A stretch of DNA of 64,000 nucleotides from Kudoa neothunni (Eukaryota > Animalia > Cnidaria), in NCBI GenBank assembly GCA_964304625.1, contig OZ199839.1, positions 965,980 through 1,029,979 of the forward strand, written 5' to 3'. The position numbers and the translations under genes were made by a program. Below, in pieces: positions 1 to 64,000 of this stretch; within the stretch, counting starts at the first letter, position 1; the number at the start of each line of letters is the position of its first letter. The notes below the pieces were generated by a model. The model was given only the letters and a program-made list of their open reading frames with translations, was not told the DNA's origin and searched no databases.

Positions 1-408
1 TACAAAACAATACAGGTTATATACCAAAATACTTTCAGAGTGCTCAATGAATTCAGCATAACAAGATACTTTAAAATAAAACATTCATCTGAATGTTTAA
101 AACACTTAGGAATAGATTATAATGAGAAATATAAAGCAATCAAGAAATCTTGTTTTCGCGCTAGTTAATTATAAAAGTACACATGTAAACGATTCAATGA
201 TGAGAGTCAGCTTATGTATGGTTTCTGACACCGAGTAACAACAACGCTCAGATGTGGGAATTGTATCAAACAGTTTGAAGACGCCTGATCTACACCACAT
301 TAATCTAATGAATTGATCTGATCGATCGATATTTATCCCATTTTTAGAATTATTTTGCTGGGTTTATGAATACACTCATATACACGATAGATTATACTAC
401 CGATTACG

Positions 409-1771
409 ATGATTTCATTTATCTTTAGGATAGTAGCTTAATTATTTTATTGTTTTGTGACCAATTGTTTATTTATGGTTAATAATCATTTCATAAGATG
501 TATACTTGTATCGATATGTGTATTTGCGATATTATGCATGATAAAATATACCTTTATCATCAAAAGTAGTTAAATAATCTAAAATAGTCGTTGCTTATCT
601 ATTTTTAGATTTATCGTATTACTGGAAACCCAAAATGATAAACGTTGATTGTTTCAGACAACCTCTATGTATACAAAATTTCGATAAAAACATCATATGG
701 TTATTTAGTTACATCACTATCTATAAATCTAAATGATATATCTGTTGCAGAGGTGGAAAATTTATTTAAAGAAAAATATAAACAGAAATTAAAAAACACC
801 AGAATTTTGGGGAATGCTGAATGCGGAATAGAAAATGTAAAAATGTTTCATCTCATACAAATGCATATAATCCATTAGGTTGCTATTATTGTCCCACACA
901 AAAATAGACCTAAACAAATAGGTGTGTTTTTAAGGCACATGCATCCATTCCTCCAAAAGCAAAATATAAATTATAGGATTTTTCTGGTGAATCAAGTAAA
1001 AAATATACAGATTGATAGTTAACATTTGAGAATATTATTAGACAGATGAATCTCCATTTAACAGAGCTATATTGTTAAACGTGGGATATCTTGAAAGCTT
1101 AAAATTAGGAAAATATGAATGTTTCATATTTTCAGACATTGATTTATTGCCAGAAAATGAGTTCAACCGATATGATTGTTCCCATTCCCCAGAACATTTT
1201 GCTCAAAATATTAAATCAAACGATTATCAGTAATATTTGTGTAGAGAAAATGTAACAACAATGATTATTATAAGACTATTATATGATACTTACTTCGGTG
1301 GTGTGTCAGCACTGTCTCAGAGACACTTTCAAAAAGTGAATGGATTCGCTAATGTTTATTGGAGCTGGGGTGGTGAAGATGATGATCTATATAATCGGTA
1401 TGAAAATATATCTCAATTAATTCATGAATTAATTCATAATATGAATTTAGCCTAATATCAAAAGGATTTAGTTTGTACAGAAAGCATCCATCATTAACAC
1501 GCTACACTGATAATATGGAGCATCATACTAGGCATAGTGGGAAAAATCCAAAAAGGTAACAAAATATTATTATTATTTTTTTATAATTATGCTGCGAAGG
1601 TGGAAAATTTTAGGCGCGATGAAAAATTCTGAAAATAAATCTGGATTGAATAATATTATATACAATATTACGTCAATTAAAGAGCATATGCTATTCACTG
1701 AGATAAATGTAGATTTAGAAGACTCTACAAGGATTATGTTGCTAACTGGGATCCGTTATTTTGATAGTTGA
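409..1771 (+). CDS. Beta-1,4-galactosyltransferase / GalNAc-transferase family (GT7), multi-exon, short introns
   Basis: Spliced translation gives VAIIVPHKNR..FLRHMHPFLQKQNINYRIFLVNQ, FNRAILLNVG, FSDIDLLPE (DxD), YFGGVSAL, NGFANVYWSWGGEDDD and a GLNNI.Y C-terminus. A hydrophobic signal anchor (MISFIFRIVALIILLF) follows the ATG at 409. 5' exon boundaries are tentative. Confidence 0.88.
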
Positions 1772-1904
1772 TTATTATTTTTCCTTCAGTTATTCAACTT
1801 TTTTATTACAAAAAATAACTTTCACATTTATATAAATAACAAGAGTTATTTTGGGGAGCACTTTTTATATTTACCGTATTTATTGTTTACTGGTCTATTC
1901 AAAA

Positions 1905-4646
1905 CTAGCACAAAAGCCCCGCTTCGCGAAAGTTCCCTTGCGCAGACTAATGCTTTTTTGATTTTTAAGTAAATAGCGCTAATGCCTAGCTTTGCCCTGG
2001 TACTGGGTGATGGAAAAATTTTAACTTTTAATTTTATTTTTGAATGGAGAAATTTTACGGAAAAGTTAATCTAATCAACACTTTAAACCCTGTAAATTTT
2101 ATTTTTCTATTTTAATTTACGCATCTTAAAGCTTATCATTATTTTTGCAATGTGATGATTTAGATAAATTTTTCCCAACCTTTTTTCTATCGTTCCCCAC
2201 TTTTTTCTTTAAAATAAGTTCTGCCGCCCCACCTTTTTCAAATGTATTGATTTTTTAATTTAAATTGCTTATAAATTTTAAATCAAGCTTCATGCCACAT
2301 TAAAATTAAAAAATAACAAAAATATATTTCTTTTTCATTAGAATTAAAATATATTCGATCAGATCTAATTTAATTCACAGATGGACTTTAAAAATTAACA
2401 TTTTTACTTTTTCATTCAGTCAAAAATCGCGTTGAGTGAAACTTGTGGTAAACCAACCTGCATCAGGCAACACTTTTCTGTATTCGGCGGGCTTATAAAT
2501 CGAAATTAAATAATTAATATTCACAATTAATCAATATTGTCTTTGGATAAGTCAAAAAAAAGTGGGAATCACGGTAATAAATTTGACAACATTTGAATTA
2601 TAATCATTCCGATTCTATTGAGCAAAAACCGTGTTAAACGTTATTATATTTTTTATATAAATTAATCAATGCCTTTATATTTTTTTAGGATATTAACGTT
2701 CGCTTAAAAATAAACAAGATAAAAAATAGAAGTATTGATTTCAATGTGCGTTATACTATTCGATTATCTCACAATTATCCATGTCACAGCAATGCCCTGG
2801 ATTTTCCACGCCCTAAAAGAGTCGTTCATTAAACGCTGAAAGATTTCCATGCCCCACCAAAATTTTTTCACGTCCCATCGGTGGGGCGTTGCCCCAACGT
2901 TGGGAAACACTGATTTAGAGAAAACGAAATTATGCGCACACTTTCCATTCAAATATAAATAGAGGTAAGGAGAGAAATTAATGAGTAATTTTAAGTTTAT
3001 TTTACAAATTATTGACTAAAACTATGGTGACATTAATTTTATGAGCAATTTAATTAACGATTAAAGTTCCGTTATTTATGTAACAAAATCATTAAGTAAC
3101 TTAAATAGGACTTTCAGTTCTTTTCAAAATTTTGCAATGAAAATTAATCCTTCTAATTATAAAATGTATTATTAGGCTACAAACGATAAATAAAATAAAA
3201 TCGACCTAAGGTGTGTCAGAAACAAAATATTAATTGTTAATCCCCTTTTTCGCAATTTTATAATGATGCCAATGATGTTTTAAAAAGCTGTGAGCAGTAA
3301 CTTACGTATTCACTATTTTAACATAATTTCCCCCATTTTTAAATAAATCCAACCTTGCTTTTTATCAAGAATACTTATTGGTTCAAAAATATACACATTT
3401 AATTAACAAAATACGATTAAATCAAAAATGTAAAGGTGTTTTTGGTTTGAAAAATTACAGTAATTCTAAACATCAACCGGTTTTCTTGATGGAGTGCTGC
3501 ACCCTTTTAAAAATTAACGTATTGTTTGATTTCCCCAAAAAAATTTCGTTGTATTGAACTATTCTTAGATTAATGAAAACTTTGTGAAAATATCGGTTAG
3601 ATCGAATAGACCAATAATTTCTTATTAACTTACATGACACGTGTTGAGATCGAGAGGGGATTGTATTTTGTGCAAAGGTAATCGTGAATATAAATTCTTA
3701 AACTATGTATAGAATGCGGTGTTGCATATTTTTATGCAGCTTTTATATCATAATGAATTAATGCGAGCCTAAAAAACAGTATATTGATTTGAATATTCAC
3801 TTTAAGGTTTGGGGGTAAGGAATAATTAGGTTATTAAGAACTTAAACATATTTAAAAAATTATCTCATCAAATTTAGAAAATTATCGAATTAATGATGCC
3901 AGATATTTTTCAAGAAAGGTTAGGAAAACCAAAAAATAAGTAAAAACTTATCGAAAAGACGAATAGAGTTTTAATCTCAATCGATATTTTTGATAAAAAG
4001 AAATGTTCACATCCCAGGAATTCCAATTGAGCATAATTTTCATTTAAGTTACCACAAAAATTTTTAATATTTAAAAGCTCTACACACATTTCATATCGTT
4101 TTTAGGATACATGTAAAGACTCAAATTATATGTTTTATTTAAAATGATCATAATCTATTTTGCGTAATTATATCCATAAAGTTTTAAAAATGAAAATACA
4201 TCCTAACTAATTTGATTATGCATCAAATTTTAAGGGGATGCAGTATCTATTGTAATATGTGATGTTAATAGTTTTATTTGTCCTAAAAGTACTCCGAACA
4301 GGCATATGTAACATTTTTTAGAACATTCTATACCATAATTAAGAGACTCTTTTATATATATTGTGTAAAAGTTCATTTTATTTGGCTATCAATCAGAAGT
4401 AAACAAATATCAATATTATGCAGGTACTTTTTAATCTGATATTTGTGAAGACAACCAGAAAATTCCTTACTTCGGACAGTTTTTTTTGACTATAATTTAT
4501 ACATCTAAATAAATGATTGATTTTCATTAATTGTTCGATCTATTCAAGGACAAACTTACAGCTATATTTAAAGAAAGCTTCTCCGTGGCTCATGTGTACT
4601 GCTGTAAAACTGACACACATAAAAACTTTATTATGTATATAGAAGA
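1905..4646 (-). mobile_element. Non-autonomous Helitron-like element, copy 1
   Basis: Minus strand ends in a GC-rich segment (..TTCGCGAAGCGGGGCTTTTGTG) followed by CTAG then T, and begins TC-TTCTATATAC after an A. Colinear with 10399-12130. Confidence 0.6.
2166..2912. mobile_element. hAT (Buster/Charlie-type) MITE nested in the Helitron-like repeat
   Basis: Right TIR is the reverse complement of CAGTGTTTCCCAAC; the left end matches it 11/14. 8-bp TSD ATTTAGAT (2158-2165) / ATTTAGAG (2913-2920) with central TA. The empty site is present in the paralogous copy near 10680. Confidence 0.75.
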
Positions 4647-5035
4647 TAATTGTTAAATTTATATTTTAATATTCAGCTAATGTATTAAACAACTTATTTG
4701 GCCTGTTTTATTATTTTTTCGTAATTTTTATCTAGTGATTTTTGCCCTTAAAAGGTAATTACTTTTTCGTGTTAATGAGCCCCATTATCTGACATTAAAA
4801 ATCACATAATATATATAATTTAATTTTTCTATTGCAGCAAAATAATGATAATTTTAAACTTACTAGGCCGTTTTAGAAACAATCAAATTCGCATCCATAT
4901 ATTAATAAGTTTCTAGTATTTCTAATATTATAATGCAAAAAAAACATTTGAAAAAATTATAAATAAGTAATTGCTAAACTAAAAATAATATTAAATTAAA
5001 CTATAACTAAAATTAGGCCAAACCATTTTGGCGTT

Positions 5036-6992
5036 TCATGAAGACCCGGGATCTTTCCACGATCTGTGGTAAACGAAACCTCCAACAATCAAGGCTATTA
5101 TTACCACCACCACAATCACACTAGACAACGCAGTTACATTGGTTTGGCTCTTTCCATTATTCAATTGTATTGTTGGAGTTACAGAGGATTGATTGTAATC
5201 AGAAATTCCCCTCTGATTAGTCTCTTTTATTGGGCCTAAATTATGAAGGTTTGTTTTCTTTTCCTTAGGTATAGTATATTTAGGATTGTTTCCTTCTGGG
5301 GGTGTTAATCCATCCTCAGTATTTGGCTCTTCTCCCGTTACATCTCCGTCGTCGTCTGTGAACAGATCTGGAACAGCTTCTAGTTTTGGAATATCTTTAA
5401 CAACGTTTAGTTCAGGGATTGATTTAGATTTATGTGAGTTGAATTGCTCTTCCAATTTTTTGCCATTGTCTATCAAATGATTATAATATGTATTGACATC
5501 CATATGGTGGTTATGGGCATCAATTAATGTTTTTTCAATTAGATTCTTTTTTTGTTTGAAGAGATCCACATACTCAGTAATACTTTTTGAATCGGCATCG
5601 GCATGCGTTGAATAGCCCCCGGGAGATCTACTGTAAGCTCTCAACTTCATTAAATTGTGATGTGCATATGCAAGAGAGAGTTTGTTTTCTATATCTCCGG
5701 TAATTTCAAGCACCTCGACGGCTAATTTCATATTTTCGATAGAAGTATTTATTTGGTTAAGAATTTCAGTATGCTTTGATTTGATCTCTGTAAAGGGACT
5801 GTCCAATTGTTTAACTACTTGTTTTATATTGTTGGTATTGCTTTTCACATTCGGTCGGTTGTTTAAATGTTTATTCAATAGGGTGATAGTTAGTTTGAGC
5901 ACATTTTGGCTTTCTGATGGAAATTGAACAAGTTGTTGAGACACATTGGAAATTAGTCCTTGAATTGTGCTAGTTTCCCTTTCAACCGTCACATGTAAAC
6001 TATCAACATAGCTAATGTAACTCTTTATTCTATTCATTTCATCATTGAATCTCGATATTTGAACTCCTGTAATTTCATCTTTCCAAGCTTCATACATTCG
6101 GATTTTTTCATTCAACTCTTGGATAGTTTGTTGCATACCGCCGCGAATATTTGTCAGTGCTTTGACTATCTCAACGTATTTCAAATACGTCGACTCAATT
6201 ACGGGATCTGCTTGAGGAACACCTTCCATTTTATCACAGACATTTTGAATATTTTTTATAATTTTAGTTATCTCACCAAAAAGTTCATTGAGTTTGTTTT
6301 TTAATTTAAAACTGCTAACAATATTTCTGTATTCAAGATAGTCAAATTTATGTCCGCCTTCACACAATTTTATCGATGTTTTGATTGATTCTAAATATCT
6401 TTTCAATTCTGTTTTTTTATCACTCAAATTATTTGTAGATGACATAGCATTTCTTATTTCTTCCCTGAAGTTTTGATTATCATTTTTCAAATTGTTCAAA
6501 GCGGTTTTGGAACGAGTAACATTCGAAATTAATTGATCAAGTTGATTATAATAATTGGTTAATACATTTGCGGTAACTGGAATATTTTCAGTGACAAACA
6601 TTGACTTTTTCAAGAATTCAAAGGTTGAGTTCATTTGCATGAAGAAACTCATCTGTTTTGGAAAAACGGTTTTAGGGTCGATCATCTTTTGCTCTGTTGA
6701 TATGCGTAGTTCCCCTATATTGCAAAGTTTTTTTTCCATTTCTTTATAATCGTAATCATTTTCCTTATATTGACTAAAGGGAATATTTTGATTGTTTTCA
6801 CATTTGATTGCGTGAATTGTCGCATAATCTTTGTTATTACTTACTTGGAGGTTTTGATTATTTCGAAAAGAATCATCCAAAAATAGGGGCTTGGTGTACG
6901 CAAAACATCTGACTATTGATTTTAATCGAATAATTACAATGAAATCTATAATTATTACTTGAAAATAACAACACTAGTTGTAATTTAATCAT
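5036..6992 (-). CDS. Type I membrane protein with long coiled-coil ectodomain (~636 aa, 2 exons: 6992-6959, 6912-5036), unknown function
   Basis: Removing a 46-nt GT-AG intron (6913-6958) fuses a signal peptide MIKLQLVLLFSIRCFA in frame to the 614-aa ORF. Heptad-rich helical body, acidic/Pro stalk, C-terminal TM (ALSSVIVVVVIIALIVGGFVY) and short tail. Confidence 0.75.
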
Positions 6993-9900
6993 TTTAGTTT
7001 CGTAAACTTCCGAATAATTATAATTTGAATTGAATCGATTGTTAAAAATAATATAATGAATATAATTACACATTATCAAATTTCATCATAATTAAAATTC
7101 AATTAGAAATTTAGAAATTGTCGTTTGTAGTCATTTTTCGCTAATATAATACAATTCGGTGATAGACACTTCAATACCTGTAGGTATAGAACGAAGTACA
7201 TCCAAACTTAATGGAACCTAGCGTTGTCGCCGAACAACGTGGAATAATCATCCTTGACTATTGATATCACTCAATATGTTTAATCTTATTACATTATTTA
7301 CACATTTTTTCAATTTATTTCGATAAAAAAAGTTTATCTTTGTCTTAATAACTTTATTATACCTTCAATGAGAGATGAATACCTTTATTCCACTGAATGG
7401 ATTCAACAAATCTGAGTACCCTAACTAAACTTTTTGTCATATAAACGATATTATCTATCATATCGAAGCTAATTATATGTGGTTTATTTAAATATAATTA
7501 TTAAAACTACTTTTTCGCAACGTGAAAACAATATTATTTATAGATAAGATAAATAATATAATTCTAATAAATATTCTAATCGACAATAATTTTTGATTTA
7601 ATATAATTTAAACTGAAATATGGAATATCACTTGTTTAGAACCAACACTTTTTTCAGTAAAGTTCAGTTATAAGCATAATCTTATTTAAGGATAAAAATG
7701 TTAAATAGAATTTAAGGTTAGCCAAATAATAAATATTCCTTATCAACAAACCCCATATATATTTCGAACTCGCGGGAACTTCCCAGCCTTGCGTGGGATT
7801 TAGAACAATTTATTATAAAGATCATGTTGTGGTGACTCAAGTCATGATTAAAATAAACATTTATCAGTAAACAAAATTATTTACATATTTAACAATCGGC
7901 ATTTGCCGATAGAGGTCGATAAATATTTTAAACCGTTGGTTTTTTTGCGCACAAAAAAAAGAACTAAAAAATCGCTACACATGTTTAAAAAATGGAAGAA
8001 TATACGAATCCTTTCAATTAACTCTGAGAAGTTTACAAACTTTTTTTAATATCATACTTTAGCGACTGTGATAAACACAGTTAAAATTAAGATCACTTTA
8101 GGGAGATCGTAAAAATAGAAAGAACAATATAATTCGATTATGACCTGCGGCGATTAATTTATACTGCTCAGATTGATATTCCTTTATTCGACATATTTGT
8201 ATACGCTCTTCAATGAAAACTGCTGAGTAGACCCTTAATATCGACAAAAATATTTTGAAAAATTATACAAAATATAATTTTAACGTATACCTTAAATCTA
8301 TTTGGTCAAAGTTAAATTTAAAGGACGATTCAACGAAATTTGATGATCCAGTCCCAATATAAAAGGCTTTAATCTATCAGATTATAATATACGCTACCAA
8401 TTCGTCATCAATTTATCGAATTTACATCTTTCTATGTTATTTAAACCGTCGATAAAATTTTGAAAATTTACTTAGTAAGTCAATTATATTCAGGTCCCAA
8501 TATCAATATAAGGAGTATATTTACACACACAAACAAATGGGTATTACCGTTATTTATATACAGAAATAGAAAAAGTTGTTAAATTAACGGTAGATTGAAG
8601 CATATAAGAAAAAATGTTAATTTTAACCGACTGTAACTCCGAAATCAACACATTTTAATCCTATTTTTGAAATTGTGTCAACCGTTTAACAAACTTGGAA
8701 CCGATAAGATCAATATTTTCAGATTGCTATTGCAATTTTTGATAGTAGAATAACAAATTATAGATTTTCCCCTACATTACAAATTATTTAACGTTTCATA
8801 AGTGTACCTAAATAGTGAAAAAATTGACGCATTTTCGTACTTAGGAAACACACGAACCGACAGTTCTCTTTTATTCCTCCCTAATATATAAAGTCGTAAT
8901 GTCCATGTGTCTTTCATTGTGTGTGTGTTCGCGAATTCATATTCTTATACAGACTTTTTCTACTTAATGATTCTTTTAGTATACTTTAAAAAATACAAAA
9001 TTAACTACAAAAATATATCGGAAAGTTCTGCATGCGTACAAAGTGGGGGGTTGGTAGAGAAAACTTTTTGTAAGCAAATTAGCGCTGGCAATATTATTAC
9101 ATCGCGTGACTTTCAATACATACGGTTTCTCAATTGAACGCGACACTTTTTTTGGTTCTGACCAAAATTCGCACTCAAACATTAAAATCTCTATAAATAA
9201 ATCTTTTTATGATTTTTATTTTAAAAGACATACTCCAGCGGAAAACGTATATACTTCCACTTTATGATTAAATTCATTTCGAGTACTTACAAAAATTTTA
9301 CTTACAGTCTATGATAGGTCCGCTTTAAGTATTCTTATTTAAATTTGATTCCTAGAGATTATATAACATAAAATGAGCCGCTTTTACATTAATATAAAAT
9401 ATAGATAAAAATATCTTTTTAATAAAATACAAAAATAAATGCAAAGCGAAAACATAAAAAAATATAAAAAATTGAATGGGCTTCTTTGTCACCCCCATAA
9501 AATGGGATTAGAAACAGAATGCTCTCATTCTATTAATCACATATGGTGGAAACGAACCAAGTTCATTTGGTTGTAAGGTTGAGTTTTCGAAGAGAAATTA
9601 TTCTAGAATATGACCTATAAAACCATTAAATTTAATGTTTTTTTTTCATTGTTTTAATAGGTACAAAATTTGTTAATAATTTTGTATATTAACAACACTT
9701 ACTTTTAATCTGGGTGCTTGATGGATGATATTATTTAATTTATCCAAAAATTGAATGGAAAAGAGTAATTTCGAAGCTTAAAACATAATTATCGAAGAAA
9801 ACAATATCCGGCATGTAAAGTAGTTTCATTATAAACTATTATCGTAAATTAAATATATACATAAATTTAATAACTAGTCTTGGTTTAAAATTAATATTAT

Positions 9901-10398
9901 GGTGGCTTGAAAAGGGTTTTAACGTTGAAGTATGAATATTGGTCAGATCTAAAAATGTGCCGAGTAAATTGAGAAACCCTATAATACAGAGATAAGCGTA
10001 AATAACCTTGATTTTCCGCTTCTGCTTCAACTATAAATTTGAAATATTACGTTTTTTATTATTCGAACATAGTTAAGACGTTCTGGATCGTTTTAGTTAT
10101 CCTAGGCCGGGGCGGCTGGGTAAACAATCACGTGCTATTCGAATATTTGATTAAGTCAAGTGCAGATATTATTTACTTTGCATGTTTATTTCGAGATAAA
10201 ATGTTCATTATTTTTATAGGAATTTAAAATGAAATTAACACATTTAGGCTACGTACAGAGCTGTAAAAATATTTTTTGATTAGTGGATTTATCGGCGGGT
10301 TAATTAATGTGATTAACTCTTAACCTTCCGAGCGATTCAAAATCAACTATACACTTAGTGCTTTTGGGGGCTATTAGATCCCACTTTTTTATTTAATA

Positions 10399-12130
10399 CT
10401 AGAGCAAAAGCCACGCTTCGCAAAGGCTTCCTTGCCCAACCAAGTAGGCTAACACCTGGCGCATACTAAAGCCTTTTTGATTTTTAAGTAAATAGCGCTA
10501 ATGCCTAGCTTTGCCTGGTACTGTGTGTTGGAAAATTTTAGCTTTTAGTTTTATTTTTTGAATGGAGAAATTTTACGGAAGAGTTAATCTAATCTGCACT
10601 TTAAACCCTGCAAATTTTATTTTTTTATTTTAATTTATGCATTTTAAAGCTTTTCATTATTTTTGCAATGTGATGATTTAGATAAACGAAATTATGCGCG
10701 TGTTTTCCATTTAAATATAAATAGAGGTAAGGAGAGAAATTAATGAGTAATTTTAAGTTTATTTTACAAATTATTGACCAAAACTATGATGATCTTAATA
10801 TTAAGAGAAATGTAATTAGCGATTAAAGTTCAGTTATTTATGTAACAAAATCGTTAAGTAACTTAAGTAGGGCTTTCAGTTGTTTTTAAAATTTTGCGAT
10901 AAAAATTAATCCTTCTAATTATAAAATGTATAATTAGTCTACAAACGATAAATAAAATAAAATCGGCCTAAGGTGTGTCAGAAACAAAAATATTAATTGT
11001 TAATCCCTTTTTCGCAATTTTATAATGATGCCAATGATGTTTTAAAAAGCTGTGAGCGGTAACTTACGTATTCACTATTTTAACATAATTTCCCCATTTT
11101 AAATAAATGCAACCTTGCTTTTTATCAAGAATACTTATTGGTTCAAAAATATACACATTTAATTAACAAAATACGATTAAATTTAAAATTTAAAGGTGTT
11201 TTTGGTTTGAAAAATTACAGTAATGCTAAAATATTTAAATATCAACTGATTTTCTTGAAGGAATGCACCCTTTTAAAAATTTAGGTACTGTTTGATTGCC
11301 CTAAAAAAATTTCTCCGCATTAAACTATTCTTAGATTAACAAAAACTTTGAAAAAATATCGGTTAGATCGAATAGACCAATAATTTCTTATTAACTTACA
11401 TGGCACGCGTTGAGAAGGGACTGTATTTTTATGCAGCTTTTATATCAATGAATTAATCCGAGCCTAAAAGAAACAGTATGTTGATTTGAATATTAACTTT
11501 AAGGTCTGGGGGTAAGGAATAATTAGGTTACTAAGAATTTAAACATTATTTAAAGAATTGTCTCCTCAAATTTAGAAACTTATCGAAAAGACGAATATAA
11601 TTTTAATCTCAATCGATATATTTGATAAAAAGAAATTTTAATTTAAGGAGTTATTAGAAAAATTATAAAATTTGAAAACACTCACACATTTTACATCGTT
11701 TTTAGAATGCGTATAGGGAACCAAATTATTCCAACGTTGCAACAACTCTTGTAATTGTGACGTTAATAGTTTTATTTGTCTTAAAATTACTCCAAACAGG
11801 CATATATAACATTTTTGAAAATTCTATACCATAATCAGTAGATTATCTCGTAAATAATATAATAAGTAAAAATTCATTCTAATTGAGTATCACTCTGAAG
11901 TAAACAAACATCAATATTAAGCAGGTATCTTTAATCTGCTAATTGAGGTAGAAAACCGGAAAATTCCATACTTCTGATAATGATATTGATGATTTAAACA
12001 ATTATAAGTTAATTAACCATTTTCATAATAGTATCATCCTTCCAAATGTATATTTAAGCGGTATTTAAAAAAAGTTGTTCCATGGCACATGCGTACTGCC
12101 GCAAACACACACAGTAACATATATAAGAGT
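10399..12130 (-). mobile_element. Non-autonomous Helitron-like element, copy 2
   Basis: Colinear, highly similar repeat of 1905-4646 with the same CTAG terminus; lacks the hAT insert and has internal indels. Right boundary approximate. Confidence 0.6.
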
Positions 12131-12139
12131 TTATATACA

Positions 12140-12170
12140 CTAGCGCGAACTGCCCAGCGTTACTTGGGAA
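12140..12170 (-). mobile_element. Helitron-type 3' terminus (hairpin + CTAG)
   Basis: Minus strand TTCCCAAGTAACGCTGGGCAGTTCGCGCTAG forms a hairpin about 10 nt before CTAG. Similar degenerate ends occur near 7770 and 21386. Confidence 0.4.
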
Positions 12171-13394
12171 GATTTCGCATAGATACGTTTCTTAATAATA
12201 TTCAAAAAATATAATTAAGTTACAAATTAACCTTTAGATGTAAAATAACTAAAAATTTTTAAGTTGCATACTTTCAACGATTTGGATTTGCGAAATTTAA
12301 ATTATGATCATTTCTGTCAAGGAAAGCAAAAATTCACAGCGTTTACATAAAAATTTCGTGGTTCGGCACCAACGCCAAATAATTTAAGGTCAGAGTCGTA
12401 TTTTTTTCATTCCATAATTATTTAATCTCGTTAAAGTGTTATCTAAAACGCTATTTTTTGGTCCGGCGGATTTTTAAAAGTCGAATTCTGGCCCGGCTCG
12501 GAAACTGCGTGCATCGCTAAGTTTTTAAAAGATAAAAAAATAGAAAAAGTAATGGAGATAGGAGAAAATGTATGAAAATTAACTGATATTGCTAAAATTA
12601 GCATCGCTTGGTTCGGAATAAACAATAGTGCACTTTTCCCAAACAAACAACTAAAAATTGCTTCAATATCAATAGAAATAATTTATATAATTAGATGAAG
12701 TAAGAGTACAACCATCTGCATTGAATTTAATCACTGAAAGTTGAACATAGCGGATAATTTCAATGAAATCCACGGACACAGCTCTTGCATTATATAGCTC
12801 CGATCAATATGATTTTAACATTATCAACCAATTCGTTATTCATGTAACATATATAGATTTTTTATCATATCTAAAACTACTAATAAAACTTTCAAAATAT
12901 ATTTATCAAGTCAAATACGTTAAACCTCCACAAATAATAAATGAATTTGCGCAAACACCCATATCTAAATGCCAACGTTATATAAAAAGTCAGATAAAAT
13001 AGAATAATTTAAATTCGATAAAGTATATAAGGAGGAAAGTAAATTCCAACCGACCATTAACATGACATAAACAGATGTTAATTCTATTATTGAACTCAAG
13101 TAATCCGGTAAACAAACTTTGAATTGACAAAACCACCATTTTCCAAACATTTATAGGAACAGTTGAAAATGTGAAAATTAATTAAAGATTTTTTGAAACA
13201 TTGTGATTTGTAAAAAAATTCATATATGTCTCTCTATAAGGAAAACATTTTGGCTGCTGTGGAGCATGTGGCTCCCCTATTTTTAGTGTTTTATACGACT
13301 TTGTTCGCCGGAAACAGTCCCAAAAAATATTATATGCTCTTATCATTCGGAGCAAATCAAAATTCTTCTCAAAATTATAAAAATAAATTTAATT

Positions 13395-13649
13395 ATGGAA
13401 CTAATTCAGAAAAGAAATAATATTCTTCTATTTTTTCCACCATATTCGCAATTTTTTAATCCTATCAATAAGTTTACCCATCAATTAACAACGATTGAAA
13501 CGAATAAATCTCAAAAAAATTATGAACTACTAAACACCATTACGGAGAGTCTCGTAGAAGTTACCTTACAAAACTATCTTAATTATTCAAACCAAGCTGA
13601 ATCTTACTTTCAAAGATGTTTAATGTTGGAAAAAACAATAAATAATTAG
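13395..13649 (+). pseudogene. Tc1/IS630-like (DDE_3) transposase C-terminal remnant
   Basis: LLFFPPYSQFFNPINKF resembles the LPPYSP.LNPIE motif; ends with YFQRCL. Confidence 0.6.
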
Positions 13650-14014
13650 ACTAATTCATTTCTAAGGATGTCGGATTTTGATTTTTCTTAGTCGCATATA
13701 GATCTTGAAAAATTGTATATCCATTTTTTATTATAATGTATATTTCTTCTTGTATATTAATAAAAAAATGTTTGTGTGATGGCGAAATGTTAGGGTTGGG
13801 GCATTAGAAACGATATATGATACTCGAAAAGATGATTAATGTCCATTCATATAGAATTATATCACATATGAATGGTATTTATCTTTTCGGAAGATGGGAG
13901 TTGGTAATTTTTTCGATTGAATGGGGCTAACGAATAATAAGCTAAATAAATTCCATCATTCATTTTGATAGATATTTAAAAAATCCAGTTTTTCGTTAAT
14001 TTACCACCAGTAAG

Positions 14015-17000
14015 ATGATGGTGATATTGTCTTTAAGGCAACCATATGCTTCAACAATATATCTCGTTATTTTTACTTGTAATTTTTTGTATTTTGTATT
14101 TTATATTTATATATTAATCTTTATTAGTGTCTTTTGCAAAAATGTGATTTCTAATAATATTGATAATAATATACTGAACGTTAATTTCTCACATAATCCA
14201 GAGAAATATATTATTTCACTTTCTGGATACAACATTGAGAATAGCTTTAGACATTGTGCGCTCCAATATTATGGACATAATAAGAAAACAATAAGCTCCA
14301 TCTCTACATGTGAAAATAACATTAATAAGGCAAAAATGAATGAAAATTCAAAGATGTGTATTATCAATGTCAAAAAGTCGAATTAAAACTCGATGGTGAA
14401 GAGTATAAAACCATTAAATTTATAAAATGGTGTCAAGGTATAAATGAGAATGACGTAAAAAAATGCTCCACGAAGAGGGTATTTTCTATAAAAGGTATAA
14501 GAATATATTAGATAATCTTTTAATATTACAAAATATATATATACTTAAAGGGTTTGCTGACAGCAGCCAAAGAAAATAATACGTTCAATGTTTCAGTTAA
14601 AAGTAAAAAAAACAATAGATTAACTGTCAAAGATTCTGCTTTAAAAGAAAGCCAACAATCGTCGGACGATTTTTATACAACCAAATCTATTACAATACTT
14701 TCCAAGCCATATAAACCTACGTTTGTGATTGAAGTCGACAATGGCTCACCAGAAATTTTATTGAACCCAAAAAGCTTTGATGAGGATTGGTTTATTGCTA
14801 CTGGGTCAAATGCTAACAATAAGTATTATACAATTACACTTCAAAATCCAAAACCTTCACAAATTTGCCACTTCGGAATAAAGCATATTAATGACTCACA
14901 TTTTTCCTCTAATTGCTCAGATATGAATATAGCTGGACCCTGTCTTCAGCCTTGCTACAAAGCTATCTTATATCATGATAAAACTTTGATATTCGCTCAA
15001 GTACTTGTAAAACCCCTTGACCAGATAATATCCAAAGAGTTTATTCAAACTGTCACATGTAAATTGTAATTTGTCCAACGTCTCATATCAATTTTATAGT
15101 CGCTACCAGTCAACCCACGGTTACTCCTACTGGAAAGAATGAGGCATATATAAATTTAACTAATTTAAAAAAAAATGAAAGTAGTGATGAAACCGTAGGA
15201 GGAGCAGCTATCGCAGAAATTAAAATAATAGAAAAAAATCTAGGAATTACGAATAATTGGGAAGATCCTACATGTAGTGGTGAGTGTAAGAATTTTCAAG
15301 AGATAACTTTGAAATCGCTTCTATCATTAACGGAATATATTTTAAAAGTTAAAATAACAGGACTTGAAACATTAGATTCTCCCAAAGTTAATTATTATCA
15401 CCGTTATTTTTATTTCAAAACAAAAGGTAACGAAAAATATTCACTGTATCTATGAATTCATGTAGGTGATGAATTATCAGGAACTGTTGATCTTACACCG
15501 ACCGTTATTTCTGGTGAACATAATAAATTAAATTTAAATCTTTCTAACTTATTTATCGATGGAAAAAACAATGACGCTATATGTGATCTCTATTATTCAT
15601 TCGAGGGTGATGATTCATCGTTATATCCTGCAACATGCAAAAAAGATGCAGATAAAAGCTTTTGTTCTGGTGCTTATCAGGGTGAATTCAATATAATAAA
15701 CCTTGATCCTAAAACAACATACAAAATAACTGTTTGCCCGAGAGGACATAACTGTGTTAAGAGCAATGCACAATCGAGTAATTTTATAATATAATCTAAT
15801 AATAATTTTTTAAATAGCTAGCGGAATCGATATAAAAGTAACATTCTCAAAAGATGATGAGCAAAAGAAAACAACGGCTACATTGACATCTGCTGATACA
15901 GGTCAAGCTTGTGGAACTACTTGGGCATACGTTCTACTGGAACAAGAATCTAAGAAAATCATCATGGATTGTTTGATTGACGGTTGCAACGCAGCGGAAA
16001 CGAGTTATATTGACAAAATAGATTTCTCATGGAATTCACTCAACACCGAAGTTATATATACGCTAGTTGTTATAAACAAAGACTACTCTAAACCTAAAAA
16101 AGAAATCATAGAATGTAATTCCCTATTTGTATAGAAATATTTATTTTATATTTATAGATGGCGTCGATGAAGGTAATCAGGATATGATACTATATTACAG
16201 TCAATCTTCACGCAAGTATAAGATAAAATTCAAAGATAATGATTTAACTAACAAGAAAGAAAAAGAATGCACTGTCAAAATATCTAGTCATAATCCTTTG
16301 CGTTATGTTGAGGCTGGAATTAACGGGGAAACTCCAAAAAAATGCAACGACCTGTCAAATAAATTCGACGTTGATCCTGATAGTCAGAATAAATTAAATT
16401 ATATTTCCGTCACTTATTCACACACTGAAACTATCACTGTAGAAGAAACTAAAAAATCGGGTATTAATGATGACACTATTGGAAAATCCAATGTAGATCG
16501 CGGAGAGACACCTCTAGGAGGAAAAAGTGGCGCAGACGAAAAAATAGAAGATTCTCTTCAGCCACCCGCAAAAGAACAAGAACAAAAACATGAGGAAATA
16601 ACTGTCACTTTTAATGTTGGGAAGGTCTTTTCATATTACATAGGTATCATTTAATTTTGTTATAATTTTAATCATTTTTGTAGATCATTTCGAAGAACTA
16701 ACTCACACAGCTAAATTAGAAGACGACAAAATAAAATTGGGTCTAAATAAATGCTCCCTACAATGCAAAACGTATAAGGATACCCAATTCCAAACTTCTA
16801 GCGCAGTACAAATACCTGTAAACTCCCCATGTAATTTTGAAAGTTACTCAATTCAATTCGATGAGTTAATAAATGACTATTTTATAAGCTGCCCTAAATA
16901 TTTTGATTTTCATTATTTCTACGACAATACATTTGTTAATAATCATGCACCGATTTTCAGTAGATTTTATTACGAGCTAAAAATTGATAAAACAAAGAAT

Positions 17001-20000
17001 GCATTCACAATTCAATTGGTTATTCCAGAGCCATCCGAAATTTGTACATTCGAATGGATGGATGCCACAGCATCAAATTCAAACAGTTTCTTTTCGAATA
17101 AATGTAATAATAAAGACAACTGTTTCTTCAGTATGTGTAACAGCTACAAATTCGTAAATTTGAAAACAACTGTAAAGGCGATTAAAATAAGGGTGCTAAA
17201 ATTGGGAATGAAACCTACTACCGGTTATCAAAATAATATACACTTACGTAAGATTTAAATGTATTTAATATACTAAAAAAATTTTTAGTTGAACATGGAG
17301 ACGATGCTTCTGTGACAACAGTCGAAAGAAAAATCCAAATAAACCTTAATGGAAAAAATAAAAATGAAGAAGGTGTGGATACTGTTCCAGAAGCTACATG
17401 CTCTGTAAAGTTTTGGAACACTTACGATCCATTAGTTACCGAAACTGAAAGGAAAGATGTAAGTGATTCATCATTTTCTTGTAGCTTTGGGGAGGTTCAA
17501 ATTAGCCCTTCTCCAGCTCATTTACATAACGATATTATGGTAACCATAACTAATATACCTAATTACTCACCAAGAAAATATTTTTTACATAAAATAAGTA
17601 TTTTATAAAATTAAACGATATTTTATATATATTTGCAGCCCATGCCAACCAACTTTCCATTCAAGATACTTCAGTCTCCCCCAATGCAAATGGATTCACG
17701 ATTACCTAAAATTCAGAAGCTCCAGAAAAAATTTGCACAATCTTTATAAAAGAAAAAAGTGATTTATATTATCCTGCAATATGTTCAAAAAATGTGTTGT
17801 GCATTAAATCTTGCAAATCACAGTTCGAGATTACTGGGCTTAATTCCGATACTACTTTTGAACTGAAAATTGTACCAAGTGGAGATTATAACACTCAAAT
17901 TATTAACAAAAAACCAAGTTATTTCCACGCATTATATAATTAATAATAGAAGAAATGATTAATAGGCGGTGAAAAAATTGATTTTGTGGTTTTGATTAAT
18001 TCCAGGAAGAACAATCTCATAATACAAATGAAACAAACTTTCGATGACACTATCAATACAAAATGCTATTATCAGTTATATAAATATGAAACTGACGAAG
18101 GTAATCTGTTCACATTACTTCTTCTATTTTGAAATAGTGTCACCTACGAGAATAATAAAGTCTTGCATTGATTGCTCTAACTCTGATGCTAAAAAATGCA
18201 ACGATATCACGTTTGATCATGATGTATACAATAATAAGTATAACTACAGGTTGATGATTTATGCAGACCAAAAATCTTCACCATGCAAGCTATCTATACC
18301 AGGTAAATTTTAGAAGAATTTCAATTTATATGCATGCGTTTATAGCTTTTACTCGACGCGGAAAACTTGAACAGAAATATCTACCATCATTGAATGGAAA
18401 CGCTGAGAGATTTTCAGTTATACTGTCTAATTTTCATGAGACTTATAAATGTCTAATAAAAATAGTTAATTTTGCAGGATCCGTATTCAAAAAACCACAA
18501 CTCTGCACAGAGTTAGATGGAAATGAATTTGAGGTCGGATATATCAATTCCAAAGTTGATCGATATATATCAGTATGTTACGGTGTGGACAAAATAGAAG
18601 CCAAAAGTTGTAAAATGATTCAAGTGTTTCCAATAATAATGAGTAATTAAACTGAATAATAGTTTATTTAAAAGTTATATTTAATTAAAAAATTTAAATA
18701 AATATGTAATATTTATTAATATATAATTTTTGACTATATTTTTATAGATTACAAACTTGATAACACTTATAGAATATCTTACACTGACGGCAAAGTTAGT
18801 TTATCCTACAAATCGAACTCAATAACTAAATGGAATATACAAAATGACGGAAATGATGATGAACAAAGTAGTACAGAAAAGACCAACTTGATAATAGAGA
18901 CTTATTCTGAGACTCCAGAAGCTAAGTCCGCTTCTCTCTTAATTGATAGACAAATAAGCTATTATAATATCAGTTCAACGCTGTTATGGCCTGGGATATT
19001 CTATTACATAAATAATACTTATTTAAAATACGAGACCCCCCTAAAATCTCGGATCATCTATTCTGTTTCAGGCATTGCAAATAACAACAAAAAACTTCAA
19101 ATAAAATTCTCTCCTGGTCCATATAACGGCGAGATTTGCCACATCAAAATATTTAAGGTAAGTGAAATTGGCGAAGAACAAGAAAGTATTGTTCTTAATG
19201 GATGTACTGATGATAATAAAGAGTGCTTCTGTCTGTGTCAGGACGGTATTATCAATTTGACAAAGGAAAATGAGAACATTGGAATTATTGTAAAACGAAG
19301 GTTTGATACCGATGGATTTAAACAATACTTTAAAAGTAACATTAGATTTAAATTAAAATATAACGTCTTTTAGGAAATGACAATGGCATAAATTTAAGCG
19401 GCATTACAAATGAAGGAGTCACCCTTACCGGACTTGACGTCTATAAGGATATGAAGATCAGTGACTCTAATGTACAGTGTACAATTGAAATACGCCGAGC
19501 AAATACTTTTTCGACTGAAGCAAGATCTCATTGTGATAACAATGGCGTATGCAATACTTACTGTGATGAGAGATATTCTATTACTGGTCTTACGGCTGGT
19601 ACGAATTATTTAATTTCAGTTGCGATAACCAACGTTATGATTAATGGATATGTGAAGAATGTAACATTCAGAACAGGTAATAGCAAACGTTATCGTAAAA
19701 TTTTAAACACGACTTTAGCTGGAGGGGATGATTTAACGGCGATCGATACGCAACCAATCAAAAAAGGTCCTACTGCTAAAATAACACCTTTTGGAACTGG
19801 AGCATATTTGCCAGTCTGTAGAATTTATGTTAAAAAATATAATACTTCAGGGCCAAAATTTATGGCTACGTGTGATGGAATGGGATCATGCGAGAACAAG
19901 TGTGATGGTGAGTTCAAAATTATTAGCCTAGAATTAGGAGCGACTTACAATGTGACCGTTGAACCATCTGATGGCAAAAAAAAAGGAGTATTCTATTGAA

Positions 20001-20913
20001 ACAAGTAATCAAAATCAATGAGTTTATGTTTAATAATATTTTTTAGTAAATGGTGCTATTTCAACTAAACATTGGTTAAATGGTGATAGCGATTTGACAA
20101 TTGAAGTGAATTTCACAGAAAAAGATGACAATTCAAGATGCCCATTTATGGTTCAGGAAAAAGACGGAGATAATCAGGAGGTGCAAATTATTACATGGTG
20201 TAATGAAGATGAAGAATGCTCTACCAATAAGTGTACCGTTGATATCAATGGATTGTCGAAGGAAAAAGATTATATAGTGAAACTGAAAGTGAAAGATTAT
20301 TCACTTTATAACAAATTTGATATACAATGTAAATAAATTTTGTTTAAATTATTAAATAATCCTTCATTTATAACGATATATTTTTCGAAGACTCAAGAAT
20401 AGGTAAAATAAAAGGGTAATAGAATTCTCATTATCTATTGTATAATTGTTATGATTTATTTCTAGTAAATTAAATCGAAAACCTAGTAGGATCAAAAATT
20501 TTTAGATGGAGAAAACATAAGGAGTGAGCATGCCAATATTGTAGTAGATGATATCGTTCAGAAAGTAATGAAAAAGGTTGAGAAAGGGTAAAAACAATTT
20601 TGGTCGTATTTATAACATTATATTTAGTAAAATTATTATAATCTAATAATTTAAAAAATAAGAAACATTTTAATTAATAAAGGAAATCACAATTATGATG
20701 CTAAAAAGAATAGTCATTCGTAATTTAAATTTGTATTTTCAAGTTGACATTAGATAGGTCTTTCGGAAGTTACATGTACCAGACAGTATATATAGGTTGT
20801 AGATCATCATTTTTAGATTATACGCAATGATACCCATTGTGGTTTCACTTTTGGTGACGACAGGTATAATAGCTTACAAAAAGAATTCTACGGACGCTTC
20901 TTATGATCTATAA
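14015..20913 (+). CDS. Large multi-exon Cys-rich type I surface protein with fibronectin-III-like modules (possibly disrupted)
   Basis: A run of + strand ORFs is separated by short GT-AG introns. Repeated motifs resemble FN3 (ITGLTAGTNYLISV, IINLDPKTTYKITV, ITGLNSDTTFELKI, IISLELGATYNVTV). N-terminus is hydrophobic; the last exon encodes a TM segment (YAMIPIVVSLLVTTGIIAY) then KKNSTDASYDL-stop at 20911-20913. Confidence 0.65.
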
Positions 20914-21437
20914 GACTATGATAAATTCACCATTCATTACATCAGTTATCTCCTATATTATAATAAAATTTAATTGACAAATTTTGTTTGTTTGTTTGTT
21001 TGAAATTATATTTGAATTATTATAAATATAATTGATAACTATTAGAATTTGTTCGGATTGAAATTCGATTTATTAGTTCCTAAAACCATTAAGTTGTTAA
21101 ATAACATTTTTATAGAACAATAAACCTTATTTTTTATTAATTAAAATAAGTTTTAGATTTTTAATATTTTTAAAATCTATTATGTGTAATAGGAAGTAAT
21201 TAGAATTTATATTTATTTTAACAAAACAGAAAATAACTTAAATCTCTTAATTTTTAAGTCGTGGCGTATTTATCAAATAAACACGTAAATAAACAAGTAC
21301 TTTTCTATTCATTACACAATGAGACCACCTTTATTATTTAACTATATTATCGAAAATTCTTAAAATTTTTCGGATATATTTTTAACTAGTGCGTATTTCC
21401 CAGCTCTGCAGCGCACTGTGAATATTCCATCATAGAA

Positions 21438-22049
21438 CAGGGATTCTCAACCGGGGGTAAATTAAGTAACAACCAAATTAGACAGGGGAAATTTTTACAT
21501 TATGAGTTTGTGACGTATTTGGGATTTTCAAGTAAATATATTATTAAGGGTTATTAGCTCAATAAGAATTAAATAGAAATATTTAAATGTTTTAGAAATG
21601 AGTATTGAATAACTATTTTTGACACTATTACCATTGTTTTTCTTTTATGACTCGTTTATCTTTTAGTGGTGTGGCATAATAATAATAATACATGAAATGA
21701 TTATTTTCACGCTAAATAATATTCAATTGTCATCAATTTTTATTATTTTTAATTATTTCTGGCCCTAGGAGTTAAGGAGTGGACAAGAAATAATTTATTT
21801 TAGCAAAAGCTAAAAAATTAAGTATATATTCAGCATATGATTAAGGTATGATTTGATTAAAAATTGTCATCGAACAAGCAAGCATACATGTCATTTAGGA
21901 TTAGAATTTAGCCTGCTAATAGCCTCCGCTAGAACTAAACCGATATAAAACCTTAAAGCAAATATGAATTTGGCTTCAATGTTAGGGGTAATTTTATATT
22001 TTTATTCAGTTCGAGAGAGTAAATTTTAAAAAATGGTTGAAAACCCCTG
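21438..22049 (+). mobile_element. hAT (Buster/Charlie-type) deletion derivative
   Basis: TIRs CAGGGATTCTCAACC and the reverse complement of CAGGGGTTTTCAACC; degenerate TSD TCATAGAA / TCAGAAGA. Internal KLSSNKQAYMS resembles the Buster transposase C-terminus. Confidence 0.6.
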
Positions 22050-23561
22050 TCAGAAGAGTATGTTCAAAAAATAAAGAAATATAAGAATCTTCCAATTAGC
22101 CGAGACGAGAAATTATATAAAATATATAATAAATTATCATACATTTATAGATTGTGATAGACACAATAAAAAATTATGATCATTTAAGAGTGACCATTAA
22201 AGTATAAAAAATTGTATAACTCGATGATAACGCGCGATAGTTAATTTTTATTGCTCGGATGAATATTTTTATCAGACACAGTTGAGAACATTTTTTCTTC
22301 AAAGCTGCTCTATAGCTCATTATTATAAACAAAAATGTGTTAAATAATTAGATAAAATAAAATTTTAATCCAAACATTAAATCTCATCGCTTAAAATTAA
22401 GCTTTACAGGTGCTTTAATTTAATGTAATTTGAGGACCTATTTTCAGTATTTAGGGTTTGATTCTATCTTATTAAATTGTACACTACAAACGTTTCATTA
22501 ATCTTGCAAATTTCCATATTAGTATCATATTAAAAGCCATCTAGAGAACTTTTAGAGTGTATTAATCAGGCCCATATATTAAAGTTCCAATACGAAAAGT
22601 GTATTTAACTACATCCAAATGCACAAACTGTCTCGAAATGTACAGATATTTAAGGGATATATGATTTGACTGATTGTCATTAATATATGTTGACACCTAT
22701 CAATATGAAAATATAATAGAGACTTCTAATAGCATCGCGGAATTCCGAAAATAAAGTACAAATTATTGAAATTAGTTTAAAATTAAATCATTTTATTTTA
22801 TGTGATTGATATACCGATTATGTCAGAAAATTTAACACAGTAGTAGGAAGGATTATCACCAAGTATCTAGCAGCTGTTAGCTTTAACCATCTGATCATTG
22901 CCCTCAATAATTTTTAAATCATATTCCATTAATTTCTTTTTGTGATTGTCCTAGTCACATCCGTTAATAATTTTTTTGATTATTATCCTCCAAGAGATAA
23001 GACTCATCAAATTTTAAGTTGTTTGATTCTTTTGAATCGACTCTCGGCGGTATCATTATTTGAACTCAATAATAAGCTATCAATATTGATTACAACATTA
23101 TATAAAAATGTTCATTGTGGGAGTTAGTCACACATATTTGGCGGTAATCTTCGCCTTAATTCAAATTCACATCAAATGTATCATTATTAATTGGATTATC
23201 AGAAAATATATTAGATGAAATATAAACATTATTATCGCGATATCGGTATAAAAATTAGTAATATTAAAGTTGTCATGAATATTAGAGGACAAATTAAGTA
23301 CAACATCATTCGTTATGTCGGCACCAATGATTTACGAAGATTGTTCGTATCACGCCGCTCGCAGAATGATTTGTCACGATGTTGGTTGGCGTCGTTGCCT
23401 CAGAAACGTCATTATCAAATTGTTTAGCAGTATTCATATCATCAATTCTTACGGGATTAAGTTTATATAGGTTCCATTTCTCCTCATAGGAATTGATCGA
23501 ATTGTATCCATTGGATAAGTTGCAGATGGTAATTAATGGAATTGTTGGTGAGGAATTTGAT

Positions 23562-23647
23562 GTTTGTATAGGTGTATTTGACTTAAGCGTTGATGTGGAG
23601 TAATCTAATTGCTCCGAATCTGAATCTATTAGAGGTAACACCACACC
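23562..23647 (+). repeat. ~80-bp direct repeat flanking the MULE (left copy)
   Basis: GTTTGTATAGGTGTATTTGACTTAAGCG...AGAGGTAACAC is repeated at 25226-25302. Confidence 0.9.
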
Positions 23648-25225
23648 GAATGGAGAAATTTTGCCGGTGGAGAAAGATTGCGTGCGCGAATGCAAAAAAT
23701 ACATCAACCGTAATTTTTTATTAAAAAAAACGCAAACTACCTATAATTTTATTTTAATTTCCAATTATACGTTTTAGATATAGCTTCTACACAAAATGTA
23801 CCATAATTCGAGCATATCTCCTTCAATTTTTATTTCCGTCTTTTTGTTCTGATTTGTTGTATTTGGATTACATAGCTGATACATAATTTCCTGTTCAATC
23901 AAACTTTGTTGCTCTTTTAGATTTGTGATGAATGTGACTAATCCTGAATGTGATTGGTCAAAGCGGGAATAAAAGTGGCGATTGAATATTTCTGCGTTGT
24001 TAGATGTTAGTTTTACATCGTTCAGCACTCTTTGGTATGCATTCCATGATTCAATGGGATACGGATACTTTTTGCTTCTAATAAAGTTTTTTTCAAAATA
24101 TATTAAGAATAATTGAAGATTAGGAATCTGAAATTTTTCAGCAGAAGTACACAATTTTTTGAATTCAGCTTCAACAAAATCTTTAGGAACAAATGCGAGT
24201 GACATAACGCATTTAATGAAAACTTTAAAATCTAGGTTATTTTGGTATTCCTCGGAAAGTCCAAATGATTGAATTTTTCGGTAATTACATTGTCCGAAAT
24301 GAAACAAACAAAATTGTACATCATGTTTTGATGCTTTTTTAAAAGCATTATATGCTGCTACTTCAAAGTCAATAATTATTGATTTCGGTAACTCCATATT
24401 ACCCTTCTCCTTGATTATTTCAATAATCTTCGTGTAATTTTTCTCAGACTTGTCCGACATTAAAACAAAAGCTAGTGGAAAAACCCTGTTGAATACATTA
24501 CCATGAATAGCATATAACTGAAAAAAACCCTTCGGCGCAACGTTAAAAGTTCCATCCGCAATCCGAAAATCTGAATTTTTCAGATGTAAAAGGTTTTTCT
24601 CTGTAGATAAAATGATTATTCTGTTTTCGTCATCAGAACCTGAATCGAACAAACAAAAGGATTCATCTCTCAGAGTCTTAATTTCATCACAAAGATTTGT
24701 CGCTGGATTAATTTGAATATTGTTTCTTTTTCTTAAATTTCTTGTTTTTGTATACAAAAGATTTAGGAATAATCGGCAATTCATTAATGTTTTCTTTGCT
24801 GGTTGCAATACTATACACCTTGTTTGTTGGATATAAAGTAGTTTCTGCTAAGAATTTTATTTTATTGTGGAATATTTTTTTATTTTTGTCCTCCTCCGAT
24901 ACGACGTGATTGTGAAATCCAGTTTTTTCAATGTTTTCCGTATTATCAAGAGTTGTTATTCTTAACCTTCCTCTACATTGTCTAACTTGACACCTCCAAT
25001 ATTGAATTTCATTTTTTTGTAATCTTTGACGTAAAAATAATCTTCATAAAGCATCATGTCGGTATTTTTGGTAGTCTTAAGCATAACAATATCTTTATTT
25101 AAATTTCCACTCATCCTGGGTCCCTTAACTGGTCTTGCTCAGTTAATATGCGTTTAAAATTAAGTTTTATTCACGTTTGCGCATGCGCGGACAATCTTTC
25201 TCCGCCGGCAAAAATTCTCCATACC
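23648..25225 (-). mobile_element. MULE (Mutator-like) DNA transposon with ~50-bp terminal inverted repeats
   Basis: Left ATGGAGAAATTTTGCCGGTGGAGAAAGATTG versus reverse complement of right ATGGAGAATTTTTGCCGGCGGAGAAAGATTG; the repeats enclose a transposase. Confidence 0.8.
23774..25114 (-). pseudogene. MULE transposase with N-terminal FLYWCH-like zinc finger, frameshifted
   Basis: ADGTFNVAP..FFQLYAIH, FPLAFVLM, IIIDFE.AAYNAF, CLFHFGQ in ORF 23774-24808; upstream out-of-frame YWRCQVRQCRGRL...HNH. Confidence 0.85.
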
Positions 25226-25302
25226 GTTTGTATAGGTGTATTTGACTTAAGCGTTGATGTGGAGTAATCTAATTGCTCTGAATCTATTAGAGGTAACACA
25301 CC
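25226..25302 (+). repeat. ~80-bp direct repeat flanking the MULE (right copy)
   Basis: Matches 23562-23647 apart from two small indels. Confidence 0.9.
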
Positions 25303-25960
25303 TTATTATAAAGGGTATTTGCCATAAACAGCAGAATAATGGACATGATCAATATCGATTATATCGAACACAATTGACACTGCGTAATATTTTATTTTTT
25401 TGCATGTATTAGTTTTAATGTGTGTAGATTTTATACTTAATATTTTATTTATAGTATGGTAGTTATGTAATATTGTGATCATTTAGTTTCTTCTCTTAAT
25501 TATTTTAATAATTTAAAACATTCAGTTTGGCGATGCATCCTTTATATTCCTCAAAATTTGTTAATTACAATCATTATTTAGATGTACAGTTAGCGAACGG
25601 TTTTGCGCACTTATTAAAAATCAACACAATTTGAATAATCAATTGTTCAATCAATATATAATTATTTTTTAATGTTTTTACTAAAGAATTTCGATCTAAA
25701 TAATATAATCAGGTTGAGAAATTTCAAGATTATTAACTACATGACTGTCCTGTTTTATGTACTTTTTCCGGAACGATTTTGAAAAAATGGAGAAATTTTG
25801 TTTAATATTCGAAAGAATAAATAAAAAAAATCAAATCAAAACATGAAATAATAAAATATGTCCACAATATCTCTTCAAAGGCTGCCGATTTTGTTACTAT
25901 AAAGAACCAGACATATCCGACATCATATCCAACCGCTATGGCATCTTTATAAAAATTTGT

Positions 25961-27960
25961 TTAACCCTCTTAGAGCTCAAAAGGTTACATACATTAAGTC
26001 ATTTTGGGGTATAAATATACCCCAATTTTTTAGATGATTAAAGGATTGAACACAAAACGATAAATGTTTTCATTTGCGAATTTATTAATATGACTTTAAA
26101 AAATTATCCGAGTTCGACAAAAAGATCAATCGATCATGATCGCGATGATGAAAACTATATTTCAAATATTTATTCAATTTTTTCTGGCCAAATAACTAAT
26201 TTTTTTATTTCTGAGTGAAAAAATTATTTGTTTCTAAATGTATGAAATTCAATTATATTAAATAGTTATGTATATTATTATGTGCTCGTGCTTGTAAGTA
26301 CGCAAAACTAGATGTAGCCAATTTCACACACATTTTCAAGCGATTCCGAAGGAATTACTCAATATTGGTTGGCGACTGTTCTTTCATTTAAAAAATATTA
26401 CACGTTTTTACTAAAAATTCGATATTTTAATCACGTTATTTAAACAATTATTGAATAATTTTATGTAATATTGCGCAGAAAAATGCGTAAAGCCCAAAGA
26501 GTGATCAATTTTACACACTTTTTTCTGGAACCAAGGGGATTACATAAAACCAGCCACTGACGGTATTAACAAAATTTCTATTTAATGATAACCTAATTCT
26601 AATTATAGGAATCTAAAACAATTTTTACACATTTTATACCAAATTATGTTGAGTTATAGAAGTGTTTAACATAACGATCACTAACAACTTATTGGATGAA
26701 ATACAGATAATCCTATTATTGTTATTTGTTAAATAAATATCTCAATATTCTGATTCATTAATGTTGGGTTAATCGTAACCTTTAATAGCCGTCTCTATTC
26801 TGCAGTTCTTCGAAACTTGGCATTAGTCACATTGAGCCATGAATAATATGCAGAAATTATTTGGGCAAAATACGAATAATGTTGTTAAAGGTTCAATAGC
26901 AGAATGAGTTGATGAATGTCACGACGAACCATCGAGTCAACATTAAACTTTCATTTGAACATTGGGAAAAAACAAAAGCACCACGTTCTTTCTTCATTAG
27001 CTCTTTTTTTGGAAGCAAAGGACATCCTTTAATTCGATTATTCCGGATGGTCCCACAATAAATCCCTCTTTTCTAATATTATTTACATCTTGAATGACGT
27101 AAACCAATTATCAAAGTACACTAGAAGATTTTTATTTCTAGGAAAATGATCGCATAATCTCCAAAACTTAAGCCACAACTTTCAGCGACCATAGGAGGTA
27201 GGTTTACCGTCATATAAATTATAGTTATAAACCATCACACTACATCTACATAATGGAAAAACTTAAACCCCCATTTTGTAGGTTTATTTGGGGTTTATTG
27301 TTTTGCTCAACATTTACCTCTGAATGGGACCATCTGCTCATCCACCGGATTGATAGTTTTGGAACTGATTTTTAAAAACGTTTATTCCCAAATGTTCCGA
27401 AAAGGGTCAAATTTTTGTAAATCGATCAAAGCACCGAGCGAGATGGTTGATCATTTGTAATTTTTTTGTTGTCGTTAAAATGTGAATATTTTGATATCTG
27501 CTCGAATCTATCTCTCGAAACGACATCAGAAATAGGGAGATAATTAAAATATTTAGACCAATAACATGTGTGTAAGGGGGCATTTGAACGATCCCTGTCA
27601 AGATCGGAATTCCATGGTAGCTTTAGATTTCTGGAAGAGGTTCTATAGTTAGAATTATTCTGGATTGCTTATCGATTTGATTCGACCACAATCAATTCAA
27701 CAGTTCATTATAGAATAATCTATTAAATAATCTACGGGATAGATTAACCCGTTTAGATTTTCAAAACGATCGTTATCGTTGGATAATTTCTGTGACAAAC
27801 CTATGTTGCTTAAGGTTTTTTTCCGTTTTATTTCTGAATTAATTTAGGAATCAATTTCAATATCGGAATCATCTGATGATACACATTCTTCTTGTTTCGT
27901 ATTTGATGGTATAATCAATGGATCGTCGTCAGAATACGTATCTGGTTCAGATGTCAGCAT
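25961..27960 (-). pseudogene. Degenerate piggyBac-like transposon
   Basis: Minus strand VDEQMVPFRGK...PNKPTKWGFK, VYFDNWFTS and VGTIRNNRIKGCP with stops. TTAA-CCCT end at 25961 and palindrome GGGGTATAAATATACCCC nearby. Boundaries approximate. Confidence 0.75.
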
Positions 27961-28379
27961 CAGGTAGAACAATGATTTCTGAAAGTTCGTTTTCATTTCC
28001 ATCATTGTTAATCCGAACGTCATGATTCACTATGGCTAATCCAAGTCCAGGCCACGAGTGCCGGATGTCCGGTATACGGACGAGTGTTATACATTGTATT
28101 ATTTCAAAAATCATGCGCCTGATTCGTTTATAAATCAATCAGTCTATTTAATGAAATTGATTATTTACACTACCTCTAATTTATTTTGTTTGATCATGAA
28201 AACCCTAAATTTTATGATCAAATTTTTTTGAATGCTACGGTGGGGTGGTATGGCGGTTAAACTTTTAATGATTAGTTTAATGATTATAATGTGTTAGTAA
28301 TAATTGTGAAATCTATTAATAAGAAACAACTATTTAATATATTATACCGATATTTATCACATTACAAAATTTCGCCTAT

Positions 28380-29068
28380 GTAAGTTTCAGAATTAGAGAC
28401 AAGTTGTTGTCCTGTATACTGGACAACATCCGACACGAAAGGGTTAACGTTAATTTTGTAATTTGTTAAATCCATCAAATATGTGTGCAAATACATAAAT
28501 AAAGTATCTGATATTGCAATGTACTCGCCAAACAAGCAATACATCAACGACAAAGTTATGCAATTTCGAATGGAAAGATACATTAGCACTAGCGGAGCTT
28601 TTTGGCGGATATTTGGTTTTGAAATTCAAAATCGGTATCCCGCCACTCAGCATTTCAGTGTCCATCTGGAAAATGGCCAACGCATATACTTCACCGAAGA
28701 AATGTTGTTAAGTCAGGTACAAAATCCAAGGATACAACACTCATTGCGTTCTTCAAAATGTATGGAGTTGATTCCTTTGCCAAAACTCTCCTTTACAATC
28801 AAATACCGTCCTAATATATATGGAAAAATAACAAATGGGTTCGAAAAAAGCGTGACCTATCAGTTGAAGGACACCCGGGTGTTAAAGTTGATCTAATATT
28901 GGGAAGAGTATACACCATTCATCCTAACCAGTATGTCTTCCTTCGAGAACCCTGTTTTCACGCGGTGAGTTACATGTTGTCGTGCCTCGCGTTGGTTCAA
29001 ACGAAAGCTTTACGTTGGCACCGGATGGAAAATCAAATAGCATAGTCTATTCGGAGGCGTTAAGATAA
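28380..29068 (+). pseudogene. Internally deleted Helitron Rep/helicase remnant
   Basis: KYVCKYINK, RYIST..AFWRIFGFEIQNRYP...VHLENGQRIYF and GRVYTIHP, fused to a PIF1-like C-terminus (LREPCF..GELHV...RVGS...NSIVYSEALR-stop). Confidence 0.85.
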
Positions 29069-31799
29069 TAAAATTGCCATCGTCTTGGTACGAGTACACA
29101 CGTAACTTTTAATATTCTTACATTAAATTTTGTCAATTCAACAATAGTCGAATGATAGTTATCTATGTAATGTACATTCAAAACCTATTTTTTGTATTAT
29201 TTGCCAATAGTATGATTTGTTGAAATTCTTTGTTTAATTAATTTCCCTGTGTAGCTAAATATTTAATGGAATTTATGCTTAGGCTATATCTTTTGAAATT
29301 AGAAGCCTGAATATGATTTTGGAAGATAAATTTTCGTTGAAACCATGCAAGGTTATTCGTTCTAAATTATTTTATTTTCGAAACAACCCTATCTATTTCA
29401 TTTATTAGATTAGATTCTGCGGACTTTTTACTTTCGTTAATTCTTCTCTTATTGATAAATAACACATGTGTTTACTGAAGATACCTACTGAATACAATTA
29501 AACATTATTGTTTATGTCGAGTGATATGATTATTGATATTTCTATGAAGAAGCGTTGAACATTATTTTAGATTGGTAACTAAACCAAAAACTGGATTAAT
29601 TCAGTTTTATCCTTTTTCTATTATATTCGCACCAAATGGAGTATTAAGATTGTAAGAAATTAATGTCTATGTTATACTGAAATAATCATGGCATTATTTA
29701 GAAAATACCCTGGAAGATAATTGAATTTACTTTTTGTAACGACTACCAACCCATTGGTTTTATGTCGAGTATGCTATTTCTTATTTTGCAAACACTTTAA
29801 TATCGTGATTTAATGGTTTATTCTGGTTTTTATCGGTAATAAACGACTAATATGTTTTCGCATAAACCATCATGAGAATTAGTGTGTTTGTGAATGGCTA
29901 TGAGAGGTGCGTTGGTTTGTACGAAAACATATTTGTCTCTTAAAGTGTTTTAACGGAGACCGTAAAGATTCTATTTCTGATAACAAGTAATCGAGTATAC
30001 ACGACGTTCGGACAAAGTTGGAAGTTGGGCAATTTTTAATACATTTATACATTAATTTTTATAAAGTATAGATTAGTATTTGTATATGTCCATGAATTTT
30101 TTTGAATCAGTCATTGTCCTAAATGGCAATAGGGTTTTCTCGATTTTAAAAGCCCTAACCTAATAAACAAATATGTTGAAAATGGAATTATTACTTTATT
30201 TGCATAAGAATAAACATTTTAATATCGCGTAAGGTTTATTATTTAAAATATAAGGACAACTATCGCGATTTGCTAAGCTTCGCATGGGATTGGGCTATAT
30301 TTTATCGTCGCAGAACACGTTTAAAAAATACATGAATTCATTCAAGCTATTAAAAAATTAAATTGATTTTATTTAAATATCTTACTTTAACTGAACTGAT
30401 ATGCACAATTAAAATTAATATCATCATAGGAAGATCATAAAAATAGCGATCAACTATACAATTTAATTTGATGTCAACTTGGGATCGTTAACAACACTTT
30501 ATGCGCACTCCTATAGTCTTGATGCAGCCCAATTTCCACTTTTGTTCGAATAATTTGGCATAAGCGTGATAACATGCTAATTGAAGATGAATTTTCAGCT
30601 GTAAACTGAAATGCTTTAATCGACTTCATTTTAACTTTAAATTTAAGGATTAAAATCCAATTCCACCCTGCCGATGAATAGTAAATCACAAAATTCACCA
30701 GTAACGTTATATCTCTCACCGTAAAATATTAACATGGTCGGTCTTTGTTTCTAACGAAGCTTCGCGTATATTTAATGGCATGTTCAATTCAATTGCATTC
30801 TTTCCTCTTTCGCTCATGTATTTTTTTAAATTGGGTCTCTACGCCCCGTTTCGTCTCTCTTTCTTTCGTCTACTCTTTACTATCTTCATTCGTACATTTA
30901 TTGATAATTTTATGTATCACAGTAAATCAAATTTAATCTACTTTTCTGATAAAACAGGAAAAATTGTACTAGAAAGTTGGGTTATCTGTTATAATTCGTC
31001 ATTATTTAGTAGATTTATTGTGATGGGAGATTACATGTTAAATGAAATTCATATTAAATTCGCGAGGAAAGGATTATTAAAAATCGGTTGCGTTATTATT
31101 CAAATCATTTGGGATCTCTCTCGATTTCGTCAATGTCAAATGTTGAGGTAAATAGACGACTTAATAAAAAATTTCATTTTCTCAAATTAATAGGAAACTT
31201 TTGTACCACTCATGGTGGTGTCCTTTGTGCCTTAGTTCCAACAGAATTATTATCTGAATGAAAGCTTCAACTCATCTTTTGAAAACGAAAAATTTGGTCT
31301 ATTACTATTTCAGAAACATTTTTAAATCGAATAATGTGATTTTTTCATTTAGTTTTTTTATTGGAAATCTTCATCTGAATATTCGTATTCAATCTTATTT
31401 AAGTATTTAAGAGGCTAAATTTGTGATTTGACGACTTCGTCTTGAGTATTACCTTTTCACGATATTGAATAATTTTTCCCTGCTGTCATCTGTCGTCCAA
31501 CTTTTTGAGGGTCTAATAGTTGATATCTGGCCCTAGGTGACGATAGTTTTATACATTAAGGATGAGTTTTATTTTAAGAAATTCGGAAAGGTATTATTAA
31601 ATGAAGTTTTTATTAATTTCATTAATTTGGGAATAAAATAAACAGTTGATAGAAATTTCGTGTATTCTTTGGAAATCTATTTTGTACCCTGGCGACCTCC
31701 CTCAAGTCTACTTTAAATTTAAATCATTGAGAATATATAGTCATTTTTCATTTTTTATTCCTTATGGAATATTTAAACCTTGAGGTAACACATGTAATC

Positions 31800-34700
31800 A
31801 AGAATCGTTATACATTTTATGTTCCGTCTCTATATTGTCTGTAATGATTTGTCAAACTACATTTTCATGTATTTTATTTTATATATTTTCGGCATAAATT
31901 ACATTCATTCTTCTATTCTATCGTCCATCCATCATGTTTGCTGTTAATGTGATTCCAATCACATTGTTTTGTTGGTAACTTAAAATGTTAATATATTTCT
32001 TTCATAACCTCCTAATGTTCGAAAATCCTTAACTGGCTTTGAAAATATCCATATTAATACAACAACATTCCGTTATATTATAAGGATTGATCATAAGATT
32101 AATAAAGACGAAAAGAATAAAATAGAGTTGACTCTTACTGACATAACCAAGAGATGAAGACAATAAAGCCAAAAATTAAATGAAATCATTGTTGTCATTT
32201 ACTAAAAACCTGTTCATGGATTCACCATACATCACATGTATTGTTAGTGTTAATAAATTCTTAACATGGTTATAATTGTTCCAACATTCACCTATGCTCC
32301 TTGTTTAAATAACAATAATTAACCAGTCTCCAATTATTGTTTACAACCTTTTCTTTTTTATGCAGCCTATAAGGGTCTTCATTTGGCGCTGTAGATAGTA
32401 TTGCCGTTACCAATAGAACTACTGGAAATCATTTTATATTATTTTAATTAATTCCCAACTTGTAACATGAAGAAGAAATAATTCCTAAATTATTTATTCA
32501 TCTCAATTTGAATATAATAACTAATATGTACAACCGTGGTTTGTGATTTATTTTTTTGGTATATCTTTTCGTGTAATTTTAAAGATTATATTCTGCTATA
32601 ATACAAAAAAATTAAATGTTTAAAAAGTTGACTATTTATGACTTAAATACAATCAGCTTAACTCTTCATAGCATCACCGGCTTTTCTCGCTAGTTGTTGA
32701 TAGTTTTTTGGGAATATATTATTTGTTTTTGGAGCCAAACTGAAATCATTTCATTTTGTTAAATATTTGAAAATAGTTGAAAAACCGACCGACTGATTTA
32801 TTTTGATATTTGTTGAGTTTATCAGCGTATGCTTGCATTTTAGACTCTGGGCTAACAACCTGTGGAAAATGTTTTTTGGATGGAGCTGGTTGTGATGTTG
32901 AGAGGTGACATTGGATTAGAATTGGATTGGATTTTTGGATTACACTGTTGTGAATTTTAATGGGTTCTTGGAATTTGTTGGGATAATACTAGATTTGTAG
33001 AGTTATTTAATGTTGATAACAAGTGGTTTGTTAGAATTTTTTGAATTTTTAGGTAATAGTTTCTTTGCATTGGTAAAATTTTTTTATATAGGAATTAACT
33101 TTTTAAGATGTTGGTATGTGCTGTTCATCAAATAATTACAGAATTTTCCTCTACTACAGAATAGTAGAGGGTTTCTTTATTATGATTATGGCTGTGTCGA
33201 GATATATTTTGGTAGATAGTAGTAGACAATGTAAGTTGATGAATTTAGGTGTTCCTGTTGAATTAATTCCTGTTTAATAATAGTCACAGGGTTGTCCTCG
33301 TCGATTGATGTGTTTTAGGGTTTTTCGGGGGACAGGGGTGAATAACTTAAGTAGTTATTACATCCTCATCTTCAATGAGTTAATTAACGATAGTATTATT
33401 ATTAATAGATTCTTCTAGAATAGCTATGTTCGATTCATCCATTATTTCTACTACATCTGATTGGTTAGTTTATTAAAGCTGTATCTTTAAGAAATCTGCC
33501 ACCATTAATGTGTCCATATCGTGAACAAACTTTGCGTGGTCATCATCAAACTACAGCATTTTGGCTGATTTTAAAAGTTTTGCATTAGTGGATGGATACA
33601 TTATTTCCTCGATGTTAATTTCTTCTGGATTATATATTGTTTGATCATTTGTGCTTTTAAGATTGTCTCACTTGAATTCTACCCCGATGGCGTCGTTAAT
33701 TATAGCGATATTGTTGTCAATAAATTTAATTTCTTGAATGTAATTAATATTAATGATGTTAATATTATTTGAATTTATCTTTGAATTCTTGATGTTTTGA
33801 ATATTGTTAACAAATTGGTCATTTGTTAGCTAATTATGTTGGTTATTTGGAATGTGAAAATTAAATTGAGAGGTTGATGTGTATGTGCATTTATTAGAAT
33901 TATTAATTTGATTTGTATGGTTTGTGTTGGTGTTTGATTTTATAATGCTTCTTTTTTATTGTATAAGTGTACCAAGAAACCATGATTATTATTATTATTA
34001 AATTACGATTTTAATTATCATTCTCCGTTGATTGTGAAATAACATTAGTTGCGTTGACATATTATTCGTAATCGCATTGCGGTTGATTATTGGTAGATTA
34101 TTCGAATGAACATAATTATGTAGAGTTCTAGATGATTTAAAAATTGTGGTAATGTAAACATTAACGTTATTGACATGATCAACAGTTATATTGGTATCGT
34201 TACTATTAATGGAATGATTGTTGTTAATTGATAAAGATGTAGGCGTATCATGTAGGTGTTGTTGATGTTGTTGACTTTGATGTTGATTTGCAATGGAAAT
34301 GGAATTAGTAGAGTTAATGTGAATGAATAAGTCATGCAAGGATTATCATGTTGATTATTCATTACGTCTGTCAATAACGTTCAATGTAGGAATTATATTA
34401 TTAGTGTTATCACCATTGATATTAGCATCGCAATGCACTGTAGCTGTATTGTAAATTACTTTTTGATGGTCAGTTGAGTCAGCTGATTCAGTTTGTGGAT
34501 TAGATGGATTTATGTTGAGAGATGAGATGATGTCGGAGAATTCGAAATTGATGGGTTCGAGTCGTTAGAGCATGCCGAATGCGTTAGATGTAAATTCAAT
34601 GTATCATTTAGAAAGATGACAAGGTTCTCGCAATCATACAATAGAAAGCCGTTGTCCGATTCTACTTCGGCGTGGGAGTCGCCTGATAAGTCCTATCAGC

Positions 34701-35496
34701 GTCGTTGTCAATGGTCAAGAGATAATTGTAATCCGCTAGCTCATTTCAGGTAATCTTATACGTTTCATTAGTAAGCAAATTAGTAGTGCTTTCTAACGAT
34801 GTAGTGTGTGGTGCTTTGGAGGAATTGTCAATTGGAATTTTGTTGTATAGATGAGAATGGTATTCCGTTGGTTGGATTGATATAGCCAAATTTAGTGGAA
34901 TGGTGAGATTATCAGGGATTAAACCGATTTCCATAAAGTTGTCGGTTTTCTCATTCAGTTGGGCAATAATGGCATTTTTAAAGGCATCAGTGGATAGACC
35001 GTATCTTTGCTTTCGCTCAATACTCGTTTGGGAAGTTTTGGGCTACATCGATTTATGACCTTCCAAACCAACTTTAATGATGGCCTCATTTTCACTTCTG
35101 ATTGTTCAATTGTTTCAATATTTGGACAAGCCAAGTCAAGTTTGTCTGTCGAAATACTCATCGATTGCATCATAAGCGTTTTCGCAATGCTTAGATGACG
35201 ACAACTTTTCGGTGAAAAGTGACAGAACATTGAAACAAAGTGATGTAATTTCGAACAAAGTCAGCCACACTTTTAACAGTTTGAGATAGTTTAGAACATG
35301 TCCATTTCATTTCTAAATAAATAGAATATAGATGGAAAATCATCGGCGAAAATTCGTGATAGAAATTCCTCATCACAGAAAGATCGCGTACTGATTTTAA
35401 AGGATCTTTGTAATCAGCGCATCATAATTGAACGAATTGTAACAACATTTTTAATTTACGCTCCATACGAACGAAAAAATTTGTGCCTGCCAGGGG
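31800..35496 (-). mobile_element. Relic E: heavily decayed family-B-like retrotransposon (5' part)
   Basis: Colinear with B1: RNFYHEFSPMIFHLYS.YLE, RPSLKLVWKVINRCSPKLPKRVL, PHTTSLESTTNLL, KKHFPQV, and a decayed KSLQTI*RRN motif near 31820. Many stops and frameshifts; left boundary uncertain. Confidence 0.8.
35471..35496 (-). pseudogene. Decayed copy of the tRNA-3'-end/terminator junction block at the 5' end of relic E
   Basis: Minus strand CCCCTGGCAGGCAC-AAATTTTTTCGT aligns with CCCCTACCAGGCG-AAATTTTTCGT at the same position relative to the element; similarity stops at a TTAA (35497-35500). Confidence 0.6.
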
Positions 35497-35619
35497 TTAA
35501 GTATTTATTTAGTGCGAGTTAATAGACTTGTGTAACCGATAATATTAGATTGTTTAGCGTGATTATTGTTATCTCATTTATGAATAACGAATTCGTTATT
35601 CATAAATGAGATAATCTAA

Positions 35620-37017
35620 AACTCTCCCCCAAAAGGGTTTTAAGTAACATCGGTTTCCAGAGGGTATAAGTAAGTTAAGGAACGTTTGGAGGATTTACAT
35701 TGCTAAATCAAATGATTGCCGATCTCTGCAAATTATCGTGACTATGGAAGTTCAATAATTTTTACAATTTTCGATGTTAATTTGGACCCCTCGTTTTTTA
35801 CAATATCAATATTATCAACTTTCGGTGTCCTCTCGTTGTTATTATTGATACCAAGCACGTTATTATATTTTTCTCTTTAACTCAATAGATATTCGCGTTT
35901 CCAATGGTTATTGAATATAGATAGAAACTTGTAACCTTTTCTCCAATATTTATATGTATTCTCTTTTAATATCGTTGTCGAATGAGTCTGTCATCTATAG
36001 ATTTTAGCGAATATGGTTCCCGTAAGGTTGATGTTATTTTCCAGTAATTTTTTCGCTAGAAGTACAGGTAAAAAAGTTGTTAGCGAAGACACCCTACTGG
36101 TTCCATGGAAAGATGAAACAAGTAGACCACCCTTTGGCCTTGATGGATTTCGATCATTCAATTTATTTTTCTGGTATGCAGATGAATACTAAACATATAG
36201 GAGTTTCCAGAATTTATTGCGGGCCACAATTTGATTCCGAAGCTCCCAGGCTTGGTTTTCATATATACTTGAGAAGAGCACTACCTTTAAAAGTACAAGC
36301 CACTCATCAATAGTTGTATATCGCCCCGGAGAGTAGTATTTAAGACAATTCTCATTAAAAAGCTGAAATATTTTTATAATAGGTTCTAATTTATCACTTG
36401 ATTTTTCGTATCGTTGAAATCTTGTGGTTTTATTATCTTATCGAATTTTTTGATATGTGTAATGACATCTGTTTCTGGACAATACAGAGGAAAAGAATTG
36501 TTTGAATAATGGATTAGTATCCCATAAATTTTGAAGAGAGAGCATTCGTCCGTTACAACGTTCTGCAACAATCAAAATATTTATAAATGCTTCCATCTCC
36601 TCGTACGTTATGTCATCAGTGTTTTAGGTATTAATTTCCCCGCAACAATTATTAGTTTGGATTATAGTTTGGTCAATGATATTTTCTAAAAAAAACAGCT
36701 TGAATGATTCAGAAATGTTCGTAATATTTTTAACTTCTTCACAATTACCCGAAACGAAATGACAAAGTTGTGGGAAAGTCATTTTGTTCCTATACGACTT
36801 ACGTATTTCATTCAATATCAGACTTCGACACCAAGACTGAGTCAGTATTTTCATTTATAAACAAGCAGTCACTATCTCCTGATATTTCGCTTTCATCACT
36901 AGAACTATCTCTTTCGAGAGAATCGCCATATAATGAATTATCAGATTCAGACACTTCATACTAAGAACTATCACCTAGGTCTGTTGACGAGAAATCCTCT
37001 TCAGCATTAGTTGATTC
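35620..37017 (-). pseudogene. Degenerate piggyBac-like transposase interrupting the relic part of the array
   Basis: Acidic N-terminus, FKLFFLENIIDQTIIQTN, TIDEWLV..KG...YMKTKPGSFGIKLW and LAKKLLENNINLTGT; multiple stops and frameshifts. Confidence 0.75.
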
Positions 37018-38355
37018 TTACAGAATGGCCGTATCTAAATCTAAATTCGGCACGTCTTCAATCATGGCAAGTTCCGCATTCATTAATGCTTTCATATCAT
37101 TATTGAATCTTGTGTGATCATCCACATTGATTTCGTTTGGATTGGCGTAGTTTCTTGTTTGAATTATTGTTGTTGTCTTCTTCCATCTCATGCCTAATTT
37201 CTTCAAGTTTTGGCCTATCTCTTACGTGATAAGACCACCATTTAGTTTATTTGGAGTTTTTCAAACTGAAATTAACATTGGTTTCTCTGATTTCATTGTT
37301 ATTGTTAAAAAATTAATTCCCCGATGGTTAATTATATTGATATTAAAGTTGTTGGAATTTTGGTTTTTGTGGGTTCATTGTGTATTGTTATTAATTTGGT
37401 TTTTCACATATTATAGAGGTTGGTTAAACTGAATATTATGTTGATCATTATGTTGGATATTTTGCTGTTGTGCTAAGTGTAAGGGGAGCCAGCACAGTTG
37501 TGTCTTATATTGAGATATTTTGTTGATGGGTGTTTGATAATATAACACTTCTTTTGTATTGTTCATGAGCACCAAGAAAATTATCAATATGGTTAGAATT
37601 ATTCTCCAGAGTTAATTGTTTCATTGGTATATTGGGATTTGAATTTGGATTAGCATAGTTATGCATTAAAATAGGTGGGTTAATATTGTTATTCTCATTA
37701 CATCATTAGCAAAATAATTGTTATTATTTATATTGGTTAATTGATGTTGATGTATTATTGGCATATTATTTGGGTTAGAATCAGCGTTATTAGATGATAA
37801 TTGCGTGATGGGGATATCTGAGCTAGTAATTCTTTTATTATTATTGTTAATGTCAATATCAACTGTTAGATATGGCAGTTAAATTATCATTGCAATGCAC
37901 TGCATCGTTCGCGTTGTTGTAATCATAGTTTACATGGAATAGTTGTGGATTAGGATTATTGGATTAACATCCGGAGAAAACAAAATTGGTCAGTTCAAGT
38001 CATTTGAGGAAATTGAGTTGTTGGCCGATTCGTTAGATTGTGAATTTAATGGATCATTCAACGAGATCACAATGTCATCACATTCATAAGTTGGAGATTG
38101 GTAAGAGTCGGGTGCTGACTCATCGACGTCGTTAGTGGATGCCAGCTCATCGTTCGATTTTGAGGAGACAATATTGTTGATAACGTTATCAGCACTTAAC
38201 GATAGATTCGTCAACCACAGCATCAACAGTGGAGGAAATATTGGGATTTTTGGTAGGATTGAGTAATAATTATTTATGGTAGTATTCACTGTTGTATTCT
38301 GACGGAGAAATTGAAATTGCCAAAGTTAGAGGAATAATCAGATTATGGGGGATTA
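37018..38355 (-). mobile_element. Relic D: internal fragment of a B-like retrotransposon N-terminal region
   Basis: LIIPLTLAISISPSEYNSEYY, NDVDESAPDSYQSP.YECDD, FLGAHEQYKRSV and LDLDTAIL; paralogous to 38800-40190. Confidence 0.75.
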
Positions 38356-40791
38356 GCTGGTTGTTGGGAAGATTGAGAATTATTAGAGTGGATTTTAGTT
38401 TCACCGCTACTTTGGATGACAATGGGGTGATTTCTTGTTGTTGACATTAATTTGTTAATTTCCTGAGATAAAGATTGCGATTTAGATATTGGGTTGGGAG
38501 TTAATTTAAATTTAGATTCAGATTTAAGCGACTCTTCGACCTCAATAATCGAATTGTCCTCTAGCGCTGAATAGTAGAAAGTGTCTTCATAGTTGAGGTG
38601 AGTCCTAGGCGCGAAATATTGAGGAACATTAGGAGATGGGTCGTAGTAGATGACAAGCGAAGAATCTGGTGATAATGAGTTGTCTGGTGAGCTTTGGACT
38701 TGCTCTATTAATTCACTCTTGATGTGAATAGAACTGTCACTATCGTTAAGTGTTGGAAGTGGGGAAGTAACTTTAGTGATTATCACGTCATCATCATCAT
38801 CTTCATGATTAGGTGGATCTTCAAGAATTGCCAAATCTAGGATATGAGCTGGATTGGGATTGTATTCGATCATAGCAAGATCTGTGTCCATTAAAGCTTC
38901 AATGTCAGCTCTAAATCTTGCATGGTCGCCTTCTAGATTGTTTTTGATGGGGGCTAAATTAGAGGGTGCCAACATAATGTCCATTATGTCGATTTCTTCT
39001 GGATTGCCCACCTGATGATAATTACAATAATTATGGTTGTTAGAGTGTCCCTCTATTTCATCAATTATCCTTTCCAATTCTAGCCGATCTCTCTCGAAAT
39101 CTGCCCACCATCTAGCATCTCTATAATTTTCCGCGCGGATTTTTGCATTATTATTGGAATTAATAACATTACGTTGAGCAAAATGTTGTTTATTAATATT
39201 ATAAGTTGTTTGGTTGGAGTTGGAGGTAGGATTGGATTGTTGTTTAAGGTCATTATCGTTGTTGGCATTGGCATGGGTGTGTGTGGACAGAACATTTTTC
39301 TTGTACTGCACTAATGCATCCATAAAGCCAAGATCACTGTTGTTGTTTTGGGTGGTTGGCATAATATTTGGCATAATATTTAGTTCAGTTGACTTATATT
39401 TGGCTTAGTGACTTCCTCCGGGGAATTATGATTAGTGTTAGTGATAATGTTAGGGTTAGTATTAGAAATAACTATTGGACTAACATAATTGTGCATAGGA
39501 ACCAACGATTTTGTTATAATTATCATTATCCACATAAACATCATTATTATGATTAGAATTATTAGAATTATCATTAGAAATATCAATAGTGGTTATTGGA
39601 GGTAAATTTGAACTGATATTATTGGATATTGATTGCGTGCGTGAGTTGAAGATTATCATAATTATCAGTAATTTCATCATTATCAATGATTGCAGTATTA
39701 AGTGGATCATTTGATATTGGATTACAACGCATTGAAATATTGCAATCATAATTTACTTGTAATTGAAGTGTGGATTAGGATTATCAGTATTAGTATTAGT
39801 ACTAATATCATCTGAAGAATTCAAAGTTGGTGGGTTCGAGTCAAATTGATTGGCCGATTCATCAGATTGTAAATTGAGAGGGTCATTCAGGGAGATGACA
39901 ACATCATCACATTGATAAATTGGCGATTGGAAAGAGTCGGGTGCTGACTCATCAACGTCGTTAATGGATGCCAGCTCATTATTCGACTTTATTAAAGTGG
40001 CATTGGCGATAATGTTATCAGCACTGATAACAGATTCATCAACCACAGAGTCAACAGTATAGAGGAAACATTGGGATTTTGAAAGGGGTAAAGTGGCAAC
40101 ATTTTACGGTAATACTCACTGTTGTATTCCGACGGTTGGGTGGAAATGGCTTTGGTAATTGGAATAATAAGACTATCCGGGATTAACCCAGATATTATAA
40201 AATTTTCATTTTTAGCGTCCAATTCTTCAATTAGAGCACTTTTGAGTTGGTTGACAGCAAGCTTGTATCGTTCTTTACGTTCCAGTATGGCTTTTGGGAT
40301 TTTTCGTGATGACCGGTTTAAGACCATCCAGATTAACTTTAAAGATGCCTTTATTTTTAGCTGTTCCTCTACAGCTACAGACTCATCAATTTTATATGGT
40401 ATAGCCAGTGTTGGGGGCGTTGTATAAAAGTAATTGTCAATGATATCAAATAGCTCTTTAGGGAGATCCTCCCTAGATAAGATACCAGAAAAGATCTTCA
40501 GAGATCCATGGAACAACGAAATATACTTCCTAACAAAGTCAGCAATACATTTATCAACAACAGATAGTTTAGCACCACTAAGGCGCTTCTCCAAATATGA
40601 TGAGTAAAGGTGGTAAATTATCGGGGAAATTTCGTGCTCAAAATATTGTAACAAATCAGTCACACAAACTTCGCAATTGCACCGTTAGAATTGTTAGGTC
40701 ATACACACCGCAACATGCATAAATTTTCCATTTCCGCTCCGAAAAAACGAAAAATTTCGCCTGGTAGGGGGCTCGAACCCATGGCCTCAAG
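38356..40791 (-). mobile_element. Relic C: 5' 2.4 kb of a B-like retrotransposon, RT/RLE half deleted
   Basis: Starts with the junction block and the B-type leader GGAGCGGAAATGGAAAATTTATGCAT. ORF pieces HEISPIIYHLYSSYLE, ASLKLIWMVLNR, WWADFERDRLELE and PIVIQSSGETKI match B1. Confidence 0.85.
40758..40791 (-). pseudogene. tRNA 3' half (positions ~40-73, tRNA-Lys-like), junction 1
   Basis: CTTG-AGGCC-ATGGG-TTCGAGC-CCCCT-ACCAGGC-G reads as 3' anticodon stem, 5-nt variable loop, T-arm with B-box, acceptor 3' strand and G discriminator, followed by T5/T6 runs. The anticodon is absent, so the isotype is inferred. Confidence 0.8.
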
Positions 40792-40927
40792 TACACAAAA
40801 ATAGCGGGAAAAATAGTGTTTGTAAACTAATCTAATAAATGTTTATTTTGGGAAGGTGGAAGTTGGAATTGGGATGGTCCTTGATTGGTTGGATGATCTA
40901 AATAAAAATTAACAATTATTAAACAAG

Positions 40928-43900
40928 TTACGTGCGGTTTGGTGGAGAAGATTTCGTTTTCGCCACTCCCTGTAAGGGGGGTTGCGAAGACGGAATCTTG
41001 GGAGGTATCTTCATCGGCTTTTTGGATGGTTGGGATAGTGGTTTTTGGATGGATTTCTTAATGGATTTTTTGCGCGATGAAGGTGGAGGTGGAGGCGCCA
41101 AAGTCATCACTGGGGTAGCTTTGATAACCATGGGTGGCGTCACAGATTTCTTCTTCTGGGGAGGTGGATTTTTAAAGATATCATCAGTTTGGGATAGAAA
41201 CACTTGGGATGATTGGGAGTTTTGAGGAGAGTTGGAGGTGGGAATTTCAATTGTTGGGATGACTTGTTGGATAGTCTTGATGATATTGGTGGATTTGGTT
41301 GCTGGAGTGCGTTTTTTAGGCGCGTTTCGCAGCAGTGGTTTTTGGTTGTCCACATAGACACCATTTCTACAAATGGGTGTAGCGGAGGTTCCAAAGACAT
41401 GGGCTCTCCAGATGGTCGAAGAGTCCAAGAGAACAGATCTGGTGATTGCTTTCTTTAAGGCTGACACCCTCTTTTTGTTTTTAACAAAAAGAGCTTTATA
41501 TACATCATTATTGGGCTCATAATGAGCCCCCAAAGAACCGTAGATCAGCGCATAAAGTTGGCACGAGTAGCCCTTTTCCATCCATTGTGATTGCTCCTCC
41601 CTGTACTTGGCAACCTTGTGTTGGTGTACTTCTTCCAGGCGAGAGAGTGACGATTCGAAGGTGATGGAAACGTCGCAGATAATGACATCTTTGGTTTGGT
41701 CATTGAGGAGTACAATATCTGGTCGACGGTTAGAGGGGATCTGTGGGAAAATGGTGTCGAGGAATGTCACCCAATTCTTATTGGGCTTCATCTGTTCAGC
41801 GATGAGGTCAACAATATGGTTGTGTCGAGCGGACCTTGCTCTTTCACCGAACTTGCAGCCACCCAGAATATGTCCTAGGTGTTCCGTTGCCACATGGCAA
41901 CGTCTACAGTCGGATTCAGAACAAAGTTTACGTATTTTCAATACGCACTTTGTGGGGAGCGCATTCACTCGCGCCAGGATGCCAAAGCGGTAGACATAGG
42001 GAGATACATCACCTTGGTTAATCCAGGAGTTTGCGACTTTGCTTCCCACAAAACACTCAACGGATCGTCCCTGCATACGCTGAGACTTCCATACGTCGAG
42101 GAACATCGACTGAACATGCCACCGAATACGGCGTACTCGGGTGGCACCTCGCTGTTGATGAGGGGGAATGTGTGGTGGCGGACTGAGGTAATCAGAGTCA
42201 ATGTCAATCTTTGAGGGAGACTGTTCATCGGCTTGCTTGACTTGGAGTCCAAGAGACTTTGCATTCAAGCGGATGCTAGAGAAGATACTTCTCACGTCTC
42301 TGGACTTGATATACTCAGTGTCCCTGTTAAAATAGTCCTCAGGGGTGAGACTTTCGTTGGTTCTCTTACCAACGATGGATAAAATTGCGTCCTCAGACAG
42401 TTTGGCGACTCTTTCATCCGCGGAATGGATGAGGTTGAGTGCGGAGGCTAATCGGAGGGCACAAAAGTCGAGTTTAAGGCATCTCAGACCGAATCCCCCC
42501 ACTGCACATGGAGTGTACAGTAGGGACTTTGTAACAGATTCGGGCATAGCTAACCAATGGCGAACTGATGACCGAATCTCAGAATCGATTTTCTTGAGGT
42601 CCTCGATGCGGATAATGTTATTCTTCATAGAATACTCAAGGGTGGGCATTAAGTAAGTTTTCGTGAGGTTAATCTTCATAAAGTGCAGTAGGGGAGCGTT
42701 TGAAACTTTTTGAAGGTTCTCACTAAACTTAGGGAAGCAAGGTGGCAGGTCTTTAAACGACTTTAGATTTTTACAGGTACCTAGGTACTTATAAAAATCC
42801 TCCATCAGCGGGATTGGCACACCTTGGAGAACATATGGTTGGATTAATGTGGAATTTACAATGCGTGTTTTATTCTTAAATGTGACATTAAGTGTCGCAC
42901 TCTTGGAATGGTTAATGCGCAGACCAAGATCATTAATAAATGCTTCGAATTGATGGAGGAGGACATTCATTTGGATATTATTCTCGGTCAGCAACACAAT
43001 GTCATCGGCATATGCCAACGCACCAAAAACCTGACCGTGAAGTTTATATCCCTGTTTTGAGTCATCAATTCGTCGCAAAAAGGGGTCCAAAACGAGGTTA
43101 AAAAGTAGGGGGGATAAGGGGCATCCCTGTCGTACACCTTTACCATAAGGATAAAGGTAGCCAGTTCCGCCGCTCTTATCCGTAACCTCGTTGAAGCTGT
43201 TTGCGTACATATGTTTTAAGAGGTTGGTGATTTGATGGGGGATATTAAAGTGGTTAAGTTGCTTTAATATCTCGGAATGGGGGACGGTATCGAAGGCCTT
43301 TTTCAGGTCTATCCAGACAGCTGATAGAGGGTTCTTCTCACGTCGTACGTCATCTAAAATTTCCTGGAGAATGAATGCGTGTTCAACGCATCCATTTCCA
43401 CCGACGAATCCTTTTTGAGACGGGCTTAGTTCAACTAGGGAGGCGAGCTTTTTATTGACCACACTCATAAACAATCTGTAGATTGTTTGCGTAATAGAGA
43501 TTGGTCTATACGCTGAGGGGTCCAACACATTAATTTCGCCGTCGGTCTTTGGCAGGAGTATGAGACGGCTAACAAGCCAATCATCAGGGACTCGCTCAGA
43601 ATTAAGGATCCTGTTGAACAACTTTGCTAGATGAGAATCCATAGAGGGCACCTTTTTCCAAAAGGCCATATGTATTCCATCCTTACCAGGGGCAGTATCT
43701 TTCTTTGCGCGGTCCAGAGCAGCACTGACTTCTTCATCAGCAATATAAAAATCGCTGAATCGGTTACCAGACTGATAGAGGGCTTCTGTGGTATACGGCA
43801 CCGGTTCTACTTCATTAAGTGATACTTGAGAAGAGATTTTAACTTTCTCAGGGGGCTTAATAAAAGTAGGTTCTTCATCATCTAGCTTAGAGGCTGGAGA

Positions 43901-46573
43901 GGCTAAAGGGCTAAAGTTGGGAAATTTAAACTTAGGGGTAGGTGGAGACAACGGTTCACGGAATATGAGGTCTTCAGGCGCAACCTTTTCAGGCTCACCA
44001 TCATTAGATTCATTTTCAACATGATCCGAAGGAAGAGAAGACATTTGACTGTTATCCAAAGCTGGAATCTTAATAGGGGAAAGTTCGTCAGCATTCGTAC
44101 CACAGAGAATTGTCTTAACGTCGTTGGAGTTGATGAAGGAGAGAGAATCAACTATTTCTTCAGCAGATGCTTCGCACCACTTTGGCCTAGCCTCAGTTAT
44201 TTCACGAAAACATCGCTTTTGGTTACAGCGATATAAAACACGCAGACGTTTTGCTTCATTTTTAGGGGCTTTTTCAACTGGAGAATCATCTTTAATGGTG
44301 ACTTGAGTGGTTGATTCTTCAGGTGCATCTTGAGTCGGTGTAGGGGAAGCAAGAATATTCTTTAAAGCTTCATCGACAAAGGTTTTCGCGGGCTCCGGAG
44401 CTTTCGGATGGTAAACCATCTTCAGTTCTTTTGCACCGTTATGCGCCGTTGTGATGAAGTGAGTATATAAATCATTAATGGGTAATTCAGAGTGAGTGGA
44501 CATAACAGACCTGAGCTCATTAGAGACGCGCTCCAATGTTTCAGCTTGTTTCTTACGAAACTCAGCTGCCCTTTTACGAATTTTGTCATGTTTCTCACGA
44601 GCCGCTATTTCATTCATTACTTCCTCCGGAATTGAAGAGGTTTCATGTGCTTTTTCATTGGCGGCATCACGTTTGGCTTGTAAATAAGATGGGGGTGGTG
44701 GAACAAAGATAGAGCGCAGTTCGGAATCTGCGATATCTTTTTCCAGAGCGGAAAGATCTAGAGGTTTGTCTAGATTTGGGTTGAGTGGGATTGTATCAAC
44801 ATTTTCATGAGATTTAAAGGATTTTTGTCGACAATCACGCAAATAATTATCAACAAAGGCAAGAGAGTGTTGGCGTTTACTTGGTTTTAATTTGGATTGA
44901 GCAAAGATAGAATCATTAGGCGTAAAAATAACTTCCTCAACATTAGGCTCAAACTCGGACATAATTAATGGTGTAGCGCAAACTTTCTCCTCATTAAGTG
45001 CTTCCACATCAATATCGGAATTGTTAATAATAATAGATTCATCAATATTGACGAGTTGCATAGAATTAAGAGCTTTTTCATTAGAATTACCATCAATTAA
45101 CTCATTATGGTGCTCAATGTTAGATTTGGTTAAATTACTCGATTTAACACGCTCATTCAACTTCTTACTAATTATAGTAGGTATAAATTTGCCAAACTTA
45201 TTCTTAGTAAGCGCGGATTTTGATTTTTTGGGTTTAACGTTAACTGGTTTAGCTTTAAACTCATTTGGAGCATCTGCGTCATTAAACACGATATCGCTAT
45301 CGTCCTCACTTAAAACTTTAGAATTCTGACCAATAAATTCCATGTTTTCATTTTTAATGGCGTTTGCTGCGTTAAGTGGTTGAAAAGGTGTAAATTTAGC
45401 ACTATCATTATTCAATGAATCATGCGCAGGCAACACCGAAGTGTCGTCGTCGTCGTTTACACTTAAAATTGATTCATTATCACCAGATTCAACGTCGTTT
45501 AATTCAGTATAACCTTCCATACCTTCATAAACAACGTTAAATGCTGGGTTTCCTACAGTTAACTTGCTCATAAACATTGCGTGAGCATCTGGATCAACTA
45601 CCAAACCATTAATGTTCTGCAATGCTTTAAAGCTATCAAACGAAGAAAAAATTTTATTATTGGTGGAATTAACAACGCTAAAAGGTTGTTCTAACTCGCA
45701 ATTATCACTGTTGTACTCAATACTATCAACAGGTGGATTATTAAGGTTATTGTTACTCATTAATATGAGATTAGGTTGAAAATTGTTACGAGCTTTGCCA
45801 GAACGAGTAGAAGATGATTTTTTAATGTTGTCTGATTTAATATAACTGAGGAAAGAATCTAAATTGTCATGAGAGGCAAATTTAGATTCAAAGTCACGGC
45901 CGGAGATTAGGACCAGATTATCTGCGACAATAACATTCCCATCGTCATTATACAGGATTAAAGGTAGTGTGTTGTTATTTATCATGAAAAGAGCACTCTG
46001 ACGGATACTCTTTAACAAATTGTTAATTTCCGATTTTTTAGTGCCAGATGGCACCGCTTTCGGCTTATTAGAGCGCAATGAAACTTTTGATGCTGAGTCA
46101 CTATCGGCACGTTGCACGTGCAAATTAAAGTCGTTAGTTTTATAAGGAAAAGTGGAGTTGTTAGATGCATCAATACAATCATTAGATGTAACATTTGCAC
46201 TACTATCTATCGATAACGCAGTAATAGGCAAAGTACCTTGTTTGTAGGCCATAGAGAGGGTGGGATCTTCGGACAACTTTGATGATATATCTTCAGAAAA
46301 AGTTAACTCAACAAAGCGGGCTATACGTTGGAGAAAAGGAGACCCTTGGAGCTTCAAACGCCGACGTCGCAGAAACTCATCAAGGTAATATTGAATGAAA
46401 TCTGAGTAGCCTGTTAGGTCGACTTCAGCTAAACTGAGGTCAAACCCAACAAAAATGGCATCGTTAGATTCCTTATAACCTAACCAACCATCTAGTGCTA
46501 AAATTTCGCGTTTTCGAGCTGAAAAAAAGGTCGAAAAACGAAAAATTTCGCCTGGTAGGGGGCTCGAACCCAT
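40928..46573 (-). CDS. 1881-aa reverse transcriptase / CCHC / restriction-like endonuclease protein
   Basis: APGKDGI, YRPISI, QKGF, WIDLKKAFDTV, GVRQGCPLSPLLFN, YADD, YKYLG, GGFGL, CRRC..TEHLGHILGGC, RHN, RPDIV..DV...K..KY. Pre-RT KRLRVLYRCNQKRCFREI resembles the Utopia/NeSL motif. Confidence 0.95.
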   Translation of the reverse strand: MGSSPLPGEIFRFSTFFSARKREILALDGWLGYKESNDAIFVGFDLSLAEVDLTGYSDFIQYYLDEFLRRRRLKLQGSPFLQRIARFVELTFSEDISSKLSEDPTLSMAYKQGTLPITALSIDSSANVTSNDCIDASNNSTFPYKTNDFNLHVQRADSDSASKVSLRSNKPKAVPSGTKKSEINNLLKSIRQSALFMINNNTLPLILYNDDGNVIVADNLVLISGRDFESKFASHDNLDSFLSYIKSDNIKKSSSTRSGKARNNFQPNLILMSNNNLNNPPVDSIEYNSDNCELEQPFSVVNSTNNKIFSSFDSFKALQNINGLVVDPDAHAMFMSKLTVGNPAFNVVYEGMEGYTELNDVESGDNESILSVNDDDDTSVLPAHDSLNNDSAKFTPFQPLNAANAIKNENMEFIGQNSKVLSEDDSDIVFNDADAPNEFKAKPVNVKPKKSKSALTKNKFGKFIPTIISKKLNERVKSSNLTKSNIEHHNELIDGNSNEKALNSMQLVNIDESIIINNSDIDVEALNEEKVCATPLIMSEFEPNVEEVIFTPNDSIFAQSKLKPSKRQHSLAFVDNYLRDCRQKSFKSHENVDTIPLNPNLDKPLDLSALEKDIADSELRSIFVPPPPSYLQAKRDAANEKAHETSSIPEEVMNEIAAREKHDKIRKRAAEFRKKQAETLERVSNELRSVMSTHSELPINDLYTHFITTAHNGAKELKMVYHPKAPEPAKTFVDEALKNILASPTPTQDAPEESTTQVTIKDDSPVEKAPKNEAKRLRVLYRCNQKRCFREITEARPKWCEASAEEIVDSLSFINSNDVKTILCGTNADELSPIKIPALDNSQMSSLPSDHVENESNDGEPEKVAPEDLIFREPLSPPTPKFKFPNFSPLASPASKLDDEEPTFIKPPEKVKISSQVSLNEVEPVPYTTEALYQSGNRFSDFYIADEEVSAALDRAKKDTAPGKDGIHMAFWKKVPSMDSHLAKLFNRILNSERVPDDWLVSRLILLPKTDGEINVLDPSAYRPISITQTIYRLFMSVVNKKLASLVELSPSQKGFVGGNGCVEHAFILQEILDDVRREKNPLSAVWIDLKKAFDTVPHSEILKQLNHFNIPHQITNLLKHMYANSFNEVTDKSGGTGYLYPYGKGVRQGCPLSPLLFNLVLDPFLRRIDDSKQGYKLHGQVFGALAYADDIVLLTENNIQMNVLLHQFEAFINDLGLRINHSKSATLNVTFKNKTRIVNSTLIQPYVLQGVPIPLMEDFYKYLGTCKNLKSFKDLPPCFPKFSENLQKVSNAPLLHFMKINLTKTYLMPTLEYSMKNNIIRIEDLKKIDSEIRSSVRHWLAMPESVTKSLLYTPCAVGGFGLRCLKLDFCALRLASALNLIHSADERVAKLSEDAILSIVGKRTNESLTPEDYFNRDTEYIKSRDVRSIFSSIRLNAKSLGLQVKQADEQSPSKIDIDSDYLSPPPHIPPHQQRGATRVRRIRWHVQSMFLDVWKSQRMQGRSVECFVGSKVANSWINQGDVSPYVYRFGILARVNALPTKCVLKIRKLCSESDCRRCHVATEHLGHILGGCKFGERARSARHNHIVDLIAEQMKPNKNWVTFLDTIFPQIPSNRRPDIVLLNDQTKDVIICDVSITFESSLSRLEEVHQHKVAKYREEQSQWMEKGYSCQLYALIYGSLGAHYEPNNDVYKALFVKNKKRVSALKKAITRSVLLDSSTIWRAHVFGTSATPICRNGVYVDNQKPLLRNAPKKRTPATKSTNIIKTIQQVIPTIEIPTSNSPQNSQSSQVFLSQTDDIFKNPPPQKKKSVTPPMVIKATPVMTLAPPPPPSSRKKSIKKSIQKPLSQPSKKPMKIPPKIPSSQPPLQGVAKTKSSPPNRT

Positions 46574-46582
46574 GGCCTCAAG
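46549..46582 (-). pseudogene. tRNA 3' half, junction 2
   Basis: Identical 34-mer to 40758-40791; overlaps the first codons of the A1 ORF. Confidence 0.8.
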
Positions 46583-46718
46583 TACACAAAAATAGCGGGA
46601 AAAATAGTGTTTGTAAACTAATCTAATAAATGTTTATTTTGGGAAGGTGGAAGTTGGAATTGGGATGGTCCTTGATTGGTTGGATGATCTAAATAAAAAT
46701 TAACAATTATTAAACAAG

Positions 46719-49700
46719 TTACGTGCGGTTTGGTGGAGAAGATTTCGTTTTCGCCACTCCCTGTAAGGGGGGTTGCGAAGACGGAATCTTGGGAGGTATC
46801 TTCATCGGCTTTTTGGATGGTTGGGATAGTGGTTTTTGGATGGATTTCTTAATGGATTTTTTGCGCGATGAAGGTGGAGGTGGAGGCGCCAAAGTCATCA
46901 CTGGGGTAGCTTTGATAACCATGGGTGGCGTCACAGATTTCTTCTTCTGGGGAGGTGGATTTTTAAAGATATCATCAGTTTGGGATAGAAACACTTGGGA
47001 TGATTGGGAGTTTTGAGGAGAGTTGGAGGTGGGAATTTCAATTGTTGGGATGACTTGTTGGATAGTCTTGATGATATTGGTGGATTTGGTTGCTGGAGTG
47101 CGTTTTTTAGGCGCGTTTCGCAGCAGTGGTTTTTGGTTGTCCACATAGACACCATTTCTACAAATGGGTGTAGCGGAGGTTCCAAAGACATGGGCTCTCC
47201 AGATGGTCGAAGAGTCCAAGAGAACAGATCTGGTGATTGCTTTCTTTAAGGCTGACACCCTCTTTTTGTTTTTAACAAAAAGAGCTTTATATACATCATT
47301 ATTGGGCTCATAATGAGCCCCCAAAGAACCGTAGATCAGCGCATAAAGTTGGCACGAGTAGCCCTTTTCCATCCATTGTGATTGCTCCTCCCTGTACTTG
47401 GCAACCTTGTGTTGGTGTACTTCTTCCAGGCGAGAGAGTGACGATTCGAAGGTGATGGAAACGTCGCAGATAATGACATCTTTGGTTTGGTCATTGAGGA
47501 GTACAATATCTGGTCGACGGTTAGAGGGGATCTGTGGGAAAATGGTGTCGAGGAATGTCACCCAATTCTTATTGGGCTTCATCTGTTCAGCGATGAGGTC
47601 AACAATATGGTTGTGTCGAGCGGACCTTGCTCTTTCACCGAACTTGCAGCCACCCAGAATATGTCCTAGGTGTTCCGTTGCCACATGGCAACGTCTACAG
47701 TCGGATTCAGAACAAAGTTTACGTATTTTCAATACGCACTTTGTGGGGAGCGCATTCACTCGCGCCAGGATGCCAAAGCGGTAGACATAGGGAGATACAT
47801 CACCTTGGTTAATCCAGGAGTTTGCGACTTTGCTTCCCACAAAACACTCAACGGATCGTCCCTGCATACGCTGAGACTTCCATACGTCGAGGAACATCGA
47901 CTGAACATGCCACCGAATACGGCGTACTCGGGTGGCACCTCGCTGTTGATGAGGGGGAATGTGTGGTGGCGGACTGAGGTAATCAGAGTCAATGTCAATC
48001 TTTGAGGGAGACTGTTCATCGGCTTGCTTGACTTGGAGTCCAAGAGACTTTGCATTCAAGCGGATGCTAGAGAAGATACTTCTCACGTCTCTGGACTTGA
48101 TATACTCAGTGTCCCTGTTAAAATAGTCCTCAGGGGTGAGACTTTCGTTGGTTCTCTTACCAACGATGGATAAAATTGCGTCCTCAGACAGTTTGGCGAC
48201 TCTTTCATCCGCGGAATGGATGAGGTTGAGTGCGGAGGCTAATCGGAGGGCACAAAAGTCGAGTTTAAGGCATCTCAGACCGAATCCCCCCACTGCACAT
48301 GGAGTGTACAGTAGGGACTTTGTAACAGATTCGGGCATAGCTAACCAATGGCGAACTGATGACCGAATCTCAGAATCGATTTTCTTGAGGTCCTCGATGC
48401 GGATAATGTTATTCTTCATAGAATACTCAAGGGTGGGCATTAAGTAAGTTTTCGTGAGGTTAATCTTCATAAAGTGCAGTAGGGGAGCGTTTGAAACTTT
48501 TTGAAGGTTCTCACTAAACTTAGGGAAGCAAGGTGGCAGGTCTTTAAACGACTTTAGATTTTTACAGGTACCTAGGTACTTATAAAAATCCTCCATCAGC
48601 GGGATTGGCACACCTTGGAGAACATATGGTTGGATTAATGTGGAATTTACAATGCGCGTTTTATTCTTAAATGTGACATTAAGTGTCGCACTCTTGGAAT
48701 GGTTAATGCGCAGACCAAGATCATTAATAAATGCTTCGAATTGATGGAGGAGGACATTCATTTGGATATTATTCTCGGTCAGCAACACAATGTCATCGGC
48801 ATATGCCAACGCACCAAAAACCTGACCGTGAAGTTTATATCCCTGTTTTGAGTCATCAATTCGTCGCAAAAAGGGGTCCAAAACGAGGTTAAAAAGTAGG
48901 GGGGATAAGGGGCATCCCTGTCGTACACCTTTACCATAAGGATAAAGGTAGCCAGTTCCGCCGCTCTTATCCGTAACCTCGTTGAAGCTGTTTGCGTACA
49001 TATGTTTTAAGAGGTTGGTGATTTGATGGGGGATATTAAAGTGGTTAAGTTGCTTTAATATCTCGGAATGGGGGACGGTATCGAAGGCCTTTTTCAGGTC
49101 TATCCAGACAGCTGATAGAGGGTTCTTCTCACGTCGTACGTCATCTAAAATTTCCTGGAGAATGAATGCGTGTTCAACGCATCCATTTCCACCGACGAAT
49201 CCTTTTTGAGACGGGCTTAGTTCAACTAGGGAGGCGAGCTTTTTATTGACCACACTCATAAACAATCTGTAGATTGTTTGCGTAATAGAGATTGGTCTAT
49301 ACGCTGAGGGGTCCAACACATTAATTTCGCCGTCGGTCTTTGGCAGGAGTATGAGACGGCTAACAAGCCAATCATCAGGGACTCGCTCAGAATTAAGGAT
49401 CCTGTTGAACAACATTGCTAGATGAGAATCCATAGAGGGCACCTTTTTCCAAAAGGCCATATGTATTCCATCCTTACCAGGGGCAGTATCTTTCTTTGCG
49501 CGGTCCAGAGCAGCACTGACTTCTTCATCAGCAATATAAAAAATCGCTGAATCGGTTACCAGACTGATAGAGGGCTTCTGTGGTATACGGCACCGGTTCT
49601 ACTTCATTAAGTGATACTTGAGAAGAGATTTTAACTTTCTCAGGGGGCTTAATAAAAGTAGGTTCTTCATCATCTAGCTTAGAGGCTGGAGAGGCTAAAG

Positions 49701-52365
49701 GGCTAAAGTTGGGAAATTTAAACTTAGGGGTAGGTGGAGACAACGGTTCACGGAATATGAGGTCTTCAGGCGCAACCTTTTCAGGCTCACCATCATTAGA
49801 TTCATTTTCAACATGATCCGAAGGAAGAGAAGACATTTGACTGTTATCCAAAGCTGGAATCTTAATAGGGGAAAGTTCGTCAGCATTCGTACCACAGAGA
49901 ATTGTCTTAACGTCGTTGGAGTTGATGAAGGAGAGAGAATCAACTATTTCTTCAGCAGATGCTTCGCACCACTTTGGCCTAGCCTCAGTTATTTCACGAA
50001 AACATCGCTTTTGGTTACAGCGATATAAAACACGCAGACGTTTTGCTTCATTTTTAGGGGCTTTTTCAACTGGAGAATCATCTTTAATGGTGACTTGAGT
50101 GGTTGATTCTTCAGGTGCATCTTGAGTCGGTGTAGGGGAAGCAAGAATATTCTTTAAAGCTTCATCGACAAAGGTTTTCGCGGGCTCCGGAGCTTTCGGA
50201 TGGTAAACCATCTTCAGTTCTTTTGCACCGTTATGCGCCGTTGTGATGAAGTGAGTATATAAATCATTAATGGGTAATTCAGAGTGAGTGGACATAACAG
50301 ACCTGAGCTCATTAGAGACGCGCTCCAATGTTTCAGCTTGTTTCTTACGAAACTCAGCTGCCCTTTTACGAATTTTGTCATGTTTCTCACGAGCCGCTAT
50401 TTCATTCATTACTTCCTCCGGAATTGAAGAGGTTTCATGTGCTTTTTCATTGGCGGCATCACGTTTGGCTTGTAAATAAGATGGGGGTGGTGGAACAAAG
50501 ATAGAGCGCAGTTCGGAATCTGCGATATCTTTTTCCAGAGCGGAAAGATCTAGAGGTTTGTCTAGATTTGGGTTGAGTGGGATTGTATCAACATTTTCAT
50601 GAGATTTAAAGGATTTTTGTCGACAATCACGCAAATAATTATCAACAAAGGCAAGAGAGTGTTGGCGTTTACTTGGTTTTAATTTGGATTGAGCAAAGAT
50701 AGAATCATTAGGCGTAAAAATAACTTCCTCAACATTAGGCTCAAACTCGGACATAATTAATGGTGTAGCGCAAACTTTCTCCTCATTAAGTGCTTCCACA
50801 TCAATATCGGAATTGTTAATAATAATAGATTCATCAATATTGACGGGTTGCATAGAATTAAGAGCTTTTTCATTAGAATTACCATCAATTAACTCATTAT
50901 GGTGCTCAATGTTAGATTTGGTTAAATTACTCGATTTAACACGCTCATTCAACTTCTTACTAATTATAGTAGGTATAAATTTGCCAAACTTATTCTTAGT
51001 AAGCGCGGATTTTGATTTTTTGGGTTTAACGTTAACTGGTTTAGCTTTAAACTCATTTGGAGCATCTGCGTCATTAAACACGATATCGCTATCGTCCTCA
51101 CTTAAAACTTTAGAATTCTGACCAATAAATTCCATGTTTTCATTTTTAATGGCGTTTGCTGCGTTAAGTGGTTGAAAAGGTGTAAATTTAGCACTATCAT
51201 TATTCAATGAATCATGCGCAGGCAACACCGAAGTGTCGTCGTCGTCGTTTACACTTAAAATTGATTCATTATCACCAGATTCAACGTCGTTTAATTCAGT
51301 ATAACCTTCCATACCTTCATAAACAACGTTAAATGCTGGGTTTCCTACAGTTAACTTGCTCATAAACATTGCGTGAGCATCTGGATCAACTACCAAACCA
51401 TTAATGTTCTGCAATGCTTTAAAGCTATCAAACGAAGAAAAAATTTTATTATTGGTGGAATTAACAACGCTAAAAGGTTGTTCTAACTCGCAATTATCAC
51501 TGTTGTACTCAATACTATCAACAGGTGGATTATTAAGGTTATTGTTACTCATTAATATGAGATTAGGTTGAAAATTGTTACGAGCTTTGCCAGAACGAGT
51601 AGAAGATGATTTTTTAATGTTATCTGATTTAATATAACTAAGGAAAGAATCTAAATTGTCATGAGAGGCGAATTTAGATTCAAAGTCACGGCCGGAGATT
51701 AGGACCAGATTATCTGCGACAATAACATTCCCATCGTCATTATACAGGATTAAAGGTAGTGTGTTGTTATTTATCATGAAAAGAGCACTCTGACGGATAC
51801 TCTTTAACAAATTGTTAATTTCCGATTTTTTAGTGCCAGATGGCACCGCTTTCGGCTTATTAGAGCGCAATGAAACTTTTGATGCTGAGTCTCTATCGGC
51901 ACGTTGCACGTGCAAATTAAAGTCGTTAGTTTTATAAGGAAAAGTGGAGTTGTTAGATGCATCAATACGATCATTAGATGTAACATTTGCACTACTATCT
52001 ATCGATAACGCAGTAATAGGCAAAGTACCTTGTTTGTAGGCCATAGAGAGGGTGGAATCTTCGGACAACTTTGATGATATATCTTCAGAAAAAGTTAACT
52101 CAACAAAGCGGGCTATACGTTGGAGGAAAGGAGACCCTTGGAGCTTCAAACGCCGACGTCGCAGAAACTCATCAAGGTAATATTGAATGAAATCTGAGTA
52201 GCCTGTTAGGTCGACTTCAGCTAAACTGAGGTCAAACCCAACAAAAATGGCATCGTTAGATTCCTTATAACCTAACCAACCATCTAGTGCTAAAATTTCG
52301 CGTTTTCGAGCTGAAAAAAAGGTCGAAAAACGAAAAATTTCGCCTGGTAGGGGGCTCGAACCCAT
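46719..52365 (-). CDS. RT/RLE protein of A2, split by a single homopolymer +1 indel (ORFs 49528-52365 and 46719-49460)
   Basis: Both halves match the 1881-aa A1 protein; A6 versus A5 at about 49538-49543. Confidence 0.85.
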
Positions 52366-52374
52366 GGCCTCAAG
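52341..52374 (-). pseudogene. tRNA 3' half, junction 3 (B1/A2 boundary)
   Basis: Identical 34-mer. Confidence 0.8.
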
Positions 52375-52580
52375 AACAATACAATATAGATCCGTAGATC
52401 AGTAAAATAAGTGTTATAGAATTAAACTAAATAAGTTTGAAGCGAATCGGATGGAAATTGATGGAGATATGGACGATTTGGTGATTTTTGGGTTTTCGGA
52501 AAACTTCGGTCACTTACGAGTATAGTCGTTGAAAAGGGGACATTGAGTTAGGATGGTGTGGAAATTTTGGTGGAGATTGG

Positions 52581-55500
52581 TCAATGGTGGACAACAGAAT
52601 CCTGCACATGATTATTCCAGATGAGCCTGGAATCGTTCAGAACAGAATTCGTGATGTCCTTCAGTAAGCGACGACAACATTTCTTACCTTTTAGCAAGCA
52701 GAACTTGGTGAGAGTTTCCATGGTCGTCGGGTGATGAGATCCGAGAGCTCCAAAGACCAGAGCACGGCGAAGAACTCCCCAGCGTTTCTCTTCAAGTCTT
52801 CGTCCCTCAACGGCATATTTCTCGCCTTTGTGGTATAGGACTTGATTGAGTCTCTCTACAGAGCTTTCGTAACTGATAGTTACTTCCACAATGTAGATCG
52901 ACAAAATCTTGTAGTTGACCAGCACAATATCGGGACGACGAGAGGAAACACCATCTGGAAGAGGGCGATCTTTGTAGAGTTCCCAATATTGCTTGGCCTG
53001 ATTTTTTTTGGAGTCGAGTTGACGTTGAATTTGTTCGGTGATGAGTTGGACGACATGGTTATGTCGAAGCGTACGTAACGCCTCTCCATGTTTACATCCA
53101 CCTAACACATGCCCGAGAGTTTCTACTCCGCAAGGACAGTGTCGGCAGATAACGTCCGGGGACATCTTCATATTGAAGAGGATTGGTTTTGTGGCGAGTA
53201 CGTTCAAACGTCCCATAATTGCAAACCGGTAGGTGTTAGTCTTCATGTTGCACTTTCTCAACCAATTGTTGCAAAGAGGATCATTGCTAAAACATGATAC
53301 TAGCTTACCTTGTGAAGGTTGCTCAGACCAATGTTCTAGGTGGAGTTGTTGAATGTGTCTTCTCAGGCGACGAATGCGAGATGGTGTGACGATGGATGGT
53401 CGACGATTAGCAGCAGCATTTTGCGGTTTCTTAAGGCTATCATCGTCCAAGTCAAGAATATTTTGAGGTGTAGATTGAGAAGAAGTATTGGTAAAGAGGG
53501 AAAGTTGGATATTCAGAGCCTTACGGTTTAATCGGATGGAGGACAGTAAGGAACGAATGTCGCGAACTTTGCCAATTTCTTTATCCATATGGACATATTC
53601 AAGGACTGATTTGGTTGAATTGGTTCTATTTTTAACAATCATCTCGAGAGAATGATTTGCTACATTTGAAATTTTAGTATCATCTGCATTTAGCATGTTA
53701 AGAGCAACGGCTAGTCGTAGGGCGTGGTAATCTTCTTTCAAATTTCTAAGTCCAAGACCACCAAGCGCCAGTGGGGTGTAGAAAAAGTGTGATGATGTTG
53801 TGTGAGGGATACTAAGCCATTTACGAACAGTATAAATGATATGGCGATCTAGTTTCTTCAATTCCTCAACTCTTAGGCAATGATTGCGAAGAAAGAACTC
53901 CAAGGTAGGTAACAGATAGATTTTAAAGAGTTCTGTCTTCATAAATGGTAGCAATGGAGAATCTGCCAACTTTTGCAAGTTGGTTTCAAACTCCTGGAAT
54001 TCGGGCGGCAAAGTTTTGAATGAGCTTAAATTCATTGATGTGCCGAGGTATTTGTATAGTTTTTCTTCCGTAAGAGTTGGAATTAATTCATTGTTGATTT
54101 TTAGAGGGAAAGCTTGATTGTTAGGAAGTGATTGGTCATTAACTTTTTTGATTTTCTTCACATAATTCAAGACAAGTTGGCTAGATTTGGAACAATTAAA
54201 TGACATGTGAATATTATTGAAATATTCTTGACAATCCGATAAAAGTTTTTGCATGTTTGCTTGGGAATCTGCCACAAGCACCAAATCATCCGCAAAAGCT
54301 TGGATAGAAAATTTAGTGTCGTGGAGAATGTAACCATGAGGTGAGTTGTCGATTAGTTTTAGCAGATTGTCAATTGCCATGTTAAACAAGAGTGGAGAAA
54401 GTGGACAACCCTGACGAACACCTTGTTGATTCATTGGAATCTTGCAAGAGTTGCCAGTGTAATCATAAGCAATATTGTAACTTTCAGCATATAGATTTTT
54501 AATAAATGTTTGTAGGGTGGTTGAAAAATCAAATTGTGACATCACGGAATCAAGTACATAGTGGGGGACGGTGTCAAACGCTTTAGTAAGGTCTAGCCAC
54601 ACAACACATAAATCTTTTTTGTCCCTTCGAGCAGAATCCATAATTTCCTGCAAAGTAAACATGTGTTCACAACAGCCATTGCTTGCAATGAAGCCTTTTT
54701 GAGCAGGTGAGAGTTGTACCATTGGACGAATCTTGGAATTAACACAAGACATGAACAAACGATAAATAGTTTGTGTAATGGAAATAGGACGGTACTCGGA
54801 TGCGTCAAGTTGATTTGGATTCTCTGATTTAGGTATTAAGACGAGTCTACTCTCCAACCATTCAGTTGGAGGTGACGCCGAATTGATGATTTTGTTGAAT
54901 ACTGTCCTCAAGATAAAATCTGATTTTGGTAAGTATTTCCAAAAGCGAACTGGAATTCCATCAGTGCCATTACTGGTATCAACTTTGGCTCTATCAAGAG
55001 CCGCCCTGATTTCTTCTTCAGTGAAATAAAGAATGTTCTCACATGTGTCCCTTTTGGAGTAAGGATTTTCTTCATTTTTATTGTTTTGATCAATTTCTTT
55101 AAATTTTAAAGGTTTAGTTACAAAATCATCCGAAATTGGAGTTGAGATTTGGGAATTTGATGGAATAACTTGAGAAGGTGGAGGAGATTTAGTCAATTGT
55201 TGTTGGAGTTGCTCAGCAGTAGCTTTGCACCAGATTGGCTTGTTCTGAACAATCTCGCGGTAACAGCGTTTGCGATTGGTCCTATACATACCTCTCAATC
55301 GTTTTATCTCATCTTTAGATAATGTTGGAGATGTCTCAGTTGTTGGATTATTATTAGGAAAAGTTGGTGCATTGCTAGAGTTAACAGTTGTTGATTTTTT
55401 CTTTATTATGTTGATTTTGATTTTGTTTAGGAATCGGAACATAATACATTCCCAAATTATTTGCATGAATTTTTGCTTTCGCAATAAATTCTGCATATAA

Positions 55501-58500
55501 AACATCTGAAGGTTGATTATTGAAGGAATTAATGGTTGCTATCAACTCTTCGGACGCATTTCTGAATAATTGGGTACGCTTTTCTTTGCGTCTCTTATTT
55601 CTCACAGCTGGGTCCTCATCAGGCTCTTCTTGGTGTTGTGAAAAAGGTATTGGCTCTGATAAAGGTTGTGAGGGTATTTGATTGCTTTGTAATTGGCTAG
55701 ATGGATTTATTTTAGGGGTTACTTTAGGGTTAAATGGATTGTTGGTAATTGTAGATAATTTCTTAGGAATTTTTAATTTTTGTTTAGATTTAGGTGCTGG
55801 AGTGATACCAACATTCGAAGTAACATTGGAAACAATTGTTGTGCCTATAGATTGGATTTTGTTGTGATTTTTATTGATTCTATTAGCTAAAGCTTGAAGA
55901 TGCGGATCAGGACTATTAACCTGTGGAAAATGCTTTTTTGAAGGCGCAGGTTGTTGTGAAGATTTGTCAGATTCTTCAATAAATTGAAGATTGGCTTGGA
56001 TTTTTGTATTGCCACTACTTTGGATGACAATTGGTTTGTTTATAGAGGGAACTTGTTTAGTAGTGATAGTTAGTGGTTTATTAGCATTTTTATCTCGCAA
56101 TTTTCTGGCATTTGCTTTGTTTTTAGCAATAGTAATTAGTTGATTGACTTCTTGAGAAATCGTAGTAATTTTCGGTTGAATTAATTTTGGAGATTCCTCT
56201 TCTATTATTACAGAATTATCCTCTACAGTGGAGAAGTAAAGGGTATCTTCTTGATTAATTGGAGTAGGAATTGTAGTTGGTGTTGGAGCTTTAGGAGCGT
56301 TATATGTTGGGATATTGGTTGGTGGATCATAGTACACAATAAATGATGAATTGGATGAAATTGATGAATTTAGAATGTTTGGTTCCTTTTCAATTAGTTC
56401 TAATTTGACAGCAGAACAGTCGCCTTCAATTGATGAGTTGGGTGATTTATTTGGTGATTTAACACTTACAATAATAACATCTTCATCATCTTCAATGGAA
56501 TTTTCCAAAATGGCAACGTCTAGATTGTTTTCCTGTGATGACTGATTCATCGTTGAATCGTTCAATAAACTGTAATTATTGCTTAATTCTACTGTATTTT
56601 CATCAGCCATAATTGCCATTAATTCATTTCTATATTGCTCATGTTGATTATCAAATGTTAGAGTTTTTTGCGACCTGTTTGATATTGTCTTATTAGGCGC
56701 TAACATTATGTCTATAATATTTATTTCCTCTGGGTTGGGAACTAATATTTGCTTAAAATTATTATTTTGATTCTCAATTTCATTTTCCCTAACTATCTGT
56801 TCTAGTTTTAGTCGATTTCTTTCAAATTCAGCCCACCATTTAGCTTCCTTAGCATTTTTTAAGCGATAACTGACATTATCGCTATTGCTATTGTTAGCTG
56901 AGTTATTGTTATTATTCATAAAGTTGATTGTCTTGTCAGTGTTTATATTAATGTTAATATTAATATTATTGTTATTATAGTGGTGGTGGTGATTTTGGAC
57001 ATTATGTTGTGTGGTTAAATTGCATGTTGTTTCATTTCTATTAGATACAGATTTGGGATTGAGAATTGGATTATGGATTGGATTGGATTTGGTGCACGTA
57101 GATATAACATTCTTTTTATATAATTCTAGTGCACCAAGGAAACCGTAATTATTATCAATATTATCAATATTATTATTATTATTAATATTAATATTATTAT
57201 TATTATCATTATTATTATTATTATCATTATTATAATAATAATTTTGGTTAATATCATTCTCCGATGGTTGTAGTGTAACTTTAGCTGCGTCGTCATTATT
57301 CGTGTTTACATTGTTGACATTTGTTGTTGATATTGATGCTGATGTTAATGTTGTTGACGTTGTTGTTGATGTGGAATTAATCAAATTAATCAAATTTTGT
57401 TGAGTTGCAGATGAGTTTAAGGTTGCGGTCGTGTTAACATTGACGTTATTGATATGATCAACAGTTTTATTGGTGTTATTATTATCAATGAAATGATTGT
57501 TGTTTAATAGTGATGGAACAGACTTTTCTTCGTGTAATTGTTGTTCCTGCTGTTGATTAGTAATAGAAAAGGAATTAGTAGGAATGGTGTGAAAGAATGG
57601 TTGAGTCACGCAAGGATTAGCGTGTTGATCATTAATAATATCATTATCAATAACGTTCAATGTAGGAATAGAATTGTTGTTATTTTCCGCGTTAATTTTA
57701 ACATCGCAATGCGTTGCAGCTATATTAAAAGTTACTTGTTGTTGACCGGTTGCGTCAACCGAGTCAGTTGATGGATTAGATGGATTAGCATGGTAAAGTG
57801 ATGATTTTGGAGAATGTGAAATTGATGAGTTCGAGTCATTGGAATGGGTAGATTCTGTTGGATATAAATTCAGTGGATCATTTAGCGAAATGATGAGGTT
57901 TTCGCAGTCGAGCAATGGAGAGTCGTTTACCGATTCTTCTTCGTCTATTTCTTCGTAGGCGTCGCATGGTAATTCGTTATCAGCGTAATGGTCGGTGGTG
58001 AATCGATAATTATCATCCGCTAGCTCATTTACAGTAATCTTGTTGGTTTCATTAGTGAGTAAATTAGTGGTGCTTTCTAGTGATGTAGTGTGTGGGTGAT
58101 TTGGAACAATTGTCGATTGGAATATTGTTATATAAATGAGAATCATATTCCGATGGTTGGATGGATATTGCCAAGGTTAGTTGGATAACCAGATTATCGG
58201 GGATTAATCCGATTTCCATAAAAATTTTCATTTTTCTCGTTTAGTTGATCAATGATGGCGTTTTTTAAGAGCATCAATAGAAAGCGAGTAACGTTGCTTT
58301 CGCTCTAGTACTCGTTTTGGGAGTTTTGGATTGCAACGATTTATTACCATCCAAACCAACTTTAAAGATGGCCTGATTTTGACATCTTCTGATGGTTCAA
58401 TCGTGTCAATATTGGGACATGGACAAGCCAAGGTAGGTATGTTTCTATCGTAATACTCATCAATTGCGTGTTGAGCGTTTTCCGAGTGTTTAATTGAGGA

Positions 58501-58809
58501 CAACATTTCCGTAAAGATTGGCATAGAGCATTGAAACAATGAAATGTACTTTCGTACAAAGTCAGCCACACTTTTAGCTATAGGCGGTAGTTTTGCGCAC
58601 GTACCTTTCAATTCTAGATATGAAGAATATAGATGAAAAATCATCGGTGAAAGTTCGTGGTCAAAATTCCTCAGCATCGAGACCTCGCAAACTGATTTTA
58701 AAGGTATCTTCATAATCAGCGCATCGTAATTTTGCGAAATATGCATAAATTTTCCATTTCCGCTCCGAAAAAACGAAAAATTTTCGCCTGGTAGGGGGCT
58801 CGAACCCAT
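52581..58809 (-). CDS. ~2050-2075-aa RT/RLE protein of B1, interrupted by four +1 homopolymer indels
   Basis: YRPISI, WLDLTKAFDTV, GVRQGCPLSPLLFN, FADD, YKYLG, CRHC..GVETLGHVLGGC, RHN, RPDIV..EV..K.EKY. Indels near 58263, 58222, 58095 and 55397 are inferred from comparison with relic E and copy B2. Confidence 0.85.
57140..57245. repeat. (ATT)n-rich low-complexity tract encoding poly-Asn in family B (also ~63590-63695)
   Basis: Imperfect ATT repeats translate as YYYNNDNNNNNDNNNNININNNNNIDN. Confidence 0.85.
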
Positions 58810-58818
58810 GGCCTCAAG
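58785..58818 (-). pseudogene. tRNA 3' half, junction 4
   Basis: Identical 34-mer followed by AAAATTTTTCGTTTTTT. Confidence 0.8.
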
Positions 58819-61800
58819 AACAATACAATATAGATCCGTAGATCAGTAAAATAAGTGTTATAGAATTAAACTAAATTAAGTTTGAAGCGAATCGGATGGA
58901 AATTGATGGAGATATGGACGATTTGGTGATTTTTGGGTTTTCGGAAAACTTCGGTCACTTACGAGTATAGTCGTTGAAAAGGGGACATTGAGTTAGGATG
59001 GTGTGGAAATTTTGGTGGAGATTGGTCAATGGTGGACAACAGAATCCTGCACATGATTATTCCAGATGAGCCTGGAATCGTTCAGAACAGAATTCGTGAT
59101 GTCCTTCAGTAAGCGACGACAACATTTCTTACCTTTTAGCAAGCAGAACTTGGTGAGAGTTTCCATGGTCGTCGGGTGATGAGATCCGAGAGCTCCAAAG
59201 ACCAGAGCACGGCGAAGAACTCCCCAGCGTTTCTCTTCAAGTCTTCGTCCCTCAACGGCATATTTCTCGCCTTTGTGGTATAGGACTTGATTGAGTCTCT
59301 CTACAGAGCTTTCGTAACTGATAGTTACTTCCACAATGTAGATCGACAAAATCTTGTAGTTGACCAGCACAATATCGGGACGACGAGAGGAAACACCATC
59401 TGGAAGAGGGCGATCTTTGTAGAGTTCCCAATATTGCTTGGCCTGATTTTTTTTTGGAGTCGAGTTGACGTTGAATTTGTTCGGTGATGAGTTGGACGAC
59501 ATGGTTATGTCGAAGCGTACGTAACGCCTCTCCATGTTTACATCCACCTAACACATGCCCGAGAGTTTCTACTCCGCAAGGACAGTGTCGGCAGATAACG
59601 TCCGGGGACATCTTCATATTGAAGAGGATTGGTTTTGTGGCGAGTACGGTTCAAACGTCCCCATAATTGCAAACCGGTAGGTGTTAGTCTTCATGTTGCA
59701 CTTTCTCAACCAATTGTTGCAAAGAGGATCATTGCTAAAACATGATACTAGCTTACCTTGTGAAGGTTGCTCAGACCAATGTTCTAGGTGGAGTTGTTGA
59801 ATGTGTCTTCTCAGGCGACGAATGCGAGATGGTGTGACGATGGATGGTCGACGATTAGCAGCAGCATTTTGCGGTTTCTTAAGGCTATCATCGTCCAAGT
59901 CAAGAATATTTTGAGGTGTAGATTGAGAAGAAGTATTGGTAAAGAGGGAAAGTTGGATATTCAGAGCCTTACGGTTTAATCGGATGGAGGACAGTAAGGA
60001 ACGAATGTCGCGAACTTTGCCAATTTCTTTATCCATATGGACATATTCAAGGACTGATTTGGTTGAATTGGTTCTATTTTTAACAATCATCTCGAGAGAA
60101 TGATTTGCTACATTTGAAATTTTAGTATCATCTGCATTTAGCATGTTAAGAGCAACGGCTAGTCGTAGGGCGTGGTAATCTTCTTTCAAATTTCTAAGTC
60201 CAAGACCACCAAGCGCCAGTGGGGTGTAGAAAAAGTGTGATGATGTTGTGTGAGGGATACTAAGCCATTTACGAACAGTATAAATGATATGGCGATCTAG
60301 TTTCTTCAATTCCTCAACTCTTAGGCAATGATTGCGAAGAAAGAACTCCAAGGTAGGTAACAGATAGATTTTAAAAGAGTTCTGTCTTCATAAATGGTAG
60401 CAATGGAGAATCTGCCAACTTTTGCAAGTTGGTTTCAAACTCCTGGAATTCGGGCGGCAAAGTTTTGAATGAGCTTAAATTCATTGATGTGCCGAGGTAT
60501 TTGTATAGTTTTTCTTCCGTAAGAGTTGGAATTAATTCATTGTTGATTTTTAGAGGGAAAGCTTGATTGTTAGGAAGTGATTGGTCATTAACTTTTTTGA
60601 TTTTCTTCACATAATTCAAGACAAGTTGGCTAGATTTGGAACAATTAAATGACATGTGAATATTATTGAAATATTCTTGACAATCCGATAAAAGTTTTTG
60701 CATGTTTGCTTGGGAATCTGCCACAAGCACCAAATCATCCGCAAAAGCTTGGATAGAAAATTTAGTGTCGTGGAGAATGTAACCATGAGGTGAGTTGTCG
60801 ATTAGTTTTAGCAGATTGTCAATTGCCATGTTAAACAAGAGTGGAGAAAGTGGACAACCCTGACGAACACCTTGTTGATTCATTGGAATCTTGCAAGAGT
60901 TGCCAGTGTAATCATAAGCAATATTGTAACTTTCAGCATATAGATTTTTAATAAATGTTTGTAGGGTGGTTGAAAAATCAAATTGTGACATCACGGAATC
61001 AAGTACATAGTGGGGGACGGTGTCAAACGCTTTAGTAAGGTCTAGCCACACAACACATAAATCTTTTTTGTCCCTTCGAGCAGAATCCATAATTTCCTGC
61101 AAAGTAAACATGTGTTCACAACAGCCATTGCTTGCAATGAAGCCTTTTTGAGCAGGTGAGAGTTGTACCATTGGACGAATCTTGGAATTAACACAAGACA
61201 TGAACAAACGATAAATAGTTTGTGTAATGGAAATAGGACGGTACTCGGATGCGTCAAGTTGATTTGGATTCTCTGATTTAGGTATTAAGACGAGTCTACT
61301 CTCCAACCATTCAGTTGGAGGTGACGCCGAATTGATGATTTTGTTGAATACTGTCCTCAAGATAAAATCTGATTTTGGTAAGTATTTCCAAAAGCGAACT
61401 GGAATTCCATCAGTGCCATTACTGGTATCAACTTTGGCTCTATCAAGAGCCGCCCTGATTTCTTCTTCAGTGAAATAAAGAATGTTCTCACATGTGTCCC
61501 TTTTGGAGTAAGGATTTTCTTCATTTTTATTGTTTTGATCAATTTTCTTTAAATTTTAAAGGTTTAGTTACAAAATCATCCGAAATTGGAGTTGAGATTT
61601 GGAATTTGATGGAATAACTTGAGAAGGTGGAGGAGATTTAGTCAATTGTTGTTGGAGTTGCTCAGCAGTAGCTTTGCACCAGATTGGCTTGTTCTGAACA
61701 ATCTCGCGGTAACAGCGTTTGCGATTGGTCCTATACATACCTCTCAATCGTTTTATCTCATCTTTAGATAATGTTGGAGATGTCTCAGTTGTTGGATTAT

Positions 61801-64000
61801 TATTAGGAAAAGTTGGTGCATTGCTAGAGTTAACAGTTGTTGATTTTTCTTTATTATGTTGATTTTGATTTTGTTTAGGAATCGGAACATAATACATTCC
61901 CAAATTATTTGCATGAATTTTTGCTTTCGCAATAAATTCTGCATATAAAACATCTGAAGGTTGATTATTGAAGGAATTAATGGTTGCTATCAACTCTTCG
62001 GACGCATTTCTGAATAATTGGGTACGCTTTTCTTTGCGTCTCTTATTTCTCACAGCTGGGTCCTCATCAGGCTCTTCTTGGTGTTGTGAAAAAGGTATTG
62101 GCTCTGATAAAGGTTGTGAGGGTATTTGATTGCTTTGTAATTGGCTAGATGGATTTATTTTAGGGGTTACTTTAGGGTTAAATGGATTGTTGGTAATTGT
62201 AGATAATTCTAATAGGAATTTTTAATTTTTGTTTAGATTTAGGTGCTGGAGTGATACCAACATTCGAAGTAACATTGGAAACAATTGTTGTGCCTATAGA
62301 TTGGATTTTGTTGTGATTTTTATTGATTCTATTAGCTAAAGCTTGAAGATGCGGATCAGGACTATTAACCTGTGGAAAATGCTTTTTTGAAGGCGCAGGT
62401 TGTTGTGAAGATTTGTCAGATTCTTCAATAAATTGAAGATTGGCTTGGATTTTTGTATTGCCACTACTTTGGATGACAATTGGTTTGTTTATAGAGGGAA
62501 CTTGTTTAGTAGTGATAGTTAGTGGTTTATTAGCATTTTTATCTCGCAATTTTCTGGCATTTGCTTTGTTTTTTAGCAATAGTAATTAGTTGATTGACTT
62601 CTTGAGAAATCGTAGTAATTTTCGGTTGAATTAATTTTGGAGATTCCTCTTCTATTATTACAGAATTATCCTCTACAGTGGAGAAGTAAAGGGTATCTTC
62701 TTGATTAATTGGAGTAGGAATTGTAGTTGGTGTTGGAGCTTTAGGAGCGTTATATGTTGGGATATTGGTTGGTGGATCATAGTACACAATAAATGATGAA
62801 TTGGATGAAATTGATGAATTTAGAATGTTTGGTTCCTTTTCAATTAGTTCTAATTTGACAGCAGAACAGTCGCCTTCAATTGATGAGTTGGGTGATTTAT
62901 TTGGTGATTTAACACTTACAATAATAACATCTTCATCATCTTCAATGGAATTTTCCAAAATGGCAACGTCTAGATTGTTTTCCTGTGATGACTGATTCAT
63001 CGTTGAATCGTTCAATAAACTGTAATTATTGCTTAATTCTACTGTATTTTCATCAGCCATAATTGCCATTAATTCATTTCTATATTGCTCATGTTGATTA
63101 TCAAATGTTAGAGTTTTTTGCGACCTGTTTGATATTGTCTTATTAGGCGCTAACATTATGTCTATAATATTTATTTCCTCTGGGTTGGGAACTAATATTT
63201 GCTTAAAATTATTATTTTGATTCTCAATTTCATTTTCCCTAACTATCTGTTCTAGTTTTAGTCGATTTCTTTCAAATTCAGCCCACCATTTAGCTTCCTT
63301 AGCATTTTTTTAAGCGATAACTGACATTATCGCTATTGCTATTGTTAGCTGAGTTATTGTTATTATTCATAAAGTTGATTGTCTTGTCAGTGTTTATATT
63401 AATGTTAATATTAATATTATTGTTATTATAGTGGTGGTGGTGATTTTGGACATTATGTTGTGTGGTTAAATTGCATGTTGTTTCATTTCTATTAGATACA
63501 GATTTGGGATTGAGAATTGGATTATGGATTGGATTGGATTTGGTGCACGTAGATATAACATTCTTTTTATATAATTCTAGTGCACCAAGGAAACCGTAAT
63601 TATTATCAATATTATCAATATTATTATTATTATTAATATTAATATTATTATTATTATCATTATTATTATTATTATCATTATTATAATAATAATTTTGGTT
63701 AATATCATTCTCCGATGGTTGTAGTGTAACTTTAGCTGCGTCGTCATTATTCGTGTTTACATTGTTGACATTTGTTGTTGATATTGATGCTGATGTTAAT
63801 GTTGTTGACGTTGTTGTTGATGTGGAATTAATCAAATTAATCAAATTTTGTTGAGTTGCAGATGAGTTTAAGGTTGCGGTCGTGTTAACATTGACGTTAT
63901 TGATATGATCAACAGTTTTATTGGTGTTATTATTATCAATGAAATGATTGTTGTTTAATAGTGATGGAACAGACTTTTCTTCGTGTAATTGTTGTTCCTG
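58819..64000 (-). mobile_element. Family B copy B2 (5' end lies beyond the window)
   Basis: Matches B1 apart from short indels, mostly in homopolymers, that fragment the ORF. Confidence 0.92.

What the first reader, a model, noticed from the sequence alone, without database searches (positions are those of the whole stretch)
40743..64000. tRNA-targeting RLE retrotransposon array whose junctions would regenerate the target tRNA
Seen: four RT/RLE elements lie head to tail. Each junction (40743-40791, 46534-46582, 52326-52374, 58769-58818) is the same ~49-bp block, CTTGAGGCCATGGGTTCGAGCCCCCTACCAGGCG-AAATTTTTCGTTTTT on the minus strand. It reads as tRNA positions ~40-73 plus Pol III terminator runs, in the same orientation as the elements. 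Element 3' ends abut it at the same base. Known: R2-group elements are often site-specific (R2 in 28S rDNA, NeSL and CRE/SLACS in spliced-leader genes, Utopia in U2 snRNA), and some make long target duplications. Inference: these elements cut in the anticodon arm of one tRNA gene. The block is either a long TSD or carried by the element, and it rebuilds a complete, terminated tRNA upstream of each insert, much as phage attP repairs a tRNA. The site then stays functional and reusable. I do not recognise a described NeSL/Utopia-like family with this target.
Basis: partly seen in the sequence, partly recalled or inferred. Interest (0 to 1): 0.92.

Follow-up and report, generated by a model that had tools for sequence, protein, structure and literature searches.

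The report
Retrotransposon array rebuilding its tRNA target
Two unrelated families of R2-like jumping genes are stacked head to tail inside a tRNA-Lys(UUU) gene that has no close copy elsewhere in this genome. Each copy is followed by a spare 3' part of the tRNA, so one complete gene survives at the head of the stack, and relatives do the same at about 17 other tRNA genes.

Summary
The 34-nt tRNA piece (positions 40-73) plus a 15-17-nt T-rich trailer occurs four times in the window. It occurs six times in the genome, all in this one array. No second close copy of that gene was found.

The elements have a reverse transcriptase followed by a zinc knuckle and a restriction-like endonuclease (RLE), and they align to solved R2 proteins. 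Two families share the site. A is 5.74 kb (E1, E2, E5) and B is about 6.4 kb (E3, E4). They are not sisters (AU p 1.5e-7).

Related lineages sit behind at least 17 other tRNA genes, always joined at tRNA position 37-40. The nearest outgroup lies between U2 genes, like Utopia.

This is a new variant of a known kind. NeSL-related tRNA-Pro, tRNA-Arg and tRNA-Glu elements were reported in 2015. In the one OCR-read 5' junction of planarian LIN15_SM, the upstream tRNA-Arg copy stops short of its 3' end. Here the gene is rebuilt, and the two targets I searched have no close copy elsewhere.

Whether the repeated piece is a ~50-bp target duplication or is copied from the element's RNA leader stays open. 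I lean to the leader.

First readers of this scan noted the same pattern in other windows of this genome.

The parts
40743..40791 (-). Junction block 1: tRNA-Lys positions 40-73 plus the T-rich trailer. Downstream of it lies a decayed family-B-like 5' end.
40792..46533 (-). E1, family A, 5742 nt. One open frame of 1881 codons (40928-46573) that runs up into block 2.
42887..43552 (-). Reverse transcriptase domain of E1 (residues 1008-1229)
   Evidence: Pfam RVT_1, E 6.6e-37; aligns to R2 proteins 9nl3, 9dou and 8gh6
41486..42097 (-). Zinc knuckle plus restriction-like endonuclease region of E1 (about residues 1493-1696)
   Evidence: Second aligned stretch to the R2 protein 9nl3, E 6.9e-18; motifs read
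46534..46582 (-). Junction block 2. It contains the T-stem ATG at 46573-46571, the first in-frame ATG of E1's long frame.
46583..52325 (-). E2, family A, 99.8% identical to E1. The frame is split near codon 942 as assembled.
52326..52374 (-). Junction block 3, between a family B 3' end and a family A 5' end
52375..58768 (-). E3, family B, about 6.39 kb. Open frames of 921 and 974 codons (the second holds RT) overlap at 55381-55505.
58769..58818 (-). Junction block 4. Its trailer is one A and one T longer than before family A elements.
58819..64000 (-). 3' 5.2 kb of E4, family B. The rest lies beyond a 200-N assembly gap.
32656..40742 (-). Decayed tail of the array: rearranged 5' fragments of B-like elements, with a 29-nt remnant of the tRNA 3' end plus trailer at 35468-35496

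Best explanation
Shown: this is an array of site-specific non-LTR retrotransposons of the R2/NeSL/Utopia group. They carry a reverse transcriptase, then a zinc knuckle and a restriction-like endonuclease, and no AP endonuclease. The array sits in one tRNA-Lys(UUU) gene. Each element's 3' end is joined to tRNA position 39/40. Each element is preceded by tRNA 40-73 plus a two-T-run trailer. One complete, terminated gene stands at the head.

Inferred, about 0.9: the element protein nicks the antisense strand of the tRNA gene at the 3' edge of the anticodon loop and primes reverse transcription there. The integration leaves a whole gene upstream and a 3'-part relic downstream. The rebuilt head gene is hit again, so the array grows at the head and older units decay at the tail. 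Some unequal crossing-over is added on top.

Committed sub-mechanism, about 0.55: the inherited unit is [tRNA 3' part + trailer + element]. The template RNA starts in or upstream of the block. The cDNA copy of this leader anneals to the target and rebuilds the gene's 3' part and terminator. Drosophila R1 transcripts that carry upstream 28S sequence are proposed to work in this way.
For: Architecture.

Protein: RVT_1. The RT and the zinc-knuckle/RLE stretches align to solved R2 proteins at E 9e-61 and 7e-18.

Generality: the same layout is seen at Gln, Trp, Asn, Phe, Thr, Ser and Met genes, with the junction always at index 37-40. By coordinates, 16 of the 38 scored tRNAs lie 1.6-5 kb upstream of an RT hit on the same strand.

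Re-use of the site:
- A and B are not sisters (AU p 1.5e-7) yet share the site.
- The unit order is A A B B A.
- The Gln array mixes at least four lineages with dN/dS about 0.13-0.15.

Polarity: long open frames sit near the head and decay is at the tail in the Lys, Gln, Trp, Asn and Thr arrays.

Leader model:
- Gln units 1, 2 and 5 have identical coding sequence, but unit 2 is flanked by block types only 82% alike. The types are non-contiguous along the array and are found nowhere else in the genome.
- Type 2 goes with units 3 and 8, whose 3' halves are each other's closest match (83%).
- A metagenome relative has different trailers on its two sides.
- No 5'-truncated unit was seen.
- R1 precedent: PMC2718515.
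Against: - Families A and B, which are deeply diverged, share an identical block and trailer apart from homopolymer lengths. That looks target-derived.
- The extra A and T before family B elements are homopolymer differences, and this assembly is noisy in indels: E3 and E4 differ by 29 indels but only 4 substitutions.
- Gln unit 8 is a composite, so recombination clearly happens and could have shuffled the blocks.
- In the planarian relative LIN15_SM the flanks overlap by about 40 bp of tRNA-Arg, which fits a staggered cut (this is one OCR-read junction).
- No RNA data could be obtained.
- No ribozyme was found at the 5' ends.
- Nicking was not tested.
Confidence: 0.55

Rival explanations
1. 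Plain long target-site duplication. The endonuclease cuts the antisense strand at 39/40 and the sense strand about 15-17 bp past the tRNA end. Fill-in of this 49-51-bp stagger duplicates the tRNA 3' part and terminator. Element RNA starts only after the trailer.
For: - Two unrelated families share an identical block and trailer in the Lys array.
- The trailer goes with the tRNA locus, not with the element lineage: family B's sisters on Thr and Ser have other trailers.
- Planarian LIN15_SM shows about 40 bp of overlapping tRNA-Arg flanks.
- Long duplications are known in the group: the R9 paper's title says so, as cited in PMC5035012.
Against: - Identical Gln units are flanked by blocks only 82% alike.
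- The block types are non-contiguous along the array, which duplication alone cannot produce.
- The two trailers in L030 differ.
- There are no 5'-truncated units, although under this model truncation would be harmless.
Confidence: 0.3
2. No re-use of the site. Each family inserted once, and the arrays arose only by tandem duplication, unequal crossing-over and gene conversion of units.
For: - Neighbouring units are near-identical pairs. E1 and E2 differ by 11 positions; E3 and E4 differ by 4 substitutions.
- Gln unit 8 is a composite.
- Family A and B copies exist only in this array.
Against: - The order A A B B A cannot arise from B B A A by unequal exchange. A new copy must have reached the head, or B must have entered an internal block.
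- Several lineages under purifying selection are interleaved in the Gln array.
- The same layout is found at about 17 loci.
- Decay follows a head-to-tail gradient.
Confidence: 0.08
3. The elements insert just downstream of the tRNA gene, after the trailer, and carry the tRNA 3' part as their own 3' tail. The tRNA gene is never cut.
For: The resulting layout would be identical (inference).
Against: - Identical Gln units have different downstream blocks, so the block does not travel with the element upstream of it.
- Families A and B would both need to carry the same foreign tail.
Confidence: 0.05
4. Assembly artefact of a repeat.
For: A 200-N gap with about 1.5 kb of duplicated overlap lies inside E4, and indel noise is high.
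Against: - Eight sequenced loci show the same layout with different tRNAs and different elements.
- An independent metagenome contig shows it too.
Confidence: 0.02

Closest known systems
NeSL-related tRNA-gene-specific families: NeSL-1_TV (tRNA-Pro), planarian LIN15_SM (tRNA-Arg) and LIN25_SM (tRNA-Glu). Kojima and Jurka 2015, PMC4640811.
   Same: - They are RLE-type non-LTR elements inserted at a fixed site inside a tRNA gene, in the gene's orientation.
- The LIN15_SM 3' end printed in S6 Fig resembles the TTGTATAATTA-like ends seen here.
- Their flanking tRNA parts overlap.
   Different: - LIN15_SM joins at about position 26 on its 3' side and about position 66 on its 5' side. The upstream tRNA copy in that one OCR-read junction therefore stops short of its 3' end.
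- Here the overlap runs from 38-40 past the terminator, so a whole gene is rebuilt.
- Neither target checked here (Lys, Gln) has a close second copy.
- About 17 lineages, each on its own tRNA, coexist in one 40-Mb genome.
- No phylogeny against the named Repbase sequences could be run.
Utopia (U2 snRNA gene-specific RLE elements)
   Same: The nearest database outgroup, P0003 at 29% identity, lies between two U2 genes. P0013, from an oomycete, has RNase H plus RT, as described for oomycete Utopia.
   Different: The target is tRNA, not U2. The tRNA clade is separate, with 100/100 support.
R2 (28S rDNA)
   Same: The RT and the zinc-knuckle/RLE domains align to solved R2 proteins. Elements are site-specific and lack a poly(A) tail, and the ORF is open towards the 5' junction.
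   Different: - Pfam finds no N-terminal zinc finger or Myb domain.
- No HDV-like ribozyme hit was found.
- R2's target is multicopy and is inactivated by insertion.
Drosophila melanogaster-type R1, whose transcripts carry upstream 28S sequence, and R1 tandem arrays (PMC2718515)
   Same: Target sequence carried at the RNA 5' end is proposed to anneal and give precise 5' junctions, and tandem arrays occur.
   Different: R1 has an AP endonuclease and a 28S target, and does not restore the gene.
Dictyostelium TRE5-A and the Dada DNA transposons
   Same: Both are tied to tRNA genes.
   Different: TRE5-A lands near tRNA genes, not inside them. Dada is a DDE transposon with 6-7-bp duplications in multicopy tRNA genes.
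Phage and island integration into tRNA genes, where attP restores the 3' end (my own knowledge)
   Same: The mobile DNA brings or leaves a copy of the tRNA 3' part, so the gene stays whole.
   Different: That is tyrosine-recombinase chemistry in prokaryotes, not target-primed reverse transcription.

Membership tests
RLE-bearing non-LTR retrotransposons (R2/NeSL/Utopia/CRE group) | Reverse transcriptase of the non-LTR type | tested here: met
   Pfam RVT_1, E 6.6e-37. Best PDB matches are R2 proteins at E 1e-81, ahead of LINE-1 ORF2 at about 1e-25.
RLE-bearing non-LTR retrotransposons (R2/NeSL/Utopia/CRE group) | Zinc knuckle and PD-(D/E)xK restriction-like endonuclease C-terminal of RT; no AP endonuclease | tested here: met
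   The second aligned stretch to R2 (9nl3) covers the knuckle and nuclease motifs, E 6.9e-18. No Exo_endo_phos hit was found in five full-length proteins.
RLE-bearing non-LTR retrotransposons (R2/NeSL/Utopia/CRE group) | Fixed insertion site in a repeated or RNA gene, with precise 3' junctions | tested here: met
   All junctions fall at tRNA index 37-40 at eight loci.
R2 proper | N-terminal zinc finger and Myb DNA-binding domains; 28S target | tested here: not met
   No such Pfam domain was found in the roughly 900-residue N-terminal part of five lineages. The target is a tRNA gene.
NeSL clade (as used in Repbase) | RT groups with NeSL-1 and the LIN families in a phylogeny | not testable with these tools
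   No named NeSL or LIN sequences were on hand. The only indirect support is a Utopia-like nearest outgroup and a 3'-end motif like that of LIN15_SM.
NeSL clade (as used in Repbase) | Ulp1-like protease domain, present in some NeSL elements | tested here: not met
   No Peptidase_C48 hit.
Utopia | Insertion in U2 snRNA genes | tested here: not met
   No U2 is present in the arrays, whereas the outgroup P0003 is flanked by U2 genes.

The most novel reading that the evidence does not exclude
The tRNA piece that travels with each element both repairs and chooses the target. The protein has no recognisable DNA-binding domain and would recognise tRNA genes only generically. The co-transcribed tRNA 3' part would then direct and rebuild the particular gene by base pairing. 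That would explain why close relatives sit on different tRNAs while unrelated families share one. If so, this is a natural, RNA-programmable, gene-restoring integration system that can live on single-copy essential genes.
Probability: 0.15. Interest if true: 0.9.

Novelty: new variant of a known kind. Interest (0 to 1): 0.7.

Why it matters
Site-specific mobile elements are usually explained by multicopy targets: losing some copies does no harm (PMC3706591).

Here the two targets I checked (Lys, Gln) have no close second copy. About 40% of the tRNA genes that were scored are occupied, and the insertion geometry keeps a whole, terminated gene in place. That is a different way for an element to be harmless.

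It also gives a natural set of about 17 related RT/endonuclease proteins with different targets. Such a set is useful for working out how R2-like enzymes choose sites, and for designing insertions that do not destroy the landing gene.

Tried and rejected
- ARAGORN finds no tRNA inside the window; the full gene lies beyond it.
- Rfam at a permissive threshold finds no ribozyme or other RNA family at the element 5' ends.
- RNAalifold on twelve 5' regions gives no consensus fold.
- The AlphaFold model of the N-terminal domain is confident for only three helices (mean pLDDT 59). I did not run a fold search on it.
- The pre-RT region has no PDB or Pfam match.
- Hand count of wobble pairs and mismatches: stems that span the junction have 9 of 84, and stems within one half have 7 of 63. 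There is no excess, so I dropped this argument for a foreign 3' half.
- 'The start codon lies inside the tRNA T-stem' is kept only as a possibility. In family A the ATG at the position conserved in sister lineages is out of frame in all three copies. The assembly is rich in indel differences, so this may be an artefact.

Steps I could not run:
I used no other route.
- A typed pattern to look for divergent tRNA-Lys(UUU) genes. 'No close copy' therefore means no copy within 3 mismatches of the 39-nt 5' part and no further BLAST match of the whole gene at E 0.001 or better.

Full report
**Observation**

Read on the minus strand, each copy is preceded by an element 3' end. Each is followed by a trailer of two T-runs and then by the next element's 5' end.

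The window is C2:965980-1029979 of a 40.3-Mb, four-contig genome, with about 29% GC outside the elements. The string occurs six times in that genome, all in this array.

The sixth copy is part of a complete 73-nt tRNA-Lys(TTT), at window-equivalent 72772-72844 (L009 2752-2824).

A 200-N gap begins at base 64001. The DNA on either side of it repeats about 1.55 kb of E4. So E4's apparent 8.1 kb is an assembly artefact, and the number of units is a minimum.

**Anatomy**

From the head the units run E5 (A), E4 (B), E3 (B), E2 (A), E1 (A), followed by decayed B-like 5' fragments down to about 32.7 kb.

- Family A is 5.74 kb with one frame of 1881 codons. As assembled, that frame is unbroken only in E1.
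- Family B is about 6.4 kb. Its frames are split in both copies.
- E3 and E4 differ by 4 substitutions but 29 indels, so many of the frameshifts may be assembly noise.
- E1 and E2 are sisters. E5 differs from them at about 0.5% of positions.

The family A protein has an RVT_1 domain. It aligns to solved R2 proteins in two stretches: RT at E 9e-61, and zinc knuckle plus restriction-like endonuclease at E 7e-18. Pfam finds no AP endonuclease, zinc finger, Myb or Ulp1 domain in five full-length proteins.

**Not a one-off**

A search with the family A RT-RLE region found 61 matches at about 19 loci. Exact A and B copies occur only in this array, and the other hits are 31-61% identical.

I fetched seven of those loci. 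Each is headed by a complete tRNA in the elements' orientation: Gln(TTG), Trp(CCA), Asn(GTT), Phe(GAA), Thr(TGT), Ser(AGA) and Met(CAT). Each element 3' end is joined to that tRNA from index 37-40 onward. This holds in tRNA-Ser too, despite its long variable arm, so the site tracks the anticodon arm and not the distance from the B box.

By coordinates, 16 of the 38 tRNA genes that the Rfam search scored lie 1.6-5 kb upstream of an RT hit on the same strand.

A metagenome contig (ENA ERZ795007) encodes a 48%-identical protein. It has a tRNA 3' part plus a T-run trailer at both ends of the element.

Many lineages end with a motif like TTGTATAATTA.

**Relationships**

All in-genome lineages plus the two metagenome proteins form one clade (100/100). 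Family A groups with the Phe and Trp lineages. Family B groups with Thr and Ser, at 60% identity.

A tree that forces A and B together is rejected (AU p 1.5e-7). The tRNA-Lys gene was therefore colonised twice.

The nearest outgroup, P0003 at 29% identity, lies between two U2 snRNA genes, which is the Utopia habit. P0013, from an oomycete, has RNase H plus RT, as described for oomycete Utopia.

Within the Gln array three lineages differ with dN/dS of 0.13-0.15, while units 1 and 5 are identical in coding sequence. These are elements under selection, not dead duplicates.

**Mechanism**

The shared 3' junction implies an antisense-strand nick at the 3' edge of the anticodon loop, followed by target-primed reverse transcription. 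This is an inference from the way R2-group elements work; nicking was not tested.

Because tRNA 38/40-73 plus the trailer stands on both sides of an insert, the upstream copy completes the gene. The head can then be hit again.

Head-first growth fits the decay gradient: the longest frames are near the head and wrecks are at the tail in five arrays. It also fits the order A A B B A, which unequal exchange alone cannot produce.

**Is the repeated piece a duplication or carried?**

For a 49-51-bp staggered cut:
- A and B share the same block and trailer.
- Family B's sisters on other tRNAs have other trailers.
- Planarian LIN15_SM has about 40 bp of overlapping tRNA-Arg flanks.

For a leader copied from the element's RNA:
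- In the Gln array, units with identical coding sequence are flanked by block types only 82% alike.
- Those types are non-contiguous along the array and exist nowhere else in the genome.
- Type 2 accompanies two related elements.
- The metagenome element has unlike trailers on its two sides.
- No unit is 5'-truncated.
- R1 offers a precedent for upstream target sequence carried in the transcript.

I put about 0.55 on the leader model and 0.30 on the plain duplication. Recombination blurs both, as the composite Gln unit 8 shows.

**Start codon**

In family A the only in-frame ATG upstream of the conserved N-terminal domain lies in the tRNA T-stem, at the tRNA's only stem mismatch. If real, the mRNA must include the block. 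Given the indel noise, I treat this as unproven.

**Novelty**

tRNA-specific NeSL-related families are already on record (PMC4640811). In the one 5' junction of LIN15_SM readable in the OCR text of S6 Fig, the upstream tRNA-Arg copy stops at about position 66, so it lacks its 3' end.

Four further literature searches found no description of a gene-rebuilding geometry, of polar arrays on tRNA genes, or of such a radiation.

Neither head gene I searched has a close second copy in this genome.

No sequencing reads could be used.

Noticed in passing
window 64001 onward (L007 1-200): A 200-N assembly gap lies inside element E4, with about 1.55 kb duplicated on either side. Similar 200-N gaps sit inside the Gln, Trp and Phe arrays, so unit counts are minima.
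   Followed up: partly
about 60-90 nt after the tRNA end in each lineage, e.g. window 46470-46480 (minus strand): A conserved 11-nt motif with core CTAACGA lies 0-25 nt upstream of the start codon in 9 of 12 lineages. It has no consensus fold and its role is unknown.
   Followed up: partly
L010 8541-8576; L030 about 118-155 and 5155-5190: Gln-lineage 5' leaders contain a short intron-like stretch just before the start ATG: a GTAAGT donor, a CTAAC branch-like site and a TTTTTAG acceptor. This is unusual for a retrotransposon. It could be an outron for trans-splicing.
   Followed up: no
L031 9474-9663 and 14909-15090: The 29%-identical outgroup element (P0003, from another organism's assembly) lies between two near-complete U2 snRNA genes, like Utopia.
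   Followed up: partly
window 23774-24808 (minus strand): An open frame with a MULE transposase domain (E 8e-10).
   Followed up: no
window 1936-4323 and 10455-11821: Two copies, about 90% identical, of a 2.4-kb repeat spaced 7.5-8.5 kb apart. Not identified.
   Followed up: no
L014/L015, Gln unit 8 (C2:7605289-7613492): An 8.2-kb composite of two old lineages fused without a tRNA block between them. This is evidence of recombination inside the arrays.
   Followed up: partly
L025, second Thr block (about C1:15571016-15571050): The relic tRNA-Thr 3' part carries a 4-nt internal duplication in its acceptor strand.
   Followed up: no
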